Assembly: GCA_964598145.1 (NCBI GenBank)
Contig: CAZRAM010000001.1
Coordinates: 371,247-435,246, forward strand
DNA: 64,000 nucleotides
From: an uncultured Pseudomonadales bacterium
GTDB taxonomy: Bacteria; Pseudomonadota; Gammaproteobacteria; Pseudomonadales; JAHEIH01
Direction: 5' to 3'
The position numbers were made by a program, and so were the translations under genes. Every line of letters starts with the position of its first letter. Within the stretch, counting starts at the first letter, position 1. The notes under the pieces are model-generated. The model ran no database searches. It saw nothing but the letters and a program-made list of their open reading frames with translations, and was not told where the DNA came from. Positions 1 to 64,000 of the stretch are shown piece by piece.

Positions 1-449
1 ACCACGATCAAACCAGTCATCAAGAATCCACCCATGAACGAGAAGTCCTTGCGGGTGGTCAGGGCGTAAGCCGACAAGCTAAGGAAGATAATCGCCGTAC
101 CGCCTAGGGCTTGCATGACGATCTGAGGGCCATTAGCCATTGCCAGGTAAGCATTCAGCATGGGGCCCAACGAGGCGCCCAACAGACCGGTGAACACGAA
201 AATAGCGGGTAGGCCTTTGCTGCTGTCAGCGGTGGCGTTTACCACAAACAACATACCGAAAGCGGCTAGGGTCATGAAAAGAGCCACACCTTGGCTCAAG
301 CCCACGGCCATAGAAACACCGGCGGCGATAGCGCTGGTGAACAAGGTCATACTCAACAACCAGTAGGTGTTTCGCAAAACTTTGTTAATCTCAACACCAG
401 AGCGAGCAGATGTGGTTGAATAACTGCTGGTGAGCGGATTGTGTTGCAT
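1..449 (-). CDS. Bax inhibitor-1/YccA family inner-membrane protein (N-terminal part; 3' end lies beyond the left edge)
   Basis: Reverse-strand translation from the ATG at 449-447 gives MQHNPLTSSYSTTSARSGVEINKVLRNTYWLLSMTLFTSAIAAG... This has the NKVLRNTY motif and multi-TM pattern typical of BI-1/YccA. A GGAG RBS lies about 8 nt upstream. The frame stays open to position 1. Confidence 0.8.
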   Translation of the reverse strand, partial: MQHNPLTSSYSTTSARSGVEINKVLRNTYWLLSMTLFTSAIAAGVSMAVGLSQGVALFMTLAAFGMLFVVNATADSSKGLPAIFVFTGLLGASLGPMLNAYLAMANGPQIVMQALGGTAIIFLSLSAYALTTRKDFSFMGGFLMTGLIV

Positions 450-548
450 AACGAACTCCATTTATTAAGAATCACTACGATAATATAGGCATATACGGCA
501 AAATCAAGGTCAGCGGATGCGATTCTTTCTCATTTACGTATAAAAATT

Positions 549-788
549 ATGAATAAAGAAGAACTGGAAAAATTACTCGACCGCGGGCCCGATAAAGACC
601 CCAACAAAGCCACCGATTTACGCGGCAAGGCCTTGCTGCGGGCGCGTGACGATAAAACACCGCGTACCATGACACCCTACGAGTGGCTGGACTACTACGA
701 AACCCACGGCATTCCCCACGAACACCAGCAGCGAGTACCTCAAAGAAGCCTTTGGCAGCGTTTCAAAGGACTTTTTGGTAAGAATTAA
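549..788 (+). CDS. hypothetical small hydrophilic protein (79 aa)
   Basis: ORF only, with no recognisable motif. Its stop overlaps the stop of the convergent DUF3429 gene by 4 nt. Confidence 0.3.
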   Translation: MNKEELEKLLDRGPDKDPNKATDLRGKALLRARDDKTPRTMTPYEWLDYYETHGIPHEHQQRVPQRSLWQRFKGLFGKN

Positions 789-1231
789 ACCACCAGCTGA
801 CTGGCCATCAATAACACGCCGGCTACGGAGAAGCTCAGCTTACGTCGCATTTCAGCGTATTCATGGGGCATGTGCGGCAGGGTCAAGCGGCTATCAATGC
901 CATAACAGGCCAAGTAGAGCAGGGCGCTCGCCAGTAAGTAGGTCTCGGCGGGCAGCAACAACAAAAGCCACACGACCAAACTAGGCAGCACCGAATAGGT
1001 CAGCAGGGTCTTGCGCTGGCCATGGCTGTATTGCTCGCTCGTCAACGCGATACCCCAGTTGAGCCCACCGACAAAGGTAATAATCACCGCGGTGTAAAAC
1101 ACCAACAGCTGCTGAGCTAGCGCGTGCCAACGACCTTCGTCGTCGAGCATCAACAGCGCGGCCAGCAAGGCCACGAAGGGCAGCAGTCCGCCAAATCCCA
1201 GTTTCTTAATATGGGGCATCAATTCATTCAT
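785..1231 (-). CDS. DUF3429-like integral membrane protein
   Basis: 148 aa with 4-5 hydrophobic helices. The pattern GFGGLLPF...FVGGLNWG resembles the DUF3429 family. Confidence 0.5.
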   Translation of the reverse strand: MNELMPHIKKLGFGGLLPFVALLAALLMLDDEGRWHALAQQLLVFYTAVIITFVGGLNWGIALTSEQYSHGQRKTLLTYSVLPSLVVWLLLLLPAETYLLASALLYLACYGIDSRLTLPHMPHEYAEMRRKLSFSVAGVLLMASQLVV

Positions 1232-1239
1232 GAGAACTC

Positions 1240-1911
1240 CTAAAGGCGGTTACTGCCGGTGGCACAAGCGAGTATTCGACTGAGATGGCAAAAGGGCAGC
1301 TCGGTTTCTTGCTGCCAGGCGTTAAATTGCTGCTGAATCTTATTGAGATCGCGCTTACTGCTGGGGTTATCTGGTATATCCAGGCCTGCCTCTTGTAGGC
1401 CACGGACCACATCACCTGTGAGTACAAAGCTATCCTTGCCCGCACTGCGCAAAAACCACTGCCCAGTATTGCCGCCCAGGCGGGCCCCGTGCTTTTTCAA
1501 ATAGGCCAACAAGCCTACGATGTCGTCGGCTGGCCAGTCCGCCAAAAAGGCGCCAAAGCTGCCGTGCTGCCGTGCCACATCTAAAACAAAAACGGTGTTG
1601 TCGTACACGGCTTTGATCTTTTGACTGTGCCGCACCACGCGTTTGTCGTTCATGTAGGCATCCCACTGATCGGGCGACAGCATAGCTAAGATGTTGGGCT
1701 TAAAGCCGTGAAAGGCCTCTTCGAATTGGGGCCATTTATTGCTGATAACCTTCCAGTTAAAGCCAGCGTTGTTGATGACCCGGCACATCTTACTTAGGTA
1801 GCGGTCATCGCTCTGAGCGAGCAACTCTTCGCGGCTGGCGAAGTGGGGTAGTAGGTCATCGAGGCGACCCTTGCGCTGTATAGCGCGTTGTTGGATGGGG
1901 GCAAAGCTCAT
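1240..1911 (-). CDS. DNA-3-methyladenine glycosylase I (Tag)-like family protein
   Basis: The central region NNAGFNWKVISNKWPQFEEAFHGFKPNILAMLS...VVRHSQKIKAV parallels the E. coli Tag pattern AGLSW...F..FDP..VA.M...IIRHRGKI.A. Confidence 0.5.
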   Translation of the reverse strand: MSFAPIQQRAIQRKGRLDDLLPHFASREELLAQSDDRYLSKMCRVINNAGFNWKVISNKWPQFEEAFHGFKPNILAMLSPDQWDAYMNDKRVVRHSQKIKAVYDNTVFVLDVARQHGSFGAFLADWPADDIVGLLAYLKKHGARLGGNTGQWFLRSAGKDSFVLTGDVVRGLQEAGLDIPDNPSSKRDLNKIQQQFNAWQQETELPFCHLSRILACATGSNRL

Positions 1912-1977
1912 GCGTGTCTCACGGCGTCTGTCACAATGTATTTGTCATGCATTGTACGTTGCCAACGCGATGCGGGA

Positions 1978-2364
1978 CTAGTCGTGTAAACCTTGTAGGG
2001 CTTGCAATAGCTCGTCGGGTTGCAGGGGTTTACTCACCACCAGGGGCAGGGCACGGTGCTCGCTACCCTTGTGAGCGGTATGGTCACCACTAAAGCCGAT
2101 TATAGGGCACTCAAGACCTGCGTGGCGCAATGCACTGGCAAGTTCTGTACCGTTGAGGCCAGGCATATGAAGATCACAAATAACGAGATCAACAAAAGCG
2201 GCGTTGTTTCGACAAAAACGCAGTGCTTGCTCAGCATTATCAAAGGTCGACACCTCGGCACCGAGACTCTCTAGCAGGCTGGCCGTTACCATCAGGCAGA
2301 TGTCCTCGTCATCAACAACAAGGACATGCTTTTGGTTTAAATGCGCGCGTAGGGGGTCGTTCAT
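1978..2364 (-). CDS. single-domain response regulator (receiver only)
   Basis: 128 aa with VVDDED acidic pocket, phospho-acceptor context VICDLHMPGLNG and a conserved K in VSKP. The ATGA start/stop overlap with the upstream kinase suggests translational coupling. Confidence 0.8.
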   Translation of the reverse strand: MNDPLRAHLNQKHVLVVDDEDICLMVTASLLESLGAEVSTFDNAEQALRFCRNNAAFVDLVICDLHMPGLNGTELASALRHAGLECPIIGFSGDHTAHKGSEHRALPLVVSKPLQPDELLQALQGLHD

Positions 2365-4670
2365 ACCACAGATTTATCTGAGTTAAGATTTATGCGCGGC
2401 AGGGGGTCCAAATATTTTTCAAGTACACTAATACACAGCAAAATTTCCAAAGGCTTAGCCAAATAGTCGTCCATGCCGGCTTTTTGAGCCTGTGAAAAAT
2501 CTGACTCGTAGGCGTTACCGCTAAGCCCGATTATCGGCTTTTCAAACCCAAGTTCACGCAATATGCGTGTGACTTGTAGACCATCCAAATCAGGCATTTG
2601 AATGTCGCATAGCAGGGCGTCGATATCCGCCATGTGGTTGTGACAGTATTCAATGGCTTGGTGGGGACTGTTAAAGGTAGTGACACGAGCACCGTATTGC
2701 TGCAAAAGAATGCGCGACACCTCATTGTTAGTATCTACATCGTCGAGCACCACAATATGGCGTTGCCGCAAGGCCTGTTCGGCCAATTTCCGATTGATAA
2801 CATCGTCACTCGGCTCTGCTGACTCAGAAAGCATTAGATTAAGGTTAAAAACAAATGTCGATCCTTCACCTTCAACAGAGATAAGCGAAAGCGTCCCGCC
2901 CATTTGCTCGGCAAGTTTATGAGAGATGGCCAAGCCCAAACCAGACCCGCCATGGCGACGCGTATTACTGTCGTCGACTTGTTTAAAACGCTCAAACACA
3001 GTTTGTTGAAGCGAAGCAGGGATGCCAATGCCGGAATCTTGCACGGTAAATGACAAACGGGTGGTGTTATCAGCCTGAGATTGCGCGTTTACCGCAAAAA
3101 CGATACGACCACTGTCAGTAAATTTCAGCGCATTACTTATTAAGTTGAGTAACACTTGCTTGATGCGTTTGGCATCACCCACTACAAAGTGCGGCAGATC
3201 GTCTACAAGCTCAATAATGGGGGTTATGGGTCGGTCTTTACAGCCAAGCGTCAGGGCGTTGGCGGTCATATCGAGTATGGATCGTAAATCAAAAGGCTGA
3301 CACACAATGTGAAGCGAATCATCGTCTAACTTACTGATATCTAGCACATCGTTAATAAGTGATAACAAATGTTGGGCGCTGTCTTGTGAAATATCTAAAT
3401 AACGTTTTGTCTGTGTGTTACAAGGTCCGGCCAAGATGATCTGGTTGACCCCCATAATCGCGTTGAGTGGTGTGCGTAACTCATGGGACATGTTGGCAAT
3501 AAAGCGCTGTGTGGCATGCATTGCGGATTCAACGTTGCGCTTTTCCTGCTCTAATTGCTCTGTGCGAAGCGTAACCTGAAAGGCCAGGTCTTGGGCGCGG
3601 TGTGTCGTTAAGCGAACAATATATGCTAATAAGACGCTTAGAATGATCCCAAAACTAACGGTGGGTAGGATACTTTGACGTGGCACCAGGTTTTCAAAAT
3701 CGGGTGTCGGTTGATAGAAAATTTGGAAGTCACGCCAAGTATGCTGCAAACGAAGATCATCGGTGAGTACACAGGGGACTTCACCTTCACCCGCGGTGAA
3801 AGCGTAAACACAGCGGTTGTTAGCATCAATAAAAGCCATGTTGATATGTTTAGGAGCGTGATATCTAGCAGTGTGCGCGTCAAGTGCGTTTACCATATTG
3901 GGGAGATATATACTCGAGTAAGCAACTAGACCATCAATATGGTCAAGCTTGAGGTACGTAAGCAGCGCTAAATTTGTCTGTAAATTGTTGCTGTTTTCAA
4001 CCAATTGCAGCGAAGGCGTAAAGGCGAAGTCGGCAGATTCCATGGCTTGAAGAATCGTTGGGTAGGTAATCGGGTCTGAACTACTATCGAAGCCCAGCGC
4101 GTCAGTATTATCGATTGATTTTGAATAAATAACTAACCAATGTTCACTTGGATCTACTTCGCTTGTACGAGTTAAGGCCTTTAATTTGAAATCAGGGTAA
4201 TGCGTTTTCAATGTGGCAATTGTGGCCAGCAGATCCTCAGGGAGCACACGCTTGGTTATCCCAAAAGAGTACAAGCCCGGAAATTCTGTTTCTATATCAC
4301 GTTTACTTATGTAGGTATCAAGCACATTAATAATTTGCGATAAATTATGCTCGGGCTCAACGGTGTGAGAAGCCAGCATGGCGTTGATTGAATTTAAGAA
4401 GCGATCCGATGGCGCTACCAGGTCAATAAACTCATAATGACGTTCAGCTGCAATTTCATCAAAAAAACTTGGACGCAGCGTTTCATTCAAACTTATCGTC
4501 CGCCAAGCAAAAAGCGCGGTGAGAAGAAATCCAAGCAGCAGGGTCATTACACACCAGCGGCATTTTATAGCAGTCAAAAAATGGGATAGGGCCTTAGGCA
4601 TTGGCGTCATCACTTTTAATTTTTTGTAATCGTAGCTTGAATCCCGAATTTTGCAACAAATGTGTGACAT
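2361..4670 (-). CDS. hybrid sensor histidine kinase (periplasmic sensor domain, HisKA, HATPase_c, C-terminal receiver)
   Basis: H-box FIANMSHELRTPLNAIMG; N/G boxes NLISNALKFT, DSGIGI, GGSGLGLAIS; C-terminal REC with LLCDIQMPDLDG. Two TM segments flank a domain of about 280 aa. Confidence 0.85.
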   Translation of the reverse strand: MSHICCKIRDSSYDYKKLKVMTPMPKALSHFLTAIKCRWCVMTLLLGFLLTALFAWRTISLNETLRPSFFDEIAAERHYEFIDLVAPSDRFLNSINAMLASHTVEPEHNLSQIINVLDTYISKRDIETEFPGLYSFGITKRVLPEDLLATIATLKTHYPDFKLKALTRTSEVDPSEHWLVIYSKSIDNTDALGFDSSSDPITYPTILQAMESADFAFTPSLQLVENSNNLQTNLALLTYLKLDHIDGLVAYSSIYLPNMVNALDAHTARYHAPKHINMAFIDANNRCVYAFTAGEGEVPCVLTDDLRLQHTWRDFQIFYQPTPDFENLVPRQSILPTVSFGIILSVLLAYIVRLTTHRAQDLAFQVTLRTEQLEQEKRNVESAMHATQRFIANMSHELRTPLNAIMGVNQIILAGPCNTQTKRYLDISQDSAQHLLSLINDVLDISKLDDDSLHIVCQPFDLRSILDMTANALTLGCKDRPITPIIELVDDLPHFVVGDAKRIKQVLLNLISNALKFTDSGRIVFAVNAQSQADNTTRLSFTVQDSGIGIPASLQQTVFERFKQVDDSNTRRHGGSGLGLAISHKLAEQMGGTLSLISVEGEGSTFVFNLNLMLSESAEPSDDVINRKLAEQALRQRHIVVLDDVDTNNEVSRILLQQYGARVTTFNSPHQAIEYCHNHMADIDALLCDIQMPDLDGLQVTRILRELGFEKPIIGLSGNAYESDFSQAQKAGMDDYLAKPLEILLCISVLEKYLDPLPRINLNSDKSVV

Positions 4671-4860
4671 ATGTTCGAAATTAATCTAACAGTCTATAAA
4701 AGGAAATACTCAATAATTTAACATAATATACATTATGCGCAATTATGTATGTGAGTAAGGAAAAGATAGGGATTTTGAAAAAGCCGTCTTTTTTGAAATT
4801 TAGGGATAATCCCCCACACAACATCTCAGATTTCAAAAAATGGCCCTTTTTTGAAAAACG

Positions 4861-7515
4861 CTATTGCCGGCGCTGCCGAAGCCACCATTTTTCGATTTCT
4901 ACACTGAATAATACTGAACTTGCTACCGCCGTAGATTGCAGCCAATCCAATGGGCTGATCGGCGCCGTTCCAAACAAAGCTTGCATGCTGTTGCTATACG
5001 TCAGCATTAATTGCAGCGCTACCAAAACAGCAATCGCCCACCAGACATAGACGTTGCCGAACAATCCCGCTTTGGTAAACGCCGGTGCCAACAATCGTCG
5101 TGAATTAAAAAGATAAAAAATTTCGAACATCACTAAGGTATTCACCGCGGCGCTGCGCGCAATCGCTACGTCGCCGTGCTGCGCCATATTCCAAGAATAA
5201 ATGGCAAAGGTACCCAGCATCATTAACACGCCGACAAAAATCACTCGCCACAATAAAAAGCTATCTAACAAGCTTGCCTCGGCGGCCCGCGGTGGTCGTT
5301 GCATGACATATGGTTCTGGCGGCTCAAACGCTAATGCTAGCGCCAGTGTGACCGCTGTAACCATGTTGACCCAAAGGATTAATACCGGCGTTAGCGGCAA
5401 ATGTTCCAAACCAAGAATAATCGCCGCCATAATAACCAGCGCTTCACCCACGCTAGTCGGTAAGATAAATACGAAGGATTTTCGAATATTGTCGTAAATC
5501 GTTCTACCTTCGCTCACGGCGCGCGAAATGGTGGCAAAATTGTCGTCTACCAACACCATATCAGCGGCATCTTTCGCCGCCTCGGTACCTACCTTGCCCA
5601 TGGCCGTACCAACATCCGCACGTCTCAGTGCCGGTGCATCGTTGACGCCGTCGCCCGTCATGGCGACCACATGCCCAAGCGATTGCAATGCCTCAACTAG
5701 GCGTAATTTGTGTTGTGGATCGACCCGTGCAAACACATCCACGCGCTCTACAAAGGTGATTAAATCAGATTCAGAAAGCTGGCTAAGCTCCTGACCTGTC
5801 ATCACTTTTTCAGTATTTTTCAGGCCTAACTGGCGACCAATAGCCAGCGCTGTAGTAGCGTGATCACCGGTGATCATCTTGACGTTGATACCGGCGTTAC
5901 GACAGTCGTGGATGGCATGGATAGCTTCCTCGCGAGGAGGATCGATGAAACCGATTAATCCGAGCAAGGTAAAGCCGCCTTCCACATCGGCAAAGGTCAA
6001 CGAATTCATCGTTATCTTGCCAGTTTTTTGTGCAATGGCCAGCACGCGCAATCCTTCACTGGCCATTCTTTCAACCTTGTCCAACCAGGCTTGCGTAGAT
6101 GACGACTGACAGCGAGCCAAGACGGCTTCAGGGGCGCCCTTTAAAAAAATAACCCCTTCACCGCGGTGGTCATGGTGAAGCGTGGCCATAAATTTGTGGG
6201 CTGTATCAAACGGTATCAGGTCTTGCCGTGGCCATTGTTTGACCAGCAACTGACTGTCGTGGCCAATTTTGTGAGCGGCGACCAACATGGCACCTTCCAT
6301 CGGATCGCCCTGCACTTGCCACATTCCATTGGCGCAGATTAATGCTGCATCATTACACAGGGCGCCCGCTAACAGCAGACGCTCGACCTCAGTAGCTTGC
6401 GCGGGCGTCAACGCGCCTTGTGGGCTCTCTATCTGCCCGTGGGGGTCGTAGCCCACGCCGCTAATATTGTAGTTGTTGTCGTTGCATAGTATACGGGTAA
6501 GGGTCATTTCATTACGGGTCAAGGTGCCGGTTTTATCGGTACAGATAACGGTCACTTCCCCGAGGGTTTCCACCGCGGGTAGACGCCGAACGATGGCGTT
6601 TCGCGCCGCCATTCTTTGCACGCCCACCGCTAGGGTAATGGTAATGATCGCCGGTAAACTCTCGGGAATCGCCGCCACAGCAAGGCTCACCGCCGCCAAA
6701 AACATCGCCGCAAGGCTGTATTGCCAGAAAAAGATACCAATCAACGACGTTAGCAGCGCGACCACCAGCGTGATGACGGTTAACCGCCCTGCAAAGGCAT
6801 CCATTTGTTGGATGAGTGGTGTCGAAAGCGGCGCCACACTGGCTACCAAGCGGCTGATGGCACCTATTTCGGTATCTAGCCCGGTTGCAACAACCACCCC
6901 GCTCCCCTGCCCCTGTGTCACGGTGGTTCCCGAATACGCCATGCAGCGGCGGTCGGCGAGGACGCTGTCTTCTACCACCGGCTCGATTTGCTTGTCGATG
7001 GGGCTAGACTCCCCGGTCAGCGCTGACTCTTGGATTTTGAGGCTTTTACAACTGATCAAGCGCAGGTCCGCGGGGACTTTATCTCCGGCTTGTAGTAGTA
7101 CTATGTCCCCCGGTACCAGTTGTGTGGCGTCGATGCTTTGCTGTTGGCCGCGAAATACCATCGCCTGGGGTGATAGCATGGCCTTGATTGACGCGAGTGC
7201 ATCGACGGCTTTTCCCTCCTGGATAAAGCCGATCAACGCGTTTAACAACACAACCCCCACAATCACGCTGGCGTCGGTCCATTCCCCTAACACCGCGGCA
7301 ATACCTGCTGAGCCGAGTAGCATATAAATTAAGACATTATTGAATTGCCGCAAAAAACGCCTGATAGGACCTTCTAGTTTAGGCGGGGGAAGCAGATTTA
7401 AACCGTATTGCTGCTGGCGGCGGGTAATTTCAGGCGCGGCAAGGCCAACACGGGCATCGCTTTGAAGATCCTCTACTACCTGCTGAGGCGTTTGGCTGTA
7501 ACTAGGCTTGATCAA
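4861..7515 (-). CDS. cation-transporting P-type ATPase (P2-type, Ca2+/Mg2+-like)
   Basis: 884 aa with TGES, the phosphorylation motif CTDKTGTLT, the hinge MTGDGVNDAPAL and about 10 TM helices. Confidence 0.9.
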   Translation of the reverse strand: MIKPSYSQTPQQVVEDLQSDARVGLAAPEITRRQQQYGLNLLPPPKLEGPIRRFLRQFNNVLIYMLLGSAGIAAVLGEWTDASVIVGVVLLNALIGFIQEGKAVDALASIKAMLSPQAMVFRGQQQSIDATQLVPGDIVLLQAGDKVPADLRLISCKSLKIQESALTGESSPIDKQIEPVVEDSVLADRRCMAYSGTTVTQGQGSGVVVATGLDTEIGAISRLVASVAPLSTPLIQQMDAFAGRLTVITLVVALLTSLIGIFFWQYSLAAMFLAAVSLAVAAIPESLPAIITITLAVGVQRMAARNAIVRRLPAVETLGEVTVICTDKTGTLTRNEMTLTRILCNDNNYNISGVGYDPHGQIESPQGALTPAQATEVERLLLAGALCNDAALICANGMWQVQGDPMEGAMLVAAHKIGHDSQLLVKQWPRQDLIPFDTAHKFMATLHHDHRGEGVIFLKGAPEAVLARCQSSSTQAWLDKVERMASEGLRVLAIAQKTGKITMNSLTFADVEGGFTLLGLIGFIDPPREEAIHAIHDCRNAGINVKMITGDHATTALAIGRQLGLKNTEKVMTGQELSQLSESDLITFVERVDVFARVDPQHKLRLVEALQSLGHVVAMTGDGVNDAPALRRADVGTAMGKVGTEAAKDAADMVLVDDNFATISRAVSEGRTIYDNIRKSFVFILPTSVGEALVIMAAIILGLEHLPLTPVLILWVNMVTAVTLALALAFEPPEPYVMQRPPRAAEASLLDSFLLWRVIFVGVLMMLGTFAIYSWNMAQHGDVAIARSAAVNTLVMFEIFYLFNSRRLLAPAFTKAGLFGNVYVWWAIAVLVALQLMLTYSNSMQALFGTAPISPLDWLQSTAVASSVLFSVEIEKWWLRQRRQ

Positions 7516-7724
7516 TGACGCTTTCCTCGTTTGTACATTAAGGATAGTTCAGGTCGAAATTTCATCCGCATCAAAGTTCGAATCTATCGAATTTTTTTCC
7601 TCTGCGCGTGTCTCGGGCTTGCGGCGATTGGCAGTGCCGCTAATCCCGCTATTTTTTAGGGGTTTTGCTTGGCAAATACCCACGCTTGAGGCTATGTTAT
7701 GGCTTTGTTATCCGAGAGTGTTAC

Positions 7725-8726
7725 ATGGCCAATATCAACGATGTCGCCCGCCTCGCTGACGTATCTATCGCGTCGGTGTCGCGCTTTTTTAGTAAGCCGG
7801 AATTGCTTTCCAAGAAGGCGCACGCGCGAATATCCGCGGCGGTGGATGAACTGAATTACCACCCTAATGCCCTCGCCCGCAATCTACTGCGCTCGCGCTC
7901 AGGCAATGTTATGGTGTTGGTCAACGACATTACCAACCCCTTTATCTCGCAGGTGATTACCGAGGCCGACAAGGCCGCGCAAGCCCGCGGTTACTCGGTG
8001 TTGTTGGGTATTACCCACCACTGCGCCGACACCGAAGAAAAATATATCGATCAAATTCGCTCCAAGGTTGCCGATGGCTTTTTGCAATTGAGCGCCACCG
8101 AGCGTCCTATGCAACTGGCGCGGGAAAAGAACATCCCCTACGTCAATCTACTGGAGTGCCCCCGCGATCAGGACTTGCCCAGCGTGCAGATCGACAATGT
8201 CGCTGCCGCCTTCGACATGACCTCCATGTTGATCGCTCAAGGCCATCGCGATATCGCCTGTTTGAAGGGAGAATTCAGTGACGACTACCCTAGCCCAGTA
8301 ACCACCGATCGCGTTGAGGGTTTTTGCCAGGCGTTGGCCGCGCACAACATTACCGTCAACCCGCAGTGGATGCTGCAGGGAGACTACAGCCCAGCCTCTG
8401 GGGTGGCGGCGGCACAGCGTCTTTTGGCCATGGTGCATCGCCCCAGTGCGGTGTTTTGCGCCAATGATTACATGGCGTTTGGTTTGATCCGCGGCTTGAA
8501 AGATGCCGGCTTAAACGTGCCTGCTGATATAGCCGTCACCGGCTTTGACGACGTTGATATCGCGCAGTACAACAATCCACCGCTGACGACGGTCTCCCAA
8601 CCCATCAAACAGTTGGGTTGGACCGCGATGGATATGTTGATTGATATCATCGAGGGTGAAGACATAGAACAACCGAGGCGGCGTTTAGCGCATAAATTGG
8701 TCTCGCGACAGAGCACTGCAAAATAA
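7725..8726 (+). CDS. LacI family transcriptional regulator
   Basis: N-terminal HTH MANINDVARLADVSIASVSRF followed by a sugar-binding core. I prefer the ATG at 7725 over the ORF-track start at 7665 because the HTH starts there. Confidence 0.85.
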   Translation: MANINDVARLADVSIASVSRFFSKPELLSKKAHARISAAVDELNYHPNALARNLLRSRSGNVMVLVNDITNPFISQVITEADKAAQARGYSVLLGITHHCADTEEKYIDQIRSKVADGFLQLSATERPMQLAREKNIPYVNLLECPRDQDLPSVQIDNVAAAFDMTSMLIAQGHRDIACLKGEFSDDYPSPVTTDRVEGFCQALAAHNITVNPQWMLQGDYSPASGVAAAQRLLAMVHRPSAVFCANDYMAFGLIRGLKDAGLNVPADIAVTGFDDVDIAQYNNPPLTTVSQPIKQLGWTAMDMLIDIIEGEDIEQPRRRLAHKLVSRQSTAK

Positions 8727-8727
8727 T

Positions 8728-8741
8728 TGAAACCGATTGCA
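8728..8741. promoter_or_regulatory. candidate LacI-family operator (TGAAACCGATTGCA)
   Basis: Imperfect 14-bp dyad (10/14 self-complementary) of the TGnAAnCGnTTnCA type. It sits between the lacI-family gene and the GMC oxidoreductase gene. Confidence 0.25.
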
Positions 8742-8826
8742 TTAAGGGCTTTTAATTGCGACTGAAAAGCTTTACATTGCTCCAATAATGCAAAAACAAT
8801 AACCAATCACATCGAGAGGGAAGCAA

Positions 8827-10515
8827 ATGTCTGATAAATACACCTATGACGCCATTGTGGTGGGGTCAGGTATCAGCGGTGGCTGGGCAGCGAAAGAACT
8901 GACCGAAAAAGGCCTCAAAGTTTTGATGCTGGAGCGTGGTAAGAACATCGAGCACGTCAAGGACTACATCAACGCGCACAAAGGGCCCTGGGAATACCCC
9001 CATCACGGCCGTCCTACTCGCGAAATGAAAGAGAACGAGCCTGTGTTGCGCCGTGACTACCCTCTTAACGAGCGCACCTGGGGAACCTGGGCAAGCCACC
9101 AGGAATCACCCTATGTTGAAAAAGAGCGCTTTGATTGGTACCGCGCCTACAACGTCGGCGGTCGTTCCTTGCTGTGGGGCCGTCAGAGCTACCGTTTGAA
9201 CCGTGAAGATTTTATGGCTAATGCCAAAGAAGGTATCGGTACTGACTGGCCCATTCGCTATGAAGACTTGGCGGATTGGTACAGCTACGTGGAAAAGTTT
9301 GCCGGTATCTGTGGCTCTCGCGAAGGTTTGGATGTCATTCCCGATAGCGAGTTCCTGCCGCCCATGCCGCTCAACGTGGTGGAAAAAGATATCGCCGCCC
9401 GAATCAAGAAAGAATACGGCGGCACGCGCCACCTGATTATTGGCCGTACCGCGCATTTGACCGAGTCGCGCCCTGAACAGAATCGCGTGCAATGCCAATA
9501 CCGTGCGCGCTGCTGGTTGGGCTGCCCCTACGGTGGTTACTTCAGCACCCAATCTGCCACCCTGCCCGCTGCGATGGCGACCGGCAACCTGACACTGCGC
9601 CCCTTCTCTATCGTGAAAGAACTGATTTACGACAAAGACAGCAAGCGCGTGACCGGTGTGGAAGTATTAGATGCCGAAACAAACCAAACCTACGTCTTCA
9701 AGAGCAAGATTGTGTTCCTGAATGCCTCGGCCTTGAACTCTACCTGGGTGTTGATGAACTCCGCTAACGATATTTGGGAAGGCGGCTTAGGCAGCAGTTC
9801 GGGCGAACTTGGCCACAACCTGATGGACCACCACTTCCGCGTTGGCGCGGCGGGTGAGATCGAAGGTTACGAGGATAAATACACCTACGGTCGTCGCCCA
9901 ACCGGCTTCTACGTGCCCCGCTTCGTGAACTGGGGTGATGACAAGCGTGACTACCTGCGCGGCTTTGGCTATCAAGGCAGTGCGAATCGCCAAGGTGTCT
10001 ACCGTGACAACGCAGAGATGGGCATTGGCGCTGAATTAAAAGACGCCATTACTGAGCCCGGCCCATGGCGCATTTCAGCCACCGCGTTTGGCGAGGTATT
10101 ACCCGACCACCGCAACCGCATCTATCTGAACCGCGAGGTGAAGGATAAGTGGGGGCTGCCGGTACTGGAATTCGACGCCAAAATTCGCGACAACGAATAC
10201 AAAATGCGCAAAGACATGGCCAATGAAATGGCGGAAATGTTCGAGCGCTCGGGCGTCAAAAATGTCACCACCTACGACAACGACTACGCCCTCGGCATGG
10301 GTATCCACGAAATGGGTACGGCCCGCATGGGTCGCGATCCCAAGTCATCGGTACTCAACGCGCACAACCAAGTGTGGGATGCCCCCAACGTCTTCGTGAC
10401 CGACGGTGCAGCCATGACCTCTGCCTCGTGCGTGAACCCCTCATTGACCTACATGGCGTTGACCGCGCGCGCGGCCGACTTTGCCGTTGAAGAATTGAAG
10501 CGAGGTAACATCTAA
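8827..10515 (+). CDS. GMC family FAD-dependent oxidoreductase (gluconate 2-dehydrogenase / glycoside 3-dehydrogenase-like flavoprotein subunit)
   Basis: N-terminal Rossmann motif YDAIVVGSGISGGWAAKEL and C-terminal GMC region HEMGTARMG...NVFVTDGA. No signal peptide of its own. Confidence 0.85.
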   Translation: MSDKYTYDAIVVGSGISGGWAAKELTEKGLKVLMLERGKNIEHVKDYINAHKGPWEYPHHGRPTREMKENEPVLRRDYPLNERTWGTWASHQESPYVEKERFDWYRAYNVGGRSLLWGRQSYRLNREDFMANAKEGIGTDWPIRYEDLADWYSYVEKFAGICGSREGLDVIPDSEFLPPMPLNVVEKDIAARIKKEYGGTRHLIIGRTAHLTESRPEQNRVQCQYRARCWLGCPYGGYFSTQSATLPAAMATGNLTLRPFSIVKELIYDKDSKRVTGVEVLDAETNQTYVFKSKIVFLNASALNSTWVLMNSANDIWEGGLGSSSGELGHNLMDHHFRVGAAGEIEGYEDKYTYGRRPTGFYVPRFVNWGDDKRDYLRGFGYQGSANRQGVYRDNAEMGIGAELKDAITEPGPWRISATAFGEVLPDHRNRIYLNREVKDKWGLPVLEFDAKIRDNEYKMRKDMANEMAEMFERSGVKNVTTYDNDYALGMGIHEMGTARMGRDPKSSVLNAHNQVWDAPNVFVTDGAAMTSASCVNPSLTYMALTARAADFAVEELKRGNI

Positions 10516-11120
10516 TGAACCGTCGTGAACTACTAAAAATGATCGCCGCGGCGACCGGTGCTAGCCTGATTGGTGCCGACGCTATGGCCTATGTGGAAAT
10601 GCCGGCAGCTACGCCGCTGGAAGAAACGGGCTTTAGCAAAGACGATTACGCCCTCTGGGAAGCGGTATGCGATGCCATTATTCCCCGTACCGACACGCCT
10701 GGGGCCGTCGACGCGGGCACGCCAGCCTTTACCCTACGCTTTGTCACCGACTGCTACGACGCCAACCAATTGGCCCTATTTAAGGCCGGCTTGGTGGACC
10801 TCGAAAAACGCAGCCAACAGCAGTTTGGTCAATCGTTAGCGGCGCTGACCGCACAGCAACGCCACGATTTTCTGTCGACGGTAAACAATGAAGCCAACGC
10901 TTTCAACAGCGGTGAACCCGCTGGCCAAGGCGCTTGGGCCGTGGTGGCCACGAAGGGTCTTCCTCACTACTTTACGCTGATGAAACAAGTCACACTGTTT
11001 GGTTTCTTCACGTCTGAACTAGGCGCGACCAAAGTATTGCGTTACGTGTCTGTCCCCGGCCGTTACGACGGTGAATTCGCCTACAAAAAAGGAGACCGCG
11101 CATGGGCGCCCGAGTATTAA
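10515..11120 (+). CDS. gluconate 2-dehydrogenase subunit 3 family protein (small Tat-signal subunit)
   Basis: Twin-arginine leader MNRRELLKMIAAATGASLIGADAMA. Its start overlaps the stop of the GMC gene, the usual pairing for this family. Confidence 0.75.
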   Translation: MNRRELLKMIAAATGASLIGADAMAYVEMPAATPLEETGFSKDDYALWEAVCDAIIPRTDTPGAVDAGTPAFTLRFVTDCYDANQLALFKAGLVDLEKRSQQQFGQSLAALTAQQRHDFLSTVNNEANAFNSGEPAGQGAWAVVATKGLPHYFTLMKQVTLFGFFTSELGATKVLRYVSVPGRYDGEFAYKKGDRAWAPEY

Positions 11121-11866
11121 TTCCTGTCGCGGCTGCGCTGTTAAGCGCCGCTGCTGCAGCCCACCACGAAGCGACCTTCGAGCATATTCCGCTCGAAGAA
11201 CGTATAAAAATGGCGGAAAAAACCGAGAGCTGGGCTTACGAGCCACCCATCGTGAGTATTGCTAAAAACGGTGTGCCATCTGATGCCATTGAACTAATGG
11301 CTGGCGATATGAGCGAATGGGAGTCTACCAAGGGTGGTGAGTCGCCCTGGGCGTTCAAGCGCGGCGTCGTAACGGTAGCCCCAGGTAAGGGAGATATTCG
11401 CACCAAGCGGTCGTTCTGCGATATGCAATTGCACTTCGAGTGGAAAACACCCACCGATGTTAAAGGTATGGAGGGTCAGCAGCGCAACAATTCTGGGATC
11501 TTTATCCAAGAGCGCTATGAGCTGCAAGTACTGGACTCGTACAACAATGTGACCTATGGCAACGGCCAAGCGGGTGCGCTGTACAAGCAAGTACCACCGC
11601 TCGTTAACGCCATGCGCCCTACCGGTGAATGGCAGAGTTATGACATTTTGTACACCGCGCCGCGCTTCAATGGCACCGAGCGTGTATCACCTGGTTACGT
11701 GACCTTGATGCACAACGGCGTGGTACTGCATAACCACCAGGAAATAGCCGGCACCACTGAGTGGATTGGTCCACCACAGATCGATCAGCACGGCTGTGCG
11801 CCGTTAAAACTACAAGATCATGGTAACAAGGTAAGTTTCCGCAACATGTGGGTTCGCGAGCTGTAA
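11102..11866 (+). CDS. DUF1080 (3-keto-disaccharide hydrolase family) secreted protein
   Basis: Signal peptide MGARVLIPVAAALLSAAAAA. The core LHFEWK...NSGIFIQERYELQVLDSYNN...GALY...LQDHGNKVSFRNMWVREL is typical of DUF1080. Confidence 0.75.
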   Translation: MGARVLIPVAAALLSAAAAAHHEATFEHIPLEERIKMAEKTESWAYEPPIVSIAKNGVPSDAIELMAGDMSEWESTKGGESPWAFKRGVVTVAPGKGDIRTKRSFCDMQLHFEWKTPTDVKGMEGQQRNNSGIFIQERYELQVLDSYNNVTYGNGQAGALYKQVPPLVNAMRPTGEWQSYDILYTAPRFNGTERVSPGYVTLMHNGVVLHNHQEIAGTTEWIGPPQIDQHGCAPLKLQDHGNKVSFRNMWVREL

Positions 11867-11883
11867 GCTCACGTCCCTTCTCT

Positions 11884-12339
11884 TCAGTCGCGATAGTGAA
11901 TGCTATCGCGGCTCACTTCCGCATAGGGTCGCATCGATCCATCTAGCATCAAGGTTTGCACGGTGTAGTCGTCGTGGCGTTCGCCCATTTCCATACCGGG
12001 ACTACCAATAGGCATACCTGGCACGCTCAAACCTAGGGCATTGGCGGGCGGATTTTCTAGAAAACGGCTCACAGCCGCCGCGGGGACGTGGCCTTCGAAA
12101 ACGTACTTGCCGATCACCGCAGAGTGGCATGACTGAGCGGCTGGGGCAATTCCCAGATCACTCTTAACCTTGGCAAGTGCATCGGTATTGCGCCCCTCTA
12201 GGGAAAAGCCCGCGCCTTGCATATGTTCAATCCAAGCGTTACAGCAGCCACAGGTAGGACTCTTATACACCTTGCCCGACCAAGTTTGCGCCAGCGGCAG
12301 CGAGGGAATAAATAACAATAAAAAAAGTAGTCGTATCAT
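11884..12339 (-). CDS. DUF411 (CopG-like) periplasmic metal-binding protein
   Basis: Signal peptide followed by the CGCC motif (SPTCGCCNAWIEHM), a DUF411 hallmark. I chose the ATG at 12339 because a GGAGG RBS lies 5 nt upstream. Confidence 0.75.
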   Translation of the reverse strand: MIRLLFLLLFIPSLPLAQTWSGKVYKSPTCGCCNAWIEHMQGAGFSLEGRNTDALAKVKSDLGIAPAAQSCHSAVIGKYVFEGHVPAAAVSRFLENPPANALGLSVPGMPIGSPGMEMGERHDDYTVQTLMLDGSMRPYAEVSRDSIHYRD

Positions 12340-12371
12340 GGCAACCTCCACTCTGATATACGCATCGTGCG

Positions 12372-13406
12372 CTAGAACGGTTGGCGCTGTGTATTGCGGC
12401 TAATGAATTTGGTCAGGGCGCGTTCGATGCTCGCTTCGGCTTGTAAACCGAGCTTTTCCATCAAACCGTGTTTTTCTTTGTAAGCCACGCTGTAGACATC
12501 GCGATTTTGCATTGCTTTGTAGATCACGCTATCGCTAGTGGAAATCTCGTCGACGAGGTGTTTTTCGAGCGCTTGTTTGCCAAACCATACCTCGCCAGTG
12601 GCGACGCTATCGATGTCGAGTTGCGGGCGTTGCTCAATAACGAACTGTTTAAAGAGATCGTGGGTCTCGTCGATTTCCTGCTTGAATTTCTTGCGCGCGC
12701 CGTCGGTGTTTTCGCCGAACATGGTCAGCGTACGCTTGTATTCACCGGCGGTAATCATCTCGAAGTCGATGTCATTTTTACGCAGCAACTTATTAAAGTT
12801 AGGCAACTGAGCGATCACGCCGATTGAGCCGAGAAGCGCAAAAGGCGCGGCGTACAACTTATCGGCGACACAGGCCATCATGTAACCGCCCGAGGCAGCA
12901 ACCTTGTCGACGCAAATGGTGAGCGGAATGTTATTTTCTTTAATGCGGTGCAGCTGCGACGCGGCTAGGCCATAGCTGTGAACCATGCCGCCGCTGCTTT
13001 CTAACTTGAGGATGATGTCATCGCCCTCCTCTGCCACCGACAGTACGGCGTCTATTTCCTTGCGGAGGTTTTCAACAGCGCTCGCTTTTATGTCGCCATC
13101 GAATTCTAAGACATAGCTTCGAGGCAGTTCTTTTTGCTCACTTTTCTGCTTTTTCTCCGCTTTTTCGCGCTTTTTCTCTTCTTTTTTGCGGGCTTTGTAC
13201 TCGTCTTCATCAAGCACCACGCTCTGCAGTTCATCCTGCAACTGCTCGAATTCGTCGTTCAACGAATCAATTTCAATGTGACCCTTGTGGCCTTTACCGC
13301 GGCGCTGTCCGGCTGCTGCAGCGATGGCGATAACCAGTACGATAGCAATAACAAAAGTGAGAGTTTTGGCGAGAAACATGCCGTATTCGGCGAACCATTC
13401 GAGCAC
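12372..13406 (-). CDS. sohB: inner-membrane peptidase S49 family protease SohB
   Basis: N-terminal TM helix, a Lys/Glu-rich linker and an S49 core (...DKVAASGGYMMACVADK...), with overall SohB architecture. Confidence 0.85.
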   Translation of the reverse strand: MLEWFAEYGMFLAKTLTFVIAIVLVIAIAAAAGQRRGKGHKGHIEIDSLNDEFEQLQDELQSVVLDEDEYKARKKEEKKREKAEKKQKSEQKELPRSYVLEFDGDIKASAVENLRKEIDAVLSVAEEGDDIILKLESSGGMVHSYGLAASQLHRIKENNIPLTICVDKVAASGGYMMACVADKLYAAPFALLGSIGVIAQLPNFNKLLRKNDIDFEMITAGEYKRTLTMFGENTDGARKKFKQEIDETHDLFKQFVIEQRPQLDIDSVATGEVWFGKQALEKHLVDEISTSDSVIYKAMQNRDVYSVAYKEKHGLMEKLGLQAEASIERALTKFISRNTQRQPF

Positions 13407-13499
13407 GAGAAATCCTTATGCGTATTAAAAAGCTTATCGTGCCGACTTGATGCCGCTAATGCAAGCGTCTAGCACGGCCACAGTTAAACACTATGGCGT

Positions 13500-13504
13500 T
13501 TATA
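13500..13504. repeat. 5-bp target-site duplication TTATA (left copy)
   Basis: TTATA lies immediately outside the left IR and is identical to 29839-29843 immediately outside the right IR. Confidence 0.85.
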
Positions 13505-13542
13505 GGGGTTCTGTGGAAGAACCGACAAATTTGACAAGTTTG
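13505..13542 (+). repeat. left terminal inverted repeat (IRL) GGGGTTCTGTGGAAGAACCGACAAATTTGACAAGTTTG
   Basis: Matches the reverse complement of 29801-29838 at 37 of 38 positions (T/C difference at position 6). Confidence 0.9.
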
Positions 13543-13554
13543 GCTCTAACACGA

Positions 13555-14604
13555 TCATAGCGAGCCCTGGAGTTGCTTAAACTGCCCCTGGATCATCGCC
13601 TTTTCCTGAAGTATTACCTTGTTCTCGTCAGTCAGAAATGCAATCTTGTCCTGGCAGGCTTTTAGTTCGGCTTTGGTGGTCTCCAATACTTGAGCTGACA
13701 CAGCCAATTCCTTGCTCACATCTGCTTTTTGGGTGGTGATCACTGCCATGTTTTCCGCCATTTGTTCATTTTTATGCTGGGAATCCCGATACTTCGTCAC
13801 GGCGTCTTCAAGCTCGCGCTTCAGACCCTGGATATCTTCTATCTTTCCGTTTAGCTCCCTGTTTAGCGTTGCATTGGCTTGTTCAAGTTTACCGGCGTTG
13901 CTTTGTAACTGTGCATTAGCATCAAATAACTCAGACGCTTTGGACTCGGCTTGGGTGAGCCGGTGTTGCAGATCACGAATCTGATCTTTTAATCCCTGAA
14001 TAACAGTGCGAAACTGTTCGCGCTCCTGCTGACGGTCTTCCGCTGTGCGCTGCTGATAGTGTTCAAAGTGCTCTCGAATATCCTTGTTTTCCTGCTTGAG
14101 TTCAGCAACGCTTCCCTTCAGTTCAGTAGTCCTCGCAATCGCTTCGTCTCGTTGGGACTCGGCTTTAACCAGGCTGATACGCGCACCTTCCAGAAACTTT
14201 TTTTCCTCACCTTTTTCTTTGTTTTGCCGCTCAATCTGGCTTTCAAGATCTTGTTGTCGAGCAGTAAGCTGCGCGATTGTGTTTTTGGAATCGGTCAACT
14301 CTTTACGAAGCTCGTTATTGAAACCTTCAAATTCCTGACGGGCCTGCTCGATACGATGGTCGGCCATTTGTTGTACCCGCTCATACAGCGACTTTACCAC
14401 TTCGATTAAGTCGTTCGGTAGCCCGCCGATATCAGCCGCCTCTCCGTTATCTGATCGCCAACGTTTGAGCAGTGGTGCGATGGTGCTTTTGCTGCCGGTT
14501 CCGAGGTGTTCACGCACCCGGTCTACAGTAGGTTCTTGGCGCTGACTTTTGATCGCTTCAGCGGCTTTGGCAACGTCGTGGTAAGTGACACCGGCACGGG
14601 CCAT
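13555..14604 (-). CDS. TnpT-like resolution accessory protein (KfrA_N-type N-terminus + long coiled coil)
   Basis: From the ATG at 14604 (AGGA RBS upstream): MARAGVTYHDVAKAAEAIKSQRQEPTVDRVREHLGTGSKSTIAPLLKRWR, followed by about 270 aa of Q/E/K/L-rich coiled coil. It is divergent from the tyrosine recombinase gene, as tnpT is from tnpS in Tn4651-type elements. Confidence 0.55.
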   Translation of the reverse strand: MARAGVTYHDVAKAAEAIKSQRQEPTVDRVREHLGTGSKSTIAPLLKRWRSDNGEAADIGGLPNDLIEVVKSLYERVQQMADHRIEQARQEFEGFNNELRKELTDSKNTIAQLTARQQDLESQIERQNKEKGEEKKFLEGARISLVKAESQRDEAIARTTELKGSVAELKQENKDIREHFEHYQQRTAEDRQQEREQFRTVIQGLKDQIRDLQHRLTQAESKASELFDANAQLQSNAGKLEQANATLNRELNGKIEDIQGLKRELEDAVTKYRDSQHKNEQMAENMAVITTQKADVSKELAVSAQVLETTKAELKACQDKIAFLTDENKVILQEKAMIQGQFKQLQGSL

Positions 14605-14697
14605 GTGGATTCCTCTCAGATTATTTAATAACGTATTATGTAACACGTAAAATAACATTATATTGATGTTTTTCAAATACGATTGAATTTCAAATAT

Positions 14698-14729
14698 TAA
14701 CTAACGATAATGACCATTATCGTTGGTTA
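14698..14729. promoter_or_regulatory. candidate resolution-site core: 32-bp dyad TAACTAACGATAATG-AC-CATTATCGTTGGTTA
   Basis: Perfect 10-bp arms (AACGATAATG/CATTATCGTT) around a 2-bp centre, extendable to 15-bp arms with one mismatch. It lies in the 204-bp tnpT/tnpS divergent intergenic region. Confidence 0.45.
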
Positions 14730-14808
14730 TGATAATCAGGCATAATTTTTTCACTTGTAACGCCGGTACATAGCCGCCTTTTGAGCGACCGCGATAGGAA
14801 TTAGATTC

Positions 14809-15837
14809 ATGCACAGCAAACCACCCAAATTGACCACTGACTTATCATTACGTAATGAGCGATCATATCAGATTGCCCATCGGGAATCCGAAGCGCTGCG
14901 TCACTATCTCCTGGCAGCCACCTCTGACAACACGCGCAAAGCGTATCGCTCGGCCATTCGCCAATTCGAAAAATGGGGTGGCCGACTGCCTACCGACAGG
15001 GATACTGTCGTGCGCTATCTACTGATCAAAGCTGAATCTCTCAACCCTCGGACACTGGATCTCCACCTGACGGCCATCGGCCAATGGCACTACTACCAGG
15101 GAGTCGCTGATCCAGTAAAAGATCCTCTCGTGCGCAAAACGATGGAAGGCATCCGCCGCACTCACGGCCAACCCAAACGCAAAGCCAAGGCGCTGCGCCT
15201 GGAGCACATCGCACAGATGGTAAAGCATCTCCAGCAACTACCAGATAGCAAGAAGAAGTATCGGGATATCGCACTGGTGCTAACGGGCTTCTTCGGGGCG
15301 TTTCGTCGCAGCGAGTTGCTCGCAATACAAGTCACGGACCTGGTGTGGGAGCCTGAGGGCTTGATCATTCGGCTGCCCCGTTCCAAGACCGATCAGCAAG
15401 CTACTGGCTTAGTGCGAGCCCTGCCTTTTGCAGGGAATCCAACCTGTTGTCCAGCCAGAGCAATAAAGCAATGGATGGATACCGCTGATATAGCGATTGG
15501 TCCGCTGTTTCGGCCGGTCAATCGCTGGGATCAGGTTCAAGCCAGGCAATTGAATCCTGGGGCAATCAATGATGTGCTCAAAACCCTTGGTAAAGCCTGT
15601 CAGTTCGATTTTGTCCCCGAACTGAGCAGTCACAGTTTTCGTCGCGGCCTCTCTACCTCGGCGGCTCGGGAACGCGTGGACTATGAACTGATTAAAAAGC
15701 AAGGAGGTTGGAAAAGTGATGCTACCGTTTGGGAGTACATTGAGGAAGGACAGCAGTTCAACAATAACGCGTCAGTCATTCTGATGGAAAAAATGAGTTT
15801 GCTGCTGAACGCTGAATCTCCAAAAAAGGGAAAGTAA
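14809..15837 (+). CDS. tyrosine site-specific recombinase (TnpS-like cointegrate resolvase)
   Basis: 342 aa with catalytic motifs R (FFGAFRRSEL), H-x-x-R (SHSFRRG) and GGW...Y (QGGWKSDATVWEYI). Confidence 0.8.
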   Translation: MHSKPPKLTTDLSLRNERSYQIAHRESEALRHYLLAATSDNTRKAYRSAIRQFEKWGGRLPTDRDTVVRYLLIKAESLNPRTLDLHLTAIGQWHYYQGVADPVKDPLVRKTMEGIRRTHGQPKRKAKALRLEHIAQMVKHLQQLPDSKKKYRDIALVLTGFFGAFRRSELLAIQVTDLVWEPEGLIIRLPRSKTDQQATGLVRALPFAGNPTCCPARAIKQWMDTADIAIGPLFRPVNRWDQVQARQLNPGAINDVLKTLGKACQFDFVPELSSHSFRRGLSTSAARERVDYELIKKQGGWKSDATVWEYIEEGQQFNNNASVILMEKMSLLLNAESPKKGK

Positions 15838-15849
15838 ACAGGATCGAAA

Positions 15850-16374
15850 TCATCTCGGTGCGAACATGATAATGCCCATCCCTACCAGAGTGACGGCCAC
15901 GCCAACAAAATCCCATAGGTGCGGGCGAATCCCATCCACACCCCATAGCCACAGCATGGCTGTCGAAACATAGACGCCGCCATAGGCGGCATAAACCCGG
16001 CCCGCGGTGGTTGGATGAAGAGACAGTTGTAGTTGAACAAATATGTTTGTAACCGTAACAAATAAGTCTGTAACTAAAACGGTGGAATGCAGGCTGTAGC
16101 GTGATTTAAGGCGAAAATCGTTCATTCAGTTACAAATATAATTTTCGGTAAGGCATATCTGACGACGGTAGAATCGGGGCTCCAGCACTGTCCAGTTACA
16201 GACTTATTTGTTTGCCCACAACAGTAACCAGGCAAACAACGCCAGGCTGAACGCAGCCGGCAGCAGAACCCATGCGGATGCCGATTTCTTCAGCCAGAGG
16301 TATGGCAGGTAGCAGCCGACTATTTCCGCAATAGCTGTGATGATAAACAAACCGAGCGTGTAGAGGATGGACAT
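15850..16374 (-). pseudogene. ynfA: ynfA (UPF0060 small membrane protein) interrupted by a 193-bp insertion
   Basis: The 5' part (16374-16226) encodes [51 protein letters not shown]. The 3' part (16022-15850) encodes [57 protein letters not shown]. Removing the element and one TSD copy restores a 108-aa YnfA-like frame. Confidence 0.85.
16028..16220. mobile_element. 193-bp non-autonomous element with Tn7-like termini (TGT...ACA), subterminal repeats and a 5-bp TSD
   Basis: The ends are TGTAGTTGAACAAATATGTTTGTAAC... and (reverse complement) TGTGGGCAAACAAATAAGTCTGTAAC... An 18-mer AACAAATAAGTCTGTAAC is present at 16057-16074 (+) and 16195-16212 (-), with a variant at 16036-16053. ACAGT is duplicated at 16023-16027 and 16221-16225. 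There is no coding capacity. Confidence 0.8.
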
Positions 16375-16388
16375 ACGAAGTTCTCTTG

Positions 16389-17312
16389 TTAGTGCTGATC
16401 CGTTTGGCTGGGCACGGGTTGATCCCGGCAAGCTTCTTCGGGCAGTTCGATTTCAATTGTGGTGTGAGCCAGCGGGTATTGTTCGAGCGCCATAGCAATG
16501 GATTGTTTGATGGCACAGTATTCGTCAGGGCCAAAAACTCCCTCGTGATCCGCTACGATATGGGCCGTCAATACATGCTGTTCACCATCCAGGGACCAGA
16601 GGTGCTGGTGATGAATTCCGCTGATGCCATTAATGCCAATTAGTGTTCGCCGGATCTCTTCGTGAAGCGCCTTATCTGGAACAGCCTGAAAGAAAAGCTT
16701 GCAGGTTACCCAAAGATTCCGACACACATTAAACAGAATAAAGAGAGTAAACCCCACCGATAACAATGGGTCGAGAATAGGCCAGTCGGCAAACTGCAAA
16801 ACGATTGAAATAATCAGCACTGCCACCCACCCCAGCACATCTTCCAATAAATGCCAGTTCAATACCTTTTCGTTCAGCGTATTTCCCTTGCTAAGGCGAT
16901 AAGCAGCAATACCGTTGACGGTGACGCCCAGAATCGCCAGCGCTAACATGCCCTCGGTGACGGGCATCACTGGATTGGCCAGTCGGGGAATTGCTTCGCC
17001 TAATACCCACAGCGATCCGGCAATCAATACCAGGCCGTTGATCAGGGCGCCGAACAGGGACAACCGCCGGTAGCCATAGGTGAATTCGGTGTCGGCGGAT
17101 TTACGTCCCAGCCGGTTCAGGAACCAGGCGCTGCCAATGGACAGACTGTCGCCCAGATCGTGCACCGCATCGGCCATGATAGCCGTGCTGTTGGTGAGCC
17201 AGCCGCCGATGAATTCGATGATGGTAAAGCCCACGTTAAGAAAGAACGCCATTGCTATGCGGCTTGCACTTTCATCTTTGTGGTGTGAATGATCGTGTTG
17301 ATGCATGAGCAA
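16389..17312 (-). CDS. cation diffusion facilitator (CzcD-like Zn/Co/Cd efflux transporter)
   Basis: His-rich N-terminus [14 protein letters not shown], the TM2/TM5 metal-site motifs HDLGD and HLLED, and a C-terminal cytoplasmic domain. Confidence 0.85.
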
Positions 17313-17368
17313 CCCTTACACAATAAATGTACCTGCCCTGACCGTAACGATAAGGGCAGGCACAACGT

Positions 17369-20300
17369 TTATGCCATGTCGCTTAACTTGCCTTTTGAAA
17401 ACCAGGCAAACAGCACCGGCAATACAAACAGCGTCAAGAACGTAGCGGTTACCAACCCGCCCACGATCACACTCGCCAGAGGCTTTTGGATTTCTGCGCC
17501 GACACCATTCGACAGCAGCATGGGGATCAGGCCCAGTGCCGAGGTAATAGCAGTCATCAACACGGGCCTTAGCCTTGAAACCGCTCCATCAAACACCGCA
17601 TCCGATACTTTAAGGCCGTCCGCAATCCGTTGATTGATGCTTTCCACCATGACAACGCCATTCAGTACAGCGACCCCGAACAGGGTGATGAAGCCCACTG
17701 AGCTGGGTACCGACAGATACTGGCCGGAAATCCAGAGTGAAAACACGCCACCAATCACCGCCAGCGGGACATTCACCAGAATCAGCATGGCCTGGCCAAC
17801 CGAGGCAAAGGCAAAATAAAGCAACAAGGCAATTAATCCCAGCGAAACCGGCACCACCAGTGCTAAACGCTTTTGCGCTCTCTGCTGGTTTTCAAACTGG
17901 CCACCGATATCGACGGAATAGCCGGTGGGCAGGTCCACTTGCTCCACAATCGCCTGACGAATATCGGCAACCACGCTGCCCATGTCCCGTCCCTGAACAT
18001 TGGCCTGAATTACAACCCGACGCTGCACGTCATCACGACGTACCTGCGGTGGTCCAGATGCGATACTGACTTCCGCCACATCCCCTAGGCGTACCCAGGC
18101 ACCTGACGGGGCCTGTAAGCGCAGATCGGCAATGGTTTCACGGTCTTCGCGAAACCGCTCGGCGAGCCGCACGTAGATGTCGTAACGCTCGTTGCCATTG
18201 ATGATCTGGCCGGCACTGGCACCTCCCAGCCCTTCGCGTACCAGCTCCATCACGTCGCCCACGGCCAGACCGTAACGGGACAAAGCTCTGCGGTTCGGCT
18301 TCACCACCAGTTGAGATTCACCGGCGATCTGCTCCATGGCCACATCGCGCGCCCCTTCGATTTCTTTCACTGCGGCCTCAATGGCCTGGCCCTTTTCGGC
18401 CAGCACGGCAAGATCGGGACCAAACAACTTGATGGCCAGCTGCGCTTTGACGCCCGAGAGCAACTCGTCCACACGGGTTGCGATGGGTTGCGAGAAGTTG
18501 AGCAGTAAGCCTGGGTGTTGCTCCAGTTTCTGTTCCATCAATGACTGGAGTTCATAACGGTTGTCTGCACTGGTCCATTCCGGCACCGGTTTAAGGCCAA
18601 TATAGATCTCGATGTTATTCACCGGCTCAGGATCGCCGCCGATTTCAGCCCGGCCAATACGTGACAGTGCATAGGTTACCTCTGGGAACTCCATCAACTT
18701 GGCCTCCAGTTTGGGGGCCACTTCCAGCGCGGTATCCAGACTGGAAGAAGGCGCCAGGGTGACGCGCAGATTAATGGTACCCTCCTCCAGTTCAGGCACG
18801 AATTCGGTACCCAAGCGGGGCAGAACCAACGCGGCCGCTACCACCATAATGGCAGCGACACCCACCACCACTTTGCTGTGTCCCATCGCCCAGGCTAAAC
18901 CTTTACGATAGAGCAGATCGAGCGGCTTCAATACAAAGCTCTCGCGTTGGCGAACCCCCCTGCGAAAGAGATAGGTTGCTAGTGCAGGCACGATGATCAG
19001 GGCCACCAACACCGCCGAGAGCATGGCGAGCATGATACTGATGGCCATGGGTTGAAACAGTTTGGCTTCGACACCTTCAAAGCTGAACAGTGGCATGAAG
19101 ACAACCAGAATAATGGCCGTGGCAAAAAAGATGGGGCGAGCGACTTCCTTACCGGCTTCCTGCAGGCGCAAGGCAATACCATGACGGTCGTGGGCCGCAT
19201 CAACAGGGTCCACGTCATCGGAATCCACCCGCGATTGTCTCTGGGTATCATGTTCAGCATCCGGGTGCGTCAGATGTTTAAACATGTTCTCCACCATTAC
19301 TACGGAGCCATCCACCAACATGCCAATGGCGACCGCAATCCCCCCCAGCGACATCAGATTGGCCGACAATCCGAACCAAGCCATCACCATTAAAGCGATT
19401 CCAATAGATATCGGGATGGACATCAACACCAGAAAGGTGGCGCGCAGGTTCATCAGGAATAGCGCAAGGATCACGACGATGAAAATAAACGCCAGCAGCA
19501 GGGCATTGACCACGGTCTGTACGGCCTGGGTGATCAAATCCGCCTGATCGTAAAATGCCTCGAAGCGAACACCTTCCGGTAATGCCTGGTTAATACGCTC
19601 AATGCGTGCATTGACTCCATCAATGGTGGCCTTGGTGTTGGCCCCCATGCGCTTGAGCACGATGCCGGACACCACCTCGCCGAGATTCTCCACCTTGTCG
19701 TCGGCGTTCTTGCGCGTCATGGTCACCGCTCCCTGACGGATCTCACTGCCCAGGGCCACTTGCGCCACGTCGGACACGGTGATCGTAGTACCGTCCACGG
19801 TTTTCAGTGGCACCTGACGGATCTGTTCCAAGCCCTTCTCACCATGATCCAGCCAACCCGTACCCCGGATCACCAGTTGCTCCTGGCCCCGGTTCATATA
19901 CCAACCGCCGACGTTGGTGTTGTTGCGCTCCAGTGCCATCATGACGTCGTCCTGGGTCAGCTCGTAGGCCAACAGTCGGGACGGGTTTAAGTTAACCTGG
20001 TACTGACGCACCTCACCGCCAAAGGAGAGCACATCGGTCACGCCCTCGGCCGGGATCAATAGCAGCTTCACCACCCAGTCGTTCAAGCTACGCAAAGCCA
20101 TGGCGTCGAAACCGGCATCGGGTTCTGCCACCAGCAGATACTGATAGACCTGACCCAGGCCGGAAGTATTCGGGCCCATTTCCGGTGTGCCGACGCCATC
20201 GGGGATCAGCTCCTTGGCAGCCTGAAGCCGTTCAAATACCAGTTGCCGGGCAAAATAAATATCGGTGCCTTCTTTAAAGACTACGGTAACGCCGGACAGG

Positions 20301-20566
20301 CCGGTTTTGGAAATTGAGCGCACCTCTTCCACATCCGGTAAGGCGTACATCACGGCTTCGATGGGATAGGTAATAAGCTGTTCCACCTCTTCGGCAGCCA
20401 GCCCCGGTGCTTCGGTATTGACCGACACCTGCACGTTGGTGACATCCGGAAAAGCATCCAGATTCAGTTTGGGAATAATAAAAACGGCACTGACCGTTAG
20501 TGTGATCAGGGCTATCACCACCAGCAATCGGTTGATGACCGCCCAATCGATAATTCGGTTAAACAT
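17369..20566 (-). CDS. heavy-metal efflux RND transporter, CzcA/CusA family
   Basis: 1065 aa with 12-TM RND architecture and the TM4 motif VAIGMLVDGSVVMVEN. It follows the adaptor and outer-membrane-factor genes in C-B-A order. Confidence 0.95.
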   Translation of the reverse strand: MFNRIIDWAVINRLLVVIALITLTVSAVFIIPKLNLDAFPDVTNVQVSVNTEAPGLAAEEVEQLITYPIEAVMYALPDVEEVRSISKTGLSGVTVVFKEGTDIYFARQLVFERLQAAKELIPDGVGTPEMGPNTSGLGQVYQYLLVAEPDAGFDAMALRSLNDWVVKLLLIPAEGVTDVLSFGGEVRQYQVNLNPSRLLAYELTQDDVMMALERNNTNVGGWYMNRGQEQLVIRGTGWLDHGEKGLEQIRQVPLKTVDGTTITVSDVAQVALGSEIRQGAVTMTRKNADDKVENLGEVVSGIVLKRMGANTKATIDGVNARIERINQALPEGVRFEAFYDQADLITQAVQTVVNALLLAFIFIVVILALFLMNLRATFLVLMSIPISIGIALMVMAWFGLSANLMSLGGIAVAIGMLVDGSVVMVENMFKHLTHPDAEHDTQRQSRVDSDDVDPVDAAHDRHGIALRLQEAGKEVARPIFFATAIILVVFMPLFSFEGVEAKLFQPMAISIMLAMLSAVLVALIIVPALATYLFRRGVRQRESFVLKPLDLLYRKGLAWAMGHSKVVVGVAAIMVVAAALVLPRLGTEFVPELEEGTINLRVTLAPSSSLDTALEVAPKLEAKLMEFPEVTYALSRIGRAEIGGDPEPVNNIEIYIGLKPVPEWTSADNRYELQSLMEQKLEQHPGLLLNFSQPIATRVDELLSGVKAQLAIKLFGPDLAVLAEKGQAIEAAVKEIEGARDVAMEQIAGESQLVVKPNRRALSRYGLAVGDVMELVREGLGGASAGQIINGNERYDIYVRLAERFREDRETIADLRLQAPSGAWVRLGDVAEVSIASGPPQVRRDDVQRRVVIQANVQGRDMGSVVADIRQAIVEQVDLPTGYSVDIGGQFENQQRAQKRLALVVPVSLGLIALLLYFAFASVGQAMLILVNVPLAVIGGVFSLWISGQYLSVPSSVGFITLFGVAVLNGVVMVESINQRIADGLKVSDAVFDGAVSRLRPVLMTAITSALGLIPMLLSNGVGAEIQKPLASVIVGGLVTATFLTLFVLPVLFAWFSKGKLSDMA

Positions 20567-20581
20567 GGGGTCTCCTACTGC

Positions 20582-21940
20582 TTAGTGGTTATGGGGGTCA
20601 AAGCCGCCCTTGGCGATCTGAGAGGCAACAAAGAAAGCGCCCTGAGTGACGATGCGAGCCCCCGGACCGACACCGCTAATTTCACGTAGCGGCCCGAGCG
20701 CTCGACCCAGCTCCACCTCCACTGGCTGGAATTCGCCAGGATGGTCTTCCACGAACACCGTCCAATCTCCGTCTGCGCCGCGCATCAGTGCGGTTTCGGG
20801 TACCGCTAGCACGGGCCTTTTAGTCTGGAATCGGAAATACACCTCGGCGAACTGGCCAGGGTGCAGGCGGTGTTCCGGGTTATTGACCAACAGGCGCACG
20901 GTACGGGTACGGGAGATGGGATCAATGGTGTGCGCCTCCTGAGTGACCTTGGCGTTTACACGGACATCCCCAGCCACCACTTCCGCCCGCGTTCCCGCGC
21001 CCAGCGTCAGGGAGAGATCGGCGGGCAGGTGGGCCTCCACCCAGAGTTGCTTTTCATCGGCCAACGCAATCAAGGGCGCGCCCGCCTCGATGCGCTGCCC
21101 CTGCTCGAAATCATCTCTAAGCACCGCGCCGTCAATCTCGGCATGCAGGGTATACTCCCCTAATGCAACAGATTGCTGAGAAGCGACCAACGCTTGCAAG
21201 TCCGAGGCGGAAAGGCCGTAGGCCAGCAGCGTCGCCCGTGCCGCTTCTAGGTTGGTTTTGGCCGTGATGTAACGCTGCTCACCCACGGTTTTGCGCCCAA
21301 GTTCCTGTACTCTCTGCCATTCAGGCCAAGCCGTGCGGTAATTGGCTTGTGCTTGCGCCACGGTTTCACTGAACAGAGTAACCAGCGGCTGACTCTGTTC
21401 GACGTGATCGCCCAGGGCGACATGGCGGCGCAGCACCACGGAGGGCACCCGGGGCGATACCCGGTAACTGGTGTAGCCGTTGGAAAGGATCTCCCCCGGT
21501 GCGTAAAGCTGATAATCGACCTTTCTGGGAGTCAGTGGGTTTACCTGAATATCGGCCAGGGTCATTTGCGCCGGGTTCAGTGAGGCAGAAGTAGCTTCTT
21601 CGTGACCTCCATGCCCACCATGATTATCGTGGTCACCGCCCTCGCTATGCTCTTCATGCCCGTGTTCTGAGCCGGAGTTGTGCTCGTCGTGGGCACTGTG
21701 TTCATCATGATTTTCGTCGCCATGATCATCGTGGCCGTGCTCGCTGTCAGGCTTATGCGCATCATGCTCTTTATGGTTTTCCTCACGATGATCGTCATGA
21801 TTATCCTGTTCGCTATGGGGTGCCGCCGTTGTCGCTTTTTCCTGCCCATGCTCAGACTCAGATTCTTTGGCGTGGCTGGCGGTTGCGGTCGCAAGACCAG
21901 CCACCAAAATGGCTACCAGTGTTTTATTCATGTTTATCAT
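20582..21940 (-). CDS. efflux RND periplasmic adaptor (CzcB/CusB family) with His/Asp/Glu-rich N-terminal extension
   Basis: Signal peptide, then about 100 aa of HxxH/DH/EH low-complexity sequence, then the membrane-fusion-protein core (barrel-sandwich/beta-barrel pattern ...GAVLRDDFEQGQRIEAG...). Confidence 0.9.
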   Translation of the reverse strand: MINMNKTLVAILVAGLATATASHAKESESEHGQEKATTAAPHSEQDNHDDHREENHKEHDAHKPDSEHGHDDHGDENHDEHSAHDEHNSGSEHGHEEHSEGGDHDNHGGHGGHEEATSASLNPAQMTLADIQVNPLTPRKVDYQLYAPGEILSNGYTSYRVSPRVPSVVLRRHVALGDHVEQSQPLVTLFSETVAQAQANYRTAWPEWQRVQELGRKTVGEQRYITAKTNLEAARATLLAYGLSASDLQALVASQQSVALGEYTLHAEIDGAVLRDDFEQGQRIEAGAPLIALADEKQLWVEAHLPADLSLTLGAGTRAEVVAGDVRVNAKVTQEAHTIDPISRTRTVRLLVNNPEHRLHPGQFAEVYFRFQTKRPVLAVPETALMRGADGDWTVFVEDHPGEFQPVEVELGRALGPLREISGVGPGARIVTQGAFFVASQIAKGGFDPHNH

Positions 21941-21946
21941 TCCTGT

Positions 21947-23185
21947 TTAATTCGTTGACGCTGTCGATGACTTTGTTGCGTTGTTCAGGTGGCCCGATTG
22001 CTGAAGTGCTTCGGTGAGCGCAAGCCGTGTCTGCTTTTCCAGCTCAATGCCTGCCAGCAGGCTTTCGGTGCGTTGATTCAAGGCCAGCAGATAATTAGTG
22101 GTGGACAGATCACCCGTGCGCCATTGCCGTTTCAGCAGTTCGGCGCTGTTCTCGACCCGACCCTGAACAACCTCTTGCCAGCGGCGATATTGCTGTTCAA
22201 AGCGCTGCCAGGTGGCCTGTGCAGCCTGCCAGTCAAAGCGCTGCTTGCGGTAGATAGCCTGAAAACGAGCCTCGGCCTCCAGCGCTATGCGTTCAGCGGC
22301 GCGAGTTTCTGCGCTGAAGTTGTTGCGGACATTCAACGGGATGGAGAAGGTCAGCCCTACAACGCCTTCTCCACCATCACGCCCGGCATTGACGCCAAAG
22401 GTGGGCTCCGCCTTGGCGGTACGCCGTGTCACTTCAGCTTCCTCCTTCAGCGACTGCCAGCGGGCGTGGGCGCTGGCTACGGCCGGGTATTGCCGTAGCT
22501 CCTGATCCGAGGTCAAGTCTGGCTGGGAGGGCCAGAAATCATCAGGAATGCCGCCTCGCGTGGGCGTCCATGCGGGCAGCAGCTCGCGAACCCTGATTTC
22601 GGCTTTCTGTATCGCGGCTTCGGCCTCGGCAACCTGAGCCAGCTGCTGTGACAGGGACAGAAAGGTGAGTTCGGCATCGATGCTGCCCAGATCACCTGCC
22701 TGTTGGCGCTTATCCACCTGTTCGAGCAAGGCGTTAAGTTGCTGCTGTTGCGCTTGGGCAATGGCGGCGGCGCGGTTGGCGGCATGCCACTCCACCAGTG
22801 CGGCAAGCGCATCGGCGGTTTTGTCCAACACTTGTTGCTGGTACAGCGCTTCGGCGGTGCTTCGCATAAAGCCCGCCTGCTGCCGTCTTGCGCCCCGTCT
22901 GTCCCACCAGTCGATGGTCTGCTGAACGCCGACCCGGTAGTTGTCTTCCTCTCCATTACGCTCCAAATCGGTGGACAGCTCCGGGTTGTAAAGCGGCTGC
23001 TCCAGCGCATCGGCGCTGGCGTTGGAGCCCAGCAATTGCTCGCGGGCGGCAAGCACCTCGGGGTGTTGTTGTATCTGGGAGGCGAGCCAGGCGCTCCAAC
23101 TCGATGTCTCTGCGTAAGCAAACATGGGCAGAAAAAGCACGCACGCGCCCAGCAAGGCCCGTCTGGGCCAGTCAAATCGTCTCAT
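21947..23185 (-). CDS. TolC-family outer membrane efflux protein (CzcC/CusC-like)
   Basis: 412 aa with a signal peptide and the two-repeat OEP helical pattern. It is the first gene of the C-B-A operon. Confidence 0.85.
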   Translation of the reverse strand: MRRFDWPRRALLGACVLFLPMFAYAETSSWSAWLASQIQQHPEVLAAREQLLGSNASADALEQPLYNPELSTDLERNGEEDNYRVGVQQTIDWWDRRGARRQQAGFMRSTAEALYQQQVLDKTADALAALVEWHAANRAAAIAQAQQQQLNALLEQVDKRQQAGDLGSIDAELTFLSLSQQLAQVAEAEAAIQKAEIRVRELLPAWTPTRGGIPDDFWPSQPDLTSDQELRQYPAVASAHARWQSLKEEAEVTRRTAKAEPTFGVNAGRDGGEGVVGLTFSIPLNVRNNFSAETRAAERIALEAEARFQAIYRKQRFDWQAAQATWQRFEQQYRRWQEVVQGRVENSAELLKRQWRTGDLSTTNYLLALNQRTESLLAGIELEKQTRLALTEALQQSGHLNNATKSSTASTN

Positions 23186-23202
23186 ATTGATGCTCCTGAA
23201 AT

Positions 23203-23631
23203 TCAGCGTGCGACGGTTTGGTCGTGCACCGGATTTTGCCGTTGTTGGGGTTCATCCCGGTGAAAGGCGACCTTTATTACGGTATCACCAGGCAAGGCGG
23301 GGAGCTTTGCAGAAAAACGCACGCCGCCCTTGCGTGATGCGCGTCTGGTGAGAAGGCGCGGTGAGTAATCAGTGGTTGTTTCCGCAATCAATTCGTTATC
23401 AGCAGACCAGGCTGCGATGTCTACATGGCCTCGGGGAAGGCCGTAGCGCAGGTGAGCATCCATCCGTCCGAAGACGGTCAGCTCCGCGGCGGTATGGTTC
23501 ACGGTCACCTGGCGGAAATGCCAGCGTTGGTTGTCGGTATTGACGACTTCAATTTCAGGCAAGCTGTTTTCGGCCTGAGCGGAATTGACAAGCGCTCGGC
23601 TCAGCGCGAGCCCAATAGCGATCTGTTTCAT
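23203..23631 (-). CDS. hypothetical secreted protein (142 aa)
   Basis: Signal peptide MKQIAIGLALSRALVNSAQA and a beta-rich mature part. It lies immediately upstream of the RND operon. I do not recognise a family. Confidence 0.5.
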   Translation of the reverse strand: MKQIAIGLALSRALVNSAQAENSLPEIEVVNTDNQRWHFRQVTVNHTAAELTVFGRMDAHLRYGLPRGHVDIAAWSADNELIAETTTDYSPRLLTRRASRKGGVRFSAKLPALPGDTVIKVAFHRDEPQQRQNPVHDQTVAR

Positions 23632-23712
23632 GATGTTTCACCCTAAAATAAATACCAATTGTTCGCTGTAACCCAAGGCTACAGAGGCTGATGACGTGCT
23701 GTTGAGGCGCGA

Positions 23713-24081
23713 TCAGGCGATTGGAGGGCGAAACAGAGAGGGGGGAATACCAGAGGTGAGGTTGGCCTGATAGTCGGCTTGTCCGTTTTCTGAGAATAAA
23801 TCGGCTAAGTGTGAAGTGGCTCCGATCAGAACGACAGAGCCGTGGCCATGACAATGGCAGCAATGGTGGCAGTCATATACAGACTGTCCGGGCTGATCGG
23901 GTGTCTGCTTGGCGAGCAGATTGTCGTTGTGGGTATCAGTGGCAGTGGATTGATGCGAATGGTCGAATTCCAGGTGCTCCGTCCCGGATTGATGAAGCTG
24001 GTGAACGTCCGCCATGGCAGCCACAGATTGCAGGGCAATCAGTAGAGCCAGTAGACAAGTTAAATGATGGCGGATGTTCAT
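23713..24081 (-). CDS. small secreted His/Cys-rich protein (CzcI/DUF2946-like)
   Basis: Signal peptide, then HQLHQSGTEHLEFDHSH, then the CHHCCHCHGHG cluster, then a C-terminal ...PPSLFRPPIA tail of the type seen in small metal-resistance accessory proteins. Confidence 0.5.
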   Translation of the reverse strand: MNIRHHLTCLLALLIALQSVAAMADVHQLHQSGTEHLEFDHSHQSTATDTHNDNLLAKQTPDQPGQSVYDCHHCCHCHGHGSVVLIGATSHLADLFSENGQADYQANLTSGIPPSLFRPPIA

Positions 24082-24172
24082 GTGAAATGTGGAGCCCTTA
24101 TGTTGTCAGGTTCAAAACACTAGCTGCCATAGACTATCATATTATAGAAAAGTTCACCAAAACCGTTTCCGG

Positions 24173-25072
24173 TCAGGATTTCAGCTGCAAAATACGTCGT
24201 GCACCGTTTAGGACAACGACGCCAATAATGAGACCAATCACCAGATCCGGATAGCGGGAACCGGTCCAGGCGACCAGGCCACCAGCCAGGATAACCCCCA
24301 GATTGGCAATCACGTCGTTGGCGGAGAATATCCAGCTGGCTTTCATATGCGCTCCACGATTCCTGCTTTTGGCGATCAGCACAAGGCACAACACATTGGC
24401 CGCCAAAGCAGCCAGGCCCATACTCATCATCAGGACGGACGCTGGCTCGCTGCCAAACATAAACCGCCGCACAACTTCACTCAAAGCGCCAAACGCCAAC
24501 ATCAGTTGCAACCAGCCAGAAAAATGTGCCGAGCGCAGTTTCAACCGAGTGCTGCGCCCAACGGCATAGAGCGCCACGCCATAAACGGCGGCATCAGCGA
24601 ACATGTCCAGGGAATCGGCGATCAAGCCAGTGGATTGCGCCCACCAGCCGATGGTGATTTCAATGACAAACATGATGCCGTTGATGGCGAGTAGCCATTT
24701 CAGAATACCCGATTCTTTTTGTGCCTCCTGTTGTGCATCTTCATGTGCTTGGGCGATGGCATCACTGTCTACGGGTGATGTGATTTCAAGCGTAGCGCCC
24801 AAACCAACAGAGTGCATCCGTTCCTCAATCACATCGGCATTATCCCCATGAAAGATACGCACTATGCGATTGGGGGTATCAAATTCCAGCGTTACTTTGG
24901 GTTCCACACTATCCAATGCCATGCGGATCACGCCTTCCTCCGAAGGGCAGTCCATCCTGGAGACATGATACTCGCTAACATAGCCGCCTTGGACGACGCT
25001 TGTGCCATCGGAAATCTGTGGTGTGTTGTCTCGTGCATCGCTGTTACAGCTAGCACAGCATTGCTCAGTCAT
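24173..25072 (-). CDS. CDF-type cation efflux membrane protein with N-terminal HMA-like domain
   Basis: N-terminal CCASC cluster and a ferredoxin-like domain with MDCPSEEGVIRMAL (the MDCPxEE variant of the HMA motif). This is fused to a six-TM cation_efflux core (ADSLDMFADA..., SANDVIANLG...). Confidence 0.75.
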   Translation of the reverse strand: MTEQCCASCNSDARDNTPQISDGTSVVQGGYVSEYHVSRMDCPSEEGVIRMALDSVEPKVTLEFDTPNRIVRIFHGDNADVIEERMHSVGLGATLEITSPVDSDAIAQAHEDAQQEAQKESGILKWLLAINGIMFVIEITIGWWAQSTGLIADSLDMFADAAVYGVALYAVGRSTRLKLRSAHFSGWLQLMLAFGALSEVVRRFMFGSEPASVLMMSMGLAALAANVLCLVLIAKSRNRGAHMKASWIFSANDVIANLGVILAGGLVAWTGSRYPDLVIGLIIGVVVLNGARRILQLKS

Positions 25073-25104
25073 ATTAAAACGCTCTTGTTTTTTCCTGGTT
25101 ATGC

Positions 25105-25135
25105 AGTTTAAATTCTATAGTCACTATAGAATCAA
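25105..25135 (-). promoter_or_regulatory. MerR-type promoter/operator: TTGATT-N19-TAAACT with 21-bp perfect dyad ATTCTATAGTCACTATAGAAT in the spacer
   Basis: On the minus strand, -35 TTGATT (25135-25130), a 19-bp spacer and -10 TAAACT (25110-25105). The dyad at 25112-25132 lies between the divergent merR-family and CDF-HMA genes. Confidence 0.6.
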
Positions 25136-25152
25136 GAGTGAAATTGGTGGTT

Positions 25153-25542
25153 ATGAAAATAGGAGAATTGGCGAGCGTTACCGGCTGCTCAATACAGACG
25201 ATCCGTTATTATGAAAAAGAAAATCTGCTGCCCTCAACCCAACGCACCGAGGGAAATTTTCGCTTGTATGACAAAGCGGCCGTCGACCTGTTGCTGTTCA
25301 TTAAACACTGCCGCAGTCTGGATCTCAGCTTGAAGGAAATCCGTCAACTATTGGCGCTCAAACGCTCGCCTGGCGCGCAATGTGATAAGGTGAATCGGAT
25401 GATGGACGCCCATATTCAACAAGTGGAAGACCGCATTGCCGAGCTGACGCAATTGCGTAGGCAACTCAAAGCGTTGCGCCGCAGTTGCTCAAGCGACCGC
25501 ACGGTGGAGCAGTGCGGCATACTGCAAAATCTGACCACCTAG
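25153..25542 (+). CDS. MerR family metal-responsive regulator (CadR/ZntR/PbrR-like)
   Basis: N-terminal HTH MKIGELASVTGCSIQTIRYYEKENLL, a dimerisation helix, and Cys residues at QCDKV and CSSDRTVEQCG typical of metal-sensing MerR proteins. Confidence 0.85.
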   Translation: MKIGELASVTGCSIQTIRYYEKENLLPSTQRTEGNFRLYDKAAVDLLLFIKHCRSLDLSLKEIRQLLALKRSPGAQCDKVNRMMDAHIQQVEDRIAELTQLRRQLKALRRSCSSDRTVEQCGILQNLTT

Positions 25543-25721
25543 TCAGAATCCGAAGCGGTAACATTGGTTTTCTGATCATTGGAAGTCACACGTCTACCCT
25601 GGATATCCCATTCCACCTTGTTCGGCGATTTTTCACTGAGGTCGGGCTCATGGCGCAGTTTCTGGCCAGTTCCAGGGAAACTGCTCGAGGCTATGTCCGT
25701 GTAGACAGGCGAGGCAAGGCA

Positions 25722-25751
25722 TTGACGTAGATCGCTCGTTTCGAATATTAT
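25722..25751 (+). promoter_or_regulatory. candidate sigma70 promoter of the toxin-antitoxin module (TTGACG-N18-TATTAT)
   Basis: Good -35/-10 hexamers 37 nt upstream of the antitoxin ATG. An imperfect inverted repeat TCGTTTCGA...TCGAACGA spans the -10. Confidence 0.35.
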
Positions 25752-25787
25752 GGACGAATCGAACGATATTTGGTGAGGTACCAGACC

Positions 25788-26048
25788 ATGGACACACTTT
25801 CTGCCAATGAAGCCAAAACCCAGTTTGGTGACCTGCTGCTAAAAGCGCAACGTGCGCCAATCCAGATCAATAAAAACGGAAAACCGGTTGCTGTGGTTAT
25901 CTCAATGGATGAGTACGAGAGCATTAAAGCGCTCAAGCTGAGATTGTTGCAGTCGAGGGCCACTCAGACCAAAGCTGATATCAAAGCAGGTAACACCGTT
26001 GATGGTGAAGCATTTTTTAATGATTTGGAATCAGGTCACCACGACTAG
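25788..26048 (+). CDS. Phd/YefM family type II antitoxin
   Basis: MDTLSANEAKTQFGDLLLKAQRAPIQINKNGKPVAVVISMDEYESI is the canonical Phd/YefM N-terminal fold pattern. A GGTGAGG RBS lies upstream of the ATG at 25788. Confidence 0.75.
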   Translation: MDTLSANEAKTQFGDLLLKAQRAPIQINKNGKPVAVVISMDEYESIKALKLRLLQSRATQTKADIKAGNTVDGEAFFNDLESGHHD

Positions 26049-26074
26049 ACGATAAAATTTCTGGGGGAAGAAAA

Positions 26075-26353
26075 ATGTCTGCTGTCGAGCTGAATGCAGA
26101 ACAACTTCAGATGGTAAAGATCATCCATGACCACGCCCTCCGGTTTCCTCTTACCGAAGCCGGGGATGAGCAATTATTGCAAACCTGCTACGACTACATG
26201 GATGTGTTCAAACGGGTGATGGATAGCACCTCTCACATCCAAATGGATTACATCTGTCAGCAATACGATGGCTTTTATCGTTTTGCCAAACTCATGGAAA
26301 TGCTGGCACAGGGGATCGCCGATGGCATTGTCGATGTTCCCAAGGATCATTAG
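26075..26353 (+). CDS. hypothetical acidic protein (92 aa) between antitoxin and toxin genes
   Basis: ORF with a GGGGGAAG RBS, predicted helical. By my count it has 15 Asp/Glu against 7 Lys/Arg. I do not recognise a family. Confidence 0.45.
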   Translation: MSAVELNAEQLQMVKIIHDHALRFPLTEAGDEQLLQTCYDYMDVFKRVMDSTSHIQMDYICQQYDGFYRFAKLMEMLAQGIADGIVDVPKDH

Positions 26354-26368
26354 TCCCGCCAATACGCC

Positions 26369-26677
26369 ATGTCAAATTACCGCTTAACCCCGGATGCTCA
26401 ATCCGATCTTATCGACATTCGTCGTTTTACCCTAGACCGATGGGGAGAAGCGCAGTCGAAGAAATACCTGTTCGAACTCCGACAAACCCTTCACCTGCTG
26501 GCTGAAACCCCGTCCCTGGGAAAGCCCAGGCCGGATGTAGGGGAGGACGTGTTGAGCTTCCCCCACATCAGTCATGTCATTTATTACGTGGTTCATGCGC
26601 AGCAGTTGGTGGTGTTTGGTGTCCTGCACAAGCGGATGGTGCCAGTGAATCACCTGGATGGGCGCGAGGTGATTTAA
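26369..26677 (+). CDS. ParE/RelE-superfamily type II toxin (ParE-like)
   Basis: MSNYRLTPDAQSDLIDIRRFTLDRWGEAQSKKYLFELRQTLHLLAETPSLG...VIYYVVHAQQLVVFGVLHKRM matches the ParE pattern. Confidence 0.8.
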   Translation: MSNYRLTPDAQSDLIDIRRFTLDRWGEAQSKKYLFELRQTLHLLAETPSLGKPRPDVGEDVLSFPHISHVIYYVVHAQQLVVFGVLHKRMVPVNHLDGREVI

Positions 26678-26717
26678 ATGTGGCTGACGATCGGGCCGCA
26701 TTGAATCGGCACTCGCT

Positions 26718-29700
26718 ATGGAAAATATCGAACGTATTCAGCTGTTATCCAGCACGGAAGTCGAAGAGTTATATGCTCGCCCAGAATTCAATACCCATGA
26801 ACAAAGCCTGTATTTTTGATTAAGTCCGACAGAACGCGCCGCGCTTGAGCAGTTTCGCAATACCCAGACCCGTATCCACTTCATCCTGCAATTGGGTTAT
26901 TTCAAGGCCAAGCAGCAGTTTTTTAACTATTCGCTCGATGAGGTCAGTGCCGATGTTGAATATATCGTTGCAACCTATTACAACGGTGCAGATGCGGCAC
27001 AGTTCACCGGAAACCTCTCTCGTGAATATTCGCGTAAGCAACGCCAGGCGATACTGTCACTTTTCGACTACCGAAGCTGGTCGCCTCAATTTAGAGCTGA
27101 AATAGAATCCCACATCGGTCTGTTATTACGCTATTACCCCAAAGGGCACAGTGCTTTCCGGCAGTTGCTCGCGTTTTTCGATCACCAGAATTTAATCATT
27201 CCGTCCTATCGAACGTTCCAGGACATGTTCAGCCGCGCCTTTGCCGCCGAGGAACAGCGGTTAAATAACGCCATCTCTTCCATACCGTCATCAATCAGTG
27301 GCCAGCTTATGACGCTGGTGCGGCGAGATGATGGTATCACGGCGCTCAACATCATTCGCGCGGATCAAAAAGACTTTCAGTATACGGCGGTCAAATCGGA
27401 AGTGGACAAAGCCCTGCGGATTGAGGAGTTGTACGAGTTTGCGAACGGTTTTATTCCGTCTCTGGGGTTGTCAAAGAATGCCGTTCGCTACTATGCCGAT
27501 GTTGCCGAACAGTATGCCGCATCCCGCTTACGTCGGCTGAGCAAACCGCAAAAATGGCTCTATGCTTTGTGCTTTGTTTACCACCGCTACCAACAGATTA
27601 TGGATAATCTGATCGTTAGTTTTTGCTATCACACCCGCGCCATTATGGACGCCGGCAAGACCTACGCCTCAATGGCTCATATGGAGCACAGCTCCAAGGT
27701 GGTGACCGACTTTCCCAAGCTGGCCAAGTTTTTGAAGTGGTTCCCAAATCGAAACCCCAACATGAGTCAGGATGAACTGAATGAAGCAGCCTACAGCATG
27801 TTGCCCAAAGAGCAGTTTTCAGCCATGGCAGAGTTTCTGGAAGGCAAATCTTTCGATAAGAAAGCCGCCTTGTGGGAGTACTATGGAAAATCTTCTCGCA
27901 TATTTGCACTGTATCTTCGCCCGATATTTACAACAGTCAAGCTGGAGTACTACAAGGAAAACAGCTACATCGGCGAATTGATCAATCTACTGAAAGCGCA
28001 TTATGCCAGCGGGAAAAGTCCATCGGATTTAAAAATTTGTGATGACCTGGGGTTTACCATCCCCAAAAACATGAATCAATATTTGAAGCGGGAACCGAAT
28101 GACACGCACATCGATCCGTACCTGTTCGAGTTCTTTGTTTACCAGAAAATTTATCATGAGATTGACCGTGGCCGTCTCTATTGCAATGACAGTGTCTCTT
28201 ACTGTGATATCGATACCGATCTGGTGGACGACGCACTGGTAGACGATGTTGAGAAGATCGCGGCGGAGTTTGGTTATCCCAAGATACCCATCTACTGTGA
28301 TCAGCGACTTGAGGAGGCGCTTCAGGAGCTGAACAACGCCTGGGAGCGAACGACTCACAATATCCGTGAGAATAATAATCATGGATTCAGTGTTCGAGAA
28401 ACCAAGACCGGACAACAACACTGGAGTTTGCTCTATGACAGTGTTGAAAAGCTGGATGATGCGTTCTTTAAAAACCTGCCCAAGGTGGACATTGCCAGTA
28501 TTGTCATGTTCATCGGCGATCGGATTGGAATGTGGAGCGCATTTACCCACATGAAAGATCGCTACACCAAGCGGAAAAAACCGCTGCCTCTGGCGATCAA
28601 CGCCTGCTTGTTATCAGAGGCGTTTGGGTTCGGTACATTGAAAATGGCTGATATGTCTGACCTGGAAATCAGCCAGTTACGTGCAATGCGGGAGGATTTC
28701 GTGCGGGTGGATACGCTATGCGCCGCCAATGAAATTGTCAGTAACCACATTCATTCGCTTCCCATATTTAATCAGTGGAATTTGATGGATGAGAAAGTAC
28801 TAGCGGATGCGGATGGACAAAAATTTGCGACCACAGACAGTACAATTCAATCCCGTTACTCCAGGAAGCACCTTGGCAAAGGCCGTGGTATCTCACTCTA
28901 CACGCTGCTCGCCAACTATGTGGCAGTTAATGCGAAAAATATCGGCCTGAACGAGTACGAAGGACATTCGCTGTACGATATGATCTACAACAACAAAACC
29001 GATATTGATATCCACATGGTGACCGGTGATAACCATTCATTGAACAAGCTGAATTTTGTCACGCTGGATTCCATCGACGTGGATTATGTCCCCAGCATCA
29101 AAAATGTGCGAGACGCTGCTGACGATATCTATACCGCTGAACCGTTAGACTATGACACCGGAATCCTCAAACCCAAGGGCGTGATCAATGTTGATCGTAT
29201 CCGCTCACAACGTCGAGGTGTCATGCGGGTATTACTTTCACTCATCATGCAGGAGAACACCCAGAGCAATATCATCCGTAAGCTCAACTCACATGCCCGT
29301 TATGCCAGGCTCAAAGCCGCGCTGTTTGAATATAATACCATCTTCAAGAGTATCCATGTTCTCAATCTGATTGACGATATGGAGCTCAGGAAAGCAATCC
29401 GAAGCGCCCGTAATCGCACAGAGGCCTACCATCAGCTTCAGAGCAATATCCGGAAGACTTATAACGGCATCTTTCAAGGCAAAAGAATCGTCGAAAACCG
29501 GGTCAGTGCCCATGCTGCCAGGTTAATCGCCAACTGTATCGTGGCCTACAACAGCATGATCTTGAATGCCGTGTACCAAAGGATGCTGGCCAACGGCGCG
29601 CCTCAAGCGGTCATCGATGAATTTATCCGGATTTCACCGATTGCCTGGACACATACGTTATTTACAGGTCGGTATAACTTCAAGAAAAGCAGCGGGAAAA

Positions 29701-29780
29701 TTGATGTAGACGCGATGGCAAGGATATTGGAGGATCATGTGAAACAGCATTTTTGGCGTGACGATGGGCCTCAGAATTGA
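26718..29780 (+). pseudogene. tnpA: Tn3-family transposase tnpA with in-frame TGA at codon 34
   Basis: The frame from the ATG at 26718 reads MENIERIQLLSSTEVEELYARPEFNTHEQSLYF*LSPTERAALEQFRNTQTRIHFILQLGYFKAKQQFF... The stop is at 26817-26819. The ORF-track start at 26892 is an internal TTG in the same frame. Both sides of the stop look like the DUF4158 N-terminal domain of Tn3 transposases, and the remainder is a full-length DDE Tn3 transposase. Confidence 0.85.
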
Positions 29781-29795
29781 TGATAAATTGGTCGT

Positions 29796-31427
29796 TTATG
29801 CAAACTTGTCAAATTTGTCGGTTCTTCCACAGGACCCCTTATAGGTGGCTCGTGCAATTTGCTCCTGTAGGGCGATCATTGGCCAGGCCAATGTTTCGAT
29901 ATCGCTAGCATCGGCGTGAATACTACAGGGTTCTAATTGTTCAAACAGGGAATGGCACGCGTCGGCAATATCCGGTTGGTTAACCATGGTCATCGCGTAT
30001 TGCAGGCCTTGCATTCGCGCGAGTAATAACTCGATAACGCCGTAGCTATCGGTTTCGTGGGCAATATCAAGTTGCAGGATGATATCGCTAACTTCTTTAA
30101 AGGCATGAGCCAATACAATGCTGACACTGTCGCTGTAGTAACGCTGCGGCATCAACTCGCTGTCGCTCACATCAGTCCAGTGGGACTTGGCGGCAGCATC
30201 TAATGATTGGTCGGCCATCACCTTAAAGCGCTCGGGTAGAAACAGTAGCCCTTCGGCGAGACGAAGTAAGGTCTCCCTTTCAGGTGCGTTGTTTAACAGC
30301 GTATCGATATCTTGTTGGCATTGTTGGGTTATGTCGCCCGTGTGGGGTAGCTCACACATGCTCACTGCTGCATTGATTTCGGCCATGTGCTGAAGTAACG
30401 CTAATCGTCCTTCATCAGTGATGGGTTGATCCTCAAGTAAAATAGCGAGGTGCAGACTCATTTGTTCCACGGCCATTTCGATACTTTTAACGAGGGCTTG
30501 GTAGACATCGCTACCGGGTTCACGCATGCGTTTAATACCCAGCGATATATCGCGGTCGCTGAATGGCAATGTCGGCAGGCGGTATAATTTTGCAAGCTTG
30601 ACCGAGCGTTCTCGGGTCGAGTGCGACAGTGCTATCAGAGCAAGAAATTCACGTTTGATAGCGAGCGATAGCGGTTTTTTGAGAGCGTTTTCTGGGTCTT
30701 TGTACAACGTCATTAAATGTTGCTCAACCAAAAGCAGCCATTGCTTGCGTTGCTTGGTCAGTCTTAAATCTCCGTCTTGCATGGCTTCGATGATGCAGTT
30801 CAACAACCAAAACAGCTCGGCGATGGGGGCGTTGCCACAGACTTTTTGAAGGTGAGTAGAGGCCTTGGCCAACAGGTTAAGGGCAGCGGCGGGCTGCTTA
30901 TCTATGGCGAGTCGGGCTTTTTTGAAGAGGGGAATAATCTTGCTGAGCGGACTCTTAATATCGCTCGCCGGCAGATTTTTAAGGGCTTTAAGCGGCGATA
31001 CGCTGGGGTCTATCGTAATGCCGAGCAGTTGGCTTTCAATAAGGGCCTTGTCGCCACTGTACTGGCGCAAATGATTGATGGCATCAAGCAAGATGGGGCC
31101 ATTGCGCTGCCCTTGTTCGATGACCCAGTGGCAGTACCGTGGCACCAGAAAGAGCGGGTACGCGGTGGCGCTAATGACATCGTCGCTCCATTCAGCGCCG
31201 CTCTGATGAAGTTGTGTGGCGGCATCGTGGAGAGCCTGTAACAACAGCGCAGCGTCGGACAAGCCGGCCATAGACAGCGCACCAATACAACGCGAAAGCG
31301 CCTGCTGCAGCGAGCTTAAATGAGCTTCGTCGCGGGCAACGTGGAGGTATTCGAGCCATTGTTGAGCCTGAGCCAAATCCTGCTCTATTTCTGAAACAAC
31401 TGTGCGCAGCGAGGTTGTATTTATCAT
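29796..31427 (-). CDS. hypothetical helical protein (543 aa as it stands); C-terminus re-coded by the transposon IR
   Basis: Long ORF with no catalytic motif recognised. The last 13 codons (GSCGRTDKFDKFA) and the stop lie inside IRR. It may be a FimL/ChpA-N-terminal-like protein, but I have not verified this. Confidence 0.6.
   Translation of the reverse strand: MINTTSLRTVVSEIEQDLAQAQQWLEYLHVARDEAHLSSLQQALSRCIGALSMAGLSDAALLLQALHDAATQLHQSGAEWSDDVISATAYPLFLVPRYCHWVIEQGQRNGPILLDAINHLRQYSGDKALIESQLLGITIDPSVSPLKALKNLPASDIKSPLSKIIPLFKKARLAIDKQPAAALNLLAKASTHLQKVCGNAPIAELFWLLNCIIEAMQDGDLRLTKQRKQWLLLVEQHLMTLYKDPENALKKPLSLAIKREFLALIALSHSTRERSVKLAKLYRLPTLPFSDRDISLGIKRMREPGSDVYQALVKSIEMAVEQMSLHLAILLEDQPITDEGRLALLQHMAEINAAVSMCELPHTGDITQQCQQDIDTLLNNAPERETLLRLAEGLLFLPERFKVMADQSLDAAAKSHWTDVSDSELMPQRYYSDSVSIVLAHAFKEVSDIILQLDIAHETDSYGVIELLLARMQGLQYAMTMVNQPDIADACHSLFEQLEPCSIHADASDIETLAWPMIALQEQIARATYKGSCGRTDKFDKFA
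29801..29838 (-). repeat. right terminal inverted repeat (IRR) GGGGTCCTGTGGAAGAACCGACAAATTTGACAAGTTTG (read on minus strand)
   Basis: 37/38 match to IRL. It lies 20 nt downstream of the tnpA stop. Confidence 0.9.
29839..29843. repeat. 5-bp target-site duplication TTATA (right copy)
   Basis: Identical to 13500-13504. Confidence 0.85.
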
Positions 31428-31594
31428 CTTCGGCGAATCTGTCTTTTTTCTTAGTGCCTTTAGTATAGACCTTGTCGTACGCCTTCAACAGAAATTGCTA
31501 ATATTTACGCAAAAGTACTTGTGATGCGGGCTTTGTTTGGTAGGATAAGCTACTTTTTTTTGGTACGACATAATTAAAAAACAAGGTATTACCT

Positions 31595-33100
31595 ATGAAT
31601 CAGTCACTTAGCCAAGCGTTTCTTAAGAACTTTCTCGGCAACGCCCCGGTTTGGTATAAACAAGCCATTATCGCTTTCTTAGTTATCAACCCTATCATCA
31701 CTTTCACCGTGGGGCCCGTCATCGCAGGCTGGTTGTTGATTGCAGAATTCATTTTTACCTTGGCAATGGCGCTCAAGTGTTATCCCTTGCAGCCTGGTGG
31801 CCTGCTTGCTATTCAAGCTATTGCCATTGGTCTCGCCTCCCCCGAAACGGTTTACGCCGAGATCGACCACAACTTAGAAGTATTATTGCTGCTAATTTTC
31901 ATGGTGGCGGGCATCTACTTCATGCAGAACATGTTGTTGTTCGTGTTTACCAAAATCCTCATCAACGTTCGTTCCAAAATCATGCTGTCGTTGATGTTTA
32001 GTATTTCCGCCGCCATTCTTTCAGCCTTCCTCGACGCTCTGACCGTCACCGCGGTATTGATTTCAGTATCGGTGGGCTTCTACACCGTTTACCACAAAGT
32101 GGCATCGGGCAAACAGGTAAGCCACGACGACCATGATCACAGTGACGATGGCTCAGTTATTGAATACCACCGCAGCGATCTTGAGCAGTTCCGTGCATTC
32201 CTGCGCAGTCTGATGATGCATGGCGCTGTCGGTACCGCACTCGGCGGTGTGTGCACCACCGTGGGTGAACCACAAAACCTGCTGATTGCTGGCGTGGCGG
32301 GCTGGGACTTCGTCACCTTCTTCCATAAGATGGCCCCAGTGACTATGCCTGTACTGGGCATGGGTCTGTTGACTGTTATCGTGTTAGAAAAAATGAGCTG
32401 GTTTGGCTACGGTGCCAAGATTCCTGAGCCTGTATACAACGTGTTGTATGAATTTGACGCCGCTCGCACGGCCAAACGTACCAATGCAGATCGCGCGCAG
32501 TTGATCGTCCAAGGCATCGTGGCAGTGTTATTAGTGGCTGGCTTGGCTACTCACGTCGCGGCGGTTGGTTTGATTGGTCTGACAATCATTATTTTGCAGA
32601 CGGCATTTAACGGCATCATCGAAGAGCACCAAATAGGCCATGCCTTTGAAGAAGCTCTGCCCTTCACGGCTCTCTTGGTGGTGTTCTTTGCGGTGGTGGG
32701 CGTTATCCATGAGCAGCACTTGTTTACGCCCATTATCGACTGGGTACTGACCATGGAACGCAGTATTCAACCAGCGATCTTCTTCTTGGCTAACGGCGTG
32801 CTGTCGATGATCAGCGACAACGTATTCGTGGCAACGGTTTACATCAACGAGGTTAAGTTAGCCTTGGATGCGGGCACCATCGATCGCGAGCACTTTGACC
32901 ACCTGACGGTAGCAATTAACACGGGTACTAACCTGCCTTCGGTAGCTACACCTAATGGTCAAGCGGCCTTCCTGTTCCTGCTGACTTCAGCGCTTGCCCC
33001 CCTGATTCGCCTGTCATACGGCACTATGGTGTGGATGGCGCTGCCCTACACTATTGTCATGGGTGGTGTGGGCATGGCAGCGGTTGCCATGTTCTTATAA
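31595..33100 (+). CDS. nhaB: Na+/H+ antiporter NhaB
   Basis: 501 aa. The N-terminus [34 protein letters not shown] and the overall multi-TM organisation are characteristic of NhaB. Confidence 0.9.
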
Positions 33101-33115
33101 ACCGAGCAGGTAAAC

Positions 33116-33143
33116 AAAAGGCGAGCCGTTGCTCGCCTTTTTT
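33116..33143. terminator. bidirectional rho-independent terminator (AAAAGGCGAGC-CGTT-GCTCGCCTTTTTT)
   Basis: GC-rich 7-bp stem flanked by an A-tract and a T-tract, between the convergent nhaB and dnaQ genes. Confidence 0.65.
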
Positions 33144-33164
33144 GTGTCCGTCGATAACTACTCT

Positions 33165-33884
33165 CTATTTCCGGAATAAACAGTTGCCCGCCGAGGCTTT
33201 ATCGATGGCGTCGAGGCGCGCTTCGTGCAGGGCAAGCTCTTGCTCGGTTGGCGTAATAATGAGACCGGGACGACGATTGGCAAAAGCTTGTGCCTGCTTG
33301 GCGTAATCTTCTGCATCATTATTGTTTGAGCTCGAGCTATCCGAGCTGCCACCAAATAGATTGGTTTGACCACCTGTCATTAGCAAGTAGACGTCGGCAA
33401 GAATTTCCGAGTCTAACAGTGCACCGTGCAGTGTGCGTGCTGAGTTGTCGACCGCGTAGCGCTTACACAGTGCATCCAAGGTGACACGTTGGCCAGGGTG
33501 TTTTTGACGCGCCATCGCCAAGGTGTCAACGACACCGCAATACTCTTCCACCCGACGGTATTTACTGCCGTTAAGTTTCAACTCGTGGTTGATAAAGCCA
33601 ATATCGAAAGGGGCGTTGTGAATCACTAGCTCGGCACCATCGATAAAGGCCATAAATTCATCGACAATACTGGCGAATACCGGCTTATCTGCCAGAAATT
33701 CGCTACTGATGCCGTGCACTTCTTGCGCGCCGCTATCGATCTCCCGCTCCGGATTGATGTACTGGTGGTAGTGGTTGCCAGTAAGACGCCGGTTGACCAG
33801 TTCCACGCAGCCGATTTCGATAATGCGGTGGCCCAGTGATGTTTCTAAGCCGGTGGTTTCAGTATCGAGTACGATTTGTCTCAT
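33165..33884 (-). CDS. dnaQ: DNA polymerase III epsilon subunit (3'-5' proofreading exonuclease)
   Basis: ExoI motif VLDTETTGL, Exo[11 protein letters not shown] and Exo[17 protein letters not shown]. Confidence 0.9.
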
Positions 33885-34315
33885 GCCAGTTCCTCAATCC
33901 CTTTATTAGCCAGTTCATCGGCGATTTCATTCTCGCGGTGTCCCGAATGGCCTTTAACCCAGTGCCAGCGCACGTCATGTTCTTGAATCAGGGCATCCAG
34001 TTGCTGCCACAAATCCACGTTTTTCACCGGCTGTTTACTAGCGGTTTTCCATCCGCGCGCCTTCCAATTACCAATCCACTCGGTAATGCCTTGCCGAACG
34101 TACTGTGAGTCGGTGGTGAGGTCTATCACGCAGCGTTCTTTCACCGCACGCAGCGCTTCGATAGCGGCGGTGAGTTCCATGCGGTTGTTGGTGGTGTTCT
34201 TTTCGCCGCCGTAGAGTGATTTCTCGCGGCCGTTATAGCGCAGTAATGCGCCCCAGCCACCTGGGCCGGGATTGCCTTTGCAGGCACCATCGGTAAAGAT
34301 TTCGATGTTTTTCAA
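33881..34315 (-). CDS. rnhA: ribonuclease HI
   Basis: [17 protein letters not shown]...ELTAAIEAL...TDSQYV...W...[19 protein letters not shown] is the canonical RNase HI motif set. There is a 4-nt overlap with dnaQ. Confidence 0.9.
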
Positions 34316-35076
34316 GACTCTCTCCGCGCAATATCTCGTGCGCTACCTACTTCTGTGCTGCCCTGCAGACTTTTGGAAAATTCTCGCCAGCCAGCGCGAT
34401 TAAGGGTCGCGGGGCGTTTTTCTTTGCGGGCAGTGACTACAATGACGCCGCCCAAGGTTGGAAGGTATTGTCCCATTATCCGAGCGTAATGGCCATCGCT
34501 AGCGTGCCAACGACGGCTAGGAAAATTAAAGCCGCAATAGGACACCCGCTCTACCTCGAAGCCAATCAAATGGAGCCAATCTTTGATTTGCGAGCGCGTC
34601 AGCAAACGGCGCAGGCTGTGCCGCCCATGAAAACCGAACATCGCCTGTTTAAGCGCCAGCGGGCTGAAACGATTGAAGTTACACAGCGTTAAACGACCGT
34701 AGGGGGCTACTACGCGCGACGCCTCCCGCAAAATTTGGTGTGGGTGGCGGTGGAAATCGAGCACGTGGTGCAACACCAGCGACTGCAGCGCATCCGACTC
34801 AATCGGTAATTGGTCCGCCGTAGCCACCAGTTCGCGTTCATCGGCGTTACCGGTGGGGTCGAGTCGGTAGGTTTGATTGATGCGCCCCTGGTGAAGCATG
34901 GGTAATTGCTGGCAGGTGCTCAACTGCATGCCCCACTCGCCCCAACTCGACGCGAGATGGGTTTGAATGGTGTCGATTTCTGACAGCAAAATATCGCTCC
35001 CGAGCGATTGGCGCCACCAGTAGTCGACCGCATCGGGATGGCGCATGATGTCGTCGTTGTTATGTGCAATAATCAC
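34312..35076 (-). CDS. class I SAM-dependent methyltransferase-like protein
   Basis: Conserved position upstream of rnhA and divergent from gloB, as in Pseudomonas. It has the methyltransferase_11-like pattern LVLHHVLDF...PYGRL. The exact start is uncertain. Confidence 0.6.
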
Positions 35077-35141
35077 GCGAAATTCCTTTACAATTCATCA
35101 CAACATAGCACAGCCTAGCGCTGCCATTACAGGGGCAATTC

Positions 35142-35909
35142 ATGAATATTTACTCGCTTCCGGCCTTCACCGATAACTATATTTGGGCGCTGGTGGAAGG
35201 TACCCAATGCTGGGTGGTCGATCCCGGTCAAGCAGCCCCTGTTGAACGCTTCCTTGCCACCCATCAATTACACCTCGAAGGTGTGTTGATTACCCACCAC
35301 CACGGCGACCATACCGGTGGCATTGCCGAGTTAGCTCATCATCGTAAGCTGCGCGTAATCGGCCCTGATAATCCAGCGATCACAGGCATTACCGAAACGG
35401 TGTGTGAGGGTGATAGCATTACCTTGCTGGGTGTTACCTTGCACTGCTTAGCCGTACCTGGCCATACCCTTGATCATGTGGCCTACCATGGTGAAACGGG
35501 CAGTCGTCATGTCGTTTTTTGCGGTGACACGCTGTTTGCCGGCGGCTGTGGTCGTCTGTTTGAAGGCACCCCTTCGCAAATGTGGCACTCCTTAAACAAA
35601 CTCGCCAACCTTCCCGATCGCACCGAAGTTTATGCGGCCCACGAGTACACCACCGCTAACCTCGCCTTTGCAGCGGCAGTTGACCCCGATAATACCCAGC
35701 TGCAAGCACGCATTGAAGACGTCGCCGCCTGCCGCGCCCACGGTATTGCAACACTGCCTTCGACTATTGGCTTGGAGAAGGCTACCAATCCCTTCCTGCG
35801 AGCTGCTCAGCCTGCGCTGCAGCATGCCGCGGCGGTGGCAAGCGGTGAAGCCCACAGCTGTCATGACGCGGTTTTTGCCGCCCTGCGAGCCTACAAAGAC
35901 CGCTTTTAA
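35142..35909 (+). CDS. gloB: hydroxyacylglutathione hydrolase (glyoxalase II)
   Basis: Metallo-beta-lactamase motif THHHGDHTGG and a C-terminal HAGH domain (...NPFLR...). Confidence 0.9.
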   Translation: MNIYSLPAFTDNYIWALVEGTQCWVVDPGQAAPVERFLATHQLHLEGVLITHHHGDHTGGIAELAHHRKLRVIGPDNPAITGITETVCEGDSITLLGVTLHCLAVPGHTLDHVAYHGETGSRHVVFCGDTLFAGGCGRLFEGTPSQMWHSLNKLANLPDRTEVYAAHEYTTANLAFAAAVDPDNTQLQARIEDVAACRAHGIATLPSTIGLEKATNPFLRAAQPALQHAAAVASGEAHSCHDAVFAALRAYKDRF

Positions 35910-35974
35910 TTGGCGGTCGATACATTGGGTAGACTCGGGTAAAATGCTCCTTTTTTACATTTGCGGAGTTTGTC

Positions 35975-37708
35975 TTGTTGAATATCGTGTCTCGCCCAGT
36001 CATTGCACTGTGTTGTTGTTTGAGCTTGGCTGGTTGTGCCGCAACGCCGACTCTGAACGACTGGCAAACACGTTGGAGCGCCTGGCTTAACGGCGACGAT
36101 AATGAAATTATCGCGCTAGATAATGCCTCCGCCGAGGCCGAGCCGGTGGTCATTGCCGATGCCGATGAAGATCGTGACTGTGGTGACGATTGCGCTTCGC
36201 GGGTAGATCTCATCGACGAACATCTGAGTGAAGCAGCTTCTGAGCTCGACCCACCTCAAGAACAAGTAGCGCTCGAGCCAATCGACCTTCCCCCCAGTGA
36301 TTTATGGCAGCATATTCGCGATCAGTTTGGCGATATCGCCGCAGTTGATCATCCCCGTGTAGAAGCAGAACTGCGCTGGTATAAAAACCACCCAGATTAC
36401 ATTCTGCGCGTCACCAAGCGCGCGGCCCCCTACCTCCATTTCATCGTGCAAACTCTCGAGAGCGAGGGTTTACCGATGGAGTTGGCGCTATTACCCGTGG
36501 TCGAGAGCGCCTATGACCCCTTTGCCTACTCGCACGGCCGAGCAGCCGGCTTGTGGCAATTTATTCCCGGTACCGCCAGACTGTTTAAGCTGCACGATGA
36601 TTGGTGGTATGACGGTCGCCGCGATGTGGTCGCCTCAACCCGTGCGGCAGCCCAATTTCTTAAGCGTTTGAACCAAACCTTTGACGGCGACTGGCTACAC
36701 GCCCTCGCCTCTTACAACACCGGTCCCGGTCGCGTAGCTCGGGCGGTAAAAAAGAATAAACGCGACGGCAAAGACACGGCGTTTTGGGCATTGAAACTTC
36801 CCCGTGAAACCTCCACTTATGTACCGCGGCTTATTGCGATCTCAAAAATTGTCGCCGATCCCGAGCGCTATGGGGTAAGCCTGACACCGGTCCCCAACGA
36901 ACCAGTGTTTGAATTGGTCAACCTCGACAGCCAAATCGATCTCGCTAAAATCGCCAGTTTGGCGGGTATTTCGATGGATGAGGTGTATCGCTTCAACCCC
37001 GGCTTTAACCACTGGGCCACCTCGCCCAAAGGGCCAGATTACATTGTATTACCGCTTGAGGTCAGCCAAACCTTTCGCGACAACCTAGCACAGCTGCCCA
37101 AAGATCAATGGTTGAGCTGGACCCGCTATGTGGTCAAACGCGGCGATGTCCTCGGCACCATCGCGCAACGCCACGATACCGACGTCGCCACCCTGAAAAA
37201 GGTCAATAAGCTGCGCAACAACAACATTCGCATTGGCGACGTGCTGTTAATTCCAACGGCCAGTTCATCTGACGCCGCCTATGGCCTAAGTGAGGGCAAC
37301 CGCTTAGAAAAGAAGCAACAGCGATTAGAACAGCGTGCCGAATTGGCCGATGAATACACGGTACAAGCCGGTGATTCATTTTGGACGATCGCTCGTCGCT
37401 ACAACGTCAAGGTTGCGCAGCTCGCCAAATGGAACGGTATGGGCAGCCGTGACCCGCTGCGGGTTGGCAAAGTACTGAAAATTTATCGCCCCGTCAGCGA
37501 TACCAGCCCGCTGCCACCCAACAGCCTCAAGACGGTCATGAAAAAGGTCAATTACAAAGTTCGGCGCGGCGACTCATTGGCACGCATTGCCGGAAAATTT
37601 AACATTAAAATTAACGACATCGTTGACTGGAACAAGCTAAACCCCAAAAAGTATCTTCAACCTGGGCAAGCACTAACGCTTTTCGTTAACGTGCAGAGTG
37701 CTCCCTAG
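35975..37708 (+). CDS. mltD: membrane-bound lytic murein transglycosylase D (SLT domain + LysM repeats), lipoprotein
   Basis: Lipobox LSLAGC, SLT catalytic region LPVVESAYDPFAYSHGRAAGLWQF and C-terminal LysM repeats (YVVKRGDVLGTIA, YTVQAGDSFWTIA, YKVRRGDSLARIA). The TTG start is uncertain. Confidence 0.85.
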   Translation: MLNIVSRPVIALCCCLSLAGCAATPTLNDWQTRWSAWLNGDDNEIIALDNASAEAEPVVIADADEDRDCGDDCASRVDLIDEHLSEAASELDPPQEQVALEPIDLPPSDLWQHIRDQFGDIAAVDHPRVEAELRWYKNHPDYILRVTKRAAPYLHFIVQTLESEGLPMELALLPVVESAYDPFAYSHGRAAGLWQFIPGTARLFKLHDDWWYDGRRDVVASTRAAAQFLKRLNQTFDGDWLHALASYNTGPGRVARAVKKNKRDGKDTAFWALKLPRETSTYVPRLIAISKIVADPERYGVSLTPVPNEPVFELVNLDSQIDLAKIASLAGISMDEVYRFNPGFNHWATSPKGPDYIVLPLEVSQTFRDNLAQLPKDQWLSWTRYVVKRGDVLGTIAQRHDTDVATLKKVNKLRNNNIRIGDVLLIPTASSSDAAYGLSEGNRLEKKQQRLEQRAELADEYTVQAGDSFWTIARRYNVKVAQLAKWNGMGSRDPLRVGKVLKIYRPVSDTSPLPPNSLKTVMKKVNYKVRRGDSLARIAGKFNIKINDIVDWNKLNPKKYLQPGQALTLFVNVQSAP

Positions 37709-37773
37709 CGACTTGGCGCTGGCAAATACCCAGCGCTCGGCTATATTTAGAGGGTCAATTTACAGGGCCCTTT

Positions 37774-38622
37774 ATGAACGATAAAAAAGATTATGGATTT
37801 CAGTTTGTTAAACAGCTCGCACAGGATCTGGACAAGGGCAATCTGAAACTCCCTACCTTTCCGGAGGTCGCACTGCGTGTGCGCCGCGTCATCAACGACC
37901 CAAATTCCGATATCGAAAAAGTCCTTAATGTTGTTAAAACTGACCCGGTATTGACCGCGCGCTTATTAAAAATGGCCAACTCAGCATTGATGCGACGCGG
38001 CGTCGATGGGCCGGTTGATCTACGAACCGCGATTGGTCGTTTAGGTTTTGATATGGTGCGCAATGCCGCGATGGCCGTCGCCATGCAGCAAATTATGACG
38101 GCCCGCGCCATGGGCCCCCTCGCTAAGCAATTAAGCCCCCTCTGGCAGCACTCCATTCAAGTGGCTGTGTTGAGTTATATCATCGCCAAGCAAACCAAAG
38201 TGGTACTTTCAGATCACGCGATGCTGGCGGGTTTGATGCACGATATCGGCAAGTATTACATCTACATGCGCGCCGATGAACATCAAGAACTACTGGGTAA
38301 GGAAGAAGATCTCAATCAAATTATCAACGTCTGGCACGCCGATATTGGCGCCGCCATCATGGAGGCGTGGGGATTTGAAAAGGCCTATATCGATGTCGCC
38401 CAAGAGCACAACAACTACGACCGCCGCCACGAGGGTGATGCAGACATCGTTGACGTGGTCATGCTAGCTAATTTACACGCCAACATCGGCAAGCCCAGTC
38501 ATCCCAAAGAGTGGGCCAAAATACCCGCGCTAGCGAAATTAAATCTCTCGGCGGAAAGCAGTATCAATTTGATTAAAGAGTGCCGCGCCGAGATTAAAGA
38601 AATTATCGCCAGCCTACAGTAG
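37774..38622 (+). CDS. HDOD domain-containing signalling protein
   Basis: LPTFPEVALRVRRVINDP...LLKMANSA...GLMHDIGK is the HDOD pattern. Confidence 0.8.
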   Translation: MNDKKDYGFQFVKQLAQDLDKGNLKLPTFPEVALRVRRVINDPNSDIEKVLNVVKTDPVLTARLLKMANSALMRRGVDGPVDLRTAIGRLGFDMVRNAAMAVAMQQIMTARAMGPLAKQLSPLWQHSIQVAVLSYIIAKQTKVVLSDHAMLAGLMHDIGKYYIYMRADEHQELLGKEEDLNQIINVWHADIGAAIMEAWGFEKAYIDVAQEHNNYDRRHEGDADIVDVVMLANLHANIGKPSHPKEWAKIPALAKLNLSAESSINLIKECRAEIKEIIASLQ

Positions 38623-41600
38623 CTCCTGCCAATGGCCGAGGGCGGTAAAGTATAGCCCTGCGGCCCCAACCCGCTCCCCCAACGACATCATTAATTGCCG
38701 ATAGTGCTCTAGCTGTGGCGCGTATTGCGCCATCTCCTTGGCAACGAATGCCTCTAAGCTCTCGCCATGGGTAGGCGAAGCGGTCTTGAAATCAATGATG
38801 GTCGCGACCCCCGCCTGGTCCCAGACGACGCGGTCGATAATGCTCACGCGTCCGTCCTCAGCAATAATTCGCCACTCGCTGCGAGCCTTATGGGCATTAA
38901 AAATCCAATGCTGGGCAGTGTCGTTAGCCACTGTCGCGAGTTGGCCGGCGGCCGCGTGGATCACCGCGTCCTCCATAACACGGGGTATAGACAAATCCTG
39001 GCTTATAGCCAACAAGCGCGGCGCTAATGCCTGAGCATCATTCCAGAGACCTATAGACTGAGCATCAGCCAGCTCCAGCGCGCGGTGTACCAAATTACCC
39101 ACAGCTTGTGCCTCGCTATCTGCACTTGGCTCAGGCACATTACGCGCCCCCTGCCCGGGCTCCCATGTCACCCCTAGCGGCGCAGGCATTGCTGATAGGA
39201 CGGCACGGCGATTACGTGGATCAATCATCTGCCGGAGCGCCAGGCGGTCCTTTTTATCGACTAGAGCCTGCTGAGTGCTGGGCTGAACTCTGTGCGCCTG
39301 TTGCTGAAAGGTCGGCCAGATACGCTTTAGCAGTGAGTTATCGCTGGGGGCTTTAAATTCATCTTTGGCGGTTAATTCTAGGCGCGCCAAAAGGTGTAAA
39401 CGCTTGATGGCACGCGTCACGCCAACGTATAGCAGACGTGTCGATTCAAGTTGTTCACGGCGTTTTTTCTCGCTGCTGAGCAGCTTGTACAGGCCCTCGT
39501 TTTCTTTGTCACGGTACAATGGCGCCATAAAAAAGCCCTCGCCCGCCTCGTTAAACTCCATGTGTTGCCACTGCACCAGCGCCTTGTCCTGCGCTCGCGT
39601 TTTACGATCTAGACCCGGTATGATGACATGATCGAATTCCAGTCCCTTCGACTTGTGGATAGTCATGACCGCCACCGCCCCGGATTGACCGGTATCGGCG
39701 CTGGCATAGAGTTTTTTGAGTGCGGTCTCTATCTGCTGCTGTGACGGGGCTTGCGCGCCCTGACGACGGCTTTGTAATTGTTCAAGACAATCCAGGAAGC
39801 GCTCGATATCACTCACTACCGACGCGCCCTCGGCCGCAGCCAGTGCGTCGCCTTGCAGGCTGCACCACGTGCGGTATAGCTGTTGCCGTGGGCTGAAACG
39901 TTGTCGCTGTTGGTAGGCACGGCGCAAGACACTGGCAGCACTTGCTAGGCGATCTCTACCAGTGCTCGAAAGATCTAACGCGATGTCGCCACCGCTGATA
40001 ATCAGTTCGCCAAGGTTGTCCGCCGCCTCACAAAGCAACAACATATCGCCCAGAGTTAGCCCGATAAGCGGCGAGCGCAACAAGGCCGCCCAGGCATTGC
40101 GGTCGCCGGGGTTGTTCAAGGCGAGGTAGAGGTTCAGTAAATCGCGAACAGCACTGCGGCTACTGAGCGGATCAATATCCTGCGCCAACCAAGGAATATT
40201 GGCTTCGCGCAAGGCGGGTAAAATTTGCTTTAAGTGACGTCGGCCGCGCACCAAAATTGCCACGCTTTCACTGGGGTGATCGGCTTGAATGTTTCGGATC
40301 AGCTCAACAACCTGAGCGGCTTCAGCGCTACCGTCTTCATCATCGAGAATGGCGTGGCACTGGCAAGCAGCGCCGTCTAATAAATCTTTTTGGGGGATGG
40401 CTTCTGCGAAGGCGACCGCGCCCGCACTGGCATCATGCCTTGCTGGAAAGGCCTGTTTAAAGCAGTCGTTAACCCAATCAATAACCCCCGCTTGGGAGCG
40501 GAAATTGACGGTTAACTGCAGCGGTTCCAGCGCGACTTGACCAATGCCATACTCGCACGCGTTGAGAAAAATTCCCACGTTGGCTTCGCGGAAACCGTAG
40601 CAAGACTGCATGCCATCACCCACGATAAATAAGGTCCTACCGTCGTTGGGCTGCCAGCCAGCGGTCAGCTTTTCAAGCAGCTTGAGTTGTGGTGGCGAGG
40701 TATCTTGAAACTCATCCACGAGTATGTGGCGAATTTGGTAGTCCAGCTTTAAAGCAATATCCGTCGGTGCGTCATCATCCCCAAGTGCGTCGTTAGCGGC
40801 GCGGTTAATTTCTATGTAATCCACCTCGCCACGCTGGGAAAACACAGTCCACAGGTGGGCAACGCTACGCGGTAAAATCGCCATGAGGGCTGAGATGATC
40901 TCGCTCTGCTGCGCATCTATAGATGGCGCTACGAGTTCGCGCAGACGAAGCAGTGTTTCTTCGACACCCGGTATATCACCCAGTGTCTCGAGCAGGCTCA
41001 TAAAGTCCGCCTTGCGCTGGGCGTAAATCTCACCTTCTGCTTTGTCTGGGGCGTCTTTTGGGGTGGGAAAACCGTTCGTCTTGGTGACGCTTTTACGCAG
41101 CGTATTGGTCGTAGTGAGCAGTTGATCGACAATGATTTGCCAGTCGCTAAGCGCCTCGCTGCACACCTCTGGAAGCGCCGTAATGCCCCGCAGCTTGGTC
41201 AGCGAATGGCTCTCGGCTACCCTGTGCGCAGCAAAATCCAACAGCAGGCACAGCTCTGAACCAAACGGCGCCAATAGTGTTGCCGCCGCTTTGATACGCT
41301 CGCAGTTTAGGCTATCAATGTTGGCCTCCAGTGTTGCCACGAAGGCGTCGTGGCCGCCGTGGTGCTGCGCCTTTTGCATCCACGTAAGCCACTGATCTCG
41401 TTTGCCAAGCAGCTGGCAAAAAAGCTGCTCAAAGGTCTCGAGGCGATTGTCGAGCAGCGCCAGTACGGTGGCGAGCTGGTCGGCCGTGGGCGAGTCGTCC
41501 TGCAATTCCTCCAGCAACTGGCGGGTGGCCTCTTGATAGAGCTCTTCAGGTTCATCCGCTACACCGATATCGGCGCCAAATCGCGCTTCCAGTGGCAGCT

Positions 41601-41988
41601 GTTGGGTGATGTTGGCACAGAAGCCGTCGATGGTTTTTAAACGCAGTCGGTTGGGGTTGTGAAGTAATTGCCAGCCACGCTCACGGTCGCGCCTAAGCAC
41701 ACCCTCAGCGAGCGCACGAGTTTTGGCCTCGTGGGGCGCTAGCGAAGTAGTGATGGGTTGCATAGCCTTGTGCATCGCTGACAATAAGCGCTCCGTCATT
41801 TCTTCCGCGGCTTTGCGAGTAAAGGTAATCGCCAACACTTCTTCTGGGTTATCGACGGTGGACAACAGCGCTAGTAGGCGCTGGGTCAGCAACTCGGTCT
41901 TGCCGGAACCCGCCGGTGCCACCACGCTAAAGCTACGCGTGACATCGATGGCGGTTTCTCTGGCGAGCCAGTCGGCAACCTGGGTCAT
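38614..41988 (-). CDS. UvrD/AddA-type ATP-dependent helicase with C-terminal PD-(D/E)XK nuclease domain
   Basis: Walker A APAGSGKTELLTQRL, helicase motifs (ILVDEFQDTS, VGDGMQSCYGFREA, MTIHKSKGLEFD, YVGVTRA) and a C-terminal nuclease-like region (IIDFKT). The ATG at 41988 makes an ATGA overlap with the upstream gene. Confidence 0.8.
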   Translation of the reverse strand: MTQVADWLARETAIDVTRSFSVVAPAGSGKTELLTQRLLALLSTVDNPEEVLAITFTRKAAEEMTERLLSAMHKAMQPITTSLAPHEAKTRALAEGVLRRDRERGWQLLHNPNRLRLKTIDGFCANITQQLPLEARFGADIGVADEPEELYQEATRQLLEELQDDSPTADQLATVLALLDNRLETFEQLFCQLLGKRDQWLTWMQKAQHHGGHDAFVATLEANIDSLNCERIKAAATLLAPFGSELCLLLDFAAHRVAESHSLTKLRGITALPEVCSEALSDWQIIVDQLLTTTNTLRKSVTKTNGFPTPKDAPDKAEGEIYAQRKADFMSLLETLGDIPGVEETLLRLRELVAPSIDAQQSEIISALMAILPRSVAHLWTVFSQRGEVDYIEINRAANDALGDDDAPTDIALKLDYQIRHILVDEFQDTSPPQLKLLEKLTAGWQPNDGRTLFIVGDGMQSCYGFREANVGIFLNACEYGIGQVALEPLQLTVNFRSQAGVIDWVNDCFKQAFPARHDASAGAVAFAEAIPQKDLLDGAACQCHAILDDEDGSAEAAQVVELIRNIQADHPSESVAILVRGRRHLKQILPALREANIPWLAQDIDPLSSRSAVRDLLNLYLALNNPGDRNAWAALLRSPLIGLTLGDMLLLCEAADNLGELIISGGDIALDLSSTGRDRLASAASVLRRAYQQRQRFSPRQQLYRTWCSLQGDALAAAEGASVVSDIERFLDCLEQLQSRRQGAQAPSQQQIETALKKLYASADTGQSGAVAVMTIHKSKGLEFDHVIIPGLDRKTRAQDKALVQWQHMEFNEAGEGFFMAPLYRDKENEGLYKLLSSEKKRREQLESTRLLYVGVTRAIKRLHLLARLELTAKDEFKAPSDNSLLKRIWPTFQQQAHRVQPSTQQALVDKKDRLALRQMIDPRNRRAVLSAMPAPLGVTWEPGQGARNVPEPSADSEAQAVGNLVHRALELADAQSIGLWNDAQALAPRLLAISQDLSIPRVMEDAVIHAAAGQLATVANDTAQHWIFNAHKARSEWRIIAEDGRVSIIDRVVWDQAGVATIIDFKTASPTHGESLEAFVAKEMAQYAPQLEHYRQLMMSLGERVGAAGLYFTALGHWQELL

Positions 41989-44600
41989 CGGCGCTCTCCT
42001 ATTCTGCATACATCTTGCAGGTGACAGTATTGGCAACTGGCGTCAGAGGTGGGCAATACCTGCGCATCCCCCGCCATAAATTCGCTGGCAAGCGCTTCTA
42101 AACGGTCGTGCCAACGCGCTTTTTGATCGTGCCAGACCTGTTCTTGAGGAATGCCCTCCTCGCCCTTAACGGCATCGATCCCCGCCATCTGCATGTCGTT
42201 GCAAGAGATGCCCTTAAAACCTATTTCACCGTGTTTAACAGCCGCCTTGGCCAGCGCTTGTACCCTGCCGTCGTCAATCAGTAAGGCATACAACAGAAGT
42301 TGCGGGTCGCTAGGTCGCTCGTCTTGCCAACGGCTAATACTCGCCGAGCCGGTCTTGTAGTCAATCACCATCAAACGATTGGCCGACAAGGCGTCGATAC
42401 GGTCGATTCTCAGCGTTAAGGGCAGCCCGGCAAACTCGGTTTCGCAGGGCAACTCCGTGGCCTGCACCGTAAACGGTGGGCGCTGCTGCTCCAAATCTAA
42501 CCACTCCAGTAACAGTTCGCGGATGCGCTGCGCCTCTAACTGTTTGTAGCGCGGCTGCATGATATCGGGCCGCTTGCGCGCCATGCTGTCGAGCGCGGCA
42601 TCAATCGCCTGCTGCAGCTTATCCTGAGCATGCTGATCTAGCTGTGACTGCAACAACCCTGTGGGCAGCAATACTTCCAGCGCGTCGTGTACCGCGGTAC
42701 CCCTAACATGGGCAGGCATGGCACTGCTCACCGGGTCAATTCTCCGCAGCCCTAGGCGATGGGTGGCGAAAGCCTTGAAGGGACAGGCCGCCTGATCTCC
42801 TAATAGCGACGCTCCGCCAGTAATGATGCTTGCATCGTTAACCGGTGGCGCCCATTCATCCTCAAACCACTCGAGCTCAATGGCACTTACACTAGGAGCG
42901 TTGTACTGACGTTCTTCGGCGGTTAAGCCCTCGAGAAGTGGTGATGGACGCAAGGCAATATCGCCCTCGAAGCGCGCATAACTAAAGCGAATTTGCGGCG
43001 AACTGGCACGAAATGAGGCCAATAGTCGCTGCGCGAAGCGCAACTCACGACCTGCGTCGCAGTGTGGCATGTCGAGCGCCCGTTGCCGCTCCAGCGACAA
43101 TAGCGGATTGGGTTTAGCGCGAGCAGGCATATTGCCATCACTCATCGAGACCACCCACAGCCGATCGAAGTTCAGGCTCGCAGCTTCCAAACTACCGAGT
43201 ACCTGAATGCCTGCATCCTCCACTTCCGCCTGAAACAGGCTGTGGTTTAGTTCATCGCGTAACAAAGCGATAAAACCGCGCACATCAAGGCTGTATTCAG
43301 CGGGCAGCTGCTTGATTTGGACCAGCATATCCTGCCACAGCACCAACTGCTGGTACTCCACCGAATCTGTTTCGCGTTGCCCGGGCCACCCTAGGCTCGC
43401 CAAGGCGGTTTCACAGAAATCACACCATTGGCCCACCGAATAGGTTTGCCGCTGCAAGTGTAATCGACGCGCTTGCTCGGCCAACGCTTGCCAGCGCGCG
43501 GCAAGTTCAGGGCAGATAGATTGTGCTTTTTCACGCAGATAGGCCTGTCCGTTCTGCGGCCGGCCTCTTTTTAAAACTTCTTGGTAAAAACGACTGCGAA
43601 GGAAGGCTTCGCTGTCGGCGGCAACGATAAAGGGGGTATGGCAAAGCGCGTAAAGCGTGTCCATATCCATGTTTTCCAGCCAAAGCTGCAACAGCTCGGG
43701 AATAATGGCCAGCAGCGGTGCGTCTGCCGCACGTTGCCCCGCCGAAATATTGGCGCGAACGACATGTCTTTCAGCCGCGACACTATTTGCCTGAGGGTCC
43801 ATGCGTTGCAACAGCAAGCGCTCTACTAAATCACGCCGCTGACTGAGAGAGGGATCAACAATGGCAAAGCGTTTATCGGGGTAGCGCTCAATAAAACGCA
43901 CCGCCGCATCAATGGCCGCGCGCAATTCACTCTCGCTGTTGTCAAAGCTGTACAGCGCCTGCTGCTGAACCCTGGGGGTAAACATCACCGTTTGGACACG
44001 CCAATGCTCCAACAGCGCTTGATACATGGCCGGCATGGCTTCGAAACCGATGATGTAGCAAGGCTTCTCAGGTGAGCGTTGTAGCAAGGTGTCGATCGCT
44101 AGGGCTTCGGCCTTGGCGCTATCGATCACCGACAGTTGTTCACAGCGGGCAATGTAGTGGTCGCGCCACTGGCGGAGGTGAGGATTTAAATCGGCGTCGT
44201 CAAGATGGTACTGAATGGCCAGTTGATACGCGCTGCGGGCGGTCTGTGCTGCACTGTCGGTTTTAAGCAGCGCCGTTGTCTCATCTTGAGCGGATTCGAC
44301 CGCCTCGCGCCATAGCCAGCGTTCCATGTTGGCAGGCATGATCCGGCGCGGCGCTAAATCACCACGCAATACCGCGCGTTGATACTGTTCCGCGAGACAA
44401 TCCGCCAGCGATACAACCTCAGGGATCAGCAACGCACAGCCCTGCTGAGCGGCGCGATATTGGTAGGCTTGGTTTATTTTAGCGGCCAGGCGGCGATTGG
44501 CCGCCAAGACGAGGCTATTCGCGGGGTCGTGTAATTGACCGTCGAGACAAGATAGATCAAAAAGAGGCGCTAAATTTGCCAAGACAGTTCCTTTGTTCAT
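41985..44600 (-). CDS. AddB-like PD-(D/E)XK nuclease family protein (inactivated-helicase scaffold + Fe-S nuclease domain)
   Basis: The C-terminal nuclease motif VIDYKTG sits between Cys in ACPFKAF and the terminal C-x2-C-x5-C (SCQYCHLQDVC), the AddB iron-staple pattern. It is translationally coupled to the AddA-like gene. The start (44600 versus 44669) is uncertain. Confidence 0.7.
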   Translation of the reverse strand: MNKGTVLANLAPLFDLSCLDGQLHDPANSLVLAANRRLAAKINQAYQYRAAQQGCALLIPEVVSLADCLAEQYQRAVLRGDLAPRRIMPANMERWLWREAVESAQDETTALLKTDSAAQTARSAYQLAIQYHLDDADLNPHLRQWRDHYIARCEQLSVIDSAKAEALAIDTLLQRSPEKPCYIIGFEAMPAMYQALLEHWRVQTVMFTPRVQQQALYSFDNSESELRAAIDAAVRFIERYPDKRFAIVDPSLSQRRDLVERLLLQRMDPQANSVAAERHVVRANISAGQRAADAPLLAIIPELLQLWLENMDMDTLYALCHTPFIVAADSEAFLRSRFYQEVLKRGRPQNGQAYLREKAQSICPELAARWQALAEQARRLHLQRQTYSVGQWCDFCETALASLGWPGQRETDSVEYQQLVLWQDMLVQIKQLPAEYSLDVRGFIALLRDELNHSLFQAEVEDAGIQVLGSLEAASLNFDRLWVVSMSDGNMPARAKPNPLLSLERQRALDMPHCDAGRELRFAQRLLASFRASSPQIRFSYARFEGDIALRPSPLLEGLTAEERQYNAPSVSAIELEWFEDEWAPPVNDASIITGGASLLGDQAACPFKAFATHRLGLRRIDPVSSAMPAHVRGTAVHDALEVLLPTGLLQSQLDQHAQDKLQQAIDAALDSMARKRPDIMQPRYKQLEAQRIRELLLEWLDLEQQRPPFTVQATELPCETEFAGLPLTLRIDRIDALSANRLMVIDYKTGSASISRWQDERPSDPQLLLYALLIDDGRVQALAKAAVKHGEIGFKGISCNDMQMAGIDAVKGEEGIPQEQVWHDQKARWHDRLEALASEFMAGDAQVLPTSDASCQYCHLQDVCRIGERR

Positions 44601-44659
44601 TACATTTGAGCGGCTTTCAGGTAGGATACACGATTTTTGACCAGCAGTGATTAGCAAAA

Positions 44660-45724
44660 ATGAGTACAAATACAGACAATATTAATATTGCATCCAACAC
44701 CCCGCTGATTACCCCAGCGGCCCTAAAACAAGCGGTACCCGTCAGCGAGCAAGCTTTGCAAACCGTCAGCCAAGGACGCGACACCATTCGCGCGATTCTC
44801 GATCGCAAAGACCCTCGCGTGTTTGTGGTCATTGGCCCCTGCTCGATTCACGACACCGAAGCCGCACTAGACTATGCCAAGCGACTCAAGGCATTAGCCG
44901 AGGAATTGGACGACACGCTGTACATCGTGATGCGCGCATACTTTGAGAAACCCCGCACCACCGTCGGCTGGAAAGGCCTGATCAACGACCCCTATTTAAA
45001 CGATTCATTTAAGATCGAGGAAGGTTTACAAATCGCCCGTAAACTGTTGATAGATTTATCAGAAATCGGTTTGCCTTTGGCCACTGAAGCGCTCGATCCA
45101 ATTTCGCCACAGTACCTGCAGGACCTCATCACTTGGTCGGCGATCGGTGCGCGCACCACGGAATCGCAAACCCACCGCGAAATGTCTTCGGGTCTATCCG
45201 GCCCTGTCGGCTTTAAAAACGGTACCGATGGCGGGCTCGAAGTAGCCATCAACGCGCTGGGCTCGGTCGCACACCCGCACCGCTTTTTGGGAATCAACAG
45301 CGATGGCGCAGTCTCAGTAGTAGAAACCAAAGGCAATGCCTACGCCCATGTGGTACTGCGCGGCGGCAGCAACGGCCCCAACTTCGACTCAGTTCACGTA
45401 GCCTTGGCCGAACAAGAGCTTGAAGCGGCCGGTTTGGCGAAGAATATTATGATCGACACCAGCCACGCTAACAGTAACAAGGACCACAAGCAGCAGCCTC
45501 TTGTACTGGATAACATTGCCCACCAAATCGCCGATGGCAACCAAAGCATTGTTGGCGTGATGATTGAGTCCAATATCGGCGCCGGCAACCAAAAAGTCCC
45601 CGCCGATTTGAGTGAACTGCAATACGGCGTATCTATTACCGATAAGTGTATCGACTGGGAGACCACCGAACAGTCGCTGCGCAAGATGCGCGATACCATC
45701 AAAGCGGCGATCGCAACACGCTAG
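44660..45724 (+). CDS. class I (AroF/G/H-type) 3-deoxy-7-phosphoheptulonate (DAHP) synthase
   Basis: IGPCSIHD, KPRTTVGWKGL and IDTSHANS motifs. The feedback specificity cannot be determined from sequence here. Confidence 0.9.
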   Translation: MSTNTDNINIASNTPLITPAALKQAVPVSEQALQTVSQGRDTIRAILDRKDPRVFVVIGPCSIHDTEAALDYAKRLKALAEELDDTLYIVMRAYFEKPRTTVGWKGLINDPYLNDSFKIEEGLQIARKLLIDLSEIGLPLATEALDPISPQYLQDLITWSAIGARTTESQTHREMSSGLSGPVGFKNGTDGGLEVAINALGSVAHPHRFLGINSDGAVSVVETKGNAYAHVVLRGGSNGPNFDSVHVALAEQELEAAGLAKNIMIDTSHANSNKDHKQQPLVLDNIAHQIADGNQSIVGVMIESNIGAGNQKVPADLSELQYGVSITDKCIDWETTEQSLRKMRDTIKAAIATR

Positions 45725-45732
45725 CAGAAACG

Positions 45733-45759
45733 AAAAAGGCGCCAAAACGGCGCCTTTTT
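45733..45759. terminator. bidirectional rho-independent terminator (AAAAAGGCGCC-AAAAC-GGCGCCTTTTT)
   Basis: GC stem with flanking A- and T-tracts, between the convergent DAHP synthase and nfuA genes. Confidence 0.65.
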
Positions 45760-45778
45760 CATAGCTATCAGTTGCCTA

Positions 45779-46357
45779 TTACATATAAGCGTCAGATTTG
45801 TCGGTGTGATCGGTCACATCGCGCACACCAGCAAGGCCAGGCACCTTTTCTAGCAGGGTCTTTTCTACGCCCTCTTTAAGTGTCACGTCAACCATGCTGC
45901 ACCCTTGGCAGCCGCCACCAAACTTAAGAATGGCAACCTTGTCGTCGGTAATCTTCTCTAAACTTACCTCGCCGCCGTGCGCCGCGAGCGATGGATTTAC
46001 TTCGTTATAGAGAATGTAATTGATGTGATCTTCCAAGGGACTGTCGGCACTCACTTGGGGCATCTTAGCGTTGGGCGCCTTGATGGTTAGCTGGCCACCC
46101 ATGCGGTCCTTGGCATAGTCAACAATGGCGTCTTTCAGAAAAGGCAGCGAGCGCTTTTCGTAAAACGCTTTAAATGCTTCAAATTCAACGGTGTCGTCTT
46201 CTTCGTTGATATCGCCTTCGCGGCAATATGCAATGCAGGTCTCGGCGCGAGAAGTACCGGGGTTGGTAATGAACATACGCACACCCAATACGTCGTCGCC
46301 CTGCTTCGCCAGCAATTCAGCCAAGTAACCCTGAGCTGATTCTGTAATTGTTACCAT
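45779..46357 (-). CDS. nfuA: Fe-S biogenesis protein NfuA
   Basis: N-terminal degenerate A-type domain ([19 protein letters not shown]...) and a C-terminal Nfu domain with the GGGCQGC motif. Confidence 0.9.
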
Positions 46358-46667
46358 AGTCTTTCACTCCTTTCGATGGCGCTATTGTAGTGCTATTTAC
46401 GTGCGGACTCTATCAATCGCCACCACAAATACAGCAAATTTCCTATTTTTAATCACTAAACCACACGCTTTAAAGGGGCATTACGGGTATGGCTTGCACA
46501 TGTAATGGATACAATGCGTGTTTGATATTGGTCTACACTTCTTTGGACCACCATGAACCGCTCAAACGGCGCTCGACTTTGTATACAAAAGCCCTGAAAG
46601 CCCCGCCATTATTGATCTATCGAAATTTTTTGATATACTTTTACGAAACAACAACCTGGACAAGATC

Positions 46668-49600
46668 ATGCAAAATCAACGCCTTCAAGACGCCCTAAAG
46701 CAACGCATCCTTCTCTTAGATGGTGCTATGGGAACCATGATCCAAGGGTATAAGCTTGAAGAAGCCGACTATCGTGGCGAGCGTTTTGCTGATTACGCCA
46801 TTGATGTGAAAGGCAACAATGACTTGTTGAGTCTTACTCAACCGCAGATCATCAAAGAAATCCACCTCGCCTACCTCGAGGCGGGCGCCGACATCATCGA
46901 AACCAACACGTTTAATTCCACCCAAGTTTCGCAAGCAGACTATCAATTACAGGCCTTGGCGCACGAGTTAAATCTTGCGTCGGCGCGGATTGCGCGCGAA
47001 GCTGCCGATGAAATGTCTACCCCGGAAAAACCGCGCTTTGTCGCGGGTGTGCTTGGCCCAACCTCGCGCACGGCCACCATCTCGCCCGACGTCAACGACC
47101 CCGGTTTTCGAAACATCACCTTTGATGCACTCGTCGCCGATTATTTGGTCTCGATCGACGGACTGGTAAAGGGCGGAGTTGATATCCTGCTGCTGGAAAC
47201 GATCTTTGATACGCTGAACGCCAAGGCGGCGGTATTTGCCGTACAGCAGTATTTTGATGACCACGGTATCGAACTGCCGATCATGATTTCCGGTACGATT
47301 ACCGACGCGTCTGGCCGCACACTGTCCGGCCAAACAGCGGAAGCCTTTTGGTACTCGCTGGCGCACGCTAAGCCCATTAGTATCGGTCTCAACTGCGCCC
47401 TCGGGGCGGAAGAGCTGCGCCCCTATGTCGAGGTACTAAGCAAAATCGCCAACACCCACGTGAGCGCACACCCCAACGCGGGACTGCCCAATGAGTTTGG
47501 CGAATACGACCAGAGCCCGGAGGAGATGGCCGGTATTATTCGCGAGTTCGCCGACAGTGGCTTCATCAACATTGTCGGCGGCTGCTGCGGTACGACACCT
47601 GAATTTATCCGCCAAATCGCCGCAGCGGTGGCTCCCCTGCCCCCACGTCAAATCCCCGAGCGTCCCGTGCAATGTGAATTGAGCGGTCTGGAGCCATTTG
47701 TGATCGGCGCCGACAGCCTGTTTGTTAACGTCGGGGAACGCACTAACATTACCGGCTCAGCCAAATTTGCACGCCTTATCCGCGAGGAGGACTACGATAC
47801 CGCGCTAGATATCGCACGTGATCAAGTGGAGAACGGTGCACAAATCATCGACATCAACATGGACGAAGGCATGCTGGATTCGAAGGCAGCGATGGTGCGC
47901 TTTTTGAATCTGATTGCAGCCGAGCCGGATATTTGCCGCGTCCCCATTATGGTCGACTCGTCAAAATGGGACATCATAGAAGCCGGTTTGAAATGCATTC
48001 AAGGCAAGGCCATTGTGAACTCGATCAGCCTCAAGGAAGGCGAAGCGGAATTCATTGAAAAAGCCACCCTGTGCAAACGCTACGGCGCAGCCGTGGTGGT
48101 TATGGCGTTCGACGAGAGCGGTCAAGCGGATACCTTAGAGCGCAAGAAGGACATCTGCGAGCGCTCCTACCGGGTGTTGGTCGACAAGGTGGGCTTCCCG
48201 CCGCAGGACATTATTTTTGACCCCAATATCTTTGCCATCGCCACCGGTATCGAAGAGCACAACAACTACGCGGTGGATTTTATCGAGGCCACCCGCTGGA
48301 TCACGCAAAACCTTCCACACGCCATGGTGTCGGGCGGCGTGAGCAACGTTTCGTTCTCATTCCGCGGTAACAACATCGTGCGTGAAGCGATCCACGCGGT
48401 ATTCCTATACCACGCTATTCGCGCCGGGTTGACCATGGCCATTGTTAACGCCGGTCAGTTGGCCATTTACGAGGATATCCCAAGGGAACTGCGCGATGCG
48501 GTGGAGGATATCGTGCTTAATCGCCGCGAAGATGCCACCGAGCGCATGCTGGATATGGCGCAAAAATACAGTGGCGACAGCGCCAAGGTGCGCGAAGAAG
48601 ACCTTAGCTGGCGCGAACTGCCTGTGAATAAGCGCCTTGAACACGCCTTGGTCAAAGGGATTAACGCCTATATCGACAGCGACGTGGAAGAGGCCCGCGC
48701 GGCCGCAACGCGCCCCATTGAGGTCATCGAAGGTCCATTGATGGACGGTATGAACGTGGTCGGCGATTTGTTTGGTGAGGGCAAAATGTTCCTGCCGCAA
48801 GTGGTTAAGTCAGCGCGCGTGATGAAACAAGCAGTAGCCTACCTACTGCCCTACATAGAAGCGGAGTCAGAAGGTGGCGCGCGGCAGAGCAACGGCAAAA
48901 TATTGATGGCTACCGTCAAAGGCGATGTGCACGACATTGGCAAAAACATCGTCGGCGTGGTACTGCAGTGCAATAACTTTGAAGTCATCGATATGGGCGT
49001 GATGGTACCGTGCGAAGACATCCTCAAAAAGGCGCGCGAAGAAAACGTCGATTTGATTGGCCTAAGTGGCCTTATTACCCCCTCGTTAGATGAAATGGTA
49101 CATGTGGCCCGCGAGATGCAGCGTCTCAACTTTCAGATCCCGTTGATGATTGGTGGTGCGACCACCTCTAAGGCTCACACCGCGGTGAAGATCGAACCGC
49201 AGTACCAAAACGATATTGCCGTTTACGTGGCAGACGCGTCTCGTTCGGTCACAGTGGCGCAAAACTTACTCGGCGGCGATGCCAAACAAACCTTCATCGA
49301 CGGCGTACGCAGCGACTATGAAGTTGTGCGCGAGCGCAACGCAGGTCGCCGCGCCAAGAGCGAGGCGCTGAGCTACCAGGCCGCGCTAGCCAATAAATTC
49401 GCCCCCGATTGGTCCACTTATCAACCGCCAGTGCCTTCCTTTACCGGGGTTCGAGTATTCGATAATTACGACATCCATAGCCTGATCGATACCATTGACT
49501 GGACCCCATTCTTTATTTCATGGGATCTAGCGGGTAAGTATCCCAACATTCTTCAGGACGAAGTGGTTGGCGAAGCGGCAACCAACTTGTTTAACGACGC

Positions 49601-50360
49601 CCAGGCCATGCTGCGCAAGATCGTCGACGAAAAATGGATCACAGCCCGTGCGGCGGTCGGTTTCTGGCCAGCAAATAGCCGCGATGATGACATCATCGTG
49701 TACAGCGATGAGGCGCGACAGCAGAAATTGGCCACCCTGCACCACATCCGCCAGCAAATGCAGCGCCAGGACAGCAAGCCCAATCAATCGTTGGCAGACT
49801 TCATCGCACCCGTAGACAGTGGACTGAGTGATTATGTGGGCGGCTTTGTCGTCACCGCCGGCCACGGTGTCGAGGAGCGCGCTAAGGCGTTTGAAGCAGC
49901 ACACGATGACTACAGCAGCATCATGCTTAAAGCTTTGGCCGATCGACTCGCCGAAGCCTTTGCCGAGCACATGCATCTGCGGGTACGCAAGGAACTATGG
50001 GCTTACGACAGCGATGAGAACCTCAGCAATGAAGACTTGATTCGCGAGCGTTACCGCGGCATTCGCCCCGCGCCAGGTTACCCGGCCTGCCCCGATCACA
50101 CCGAAAAAGCGACCTTGTTCTCGCTGTTAGAAGCCGAGGCGAACACCGATGTGTCATTAACCAGCGCTTTTGCCATGAACCCAGCCTCAAGTGTGAGTGG
50201 CTGGTACTTCTCACACCCCGAGGCGCGCTATTTCGCCACAGGTAAGATTGGTCGAGATCAAGTAGCCAGCTTGGCTAGTAGAAAGGGACTTGCTCACGAC
50301 GAGATGGAACGTTGGCTTAGTCCCGTGTTAAACTATGACCCTTTAAAGACAAGTGCCTAA
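46668..50360 (+). CDS. metH: cobalamin-dependent methionine synthase
   Basis: 1230 aa with an Hcy-binding domain ([11 protein letters not shown]), a pterin-binding domain, the B12-binding motif [11 protein letters not shown] and a C-terminal AdoMet activation domain. Confidence 0.95.
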
Positions 50361-50388
50361 ACTGGCATAGCGACGTAGGGTATTATTC

Positions 50389-50607
50389 ATGAGCGAGCAA
50401 CAAGAACAGCCACCAAAACAAGCACCCAGTGTGGGTGCGGTAGTCTTTGCCGTGCTAGCCAGCGCCTTTGGGGTGAACAGCTCGAAAAACCGCGAGAAGG
50501 ATTTTAACGCTAAATCAGCGACGCCCTTTATTATTGCCGGCATCATCTTCACCATCGTCTTCATGCTGAGTGTCTATGGTGTTGTGCAGTTAGTACTTCC
50601 TGAATAG
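50389..50607 (+). CDS. DUF2970 small membrane protein
   Basis: 72 aa. The pattern ...VLASAFGVNSSKNREKDF... followed by one C-terminal TM helix is as in DUF2970. Confidence 0.6.
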   Translation: MSEQQEQPPKQAPSVGAVVFAVLASAFGVNSSKNREKDFNAKSATPFIIAGIIFTIVFMLSVYGVVQLVLPE

Positions 50608-50623
50608 CGGCTTTTACAAGACC

Positions 50624-50652
50624 AAAAAAAACGGGCCGCGGCCCGTTTTTTT
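50624..50652. terminator. bidirectional rho-independent terminator (AAAAAAAACGGGCC-GC-GGCCCGTTTTTTT)
   Basis: Perfect GC-rich hairpin flanked by A8 and T7 tracts. Confidence 0.7.
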
Positions 50653-50663
50653 ATGTGGATTTG

Positions 50664-50777
50664 TTAGGCAGGCATCCCGCTCAACCAAAACACAACTGTG
50701 CTAACTACCAGCGCGATGATTGCAGTAGCAGCGATAGCGTCGGCAGCGCCGTCGTTGTAGTTGTTGTTGTCAGACAT
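50664..50777 (-). CDS. candidate 37-aa small membrane protein (below ORF-track cutoff)
   Basis: MSDNNNYNDGAADAIAATAIIALVVSTVVFWLSGMPA. A GGGAG RBS lies 7 nt upstream, there is one hydrophobic helix, and the gene ends 12 nt before the bidirectional terminator. Confidence 0.3.
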   Translation of the reverse strand: MSDNNNYNDGAADAIAATAIIALVVSTVVFWLSGMPA

Positions 50778-50881
50778 GGTAACTCCCATTAGAACTGATG
50801 ATATTTCCGCCATGCGGGCCTAAATTCAGGGCGTGATTATACAGTTTTCCCCCTAAAGATGAAGTGCGATTCCACACACTT

Positions 50882-50906
50882 ATATTCTTAAATGAAATAA
50901 GAATAT
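50882..50906. promoter_or_regulatory. dyad ATATTCTTA-N7-TAAGAATAT upstream of cysI (candidate regulator site)
   Basis: Perfect 9-bp inverted arms. TTATATTCTT is also directly repeated at 50880-50889 and 50911-50920, about 60-100 nt upstream of the cysI start. Confidence 0.25.
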
Positions 50907-50979
50907 TGCTTTATATTCTTCGATGATATTAAAAAGGTTGGTTATGATAGCGCCATTCTAACCTGCTAGGATTTTTTGC

Positions 50980-52647
50980 ATGTATCGCTATAACGAGCAT
51001 GATCACCAGACATTGATCGAACGCGTTGCCCAGTTCCGCGACCAAACTCAGCGCTATCTCGACGGCAAGCTTGCCGATCATGAGTTCTTACCCCTGCGTC
51101 TGCAAAATGGCCTGTATATTCAGCGCCAGGCGCCCATGCTGCGTATTAACATTCCCTACGGCATGCTCAATACTAAGCAACTGCGTCGTTTGGCTGTGAT
51201 AAGTCGCCGTTACGACAAGGGTTACGGCCACATTTCCACGCGTCAAAACATTCAATTGAACTGGCCCACGTTGGAAAGTGTGCCCGACATCTTGGCTGAA
51301 TTGGCCGAGGTGGAAATGCACGCGATTCAATCCAGCGGTAGCTGTATTCGCAATATTACGTCGGACCAGTTCGCTGGCGTCGCCCAAGATGAAGTGGCTG
51401 ACCCCCGCCCCTACTGCGAATTGATTCGTCAGTGGTCGACCTTCCACCCTGAGTTCGCGTTCTTACCACGCAAATTTAAAATCGCTGTAAACGGCTCGCA
51501 CGCCGATCGCGCGGCGGTGCAATTTCACGATATCGGAATTGAATTAATCGAAAGCGATGGCGCACTGGCTTGCCGTATCTTCGTGGGTGGCGGCTTGGGT
51601 CGCACCCCAATGGTCGGTGAAGTGATCCACGAAGCGCTGCCACCGCAGCATCTACTGACATATTTAGAAGCCATTTTGCGTGTTTATAACCAACACGGAC
51701 GCCGCGACAACAAGTACAAGGCGCGCATCAAGATATTGGTCAAAGCGATGGGCATCGAAGCCTTCCGCGCGCAGGTCGAACACGAGTGGCTGCACTTCTT
51801 AAAAGATGGCCCCTCTACGCTCACCGACAAGGACATCGCCTGGGCGGCGTCTTTCTTTACCGAGCCCGACTACCAGACGGCGGCAATAGCCGATGTAGAA
51901 CAAACGCTGGTTGAACAACGTGTTCAACATCTGGCGTTTGATCGCTGGATGGAGCGCAACGTGCAGCAGCACAAGCAAGCTAATTATGCGGTTGTGAACC
52001 TTTCTCTCAAGCCCGCCGGCGTAGCGCCTGGCGACGTCACTGCCGATCAAATGGAAGCGATTGCCGATATGGCCGATCGTTACAGCTTTGGTGAGATCCG
52101 CACCACCCACCAACAAAACATGGTGTTGGCGGATGTACACCGCAGCGATTTATTCGCGCTGTGGGGCGAGCTAAAAGCCAAAGGCCTGGCGACTCCCAAC
52201 ATCGGTTACCTGACTGACATGATCTGCTGCCCCGGTGGCGATTACTGCTCGCTGGCGAATGCCAAATCGATTCCTGTGGCGGAGGCGATTCAGCAGCGCT
52301 TCGACGACCTAGACTACTTGTACGACCTAGGCACGATCGACCTCAATATTTCTGGCTGTATGAATGCCTGTGGCCACCACCACATCGGCCATATTGGCAT
52401 CTTGGGTGTTGATAAAAAAGGTGAAGAGTTCTTCCAAGTGTGCCTTGGCGGCGACTCCGGCAGTGATGGCCGTATCGCCAAGATCCTTGGACCTTCATTT
52501 AAGGCGGAAGAAATCCCGGAAGTGATCGCCCAACTTCTGCAGTGCTATGTTGGCCTGCGCTACGACGACGAATTGTTTATCGACACGGTCAAGCGTGTCG
52601 GCATTGATCCCTTTAAGGAGACGGTATATGGCAAAAAAGCTGCTTAG
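50980..52647 (+). CDS. cysI: sulfite reductase hemoprotein-type nitrite/sulfite reductase
   Basis: Two NIR_SIR ferredoxin-like/4Fe-4S-siroheme halves. The cluster-binding Cys are at MICCPGGDYCSLA and GCMNACGHHHIG. Confidence 0.85.
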   Translation: MYRYNEHDHQTLIERVAQFRDQTQRYLDGKLADHEFLPLRLQNGLYIQRQAPMLRINIPYGMLNTKQLRRLAVISRRYDKGYGHISTRQNIQLNWPTLESVPDILAELAEVEMHAIQSSGSCIRNITSDQFAGVAQDEVADPRPYCELIRQWSTFHPEFAFLPRKFKIAVNGSHADRAAVQFHDIGIELIESDGALACRIFVGGGLGRTPMVGEVIHEALPPQHLLTYLEAILRVYNQHGRRDNKYKARIKILVKAMGIEAFRAQVEHEWLHFLKDGPSTLTDKDIAWAASFFTEPDYQTAAIADVEQTLVEQRVQHLAFDRWMERNVQQHKQANYAVVNLSLKPAGVAPGDVTADQMEAIADMADRYSFGEIRTTHQQNMVLADVHRSDLFALWGELKAKGLATPNIGYLTDMICCPGGDYCSLANAKSIPVAEAIQQRFDDLDYLYDLGTIDLNISGCMNACGHHHIGHIGILGVDKKGEEFFQVCLGGDSGSDGRIAKILGPSFKAEEIPEVIAQLLQCYVGLRYDDELFIDTVKRVGIDPFKETVYGKKAA

Positions 52648-53131
52648 TAATGGCGCGGTTGTCTACGACAACTGGCACGTCCTCGACGACAGCGTCGAGA
52701 TCGATAAGGCTAGCGATATCCCCGCCGGCAAGGTGATCGTCTCGTTAAACCACTGGCGTAACCATCACGCCGCCCTGTTGTCGCGTGGCGCTGAAAAGTT
52801 AGGGTTGTTGTTGCAACCCGACCAATCGCCTCGTTTGGTGGCAGGAGAACTGCCTCAGGTATCTGTGGTGGCCATTAATTTTCCTGTCTTCACCGATGGA
52901 CGCGGTTACAGCTACGCACGCGAGTTGCGTGAGCAACTGGGATTTGAGGGTGAAATTCGCGCTGTTGGCGATGTGTTAATCGACCAGTTATACGCCATGC
53001 GCCGCTGTGGTTTTGACGCCTTCGTACTGCGTAAGGAAGAAGATATCGAGGACGCTAATAGCTATTTATCGACCTTTACCTTCCCCTATCAAGGCGCAGT
53101 GGATGACCCTCGCCCGCTGTGGCACCGATAG
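52628..53131 (+). CDS. DUF934 protein (CysI-associated)
   Basis: FTDGRGYSYARELREQLGFEGEIRAVGDVLIDQLYAMRRCGFDAF is the DUF934 signature. I chose the ATG at 52628 because of the AAGGAG RBS. It overlaps the cysI 3' end. Confidence 0.75.
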   Translation: MAKKLLSNGAVVYDNWHVLDDSVEIDKASDIPAGKVIVSLNHWRNHHAALLSRGAEKLGLLLQPDQSPRLVAGELPQVSVVAINFPVFTDGRGYSYARELREQLGFEGEIRAVGDVLIDQLYAMRRCGFDAFVLRKEEDIEDANSYLSTFTFPYQGAVDDPRPLWHR

Positions 53132-53178
53132 TCGTATTTGCCTATCGTTAGGCTGGTATCTCTGCTATAAATAAACGC

Positions 53179-54345
53179 ATGGATGCTAGCCTCACTACCT
53201 CATTTTTTCTTATCTTTAGCGGTGCAGCTGTTCTTGCGACATTTGCCCTCTATACCCGTCAGCCGCTGTTGATCGCCTATATTGTTTTGGGCGCCTTGGT
53301 CGGTCCGTACGGGCTCGCCTATATCAATGATCTGAGCTTATTATCTGATATTTCCCATATCGGCATTATCTTTCTGCTATTCCTGCTCGGACTAGACATG
53401 CAGCCCCAGGCGCTAGTGGCCATGCTGCGCAAGGCAACCACCGTTGCGCTGTTTAGCTCATTTTCTTTTGCTTTAATAGGCTACGCCATCAGCCGCGCCT
53501 TTGGTTTTCCCAATACCGAATCGTGGATTGTGGGCTTGGCCATGATGTTCAGCTCCACCATTATCGGCATTAAATTACTACCGACGACGGTGTTGCACCA
53601 CAAGCACACCGGTGAGTTGATGATTGGTCTGTTGCTATTGCAGGATGTGATCGCCATTTTCGTGCTGCTGTTTTTGTTCAGCGGCAGTTCTGGGGAGTTC
53701 GATTTACCTGGACTAGGCCTTACCTTGCTCGCACTACCCGTGATTATTTTGTTGGCCTTTGGCTTTGTCCGCTATGTATTGCTGGCCTTATTACAGCGCT
53801 TTGACCGCTTTCACGAGTACATTTTTTTGATAGCTATTGGCTGGTGTTTGGGGGTGGCCGAAGCAGCCCATGCGGCCGGTTTATCGGCCGAAATAGGTGC
53901 ATTTATCGCCGGCATTAGCTTGGCGAGCAGTCCCATTTCGCAGTACATCGCCATTAGCCTAAAGCCTTTGCGAGACTTCTTCTTAATCTTGTTTTTCTTC
54001 TCGCTGGGCGCGCGTTTCGATCTGACGGTATTAGGCAGCATTATCATCCCCGCTATCGCGCTGTCTGTGGTGATTCTGGGCGCCAAACCCGTCATATTCC
54101 GCTTCTTACTGCGCAAGCTCAGCGAAAACAACCGCCTCGCCTGGGATGTTGGCTTCCGCCTAGGGCAAATTAGCGAATTCTCGCTGCTAATTGCCTACGT
54201 CGCCTTTGCCAATGCCCTGATCGGCAAAGAGGCCTCACACCTGATCCAGGCAACGGCGATTATTACCTTCTTGGTATCGTCTTACATCGTAGTGTTCAAC
54301 TACCCCAATCCGATTGCCGTCAGCGACCGCCTGCGCCGCGACTAA
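53179..54345 (+). CDS. cation:proton antiporter (CPA2/Kef-type membrane domain)
   Basis: 388 aa with about 12 TM helices and Na_H_exchanger family patterns (LGALVGPYGL..., GLDM...). There is no KTN domain. Confidence 0.75.
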   Translation: MDASLTTSFFLIFSGAAVLATFALYTRQPLLIAYIVLGALVGPYGLAYINDLSLLSDISHIGIIFLLFLLGLDMQPQALVAMLRKATTVALFSSFSFALIGYAISRAFGFPNTESWIVGLAMMFSSTIIGIKLLPTTVLHHKHTGELMIGLLLLQDVIAIFVLLFLFSGSSGEFDLPGLGLTLLALPVIILLAFGFVRYVLLALLQRFDRFHEYIFLIAIGWCLGVAEAAHAAGLSAEIGAFIAGISLASSPISQYIAISLKPLRDFFLILFFFSLGARFDLTVLGSIIIPAIALSVVILGAKPVIFRFLLRKLSENNRLAWDVGFRLGQISEFSLLIAYVAFANALIGKEASHLIQATAIITFLVSSYIVVFNYPNPIAVSDRLRRD

Positions 54346-54346
54346 A

Positions 54347-55120
54347 CTAATCGATATTCAATATTTGGGTTTGGTGTCGCGTAGCATCGTAGGGAAAACC
54401 ATCTACACTTAGCACGTGGGGGCTATTTTCTTGCCCTAGCGTCCACCGGTCGGGGTAGCCATCACCATCACTATCGAGCCGCGCTGTCGCGTCGTTTGGA
54501 AAGGCGTCTTCACTATCAGCGTACATATCGCCGTCGCTATCCGGACCGTCTAATGTCACGTTGCTCAGCAAAAATGAAACACCGCCTAGGTTATCGTAGG
54601 TTTGACGATCGACGTCAAAGAACAAGACGAAGCCGGCGTTTTTTACTTGGAGTCGCTCACCTTTGGGGGCAAAAACATGGGCCAATTCAGGGGTAGCACG
54701 CGGTGCAAATATCGTCGGGGCAGGCATATTCAAAATGGCATCGCCGGGTATCCAAACAATGGGCTTACCGTTGTAAAAACGTCGATTAAGTGGGCTTAGG
54801 GTCACATCGGTCGCGTAGACAATGGTGGACCACTGCCAACCTTGTAAGCAGTCAATTCCAAAGCGATCACAACCCTCGTTCTCTCCTGCCCAGGCGTGGC
54901 GTGCGGTAAATTTACCCCCTTGGGCGGGTGTAATGGGGTCAACCTGATAAATGCCAGGCTCAAGCCATACCCTTATCGGGTTGGCAAAACCATTGTTACG
55001 CGCATCAATATCGATTATTTGCTTAAACGCCTGAGGGGATGCGTCGGACAATTGCGGCGCCTTCGAAGGCGAGCTACACCCGAAAAGGCTTAATGTGATT
55101 AAGGCAAAAAGGACACGCAT
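54347..55120 (-). CDS. lipoprotein with thrombospondin type-3-like Ca-binding repeats
   Basis: Lipobox LSLFGCS and C-terminal DSDGDMYADSEDAFPND...DSDGDGYPDRW repeats. Confidence 0.55.
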   Translation of the reverse strand: MRVLFALITLSLFGCSSPSKAPQLSDASPQAFKQIIDIDARNNGFANPIRVWLEPGIYQVDPITPAQGGKFTARHAWAGENEGCDRFGIDCLQGWQWSTIVYATDVTLSPLNRRFYNGKPIVWIPGDAILNMPAPTIFAPRATPELAHVFAPKGERLQVKNAGFVLFFDVDRQTYDNLGGVSFLLSNVTLDGPDSDGDMYADSEDAFPNDATARLDSDGDGYPDRWTLGQENSPHVLSVDGFPYDATRHQTQILNID

Positions 55121-55128
55121 AAGTTTTC

Positions 55129-55674
55129 TTAGGGGCTAGGTAAATAAAATGTTTCGCCGTGACTCATGATGTAGGCGTTTTCGTCCTCATCAAGCTCGGC
55201 TAAAGCCGCTAATTGGTAGAACACATTGCGGTGCAGCAAGGCCTTCATACCATTGCGGATAGGCAGACAAGGTAACTGCTGACCATGGTAGGGAATGGTT
55301 TCAAAGGCCAAGGGTTTGGCCAAATGGATGCGCTCGTTGGTATTGGTGGTAAAGAACAATTCGGCCTGCTCCCCCTCACCTACTTTCACAACGCTTAAAA
55401 TCACAATCGGCGCGCACTCCACCGTAATGGCGAGCTTTTCAGCGGGCGTGACGATATAGTGGGTATCGCCCTCTTTACGCAGTAACTTGGCGAACAATTG
55501 CACCAGCGCGTCACGCTCAAACTTTGTTCCCTCGTGGTACCAGTGGCCTTCGCGATCGATGCGAATATCGATTGTCCCTTCGTGGCTAGGCTGCCAATCC
55601 ATGACCGGAGGGTAATCCTTGTATTGCTGAGAAATCGCGGTCAATTGTTGTTCTAAATCTTGCAGGCTCATCAC
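55129..55674 (-). CDS. DUF1285 domain protein
   Basis: PPVMDWQPSHEGTIDIRIDREGHWYHEGTKFERDALVQLFAKLL matches the DUF1285 N-terminal pattern. Confidence 0.7.
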   Translation of the reverse strand: MMSLQDLEQQLTAISQQYKDYPPVMDWQPSHEGTIDIRIDREGHWYHEGTKFERDALVQLFAKLLRKEGDTHYIVTPAEKLAITVECAPIVILSVVKVGEGEQAELFFTTNTNERIHLAKPLAFETIPYHGQQLPCLPIRNGMKALLHRNVFYQLAALAELDEDENAYIMSHGETFYLPSP

Positions 55675-55765
55675 GTTTCCTTGGCTAAATTATGAGGCTA
55701 TTGTATAGCATTTAAACAATTAAAAGGCAGGGGTAAGAAGTTGTCATAAAAAGGCGAATTCAGCG

Positions 55766-55794
55766 TTGACGTACTCGGTCTCGGACGGTATTAT
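55766..55794 (+). promoter_or_regulatory. sigma70 promoter of the tRNA operon (TTGACG-N17-TATTAT, GC-rich discriminator GCGCGC)
   Basis: Near-consensus hexamers with a 17-bp spacer, 50 nt upstream of tRNA-Pro. The GC-rich discriminator is typical of stringently controlled stable-RNA promoters. Confidence 0.55.
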
Positions 55795-55844
55795 GCGCGC
55801 ACTTTCTCGTTGAGGAAGCACTTTTACTGCAGTTGGTAGTATTT

Positions 55845-55921
55845 CGGGGTATAGCGCAGTCTGGTAGCGCGCCTGCTTTGGGAGCAGGATGTCGGGAGTT
55901 CGAATCTCTCTACCCCGACCA
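55845..55921 (+). tRNA. tRNA-Pro (anticodon TGG)
   Basis: Folded by hand: acceptor CGGGGTA/TACCCCG, anticodon stem CCTGC/GCAGG with loop TTTGGGA, T-arm GGGAG-TTCGAAT-CTCTC, encoded CCA. Length 77 nt. Confidence 0.9.
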
Positions 55922-55946
55922 CTCTATCGATCTCCAGGATTTCTGA

Positions 55947-56023
<77 letters not shown>

Positions 56024-56038
56024 ATTTTGCAGAGTAAT

Positions 56039-56115
56039 GGTGGGCGTAGCTCAGTTGGTAGAGCCCCGGATTGTGATTCCGGTCGTCGTGGGTTCGAATC
56101 CCATCGTCCACCCCA
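56039..56115 (+). tRNA. tRNA-His (anticodon GTG) with encoded G-1
   Basis: The extra 5' G (GGTGGGCG...) pairs with C73. Anticodon stem CCGGA/TCCGG with loop TTGTGAT; the gene ends ...CCACCCCA. It is close to the E. coli tRNA-His layout. Confidence 0.9.
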
Positions 56116-56315
56116 TTCTTCTAGTACTCCCCAGTTAATTTTTCCAAATGCATCACTAATCCGGTCTTTTTATTGCCCCGGATGGACTCGTCACGTCCTG
56201 TGACTCGCCCATTCTCATTATCCACAATGCTGTTTTCTTAGATTAGCCAATGCACGCTTGCCCATTTGGCTACGCCCCCTTAAGGTTGGTTTCACCTTTC
56301 TAGGAGAACCTTGAT

Positions 56316-57314
56316 ATGTTGCATCGCACCAATCGCCATCGTTTTATTACAGGCTTATTGTCTTCCCTGTTAATCGCCGTTGTCGCACCCTCTTCGCTCG
56401 CTGCAGAGCCGGAACCAATTATCGACGTGCACGTGCACGCGATGCAGATTCGTCCCGGTGTAGGCCCCATGTGCCCCTGGTTCTTGACCGACATGCCGGG
56501 AGGCGATCCTCACCTGGAACCACCGGCTTTTTTAAACACCGATTGCGACAACCCGCTAAAGGCGGCCACATCTACCGAGGATTACCAAGCGCAAGCGCTG
56601 GCAGAGGCCGAAAGACTTAACGTCACTATGGTGGTAGGTGGCGATGATGACGTTCTGCGTAGTTTCAAAAAAGCCAATCCAAAGCGAGTGATACCCTCGT
56701 TGTCGTTTAGCAGTGCGGAGGATATCTCACTGCAAGATTTTCGAAACAAGCTCGAAAGCGGCTTCTACAAAGTGGTTGGCGAGGTTGCTCCGCAGTATCG
56801 TGGCATGTCACCCTCTGATATGTCGTTAGATCCCTATTTTGGTGTTGCTGAAGAGCTCAAGATTCCGGTCGCGATCCACATGGGCACGGGCGGCAATGGC
56901 ATGGCCAATATTACCCAGCCAAACTACAGAGCCTCGGTTGGCCACCCGTTTGAATTGGAAGCATTACTTGCACGCCATCCGAAACTTAAAATTTGGGTCA
57001 TGCACGCTGGCTACCCGATGGCGGACGCCATGATTGCGCTAATGGGGGCGCACGCCTACGTCTATGTGGATGTGGCAGGAATGATTTGGAGCTATCCTCT
57101 GGCCGAGGTCAATCGCTACATTGAGCGATTAGCTACCGCGGGGTTTGCCAAGCGTATTTTATACGGCACGGACCTACTGCTGTGGCCTGGCCTGATGGAA
57201 ACATCCATCAATGTGATTAAAGACGCCGACTATCTTAGCGAACAACAAAAGCGTGATATCTTATTTAACAATGCCGTGCGCTTCTTCAATCTAGACACCA
57301 ATGACTTCAAGTAA
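56316..57314 (+). CDS. secreted amidohydrolase-family (Amidohydro_2-like) metal-dependent hydrolase
   Basis: Signal peptide, then IIDVHVHA metal-binding start and later HMG/HAGYP motifs. Confidence 0.7.
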   Translation: MLHRTNRHRFITGLLSSLLIAVVAPSSLAAEPEPIIDVHVHAMQIRPGVGPMCPWFLTDMPGGDPHLEPPAFLNTDCDNPLKAATSTEDYQAQALAEAERLNVTMVVGGDDDVLRSFKKANPKRVIPSLSFSSAEDISLQDFRNKLESGFYKVVGEVAPQYRGMSPSDMSLDPYFGVAEELKIPVAIHMGTGGNGMANITQPNYRASVGHPFELEALLARHPKLKIWVMHAGYPMADAMIALMGAHAYVYVDVAGMIWSYPLAEVNRYIERLATAGFAKRILYGTDLLLWPGLMETSINVIKDADYLSEQQKRDILFNNAVRFFNLDTNDFK

Positions 57315-57346
57315 AACAATGACTTGAGGCGGCTTTTAAATGTATC

Positions 57347-58015
57347 TTAGAGATCCGCTAGGTGCCCGACTTTGACATAGATTAGGGCGCCTTCCTGCTT
57401 GGTAAACGGTTGGTGCTCGCTCATGTGTGGCGAGCGCAACCACGACCCGGCTGGGTAAGCACCGTGTTCGTCATAAAACACACCTTCCAATACTAAAATT
57501 TCCTCTCCCCCCCAGTGCGTATGGCGCTGGAATTGCGTATTCGGCGCCCATTTAACCAGTGCCACATGTTCAGTACCGAATTCGTGCAACGGCATCACAG
57601 ACAGCCCATCCACTAAACCCGGCAACCACGCTTGCTTATGCGTATTGATGCATAACTGTGCAGAATCGTCAGACACAAACTGATGCAATTTAACAAAAAT
57701 TACCGCGCCTTCATCGCCAATGACGGGAGTGTGAGACGTTCCAATGGGATTTCGTAGATACGTTCCTGCCGGATAGGCGCCATTTTCATCCGCGAACACG
57801 CCTTCTAACACCAGAATTTCTTCACCTCCTCCATGGCTATGGGGGGAAAACTGACTATTTGGTGCATAGCGCACGAGTGAGGTGGCACGCGCTATTTCAT
57901 CGCCGCGACGATCGAGCATCATCCGCTCCACGCCAGGCATGGGTGACGCTACCCATCGGTAGTCCGCAGGTCTCACAACCTCGCGCTGTTGAAAATCATC
58001 ACGAATTTTGGGCAT
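57347..58015 (-). CDS. bicupin protein (ChrR-like cupin domains)
   Basis: Two repeats of the pattern H.H.GGEEILVLEGVF.DE.GAYPAG. Confidence 0.7.
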   Translation of the reverse strand: MPKIRDDFQQREVVRPADYRWVASPMPGVERMMLDRRGDEIARATSLVRYAPNSQFSPHSHGGGEEILVLEGVFADENGAYPAGTYLRNPIGTSHTPVIGDEGAVIFVKLHQFVSDDSAQLCINTHKQAWLPGLVDGLSVMPLHEFGTEHVALVKWAPNTQFQRHTHWGGEEILVLEGVFYDEHGAYPAGSWLRSPHMSEHQPFTKQEGALIYVKVGHLADL

Positions 58016-58149
58016 TAAAACTCCGTAAACAAATTAAAGAAATATACGATATGAGGATTAAACCGATACTAAATTAATTAGTCCCATGTCATTTTAAAGT
58101 TATTAACAGCCTTGTCGATATAACATATAACACCAAGGAGGCGGCATCG

Positions 58150-58326
58150 ATGCAATGCTCACAATGCCAAAAAGATATTCAGGGTAAGCCCTACTGGAAA
58201 AAGTTTTGTCGCGAATGCGCGATTGAAACCGCAGCCCATGCTCACCGACACGAATGGCTCATACTCACCAACAATGCCTGGGCGAATGTTCAGCGCCGTC
58301 TAGCCCCTCTCGACAGTGTGGCGTAA
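58150..58326 (+). CDS. candidate 58-aa zinc-ribbon protein (below ORF-track cutoff)
   Basis: MQCSQCQKDIQGKPYWKKFCRECA... has CxxC-N14-CxxC. An AAGGAGG RBS lies 8 nt upstream of the ATG. Confidence 0.4.
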   Translation: MQCSQCQKDIQGKPYWKKFCRECAIETAAHAHRHEWLILTNNAWANVQRRLAPLDSVA

Positions 58327-58397
58327 GCCACACTTACTCTTCCATGCCTGCCCTGTGCTGATCTATACTCACAGCAAATGACTCAGGGAGCATGGTT

Positions 58398-58592
58398 ATG
58401 CAATCAAATGTAGGTGGTTCAGACAAAGTTGCACGTTTAGTGTTTGGTGGGCTGATTGTCGCCGTCGGTGTTTACTACCAGTCGTGGTGGGGAGCACTTG
58501 GCCTTGTGCCGCTGTTAACCGCAGGCATAAGTTACTGCCCCGCCTACAGCTTAATGGGCTTTTCCAGCCACAAAAATCCTAGCGATCAGTAG
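58398..58592 (+). CDS. DUF2892 (YgaP-like) small membrane protein
   Basis: SNVGGSDKVARLVFGGLIVAVG...LVPLLTAGISYCPAYSLMG is the DUF2892 pattern. The second ATG has better spacing from the GGGAG RBS. Confidence 0.6.
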   Translation: MQSNVGGSDKVARLVFGGLIVAVGVYYQSWWGALGLVPLLTAGISYCPAYSLMGFSSHKNPSDQ

Positions 58593-59841
58593 GAAATACC
58601 AGCTCCACTCTCGTCCCACGGTTTTCACCGGGGGACGACACCTTCAGCCGCCCGCCCATCTTTTCGGCAACGAAACTCACCAACGATAGACCTACGCCGT
58701 TACTTTTTTCACCGGCATGGATGGTTCTAAACAATTTGGTCATCTCGTCGAGATCGTGTTCGCTAAATACGCCGATACCGTTATCCTCGACATAAAATGC
58801 GCTCTCATCACTGCCTGAAACGCAGCCCAAGTGGATCTTACCTCGCTGGGTCGGCTGAAGATTCTTACAGGCATTGTCGATTAACTCATTGAACATGAGA
58901 CTCACCTCGTCGACATCGCCAACTAATGTCATGTCATGGTCGATACGAAACTCGATATCCTCAGAGTAGCGCTTGCGATAAACATCCCCAATTTCACCCA
59001 GCAGCTTCGAAAGATTGATGTCGACGACTTCTCGCGTATTTGTTTGCAAACGGCTGAGTTGGGTAAGGCGCTCCACCATGCCATTTAGCCGCCCGGAAGC
59101 CGCTTCAATGCGTTCTAGATAGAGGTGCTCTTGCGGCGCGAGTTTCTTGTCGCTATCCGTGGCGAGCATTTTAACAAACCCAGAAATCGCTCGAATCGGC
59201 GCCCGTAGGTCGTGGCTGATGGCGTAAATATACTGTCGAAAATTTTCATTCAGACGATCGTTAAGTAGGCGCTGCTGTTGTTTATCTTTTTCAAGCATTC
59301 GAATTTCGTTGGCTTGAATCAACGCCTCATCGACTTGCTGACTAATGGTTTTTCTCATCATTAGGATGGGCCATACCGACACCATGCTGACAAAAGCACC
59401 TATCAGACCAACCCTCAACGCACTACCAACAGCTTGGTATATCTCCCAGCCGATCGCCGCTTGAGTAAGGCCCACACCGAGTAAAATCAACGGCATTGTT
59501 TTAACAGGAAGCGTAAAGCCACACATAACCACGGTAATACTTAGTACCACTAAGCTACGATATTCGTTGTGACTTATGGTGCCAGTAATATAGCCACTGC
59601 CGAGCAAAGCGAAGTAAAAAATGGCAAACACTGGGACAAATGCCAGTTTATTTCGTAGTAGCAATAACAGAGTTGCCGCGCTGGCAATGGCAAGGCGCAC
59701 ATAAAACAGGGTATCAATCGCTGGCAGAGCCGTGATGACTGAGCCCCACAAGGCACAAACCGCCGCCAACAATACGATGCTGCGTTGCCTTTCAAATATT
59801 TGTTGAGTGTTACCTATCAAAGTGGGCTTCCTAGGCTTCAT
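58579..59841 (-). CDS. membrane sensor histidine kinase
   Basis: N-terminal multi-TM region, H-box [17 protein letters not shown], and N/G boxes [22 protein letters not shown]. Confidence 0.8.
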
Positions 59842-59900
59842 TGCTAACAGTGGCGCATATCGGTAGAATGCGCGGTTTTTCTATACGGTAAGACACTGTA

Positions 59901-61391
59901 ATGATAGAACACATCAAACGCGAATGGTTTTTTAATGTTCGCGGCGATTTACTCGCGGGCACTGTCGTCGCCCTCGCCCTCATCCCTGAAGCCATCGCGT
60001 TTTCGATCATTGCCGGTGTCGACCCTAAAGTAGGCCTCTACGCCTCCTTCTGTATTGCGGTGGTTATTGCCTTCGCAGGCGGTCGCCCGGGTATGATTTC
60101 GGCAGCTACTGGCGCCATGGCCCTGCTGATGGTCACCCTAGTTAAGGATTATGGCCTACAGTATTTGTTGGCGGCTACGCTTCTCACCGGTGTGCTGCAA
60201 ATTTTTGCCGGCTATATTAGGCTAGGCAGTTTGATGCGTTTCGTCTCGCGCTCCGTCATGACGGGCTTCGTCAACGCCCTGGCTATTCTTATCTTCATGG
60301 CCCAGTTACCTGAACTGACAAACGTCACCTGGCACGTTTACGCCATGACCGCTGCCGGCCTAGGCATCATCTATTTGTTCCCCTATGTCCCAGTGGTGGG
60401 CAAATCACTGCCCTCGCCATTGGTGTGCATTTTGACCATGACCGCCATCGCGATTGGCTTTGATATCGATATCCGCACCGTATCCGACATGGGCGAACTG
60501 CCAGACACGCTGCCCATTTTCCTGTGGCCCGACGTACCGTTGAATCTTGAAACCCTGCAAATTATTGCGCCCTACTCGATTGGTTTGGCTTTGGTGGGTC
60601 TGCTTGAGACCATGATGACAGCATCAATTGTCGACGACCTAACCGACACCAGTAGCAACCGCGATCGCGAGTGCCGCGGCCAAGGTATCGCCAACATCGC
60701 CGCCGGTTTACTTGGGGGTATGGCGGGTTGCGCCATGATTGGCCAATCGGTGATCAACGTGAAATCAGGCGGACGCGGTCGCTTATCGACGCTATTTGCC
60801 GGGGTGTTGCTGCTCATTATGGTGGTCTTCCTCGACGAGTGGATTGGACGAATCCCTATGGCGGCGCTGGTTGCCGTGATGATCATGGTATCTATCGGTA
60901 CCTTCTCTTGGGCGTCTATTCGCAATTTGAAAGACCATCCTATCTCATCGAACATCGTGATGCTAAGCACCGTGAGCGTGGTGGTCATGACCCACAACCT
61001 TGCCATGGGTGTCTTTGTCGGCGTACTTCTGGCGGCGCTGTTCTTTGCCAACAAAATTGGACGCTTTATGGCGGTTAACAGCCGTAGCGAAGATGCAGGC
61101 CAGCACCGAATTTATACAGTTGTGGGACAGGTATTCTTCGCCTCATCTGAGCAGTTCCTCGCCGCTTTTGATTTCAAAGAAGTCATCGAAAAGGTCACCA
61201 TTGATGTCACCCAAGCCCATTTCTGGGACCTGACCTCAGTCGCGGCCCTTGACAAGGTCATCATTCGCTTCCGTCGCGAGGGATGTGAGGTTAATGTGGT
61301 CGGTATGAACGAAGCCTCTACAACCGTTGTCGATAAATTCGGCGTTCACAATAATCCAGAAGAAGTCGCCAAACTTCTCGGTGGACACTAA
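59901..61391 (+). CDS. SulP family inorganic anion transporter with C-terminal STAS domain
   Basis: [23 protein letters not shown]..., a multi-TM core and a C-terminal STAS domain ([23 protein letters not shown]). Confidence 0.9.
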
Positions 61392-61401
61392 GGAATCTTC
61401 C

Positions 61402-62247
61402 ATGCAAAAAGTTATTGCCTGTATCGACGGTTCTAGCATCAGCGAAGCGGTATGCGATGCCGCGGCCTGGGCTGCCAACATACTCGAAACCCCATTAATG
61501 CTGCTGCACACGGTCGAAAAACCCGAACTGAGTGAAAGCGACTTATCGGGCACCATCGGTGTCGATGCCCACGACGCGCTACTGACGGAATTGGCGGAAC
61601 TCGATGCCAAGCGTAACAAGTTAGCGGTAGAACACGGCAAAGCCATATTAGCGGCGGCCAAACAGCGCGCGGCAGATGACGGTGCCAAATTCGTCGAAAC
61701 CCTGCAGCGCCATGGTGATGTGCTGGACGCGCTGCAAGAGAAAAGTGATGACATTCGACTGATAGTGATGGGACGCAGTGGTAATAGCGGTAGTATTTCA
61801 AACCACCTCGGCTCGCATGCCGAGCGCGCAGCTAGGGTCAGAAGTGAACCCATCCTTTTAACCGTGGGCGAATTTGCCGCGCCACGCAACTTTATGTTGG
61901 CCTACGATGGGCGTGATACGAGTGTTAAAGCGCTAAAACGCATTGCGGAAAGCCCATTATTGCAGGGACTACCCTGCCATATTGTCATGGTCGGCGACGA
62001 TAACGTTACGAACCATGCTCGACTGGCCGATGCAACCCAATTTATGCAGGAGTTTGGCTTTGAGGTAACCGCTGATCTCATTCCAGGCAATATCTTCAAC
62101 GTACTCAAGGCCTACAAGAAGAGTAACGATATCGAACTACTCGTTATGGGCGCCTATGGCCACTCTGCGGTGCGCGAGTTTTTTGTCGGCAGCAATACAA
62201 CACGAATGATCTCATCCAGCGAAACGCCGCTGCTTATCATCAAGTAA
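61402..62247 (+). CDS. tandem universal stress protein (UspA family)
   Basis: Two Usp domains (MQKVIACIDGS...IVMGRSG; FMLAYDGRD...LVMGAYGHSAVREFFVGSNT). I chose the ATG at 61402 because of the AAGGAA RBS. Confidence 0.85.
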   Translation: MQKVIACIDGSSISEAVCDAAAWAANILETPLMLLHTVEKPELSESDLSGTIGVDAHDALLTELAELDAKRNKLAVEHGKAILAAAKQRAADDGAKFVETLQRHGDVLDALQEKSDDIRLIVMGRSGNSGSISNHLGSHAERAARVRSEPILLTVGEFAAPRNFMLAYDGRDTSVKALKRIAESPLLQGLPCHIVMVGDDNVTNHARLADATQFMQEFGFEVTADLIPGNIFNVLKAYKKSNDIELLVMGAYGHSAVREFFVGSNTTRMISSSETPLLIIK

Positions 62248-62250
62248 TAC

Positions 62251-62278
62251 ATGGCGACCGAGGTCGCCATTTTTTTTT
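62251..62278 (+). terminator. rho-independent terminator (ATGGCGACC-GA-GGTCGCCAT + T8)
   Basis: Perfect GC-rich hairpin followed by TTTTTTTT, directly after the usp stop. Confidence 0.7.
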
Positions 62279-62337
62279 GCCGGCTAGCCACAAATAAAAG
62301 CCATGGTTTATAGTGTGTTAAAGCCTAAGGACTCGCT

Positions 62338-64000
62338 ATGCCAAATCCATCTGATACGCCAAATATTCGCCGTTTCGCTGTTACCGGTGCAAGCTGTGCC
62401 GGTTGCGTCCGCAAAATTGAAAATGGCCTTGCCAAGCTCGAAGGGATCGACAGTGCAAGTCTCAATTTTGCCGATCGCAGCCTGTGCGTCGCTGGGGATC
62501 TAAGCGGCGAAGCGATTATTGCTGCCGTGGAGAGCATCGGATACGGCGCCACGGAACAAACCCACAGCTCCCTGCAAGAGCTAGAAGCTGAAAAGGATCG
62601 CGCTGCCCTGCGGGAAAGACGCACCTTGCAGCTGCGCTCTGCTGCAGCCCTGCTACCCGGTATCGCGATGATGGGTTGGGGCCTAGGCGGTGGTGGTATG
62701 ATGGTCTCTACGCCCGAGCAGCAACTTGGCTGGGGCATGGTAGGTCTCGTGGCCGCTCTGGCAATGGCTTATTCGGGTCGCGCCATCTTTGCCACCGGGT
62801 GGCGCAGTGCGCGACACATGGCTCCTAGCATGGACACCCTCGTCGCGCTTGGCACTGGCGCGGCGTGGCTTTATTCCCTAGCGGTGGTGTTGTTTTACGC
62901 GTCCCTGCCAGCAAGCGCTAGACATGTCTACTTCGAAGCCAGCACCATGATTCTAGGTTTTGTTAATCTGGGGCGTTTGTTAGAACACAATGCTAGACAC
63001 AAAACCGGCGCCGCCATTCGCGCCCTGCTCGACCGACAAGTGACACAAGCCTGGCTCATCGGTGAAGACGGAGACAAGCTATGCCCAGTAGACGCCATCG
63101 GCGTAGGCAAGCGCATCCGCGTTAAACCGGGTGAAACCCTCCCACTCGATGGCGAAATCGACGCTGGCCACGGGGTCATAGATGAAGCGATGCTGAGTGG
63201 CGAGCCCATTCCGGTAGAAAAACAGCCGGGCGATAAAGTCTTTGCCGGATGTGTTAATGGTGCCAGTGCTTTTAGCATGGTCGTGACGGCACGCAGCAAT
63301 GACTCCACCCTGTCCAATATCATTCGCTCGGTGCAACAGGCTCAGGGTGCCAAGCCCCCTATTGGCCAGTTGGCGGATCAAATTTCTGCTGTCTTTGTAC
63401 CGGCGATCATCGCAATCGCCGCGCTTGCCGCGAGTTCGTGGTGGTGGTTTGGGCCGGCGCCACAGGGTGCTTATGCTTTAGTAGTTGGGGTCTCTGTTCT
63501 CATCATAGCTTGCCCTTGTGCGCTGGGATTAGCTACCCCCATGTCGGTCATGGTTGGGGTTGGCCGCGCCGCGCAACTGGGTATTTTAATTCGCAACGGC
63601 GACGCCCTGCAGGGCGCGGCGAGCATCGATACACTGGTCATCGACAAAACCGGCACCCTCACCATGGGCAAACCGGTGGTCAGCCACGAAGAACTGGCGA
63701 GCCATGTCGACAAACACCAGCTCTACACGCTCACACGGTCGCTAGAATCGCACTCTGAGCATGCGTTGGCGGCAGCGTTAGAAGCCTACTGCAAAGAGCG
63801 CGGCGCGGTTACCAACAGTGTTGAGAGCATCGACATTGCCCGAGGTTTGGGCTTGCGCGGTAGCGTTGCCCATGTGGATGTTGCCATCGGCAGCGAGCGC
63901 TACATGGCGGCGCTAGGGATTAGCGTGCCTGCCCACGCCAAGGACGACGGTTTCAGTGTGGTCTACGTGGCTATCGATGACCAGTATGCGGCGCGCTTTT
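62338..64000 (+). CDS. copA: copper-translocating P1B-type ATPase (N-terminal ~554 aa; continues beyond the right edge)
   Basis: N-terminal HMA domain with CxxC (VTGASCAGCV), TGE-region (AMLSGEP), the TM6 sequence IIACPCALGLATPMSVMVGVGRAAQLGILIRNGDALQ (very close to E. coli CopA) and DKTGTLT. The frame is open to position 64000. Confidence 0.9.
   Translation, partial: MPNPSDTPNIRRFAVTGASCAGCVRKIENGLAKLEGIDSASLNFADRSLCVAGDLSGEAIIAAVESIGYGATEQTHSSLQELEAEKDRAALRERRTLQLRSAAALLPGIAMMGWGLGGGGMMVSTPEQQLGWGMVGLVAALAMAYSGRAIFATGWRSARHMAPSMDTLVALGTGAAWLYSLAVVLFYASLPASARHVYFEASTMILGFVNLGRLLEHNARHKTGAAIRALLDRQVTQAWLIGEDGDKLCPVDAIGVGKRIRVKPGETLPLDGEIDAGHGVIDEAMLSGEPIPVEKQPGDKVFAGCVNGASAFSMVVTARSNDSTLSNIIRSVQQAQGAKPPIGQLADQISAVFVPAIIAIAALAASSWWWFGPAPQGAYALVVGVSVLIIACPCALGLATPMSVMVGVGRAAQLGILIRNGDALQGAASIDTLVIDKTGTLTMGKPVVSHEELASHVDKHQLYTLTRSLESHSEHALAAALEAYCKERGAVTNSVESIDIARGLGLRGSVAHVDVAIGSERYMAALGISVPAHAKDDGFSVVYVAIDDQYAARF

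Follow-up and report, generated by a model that had tools for sequence, protein, structure and literature searches.

A Tn3-family transposon with a predicted metal-efflux cargo, inserted in a fimL-like gene

Introduction

The subgroups of the Tn3 family are defined by the transposase, TnpA. In Tn4651, Tn5041 and TnXax1 the genes tnpT and tnpS are divergent and separated by some 200 bp of rst-like sequence with inverted repeats inside, the resolution module lies at the end of the cargo opposite to tnpA, and the elements have 38-bp terminal inverted repeats (IRs) and a 5-bp target-site duplication (TSD). A 2020 catalogue of 190 members of the family recorded the TnpS/TnpT type of resolvase only in the Tn4651 subgroup. 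Toxin-antitoxin (TA) modules belong integrally to the transposition modules of the family (PMC7157771), and in TnSpu1 and TnAbapMCR4.3 of the Tn3000 subgroup (Table 1 of PMC7157771) antitoxin, toxin and tnpA follow one another, with a serine resolvase (TnpR) beside the TA pair. Here we describe an element in a 64-kb stretch of DNA, the window, which has the features listed for Tn4651, Tn5041 and TnXax1, with a candidate rst, and which also has the antitoxin, toxin and tnpA of TnSpu1 and TnAbapMCR4.3 in the same order and orientation.

Results

The element spans positions 13505-29838 (16,334 bp). Its ends are IRL, 13505-13542 on the plus strand (GGGGTTCTGTGGAAGAACCGACAAATTTGACAAGTTTG), and IRR, 29801-29838 on the minus strand. 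When recomputed, the alignment of IRL with the reverse complement of IRR gave 37 matches in 38 positions, the same as in the initial annotation of this DNA. Both ends start with GGGGT(T/C)CTG, position 6 being the sole mismatch (T in IRL, C in IRR), and the likeness ends sharply at 38 bp. The IR pattern occurs at only two places within the window, which are IRL and IRR, and in none of 100 dinucleotide-preserving shuffles. The pentamer TTATA, which had been read on both flanks, is present at 13500-13504 and 29839-29843 as a 5-bp TSD. Bounded by 38-bp GGGG-initiated IRs and an AT-rich TSD, the segment is a Tn3-family unit transposon, as initially proposed, and the domains of its TnpA support this as well.

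From IRL to IRR the gene order is tnpT, a 204-bp candidate rst, tnpS, cargo, a Phd-X92-ParE cassette and tnpA; after tnpS the cargo runs ynfA, a CDF gene, czcCBA, the genes of two small secreted proteins, a second CDF gene and cadR. The gene content given earlier, with a metal-efflux cargo and tnpA beside IRR, stands for the most part; the amendments are that tnpA is broken, ynfA is split, one of the small proteins is not His/Cys-rich and the ParE cassette consists of three ORFs.

The insertion had been placed between sohB and its upstream neighbour, but it lies within the five final codons of a FimL-like ORF of 534 aa. In the window this ORF (29796-31427, minus strand) has exchanged these codons for 14 encoded by the IR and is now 543 aa long, the C-terminus ...YKRHSV* being replaced by ...YKGSCGRTDKFDKFA*; the native C-terminus in P0071 is ...YQRHSV*. 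The domains FimL_2nd and FimL_C come from precomputed Pfam assignments on homologues that are identical or in the same 90% cluster. On the other side, 98 bp beyond IRL, is the host gene sohB (12372-13406, minus strand; NF008745, SohB equivalog, 502 bits).

The initial annotation took the segment as inserted, not ancestral, and proposed a search for the empty site in related genomes. Two relatives, L003 and L032, have such a site: sohB directly follows the fimL-like gene, and the uninterrupted sequence carries one pentamer only (TATCA when read on the minus strand), without IRs or czc genes. L003 is a Cellvibrionales MAG with a FimL-like protein 86% identical to that of the window, and the L032 protein belongs to the same 90%-identity cluster as the window's. 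The segment was thus inserted. Precise excision is not known from Tn3-family elements. The GC content, which was also to be compared according to the initial annotation, does not set the element apart (52.5% inside, 52.6% outside in the window). This would agree with a metal cluster that is ancestral at the locus, the repeats being remnants of two independent flanking elements, but the two empty sites refute it, and the identical 16.3-kb unit is present in the unrelated context L019, where it has both of its ends and a TSD of its own; we give an ancestral cluster practically no probability.

L019 is a second complete copy of the inserted transposon, 99.5% identical; its two IRs are present, its tnpA (1020 aa) is intact and its TSD is TGGTA. 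Eight or more additional insertion contexts, at 96-99.96% identity, were found in marine metagenomes and in Thalassolituus, Oleibacter and Ketobacter. The same right end stands before seven other unrelated flanks (ATATA, TACTT, TAGAA, TTCAA, ATATT, TCCAT and TAATA), and the left end was seen in another two contexts. None of these right- and left-end flanks matched the window, and the flanks of the other copies are AT-rich. IRR is identical in L008-L017 and L019, apart from one substitution in L012, and is followed by different flanking DNA each time. IRL with T at position 6 is also seen in L018-L021.

At the IRL end, the divergent pair that had been annotated as Tn4651-like does show this homology. 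The tnpT gene (13555-14604, minus strand, 349 aa from ATG 14604) encodes a putative resolution helper with a KfrA_N DNA-binding N-terminus (Pfam, E 8e-25) followed by a long coiled coil; it is 29% identical to TnpT of Tn4651 over 207 aa (E 6e-11), colinear from M1, and 622 contigs carry precisely this sequence. The product of tnpS (14809-15837, plus strand, 342 aa) is a tyrosine recombinase (Pfam Phage_integrase), 34% identical to TnpS of Tn4651 over 308 aa (E 1e-54). The candidate catalytic residues (R166/167, K193, H275, R278, W301 and Y310) fall within conserved motifs, and the motifs FRRSE, SHSFRRG, GGWKS and WEYI align with those of Tn4651; compared with the widespread allele there is one substitution, Q35L. 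The 204-bp region between the genes (14605-14808) is, going by the anatomy of Tn4651 and TnXax1 (PMC7157771), a candidate crossover site, rst. It holds a palindrome with 15-nt arms at 14698-14712 and 14715-14729, TAACTAACGATAATG-AC-CATTATCGTTGGTTA. In pMAQU02, pMIT1002 and pPS1 the core GATAAT...TTATCG and the outer TAAC / G(T/C)TA of this palindrome are kept and the arm interiors vary. No second pair of inverted repeats was clearly identified in the rst region.

A tyrosine recombinase gene near one end could also mean a genomic island, integrated by TnpS and involving no DDE transposon. This is very improbable, as there are at least nine different insertion sites with no common att-like sequence and with variable AT-rich 5-bp duplications. 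Furthermore, the 38-bp GGGG IRs are of one IR family with the ends that adjoin homologous TnpA genes in Spartinivicinus and Xenorhabdus, and TnpS is homologous to the cointegrate resolvase of Tn4651.

The cargo begins with ynfA (UPF0060; 15850-16374, minus strand), split into pieces of 56 and 91 aa by a nested insert of 193 bp (16028-16220, minus strand). This insert is a MITE-like remnant of a second element of the Tn3 family and is flanked by the 5-bp duplication ACAGT (16023-16027 and 16221-16225). The ynfA gene is unbroken (108 aa) in L022 and L013, and L023, with a 995-aa Tn3-family tnpA at this junction, has the first 117 bp in common. The first CDF exporter (16389-17306, minus strand, 305 aa) is CzcD/ZitB-like, with the Pfam domains Cation_efflux and ZT_dimer and a TIGR01297 score of 184 bits, above the cut-off. 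It is followed by czcCBA (17369-23185, minus strand), where czcC is at 21947-23185, czcB at 20582-21940 and czcA at 17369-20566. CzcA reaches 1046 bits for TIGR00914 (CusA/CzcA; cut-off 701), CzcB belongs to the RND adaptor family (TIGR01730, above cut-off) and CzcC has the Pfam domain OEP, so that a permease, an adaptor and an outer-membrane factor predicted from sequence stand together in one operon, as in a heavy-metal efflux RND (HME-RND) system of the CzcCBA type.

Two small proteins with signal peptides are encoded at 23203-24081 on the minus strand. Both had been described as His/Cys-rich, which holds for the 122-aa protein (23713-24081), with its CHHCCHCHGH and a weak match to the CopL family, but not for the 142-aa one (23203-23631), which has no Cys and matched no family. 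The second transporter is of the CDF type (24173-25072, minus strand, 299 aa); it has an HMA-like domain (MDCPSEE) at its N-terminus, lacks the C-terminal cytoplasmic domain and is 54% identical to the cadR-adjacent 'cation transporter' beside ISPpu12 on pWW0. Divergent from it is a MerR regulator of the cadR/pbrR type (25153-25542, plus strand, 129 aa; TIGR02047, CadR-PbrR, 173.6 bits, cut-off 151.45), and the promoter region between the two genes contains the palindrome TTCTATAGT-C-ACTATAGAA (25117-25135), a candidate MerR-type operator.

Next to the cargo is a three-gene cassette (25788-26677, plus strand) with a Phd/YefM antitoxin (25788-26048; PF02604, E 2e-15, and TIGR01552 above cut-off), a 92-aa ORF, X92 (26075-26353), and a ParE toxin (26369-26677; PF05016, E 1e-17). 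The antitoxin comes first, and the cassette has what defines a type II ParE / Phd-YefM system, deviating only by the conserved ORF in the middle; X92 itself gave no family, PDB or fold match. On a Xenorhabdus plasmid the same three genes are directly 5' of tnpA, X92 there being 68% identical. The ParE module had been counted as cargo, and a ParE toxin is indeed present, but the cassette is found to move together with tnpA and IRR, in line with the account of TA modules in the family (PMC7157771); it belongs to the transposition module and is not simple cargo.

The tnpA gene (26718-29780, plus strand) is that of a Tn3-family DDE transposase of 1020 codons. Its frame begins at ATG 26718 and is interrupted by TGA at 26817-26819, codon 34, and the longest ORF restarts at TTG 26892 (962 aa). 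Pfam finds DDE_Tnp_Tn3 (E 6e-82) and DUF4158 with its N-terminus missing; the score for NF033527 is 472 bits, below the cut-off of 500. Codon 34 is TGA in the window and in L025, TCA (Ser) in 12 other copies and TCC in Xenorhabdus, the change in the window being a C-to-G nonsense mutation, and the intact allele, found in 11 other copies, is 1020 aa long. The transposon was initially called complete, which is true of both IRs and the TSD but not of tnpA, since its nonsense codon has no counterpart in the 12 other copies.

The TGA suggests that the window copy is probably non-autonomous. The two assemblies in which it is seen, the window and Logan SRR15635848, are possibly from one project, so it may be a shared artefact or a minority allele. 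The element could instead be fully autonomous and active, with the TGA as a sequencing or assembly error, or read through, or with a functional product from TTG 26892. Both IRs, tnpS, tnpT and rst are intact, and there are few substitutions compared with intact copies (2 in 5.1 kb in L008 and 5 in 11.3 kb in L024), which would agree with this. We consider it unlikely, as the TGA occurs in both assemblies, and the only in-frame restart candidates are TTG codon 59 and TTG codon 150. The first of these, TTG 26892, has no Shine-Dalgarno-like sequence, and its product would lose the 58 most N-terminal residues, among them those of the conserved beginning of DUF4158/DBD1. In Tn3-family TnpAs the N-terminal DBD1 is the key determinant for recognising the IRs (PMC9579193). 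Decay of tnpA is also seen in other copies, for example as a frameshift in L015 and as a 141-bp deletion and a 7-bp expansion in L018, the lesions including a 7-bp repeat expansion and a microhomology deletion. L018, a metagenome contig, has the same insertion site as the window and TCA at codon 34 together with its other tnpA lesions. Either tnpA has decayed independently in sister lineages, or the interior of this contig is a chimera of several transposon copies. A probably non-autonomous window copy may still have some low-level TGA readthrough or activity of a truncated TnpA.

Discussion

Taken together, it is very likely that the segment is a Tn3-family unit transposon which was inserted by TnpA in a fimL-like gene and is resolved by TnpS and TnpT, that it carries a metal-efflux cargo, and that the window copy is now fixed and non-autonomous. 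The element would have reached the chromosome of its host, an unclassified Cellvibrionales-like gammaproteobacterium, through replicative transposition mediated by TnpA, whereby the TTATA pentamer in the last five codons of the fimL-like gene, 98 bp upstream of sohB, would have been duplicated. From what is known of the family, TnpA would bind both 38-bp IRs and form a cointegrate, which TnpS, with TnpT as helper, would resolve at rst in the 204-bp tnpT-tnpS region, and the Phd-X92-ParE cassette immediately 5' of tnpA would travel with the transposase. Between the two transposition modules, 9.9 kb are predicted to be a Zn/Cd/Co(/Pb) efflux cargo, made up of CzcCBA, the two CDFs, the two small periplasmic proteins and the CadR-type regulator with its operator. 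Transposition of the window copy would then depend on an intact TnpA of its own lineage provided in trans.

The initial annotation assigned the element to the Tn4651/Tn5041 subgroup. This is not supported, because the subgroups rest on TnpA, and by pairwise scores the TnpA of the window is far from that of Tn4651, with 58.9 bits and 20% identity over residues 470-952 only, the C-terminal half. Only the TnpS/TnpT module is Tn4651-like. A tblastn search of the element with TnpC of Tn4651 gave no match better than E = 2.5. The scores are 123 bits against TnpA of Tn4653, about 500 bits against Bacillus elements and 455 bits against Tn4401, with 29.1% identity over the full length; the identity is 28.5% to Tn5504, 27.6% to ISPsy30 and 26.6% to IS3000. 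The closest named relatives thus appear to be transposases of the Tn3000 subgroup (about 29%). Since the identity to these is below 30%, the TnpA falls, judged by sequence, into a deep lineage apart, which also contains elements from Spartinivicinus, Xenorhabdus, Vibrio and Legionella plasmids.

The nearest relative of this TnpA pairs with a serine resolvase, so the TnpS/TnpT found here with such a transposase lineage points to module shuffling within the Tn3 family. The window copy seems to show the early decay of a domesticated element. Near-identical copies are hosted by Thalassolituus, Oleibacter, Ketobacter and the unclassified Cellvibrionales-like host, and a bounded, widely spread marine metal-resistance transposon is useful for tracking the horizontal transfer of czc in the ocean. 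The window element is an ordinary member, probably immobilised, of a transposon family that is well known, and the current understanding of this family is unaltered by our findings. More tentatively, and with somewhat less than even chances, it could belong to a still uncatalogued lineage of the Tn3 family, as the first of its members to be described; this lineage would combine a deep Tn3000-like TnpA, Phd-X92-ParE and a Tn4651-type TnpS/TnpT. It would have spread very recently, on hundreds of contigs at above 99% identity, and would be a major vehicle of Zn/Cd/Co efflux among marine hydrocarbon-degrading Gammaproteobacteria, and X92 would be an unrecognised third component of a ParE system.

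In comparison with Tn4651, Tn5041 and TnXax1, the cargo is metal efflux and not xyl or mer, Phd-X92-ParE is added 5' of tnpA, and there is no tnpC. Unlike in the Tn3000-subgroup elements, there is an extra 92-aa gene between antitoxin and toxin, and resolution would be by TnpS/TnpT encoded 10 kb away. The putative transposon of Congregibacter litoralis KT71 and the Halomonas plasmid pZM3H1 (PMC3606827) is, by its description, also a Tn3-family element from marine Gammaproteobacteria and has tnpS/tnpT, a hairpin resolution site, and czcD among other metal-resistance cargo, but it has mer plus czcD and lacks czcCBA. The tnpT-rst-tnpS DNA is 77-80% identical to that of the elements on Alteromonas macleodii pMIT1002 (chrBA cargo), Providencia IncC pPS1 (mer cargo) and Marinobacter pMAQU02. 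The last has the same IR as the window element (36/38), and all three share the order tnpT-tnpS-cargo-tnpA, with tnpA at the far end. They differ in cargo, several of them are IS-truncated, and their TnpAs are not among the close relatives of the TnpA described here.

Boundaries and insertion site

The element is a true transposon with exact boundaries; it comes from a very well-known family, its modules are known and its cargo is ordinary. On recomputation, its left inverted repeat (IRL, 13505-13542) and the reverse complement of the right one (IRR, 29801-29838) were identical at 37 of 38 positions, the sole mismatch being position 6 (T left, C right), and the likeness stops sharply at base 38. 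The same T/C asymmetry was found in every copy. With up to three mismatches allowed, the repeat pattern has two sites only in the window, both at the transposon ends, and none in 100 dinucleotide-preserving shuffles, and TTATA is present on both sides of the element. The terminal repeats and target-site duplication reported in the initial annotation are thus confirmed, far beyond chance.

The same annotation had placed the insertion between sohB and its upstream neighbour, which did not hold. When 13505-29843 is removed in silico, the minus-strand ORF from 31427 is joined to its natural stop, 534 aa with the C-terminus ...ATYKRHSV, as compared to 543 aa and the C-terminus ...ATYKGSCGRTDKFDKFA when the element is in place and the ORF reads into IRR. 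The element is therefore situated within the last five codons of the gene, and not in an intergenic region. The host ORF is FimL-like according to precomputed Pfam matches (FimL_2nd, FimL_C) on identical or clustered homologues; a direct Pfam search of the ORF gave no match.

Uninterrupted versions of the locus were obtained in two ways, by scanning genomes with the protein as guide and by looking up its cluster. The scan, with one genome per species, gave a Cellvibrionales MAG (L003) with an 86% identical FimL-like protein, and its DNA runs unbroken through ...GCCACC-TATCA-ACACCATAGTG... into sohB. The look-up gave the 534-aa homologue P0071, with the C-terminus ...ATYQRHSV, encoded on the Logan contig L032, where sohB and a DUF411 gene come directly after the FimL-like gene. 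Both relatives have a single pentamer, without inverted repeats and without czc genes, which shows that the element was inserted and is not ancestral at this locus. A comparison of this kind had been set in the initial annotation as a test that could refute the insertion, and the insertion withstood it. The reconstructed empty site was also sought as an exact pattern in JGI metagenome contigs, with no match, and the GC content inside versus outside the element (52.5% vs 52.6%) was uninformative and does not discriminate it.

It was also possible to observe a difference in gene order adjoining the insertion site but separate from it. In the window lineage nhaB (31595-33100, plus strand) separates the RNase T gene from the fimL-like gene, also in the metagenome contig L018, while it is missing in L003 (5179-6001) and L032 (5208-6001), where the RNase T gene is found directly before the fimL-like gene. 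Elsewhere in the window, at 2000-6000, the GC content dips to 43-47%. Two minus-strand genes lie there, one for a CHASE-domain hybrid histidine kinase (2361-4670) and, in part, one for a P-type cation ATPase (4861-7515).

Gene order and cargo

Read along the plus strand, IRL is followed by tnpT (13555-14604, minus strand), encoding a KfrA_N and coiled-coil protein of 349 aa, an intergenic region of 204 bp (14605-14808), and the tyrosine recombinase gene tnpS (14809-15837, plus strand). The true tnpT start is at the ATG aligned to M1 of Tn4651 TnpT, and 349 aa is also called in other assemblies. At 14698-14729 the intergenic region holds a palindrome whose arms are 15 nt long. When three related modules were aligned with it, the GATAAT...TTATCG core did not vary, nor did TAAC / G(T/C)TA on the outside, whereas the interiors of the arms did. 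In Tn4651 and TnXax1 the tnpS-tnpT interval has an inverted repeat at which crossover takes place (PMC7157771), and by analogy we propose the palindrome as the putative core resolution site.

The next gene, ynfA, is split by a MITE-like insert of 193 bp (16028-16220), flanked by the 5-bp duplication ACAGT (16023-16027 and 16221-16225) and with imperfect terminal repeats, TGTGGGCAAACAAATAAGTCTGTAAC / TGTAGTTGAACAAATATGTTTGTAAC. In two other loci, L022 and L013, the gene is uninterrupted, and a third, L023, has a full 995-aa Tn3-family tnpA at the same ynfA junction (L023 8065-11234) and the first 117 bp in common with the insert. Given the shared junction and the common 117 bp, the insert looks like what deletion has left of a second Tn3-family transposon, nested in this one.

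After ynfA follow a CzcD/ZitB-like CDF transporter and czcA, czcB and czcC (CzcA scores 1046 bits against TIGR00914, cut-off 701), then a 142-aa signal-peptide protein that lacks cysteine and matches no family, and a His/Cys-rich signal-peptide protein of 122 aa with a weak CopL-family match. The second CDF-type transporter has an N-terminal HMA-like domain and shares 54% identity with the transporter that adjoins cadR beside ISPpu12 on pWW0. It is divergent from cadR, whose product is a CadR/PbrR-type MerR regulator above the equivalog cut-off, and between the two genes is the palindrome TTCTATAGT-C-ACTATAGAA (25117-25135), with perfectly matched inverted arms of 9 bp separated by 1 nt, which is likely a MerR-family operator. 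Phd/YefM, X92 and ParE come after cadR, and tnpA and IRR are the last features. X92 (26075-26353, plus strand), between the Phd/YefM antitoxin and ParE toxin genes, encodes an acidic, all-helical protein of 92 aa, labelled 'arylsulfatase regulator' in the sources and 68% identical in a Xenorhabdus plasmid cassette. It had no Pfam, PDB-sequence or Foldseek match, and a single-sequence AlphaFold model predicts a four-helix protein, with one of five models confident.

Copies elsewhere

Exact-protein look-ups showed the element to be common: intact TnpA is on 472 contigs, TnpT on 622 and X92 on at least 1,000, and 1,729 indexed blocks of the collection contain the ParE sequence. The source names include Thalassolituus maritimus, Thalassolituus sp., Oleibacter sp. 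HI0075, Ketobacter sp. MCCC 1A13808 and Oceanospirillaceae MAGs. Aligned by BLAST to the fetched loci, the 16,334-bp element gave 96-100% identity, with alignments ending exactly at transposon coordinate 1 or 16334. One locus, L019, is a complete second copy of 99.5% identity with both inverted repeats, an intact tnpA and its own duplication, TGGTA. The right end is adjoined by seven other unrelated flanks (ATATA, TACTT, TAGAA, TTCAA, ATATT, TCCAT and TAATA) and the left end by two further contexts, and the flanks of these copies gave no match to the window. Some copies are only 2-8 substitutions from that of the window over 5-11 kb, yet they sit in unrelated contexts, and this near-identity implies that the element has spread horizontally, and recently. 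L018 has the same insertion site, the same target-site duplication and flanks about 99.9% identical to the window, and thus belongs to the same host lineage. A whole-element megablast of PLSDB plasmids found separate modules only, and not the complete element.

A 16,318-bp Logan contig made up of the transposon interior does not show that there are several copies. Its first base is transposon base 9, and we attribute this start to branching of the de Bruijn graph at 31-mers common to IRL and IRR, on the assumption that the Logan assemblies were built with k=31.

Two loci have the Phd-X92-ParE-tnpA-IRR module, 96-99.96% identical, joined to other cargo: merTP and another RND pump in L012, and a second Tn3-family tnpA with other toxin-antitoxin (TA) genes in L008. 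The switch in cargo points to recombination immediately upstream of the TA cassette, and the breakpoints would be near transposon coordinates 11234 and 12215.

Decay of tnpA

The initial annotation described the transposon as complete, but its tnpA is broken. TnpA was matched only from profile position 51 (Pfam) and 37 (NCBIfam) onward, and the NCBIfam score of 472 bits is under the cut-off of 500. The frame opens at ATG 26718, 41 nt past the ParE stop and the exact start of the 1020-aa TnpA genes in other copies, and meets a TGA at 26817-26819. This codon 34 is TCA in 12 other copies of the same transposon and TCC (Ser) in a Xenorhabdus homologue, and it is TGA only in the window and in L025, from the Logan assembly of SRR15635848; a single C-to-G substitution has thus turned Ser34 into a stop. 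Within the next 380 nt the only in-frame restarts are TTG codons 59 and 150, and no Shine-Dalgarno-like sequence was found at codon 59. The residues lost belong to the N-terminal domain, and in Tn4430 TnpA the N-terminal domain DBD1 is the key determinant of inverted repeat recognition (PMC9579193). We infer that the window copy cannot mobilise itself, though it retains intact ends and an intact resolution module.

Other copies have lesions of their own. In L015 and L018, which are copies from different contexts, a (TGCTTTG)2-to-3 expansion at 27556-27569 frameshifts the transposase, and the tandem may be a recurrent slippage hotspot. L018 (ERZ650152 NODE_126) also has a 141-bp deletion, corresponding to window 27004-27144, between 8-bp GGCACAGT microhomologies, together with the 7-bp expansion, but Ser at codon 34. 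One possibility is that the difference between the window and L018 reflects independent decay in sister lineages. However, as L018 comes from a metagenome, its transposon interior may be a chimera, and its tnpA lesions may then come from the assembly.

Relationship to known transposons

Comparison with Tn4651, taken from pWW0, showed that the assignment to the Tn4651/Tn5041 subgroup is right for one part of the element only. TnpS is 34% identical (E 1e-54), with the tyrosine-recombinase motifs aligned, and TnpT 29% (E 6e-11). TnpA, on the other hand, aligns over the C-terminal half only (20% identity, 59 bits), which is weaker than its match to Tn4653 TnpA (123 bits), and tnpC, a feature of Tn4651, was not found in the element. 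Judging from these comparisons, the Tn4651-like part is the resolution module only.

We ranked the relatives of TnpA by tblastn against all PLSDB plasmids. The identity was 80% to Spartinivicinus, 67% to Xenorhabdus, 61% to Vibrio, 60% to Legionella, 40% to Francisella and 30-31% (about 500 bits) to Bacillus elements. In the Tn3000 subgroup Tn4401 came first (29.1%, 455 bits), then Tn5504 on pJP4, ISPsy30, IS3000 and ISKox2; scores were far lower for Enterococcus elements of the Tn4430 subgroup (~140 bits) and for ISXc4/TnAs1 (about 120-143 bits). In Spartinivicinus the element is a tnpR-tnpA transposon of 4.1 kb, its inverted repeats matching at 29 of 38 positions, and in Xenorhabdus the element has the order IR-Phd-X92-ParE-tnpA-IR. 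By sequence relationship, the transposase, TA genes and inverted repeats form a module of a lineage nearest the Tn3000 subgroup.

No published name for this transposon was found in the literature searched, and the source annotations say 'Tn3 family transposase' only. Of modest interest are the combination of modules, the additional gene conserved within the ParE cassette, how widely and recently the element has been disseminated, and the decay seen in tnpA. Members of the Tn3 family are known to exchange modules. The same tnpT-resolution site-tnpS module is found with chromate-resistance cargo on Alteromonas pMIT1002, with mercury-resistance cargo on the IncC plasmid pPS1, and with other cargo on Marinobacter pMAQU02. 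Phd-ParE pairs upstream of tnpA have been described in the Tn3000 subgroup (PMC7157771, Table 1), and the elements with an S/T resolvase are all in the Tn4651 subgroup, none of them from these marine genera (PMC7157771, Table S1); the module combination seen here is thus absent from that 2020 catalogue. A comparable marine metal-resistance element of the Tn3 family with tnpS and tnpT has been reported from Congregibacter and Halomonas pZM3H1 (PMC3606827).

What the first reader, a model, noticed from the sequence alone, without database searches (positions are those of the whole stretch)
16023..16225. 193-bp gene-less element with Tn7-like ends nested in the transposon and splitting ynfA
Seen directly: the YnfA-family reading frame is broken after ...ALFAWLL and resumes at [11 protein letters not shown]... 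Deleting 16028-16220 and one copy of the flanking ACAGT (16023-16027 or 16221-16225) restores a continuous 108-codon frame, the length of E. coli YnfA. The insert starts TGT and ends ACA and has imperfect terminal IRs of about 26 bp. An 18-mer AACAAATAAGTCTGTAAC sits 8 nt from the right end and 29 nt from the left end in inverted orientation, with a variant 8 nt from the left end and a weaker fourth copy at 16129-16146. From memory, the Tn7 right end is TGTGGGCGGACAATAAAGTCTTAAACTG. The end here, TGTGGGCAAACAAATAAGTCTGTAACTG, is strikingly similar. Multiple subterminal transposase-binding repeats with a 5-bp TSD are the Tn7/TnsB-type (also Mu/Tn5053-type) signature. A miniature, non-autonomous Tn7-like element is unusual, and it implies a TnsAB(C)-encoding relative elsewhere in this or a former host. 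Its target is also atypical for Tn7-like elements: it sits inside another transposon, not at an attTn7-like site.
Basis: partly seen in the sequence, partly recalled or inferred. Interest (0 to 1): 0.75.

Follow-up and report, generated by a model that had tools for sequence, protein, structure and literature searches.

The report
Miniature Tn7-type remnant splitting ynfA
A 193-base, gene-less leftover of a Tn7-type jumping gene sits inside a small membrane-protein gene and breaks it, on a metal-resistance transposon that is widespread in marine bacteria; it is a real insertion, but a single old event that now rides along passively, not an active family of mini-elements.

Summary
Window 16028-16220 is a 193-bp, 40% GC insert flanked by a 5-bp duplication (ACAGT). 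Removing it restores a 108-codon ynfA. Its ends are true Tn7-family ends. The window-left arm has two abutting TnsB-type sites at positions 9 and 30, the right-end pattern. The window-right arm has two spaced sites at 9 and 75, the left-end pattern. Full-length elements with homologous ends sit next to glmS in gammaproteobacterial MAGs. One of them encodes tnsA-tnsB-tnsC-tnsD-tnsE, and its TnsB matches Tn7 TnsB at E=1e-201.

No independent second copy was found. All 23 other occurrences whose DNA I inspected are the same insertion, 100% identical, carried by a 16.3-kb Tn3-family czc transposon. That transposon has since spread to many genomic contexts; the chimeric 91-aa product is on 686 contigs. 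No intact allele of this ynfA is on record. The arms hold only 2+2 sites, fewer than laboratory mini-Tn7 ends, and the third right-end site is cut through.

It is therefore a non-autonomous Tn7-clade derivative. I cannot tell whether it jumped as a mini-element or is an in-situ deletion of a full-length insertion, and I lean slightly to the latter. I found no published Tn7-derived MITE in the held library. Interest is moderate to low.

The parts
16023..16027 (.). Left copy of the 5-bp target-site duplication ACAGT
   Evidence: Read directly. Keeping only one copy restores the ynfA frame.
16028..16220 (.). The 193-bp gene-less Tn7-clade element (TGT...ACA, 40% GC)
   Evidence: It is 100% identical in the 23 other public occurrences whose DNA I inspected, always at the same site.
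16028..16082 (+). Right-end-type arm. It holds the 8-bp terminus TGTAGTTG (16028-16035), TnsB-type site R1 (16036-16054), site R2 (16057-16075), and the first ~5 nt of a truncated third site (TAAAAC, up to about 16081).
   Evidence: Sites fall at positions 9 and 30, as in the L010/L040 right end and Tn7R. The first 55 nt are 80-84% identical to the right ends of tnsA-proximal, glmS-adjacent elements, and about 20% identical beyond that.
16083..16127 (.). Interior of uncertain origin. It contains the deletion junction between the two arms.
   Evidence: No homology to the subterminal regions of related ends. No Rfam family matches.
16128..16220 (-). Left-end-type arm. It holds the 8-bp terminus TGTGGGCA (16213-16220), TnsB-type site L1 (16194-16212) and site L2 (16128-16146). 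The third site expected near position 130 is absent.
   Evidence: Sites fall at positions 9 and 75, as in L008, L001, L009, L012 and L007b and Tn7L. The alignment is colinear through L2 and then similarity is lost.
16221..16225 (.). Right copy of the target-site duplication ACAGT
16204..16374 (-). The ynfA 5' fragment (codons 1-51), read on into the insert to a stop inside it. The product is 56 aa ending ...[10 protein letters not shown].
   Evidence: The exact product is listed in 439 blocks of the collection and is always followed at fixed spacing by the 91-aa ORF.
15850..16125 (-). Chimeric 91-aa ORF. Its ATG lies inside the insert (16125) and it reads out through the right-type end into the ynfA 3' fragment (15850-16027). 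No Shine-Dalgarno-like motif lies upstream.
   Evidence: The exact product is on 686 contigs and is annotated in public records as 'YnfA family protein'.
13505..29838 (.). The carrier: a 16,334-bp Tn3-family transposon with 38-bp inverted repeats (13505-13542 and 29801-29838, 37/38 matching) and a 5-bp duplication TTATA. It carries kfrA, a tyrosine integrase, ynfA::insert, czcD, czcCBA, a second CDF gene and tnpA.
   Evidence: The same transposon lies in different flanks in L014 and L046-L055.

Best explanation
The 193 bp are the two cis-acting ends of a transposon of the prototypic Tn7 clade, fused by an internal deletion that removed every gene. What remains is about 55 bp of right end with two abutting TnsB-type sites and about 95 bp of left end with two spaced sites.

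The element entered codon 51/52 of ynfA by TnsA/TnsB-type cut-and-paste transposition, which left the 5-bp duplication ACAGT. The site is not an attTn7 site, and relatives encode TnsE. The most likely route was therefore a TnsABC+TnsE-type pathway acting while the Tn3-family czc transposon sat on a plasmid or other replicating mobile DNA.

This happened once. The insertion then became fixed in the transposon lineage and has since been copied passively, by Tn3-type transposition and by homologous recombination between transposon variants, into many marine gammaproteobacterial genomes.

Shown here: that it is an insertion, its Tn7-clade end architecture, that it is a single event, and that it travels as a passenger. 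Inferred: the TnsE route.

Unresolved: how it became miniature. My estimate is about 55% for a full-length element that inserted and was then deleted in situ, and about 35% for a mini-element made elsewhere and mobilised in trans. With only 2+2 sites, a cut third right-end site and no transposase nearby, it is probably inert now. Its one clear effect is to inactivate ynfA, the last gene after czcD.
For: - Insertion: duplication plus restored 108-aa frame, intact orthologues with a contiguous site, and a GC drop.
- Tn7-clade ends: site maps of 9/30 and 9/75 match the right and left ends of relatives and of real Tn7 taken from plasmid R721.
- Relatives are full Tn7-type elements at attTn7. In L010/L040 the right end lies 26 nt after the glmS stop, followed by tnsA (E=8e-78 to Tn7 TnsA), tnsB (E=1e-201 to Tn7 TnsB, chain 7pik), tnsC, tnsD and tnsE. 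L008 and L010 are the two ends of one element with duplication CAAGT.
- Single event: the window, L004, L014, L017 and L046-L065 all carry the 100% identical insert at the same site.
- Passenger on a mobile carrier: the Tn3-family inverted repeats and duplication, different flanks, and mosaic divergence blocks that begin 65-115 bp from the insert while the insert itself never varies.
- In-situ decay is common in this clade. L001 holds a 701-bp remnant at glmS with an intact TATGT duplication but only 10 bp of right end, so it cannot have moved in that form. L003/L023 and L007 hold other sub-kb remnants.
- Few sites: VchCAST needs three left and two right TnsB sites for efficient integration (PMC10201428). 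Laboratory mini-Tn7 uses 144 bp of left end and 70 bp of right end (PMC11014353).
Against: - No parent element with near-identical ends was found. The best right arms are 80-84% identical and the best left arms 54-61%.
- No full-length element was seen in ynfA in any of the contigs read, so there is no direct witness for in-situ deletion.
- The collection scans needed exact matches to a 19-specified-base end pattern, in one genome per species and in JGI metagenomes. Diverged independent copies could have been missed.
- The TnsE route is inference from a relative's gene content, not from this copy.
- Two left sites might still suffice for this TnsB; that was not tested.
Confidence: 0.85

Rival explanations
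1. It is a true MITE. A mini-element arose elsewhere and was mobilised in trans by a cognate TnsABC(+E) into ynfA. It belongs, or once belonged, to a multi-copy family that may still be mobile where a cognate Tn7-like element is present.
For: Both termini are intact (TGT/ACA with 8-bp terminal sequences). R1, R2, L1 and L2 are present at the correct spacing, and the duplication is perfect. Two right-end sites are enough in VchCAST (PMC10201428). Another two-ended sub-kb element of the same clade exists (L007, 617 bp).
Against: No independent copy turned up in 185,579 species genomes, JGI metagenomes, IMG/VR or PLSDB. All 23 further copies inspected are the same insertion. The left arm lacks the third site needed for efficient integration in VchCAST, and the third right-end site is cut through, as expected for an unselected deletion endpoint. 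This route needs one more step than in-situ deletion. The L007 mini-element sits at attTn7 without a duplication, so it is not evidence of mini-element mobility.
Confidence: 0.35
2. The element is kept because it does something. One possibility is a cis-acting target-immunity tag: TnsB sites that make the czc transposon and any replicon carrying it refractory to cognate Tn7-like insertions. Another is that it supplies a start codon or promoter for the truncated YnfA C-terminal ORF.
For: The insert is invariant in every copy while neighbouring DNA differs by 2-5% in blocks. An immobile mini-Tn6022 bearing TnsB sites reduces insertion into its carrier plasmid by orders of magnitude (PMC11014353). 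The 91-aa ORF starts inside the insert, in frame with the ynfA 3' part.
Against: The invariance is matched by the flanks from about 14715 to 16285, which are equally identical, so recent common descent and recombination explain it. No Shine-Dalgarno motif precedes the ATG (read directly). The 91-aa product lacks the first half of a small multi-pass membrane protein.
Confidence: 0.08
3. It derives from another transposon family that makes 5-bp duplications or has TG...CA ends (Tn5053/Tn402, Mu-like, IS21 or another IS-derived MITE), and the resemblance to Tn7 is superficial.
For: TGT/ACA termini and 5-bp duplications are shared by Mu and by Tn5053/Tn402-type elements (my own knowledge).
Against: The end pattern recovers elements whose adjacent genes are TnsA (Pfam PF08722 and PF08721; E=8e-78 to Tn7 TnsA) and TnsB (E=1e-201 to Tn7 TnsB), at glmS. 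Site positions coincide with real Tn7L and Tn7R. The right arm is 80-84% identical to those right ends.
Confidence: 0.02
4. It is not an insertion at all but an ancestral intergenic spacer between two small genes, or an assembly artefact.
For: Every homologous transposon on record carries the same 193 bp, and no intact allele of exactly this ynfA exists in the 15-billion-protein collection.
Against: A perfect 5-bp direct repeat flanks the insert, and removing it restores a frame colinear with 108-aa YnfA proteins at 93% identity. Orthologous DNA is contiguous across the site. The same sequence appears in independent assemblies from NCBI, JGI, ENA, TARA and Logan.
Confidence: 0.01

Closest known systems
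Prototypic Tn7 (E. coli; ends read here from plasmid R721, NC_002525.1)
   Same: TGT...ACA termini, an 8-bp terminal sequence followed by the first TnsB site at position 9, and a 5-bp duplication. The left end has spaced sites and the right end has abutting sites (9, 29, 50...). The site core is similar: ACAAATAAGTCTGTAAC against ACAATAAAGTCTTAAAC.
   Different: Tn7 is 14 kb and encodes tnsABCDE plus cargo. It has three left and four right sites. Arm identity to Tn7 is only 52% (left) and 60% (right). This element has no genes and 2+2 sites.
Tn7-clade elements at glmS in gammaproteobacterial MAGs (L008/L010/L040, L041, L044; TnsB cluster P0153-P0163, including Teredinibacter turnerae at 71% identity)
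   Same: These are the closest ends found. The consensus TGTAGGTGAACAAATAAGT(C/T)TGTAAC is the same, the site positions are the same, and the right arm is 80-84% identical. They are full tnsA-B-C-D-E elements.
   Different: They sit at attTn7, are tens of kb long and are autonomous. The left arm is only 54-61% identical, so none of them is the direct parent.
Laboratory mini-Tn7 and mini-CAST donors
   Same: The concept is the same: only the two ends are needed in cis, with the proteins supplied in trans.
   Different: Laboratory elements keep 144 bp of left end and 70 bp of right end of Tn7 (PMC11014353). VchCAST needs three left and two right sites (PMC10201428). The natural element has 193 bp in total and only two left sites, and its mobility is untested.
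Bacterial MITEs and TIMEs (IS-derived MITEs; Tn3-derived inverted-repeat miniature elements, PMC4133298; review PMC10969869)
   Same: It is small and non-coding, has terminal inverted repeats and a duplication, and derives from an autonomous transposon by internal deletion.
   Different: Those families are multi-copy and derive from single-transposase IS or Tn3 elements. Here only one insertion event is known, and the parent family uses a heteromeric TnsA/TnsB transposase with a TnsC regulator. The 2024 MITE review mentions no Tn7-derived MITE.
Decayed Tn7-like remnants at attachment sites (for example downstream of nrdB in Acinetobacter baumannii, PMC11014353; here L001, L003/L023 and L007 at glmS)
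   Same: These are sub-kb leftovers of Tn7-like elements produced by internal deletion.
   Different: Those lie at att sites and often lack one functional end. This one lies inside a gene on another transposon and keeps both termini and its duplication.

Membership tests
Tn7 family (TnsA/TnsB heteromeric-transposase elements, prototypic Tn7 clade): cis-acting ends | 5'-TGT...ACA-3' termini, with an 8-bp terminal segment before the first TnsB site | tested here: met
   TGTAGTTG and TGTGGGCA, each followed by a site at position 9 in both arms, as in Tn7 and its relatives.
Tn7 family: cis-acting ends | 5-bp target-site duplication | tested here: met
   ACAGT on both sides. Control elements: Tn7 in R721 has GTGCG, L008/L010 have CAAGT, and L001 has TATGT.
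Tn7 family: cis-acting ends | Several TnsB-binding repeats of about 19-22 bp arranged asymmetrically: spaced in the left end, abutting in the right end | tested here: met
   The right-type arm has sites at 9 and 30. The left-type arm has sites at 9 and 75. These positions match relatives and Tn7L/Tn7R, but the element has only 2+2 sites instead of 3+3 or 3+4.
Tn7 family: cis-acting ends | Ends homologous to those of elements that encode TnsA, TnsB and TnsC (and TnsD/TnsE) | tested here: met
   The end pattern recovers glmS-adjacent elements with tnsABCDE. The right arm is 80-84% identical.
Tn7 family: autonomous element | Encodes its own tnsA/tnsB/tnsC | tested here: not met
   The 193 bp hold no internal gene, and no tns gene lies in the 64-kb window.
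Tn7 family: autonomous element | Insertion at a dedicated attachment site (glmS) through TnsD/TniQ | tested here: not met
   This copy is inside ynfA. Its relatives are 24-26 nt downstream of glmS. A TnsE-type route is inferred, not tested.
Tn7 family | TnsB binds the sites and TnsABC excises and integrates the element | not testable with these tools
   Needs footprinting and a mate-out assay.
MITE (miniature inverted-repeat transposable element) | Small, non-coding, with terminal inverted repeats and a target-site duplication | tested here: met
   193 bp, 20/26 terminal inverted repeat, 5-bp duplication.
MITE | Multiple dispersed copies at different sites, as evidence of mobilisation in trans | tested here: not met
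   Every copy found is the same ynfA insertion. There were no hits in PLSDB or IMG/VR. The searches were limited to exact end-pattern matches.
MITE | A related autonomous element with matching ends | tested here: inconclusive
   Clade relatives were found, but none is close enough (left arm 54-61% identical) to be the cognate parent.
Tn5053/Tn402 or Mu-type elements | Ends matching those families, with TniA/MuA-type partners and no TnsA | tested here: not met
   Elements sharing these ends encode TnsA and a TnsB colinear with Tn7 TnsB. I made no direct alignment to Tn5053 ends.

The most novel reading that the evidence does not exclude
The 193-bp element is a natural Tn7-derived MITE that a cognate TnsABC can still move although it has only two left and two right TnsB sites. 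That would make it smaller than any laboratory-defined minimal Tn7 donor. Alternatively or in addition, its TnsB sites act as a portable target-immunity tag that shields the widespread czc transposon and its carrier replicons from invasion by cognate Tn7-like elements.
Probability: 0.15. Interest if true: 0.6.

Novelty: new member of a known kind. Interest (0 to 1): 0.35.

Why it matters
- Record of an interaction: a Tn7-clade element that normally homes to glmS once inserted into another mobile element. Its scar has since been carried across many marine Gammaproteobacteria, with the chimeric product on 686 contigs.
- Annotation: public records label the 91-aa chimeric ORF as an ordinary 'YnfA family protein', although it is a fragment of a disrupted gene.
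- Marker: the invariant insert and its junctions give a convenient tag for tracing this czc transposon lineage.
- Engineering: if the element proved mobilisable, it would define an unusually small natural donor (2+2 sites, 193 bp) for a close relative of Tn7. That would interest people who engineer Tn7 and CAST ends. If it conferred target immunity, it would be an example of one transposon carrying protection against another. Neither is shown.

Tried and rejected
- Searches for further copies: blastn (distant mode) of the 193 bp against PLSDB plasmids found nothing. IMG/VR scans with the end pattern and with an internal 33-mer found nothing.
- RNA families: Rfam at a permissive threshold over 15700-16500 gave only a chance lncRNA hit at E=0.83.
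- Transposase in the window: Pfam scans of 29 of the window's 48 ORFs of at least 150 aa found no tnsA, tnsB or tnsC.
- Intact allele: an exact look-up of the restored 108-aa YnfA shows it is not in the collection. The nearest intact proteins are 93% identical.
- Full-length precursor: I looked in ynfA through the contexts of the 56-aa fragment. In all 10 places shown (23 contigs read), the 91-aa ORF follows at fixed spacing.
- Host identity: the window's chromosomal proteins sit in unnamed clusters. Only the transposon's proteins carry names (Ketobacter, Thalassolituus/Oleibacter, Pseudoteredinibacter, Oceanospirillales and Pseudomonadales MAGs). I could therefore not ask whether the same genome holds a cognate Tn7-like element.
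- Literature: six full-text searches and several papers yielded no description of a Tn7-derived MITE. Parks & Peters 2007 and 2009, the most likely places for such a note, are not held.
- L007: I considered it a second mobile mini-element and rejected that, because its flanks show no duplication (TAGGA against AATCG) and it sits at attTn7.
- Pfam on the TnsB fragment gave only a weak Mu-transpos_C hit. The PDB sequence search settled its identity.

Full report
**Observation**

ACAGT occurs at 16023-16027 and again at 16221-16225. Between the two copies lie 193 bp (16028-16220) that begin TGT and end ACA.

Joining 16027 to 16226 gives an uninterrupted 108-codon YnfA on the minus strand. That protein is 93% identical over its full length to intact 108-aa YnfA proteins such as the one from Thalassolituus. 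In the Thalassolituus czcA-PII-czcD-ynfA locus the DNA is contiguous across the site...gcctggttGCTGTctcttcatcc....

The insert is 40% GC in a 52.6% GC window. The 18-mer AACAAATAAGTCTGTAAC and its variants occur at 16036, 16057 and 16195, against 0.03 expected by chance. The terminal inverted repeats match at 20 of 26 positions. No Rfam family matches the region.

**What the ends are**

I scanned one genome per species (185,579 species) for TGTNNNNNAACAAATANGTNTGTAAC, a pattern that fits both termini. This returned 13 loci.

One pair, L008 and L010 on a single MAG contig, forms the two ends of a full-length element with a CAAGT duplication.
- Its right end lies 26 nt after the glmS stop codon. 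The genes that follow are tnsA (Pfam TnsA N and C domains; E=8e-78 to Tn7 TnsA), tnsB (E=1e-201, colinear with Tn7 TnsB chain 7pik), tnsC, tnsD and tnsE.
- Related elements L041 and L044 look the same and have four abutting right-end sites.

I also fetched real Tn7 from plasmid R721. Its left end is at L039 932, its right end at 14998, and its duplication is GTGCG.

Mapping a 19-mer site consensus onto all these ends gives a clean picture:

| End type | Elements | Site positions |
|---|---|---|
| Left ends of relatives | L008, L001, L009, L012, L007b | 9, 75, 130 |
| Tn7 left end | R721 | 9, 73, 129 |
| Right end of relative | L010 | 9, 30, 51 |
| Tn7 right end | R721 | 9, 29, 50 |
| Insert, window-left arm | this element | 9, 30 (right type) |
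| Insert, window-right arm | this element | 9, 75 (left type) |

It sits exactly where it should, and the chance of such a match at one fixed position is about 1e-5.

Alignments show how far each arm extends.
- The right arm is colinear with autonomous right ends for 55 nt at 80-84% identity. It breaks off five bases into the third site.
- The left arm is colinear through its second site at 54-61% identity and then loses similarity before the third site.

The element is therefore about 95 bp of left end fused to about 55 bp of right end, with roughly 45 bp of uncertain origin between them. It is an internal-deletion derivative of a close relative of prototypic Tn7.

**How many times it inserted**

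Only one insertion event is visible.
- The genome scan, the JGI metagenome scan and look-ups of the two truncated ynfA products recovered 23 further loci: L004, L014, L017 and L046-L065.
- All 23 carry the 100% identical 193 bp at the identical site with the identical duplication.
- The chimeric 91-aa product is on 686 contigs and is listed in 947 blocks of the collection.
- The restored intact YnfA is absent from about 15 billion proteins.
- PLSDB and IMG/VR hold no copy.

**The carrier**

The carrier is a 16,334-bp Tn3-family transposon at window 13505-29838. It has 38-bp inverted repeats and a TTATA duplication. It carries kfrA, a tyrosine integrase, ynfA::insert, czcD, czcCBA, a second CDF gene and tnpA.

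This transposon sits in many different flanking contexts. Its variants are mosaics: blocks that are 2-5% divergent begin as close as 65-115 bp from the insert, while the insert and its left flank are invariant. The insertion therefore predates the spread of this transposon lineage and now travels as a passenger.

**Mechanism**

The 5-bp duplication and TGT/ACA termini are the products of TnsB-type strand transfer. From my own knowledge of Tn7, TnsA cleaves the other strand, which gives cut-and-paste transposition.

The site is not an attTn7 site. The related full-length element encodes TnsE. In Tn7, TnsE directs insertion into conjugal plasmids and replicating DNA (my own knowledge). The carrier has the plasmid-type gene kfrA. 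I therefore infer a TnsABC+E-type event on a plasmid-borne copy of the carrier.

**How it became miniature**

This is unresolved. There are two routes.
- (a) A full-length element inserted in ynfA and was later deleted in situ.
- (b) A mini-element formed elsewhere and was mobilised in trans.

Route (a) needs one step fewer, and it has precedents in this clade.
- L001 carries a 701-bp remnant at glmS with an intact TATGT duplication but only 10 bp of right end, so it cannot have moved in that form.
- L003/L023 and L007 carry other sub-kb remnants at glmS.

The deletion endpoint that cuts through the third right-end site, and the missing third left-end site, also look unselected. VchCAST needs three left and two right sites for efficient integration (PMC10201428). 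Laboratory mini-Tn7 keeps 144 bp of left end and 70 bp of right end (PMC11014353).

Against (a), no full-length element in ynfA was seen in any context read. I put (a) near 55% and (b) near 35%.

Either way, the present effect is a disrupted ynfA. It is the last gene downstream of czcD on the same strand, so no polar effect on the czc genes is expected. This last point is inference.

**Comparison with what is known, and novelty**

The cis-acting features of Tn7-family ends are all met. The autonomous-element features (own tns genes, att-site targeting) are not met. The structural features of a MITE are met, but the defining multi-copy dispersal is not.

In the held literature I found no Tn7-derived MITE, including in a 2024 review of prokaryotic MITEs. 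Decayed Tn7-like remnants at att sites are known (PMC11014353). Two likely older sources were not available.

I file it as a new member of a known kind: a decayed or miniature derivative of a known transposon family. It would be upgraded if mobility in trans or target immunity were shown. An immobile mini-Tn6022 bearing TnsB sites strongly suppresses insertion into its carrier (PMC11014353), so an immunity-tag role is conceivable but untested.

**Verdict**

Interest is 0.35.

Noticed in passing
window 13505-29838: A complete 16,334-bp Tn3-family transposon. It has 38-bp inverted repeats (37/38 matching) and a 5-bp duplication TTATA, and sits in chromosomal DNA. It carries kfrA, a tyrosine integrase, czcD, czcCBA, a second CDF gene and tnpA. 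It occurs in many different flanks in marine genomes and metagenomes, and its variants are recombinant mosaics.
   Followed up: partly
window 15850-16125 (-): A chimeric 91-aa ORF whose ATG lies inside the insert. Public records annotate it as 'YnfA family protein' (for example from Ketobacter and Pseudoteredinibacter). The exact product is on 686 contigs, so the disruption has gone unnoticed in annotation.
   Followed up: partly
L001 1995-2695: A 701-bp Tn7-like remnant 24 nt downstream of glmS with an intact 5-bp duplication TATGT. Its left arm has three sites, but its right arm is reduced to TGTAGGTGAA. This is a clear case of in-situ internal deletion.
   Followed up: partly
L007 439-1055: A 617-bp two-ended mini element of the same clade 24 nt after the glmS stop. 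The right-type end has one site and the left-type end has three. The flanks show no matching duplication (TAGGA against AATCG). It shares GTAACTAAAACGG with the right arm of the window's element.
   Followed up: partly
L003 2482-3243 and L023 1122-1883: Identical remnants of about 760 bp between a one-site left end and glmS. The distal flank is nearly the same as that of the full-length element in L008, so this is the same att site in a related genome.
   Followed up: no
L040 12097-13751: In the full-length glmS element, tnsC is split into two ORFs of 195 and 341 aa, whereas L041 and L044 have an intact tnsC of 551-553 aa. This is either a frameshift that inactivates the element or a long-read assembly error. 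The cargo includes a DUF4238 protein and a NACHT-like protein of more than 2000 aa.
   Followed up: no
L005 360-403 and L020 14515-14557: A Tn7-like end whose outer flank (...CATATTTGTTACGCGTTCATCGATT) resembles part of a TnsB-type site and shares ATCGATT with the flank of the L007 left end. This may be one Tn7-like element inserted next to or inside the end of another.
   Followed up: no
L052, L057, L059, L061, L062, L065 (region equivalent to window ~14800-15300): In several variants of the czc transposon the tyrosine integrase is cut to 120 aa and is followed by a different 977-aa Tn3-family transposase gene and, in L052, chromate-resistance genes. This points to further nesting or recombination of Tn3-family elements.
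   Followed up: no
window 14456-14714 against L004 and L017: A sharp switch from about 99.9% to about 70% identity inside kfrA between the window and two other copies of the transposon. It marks a recombination breakpoint.
   Followed up: partly
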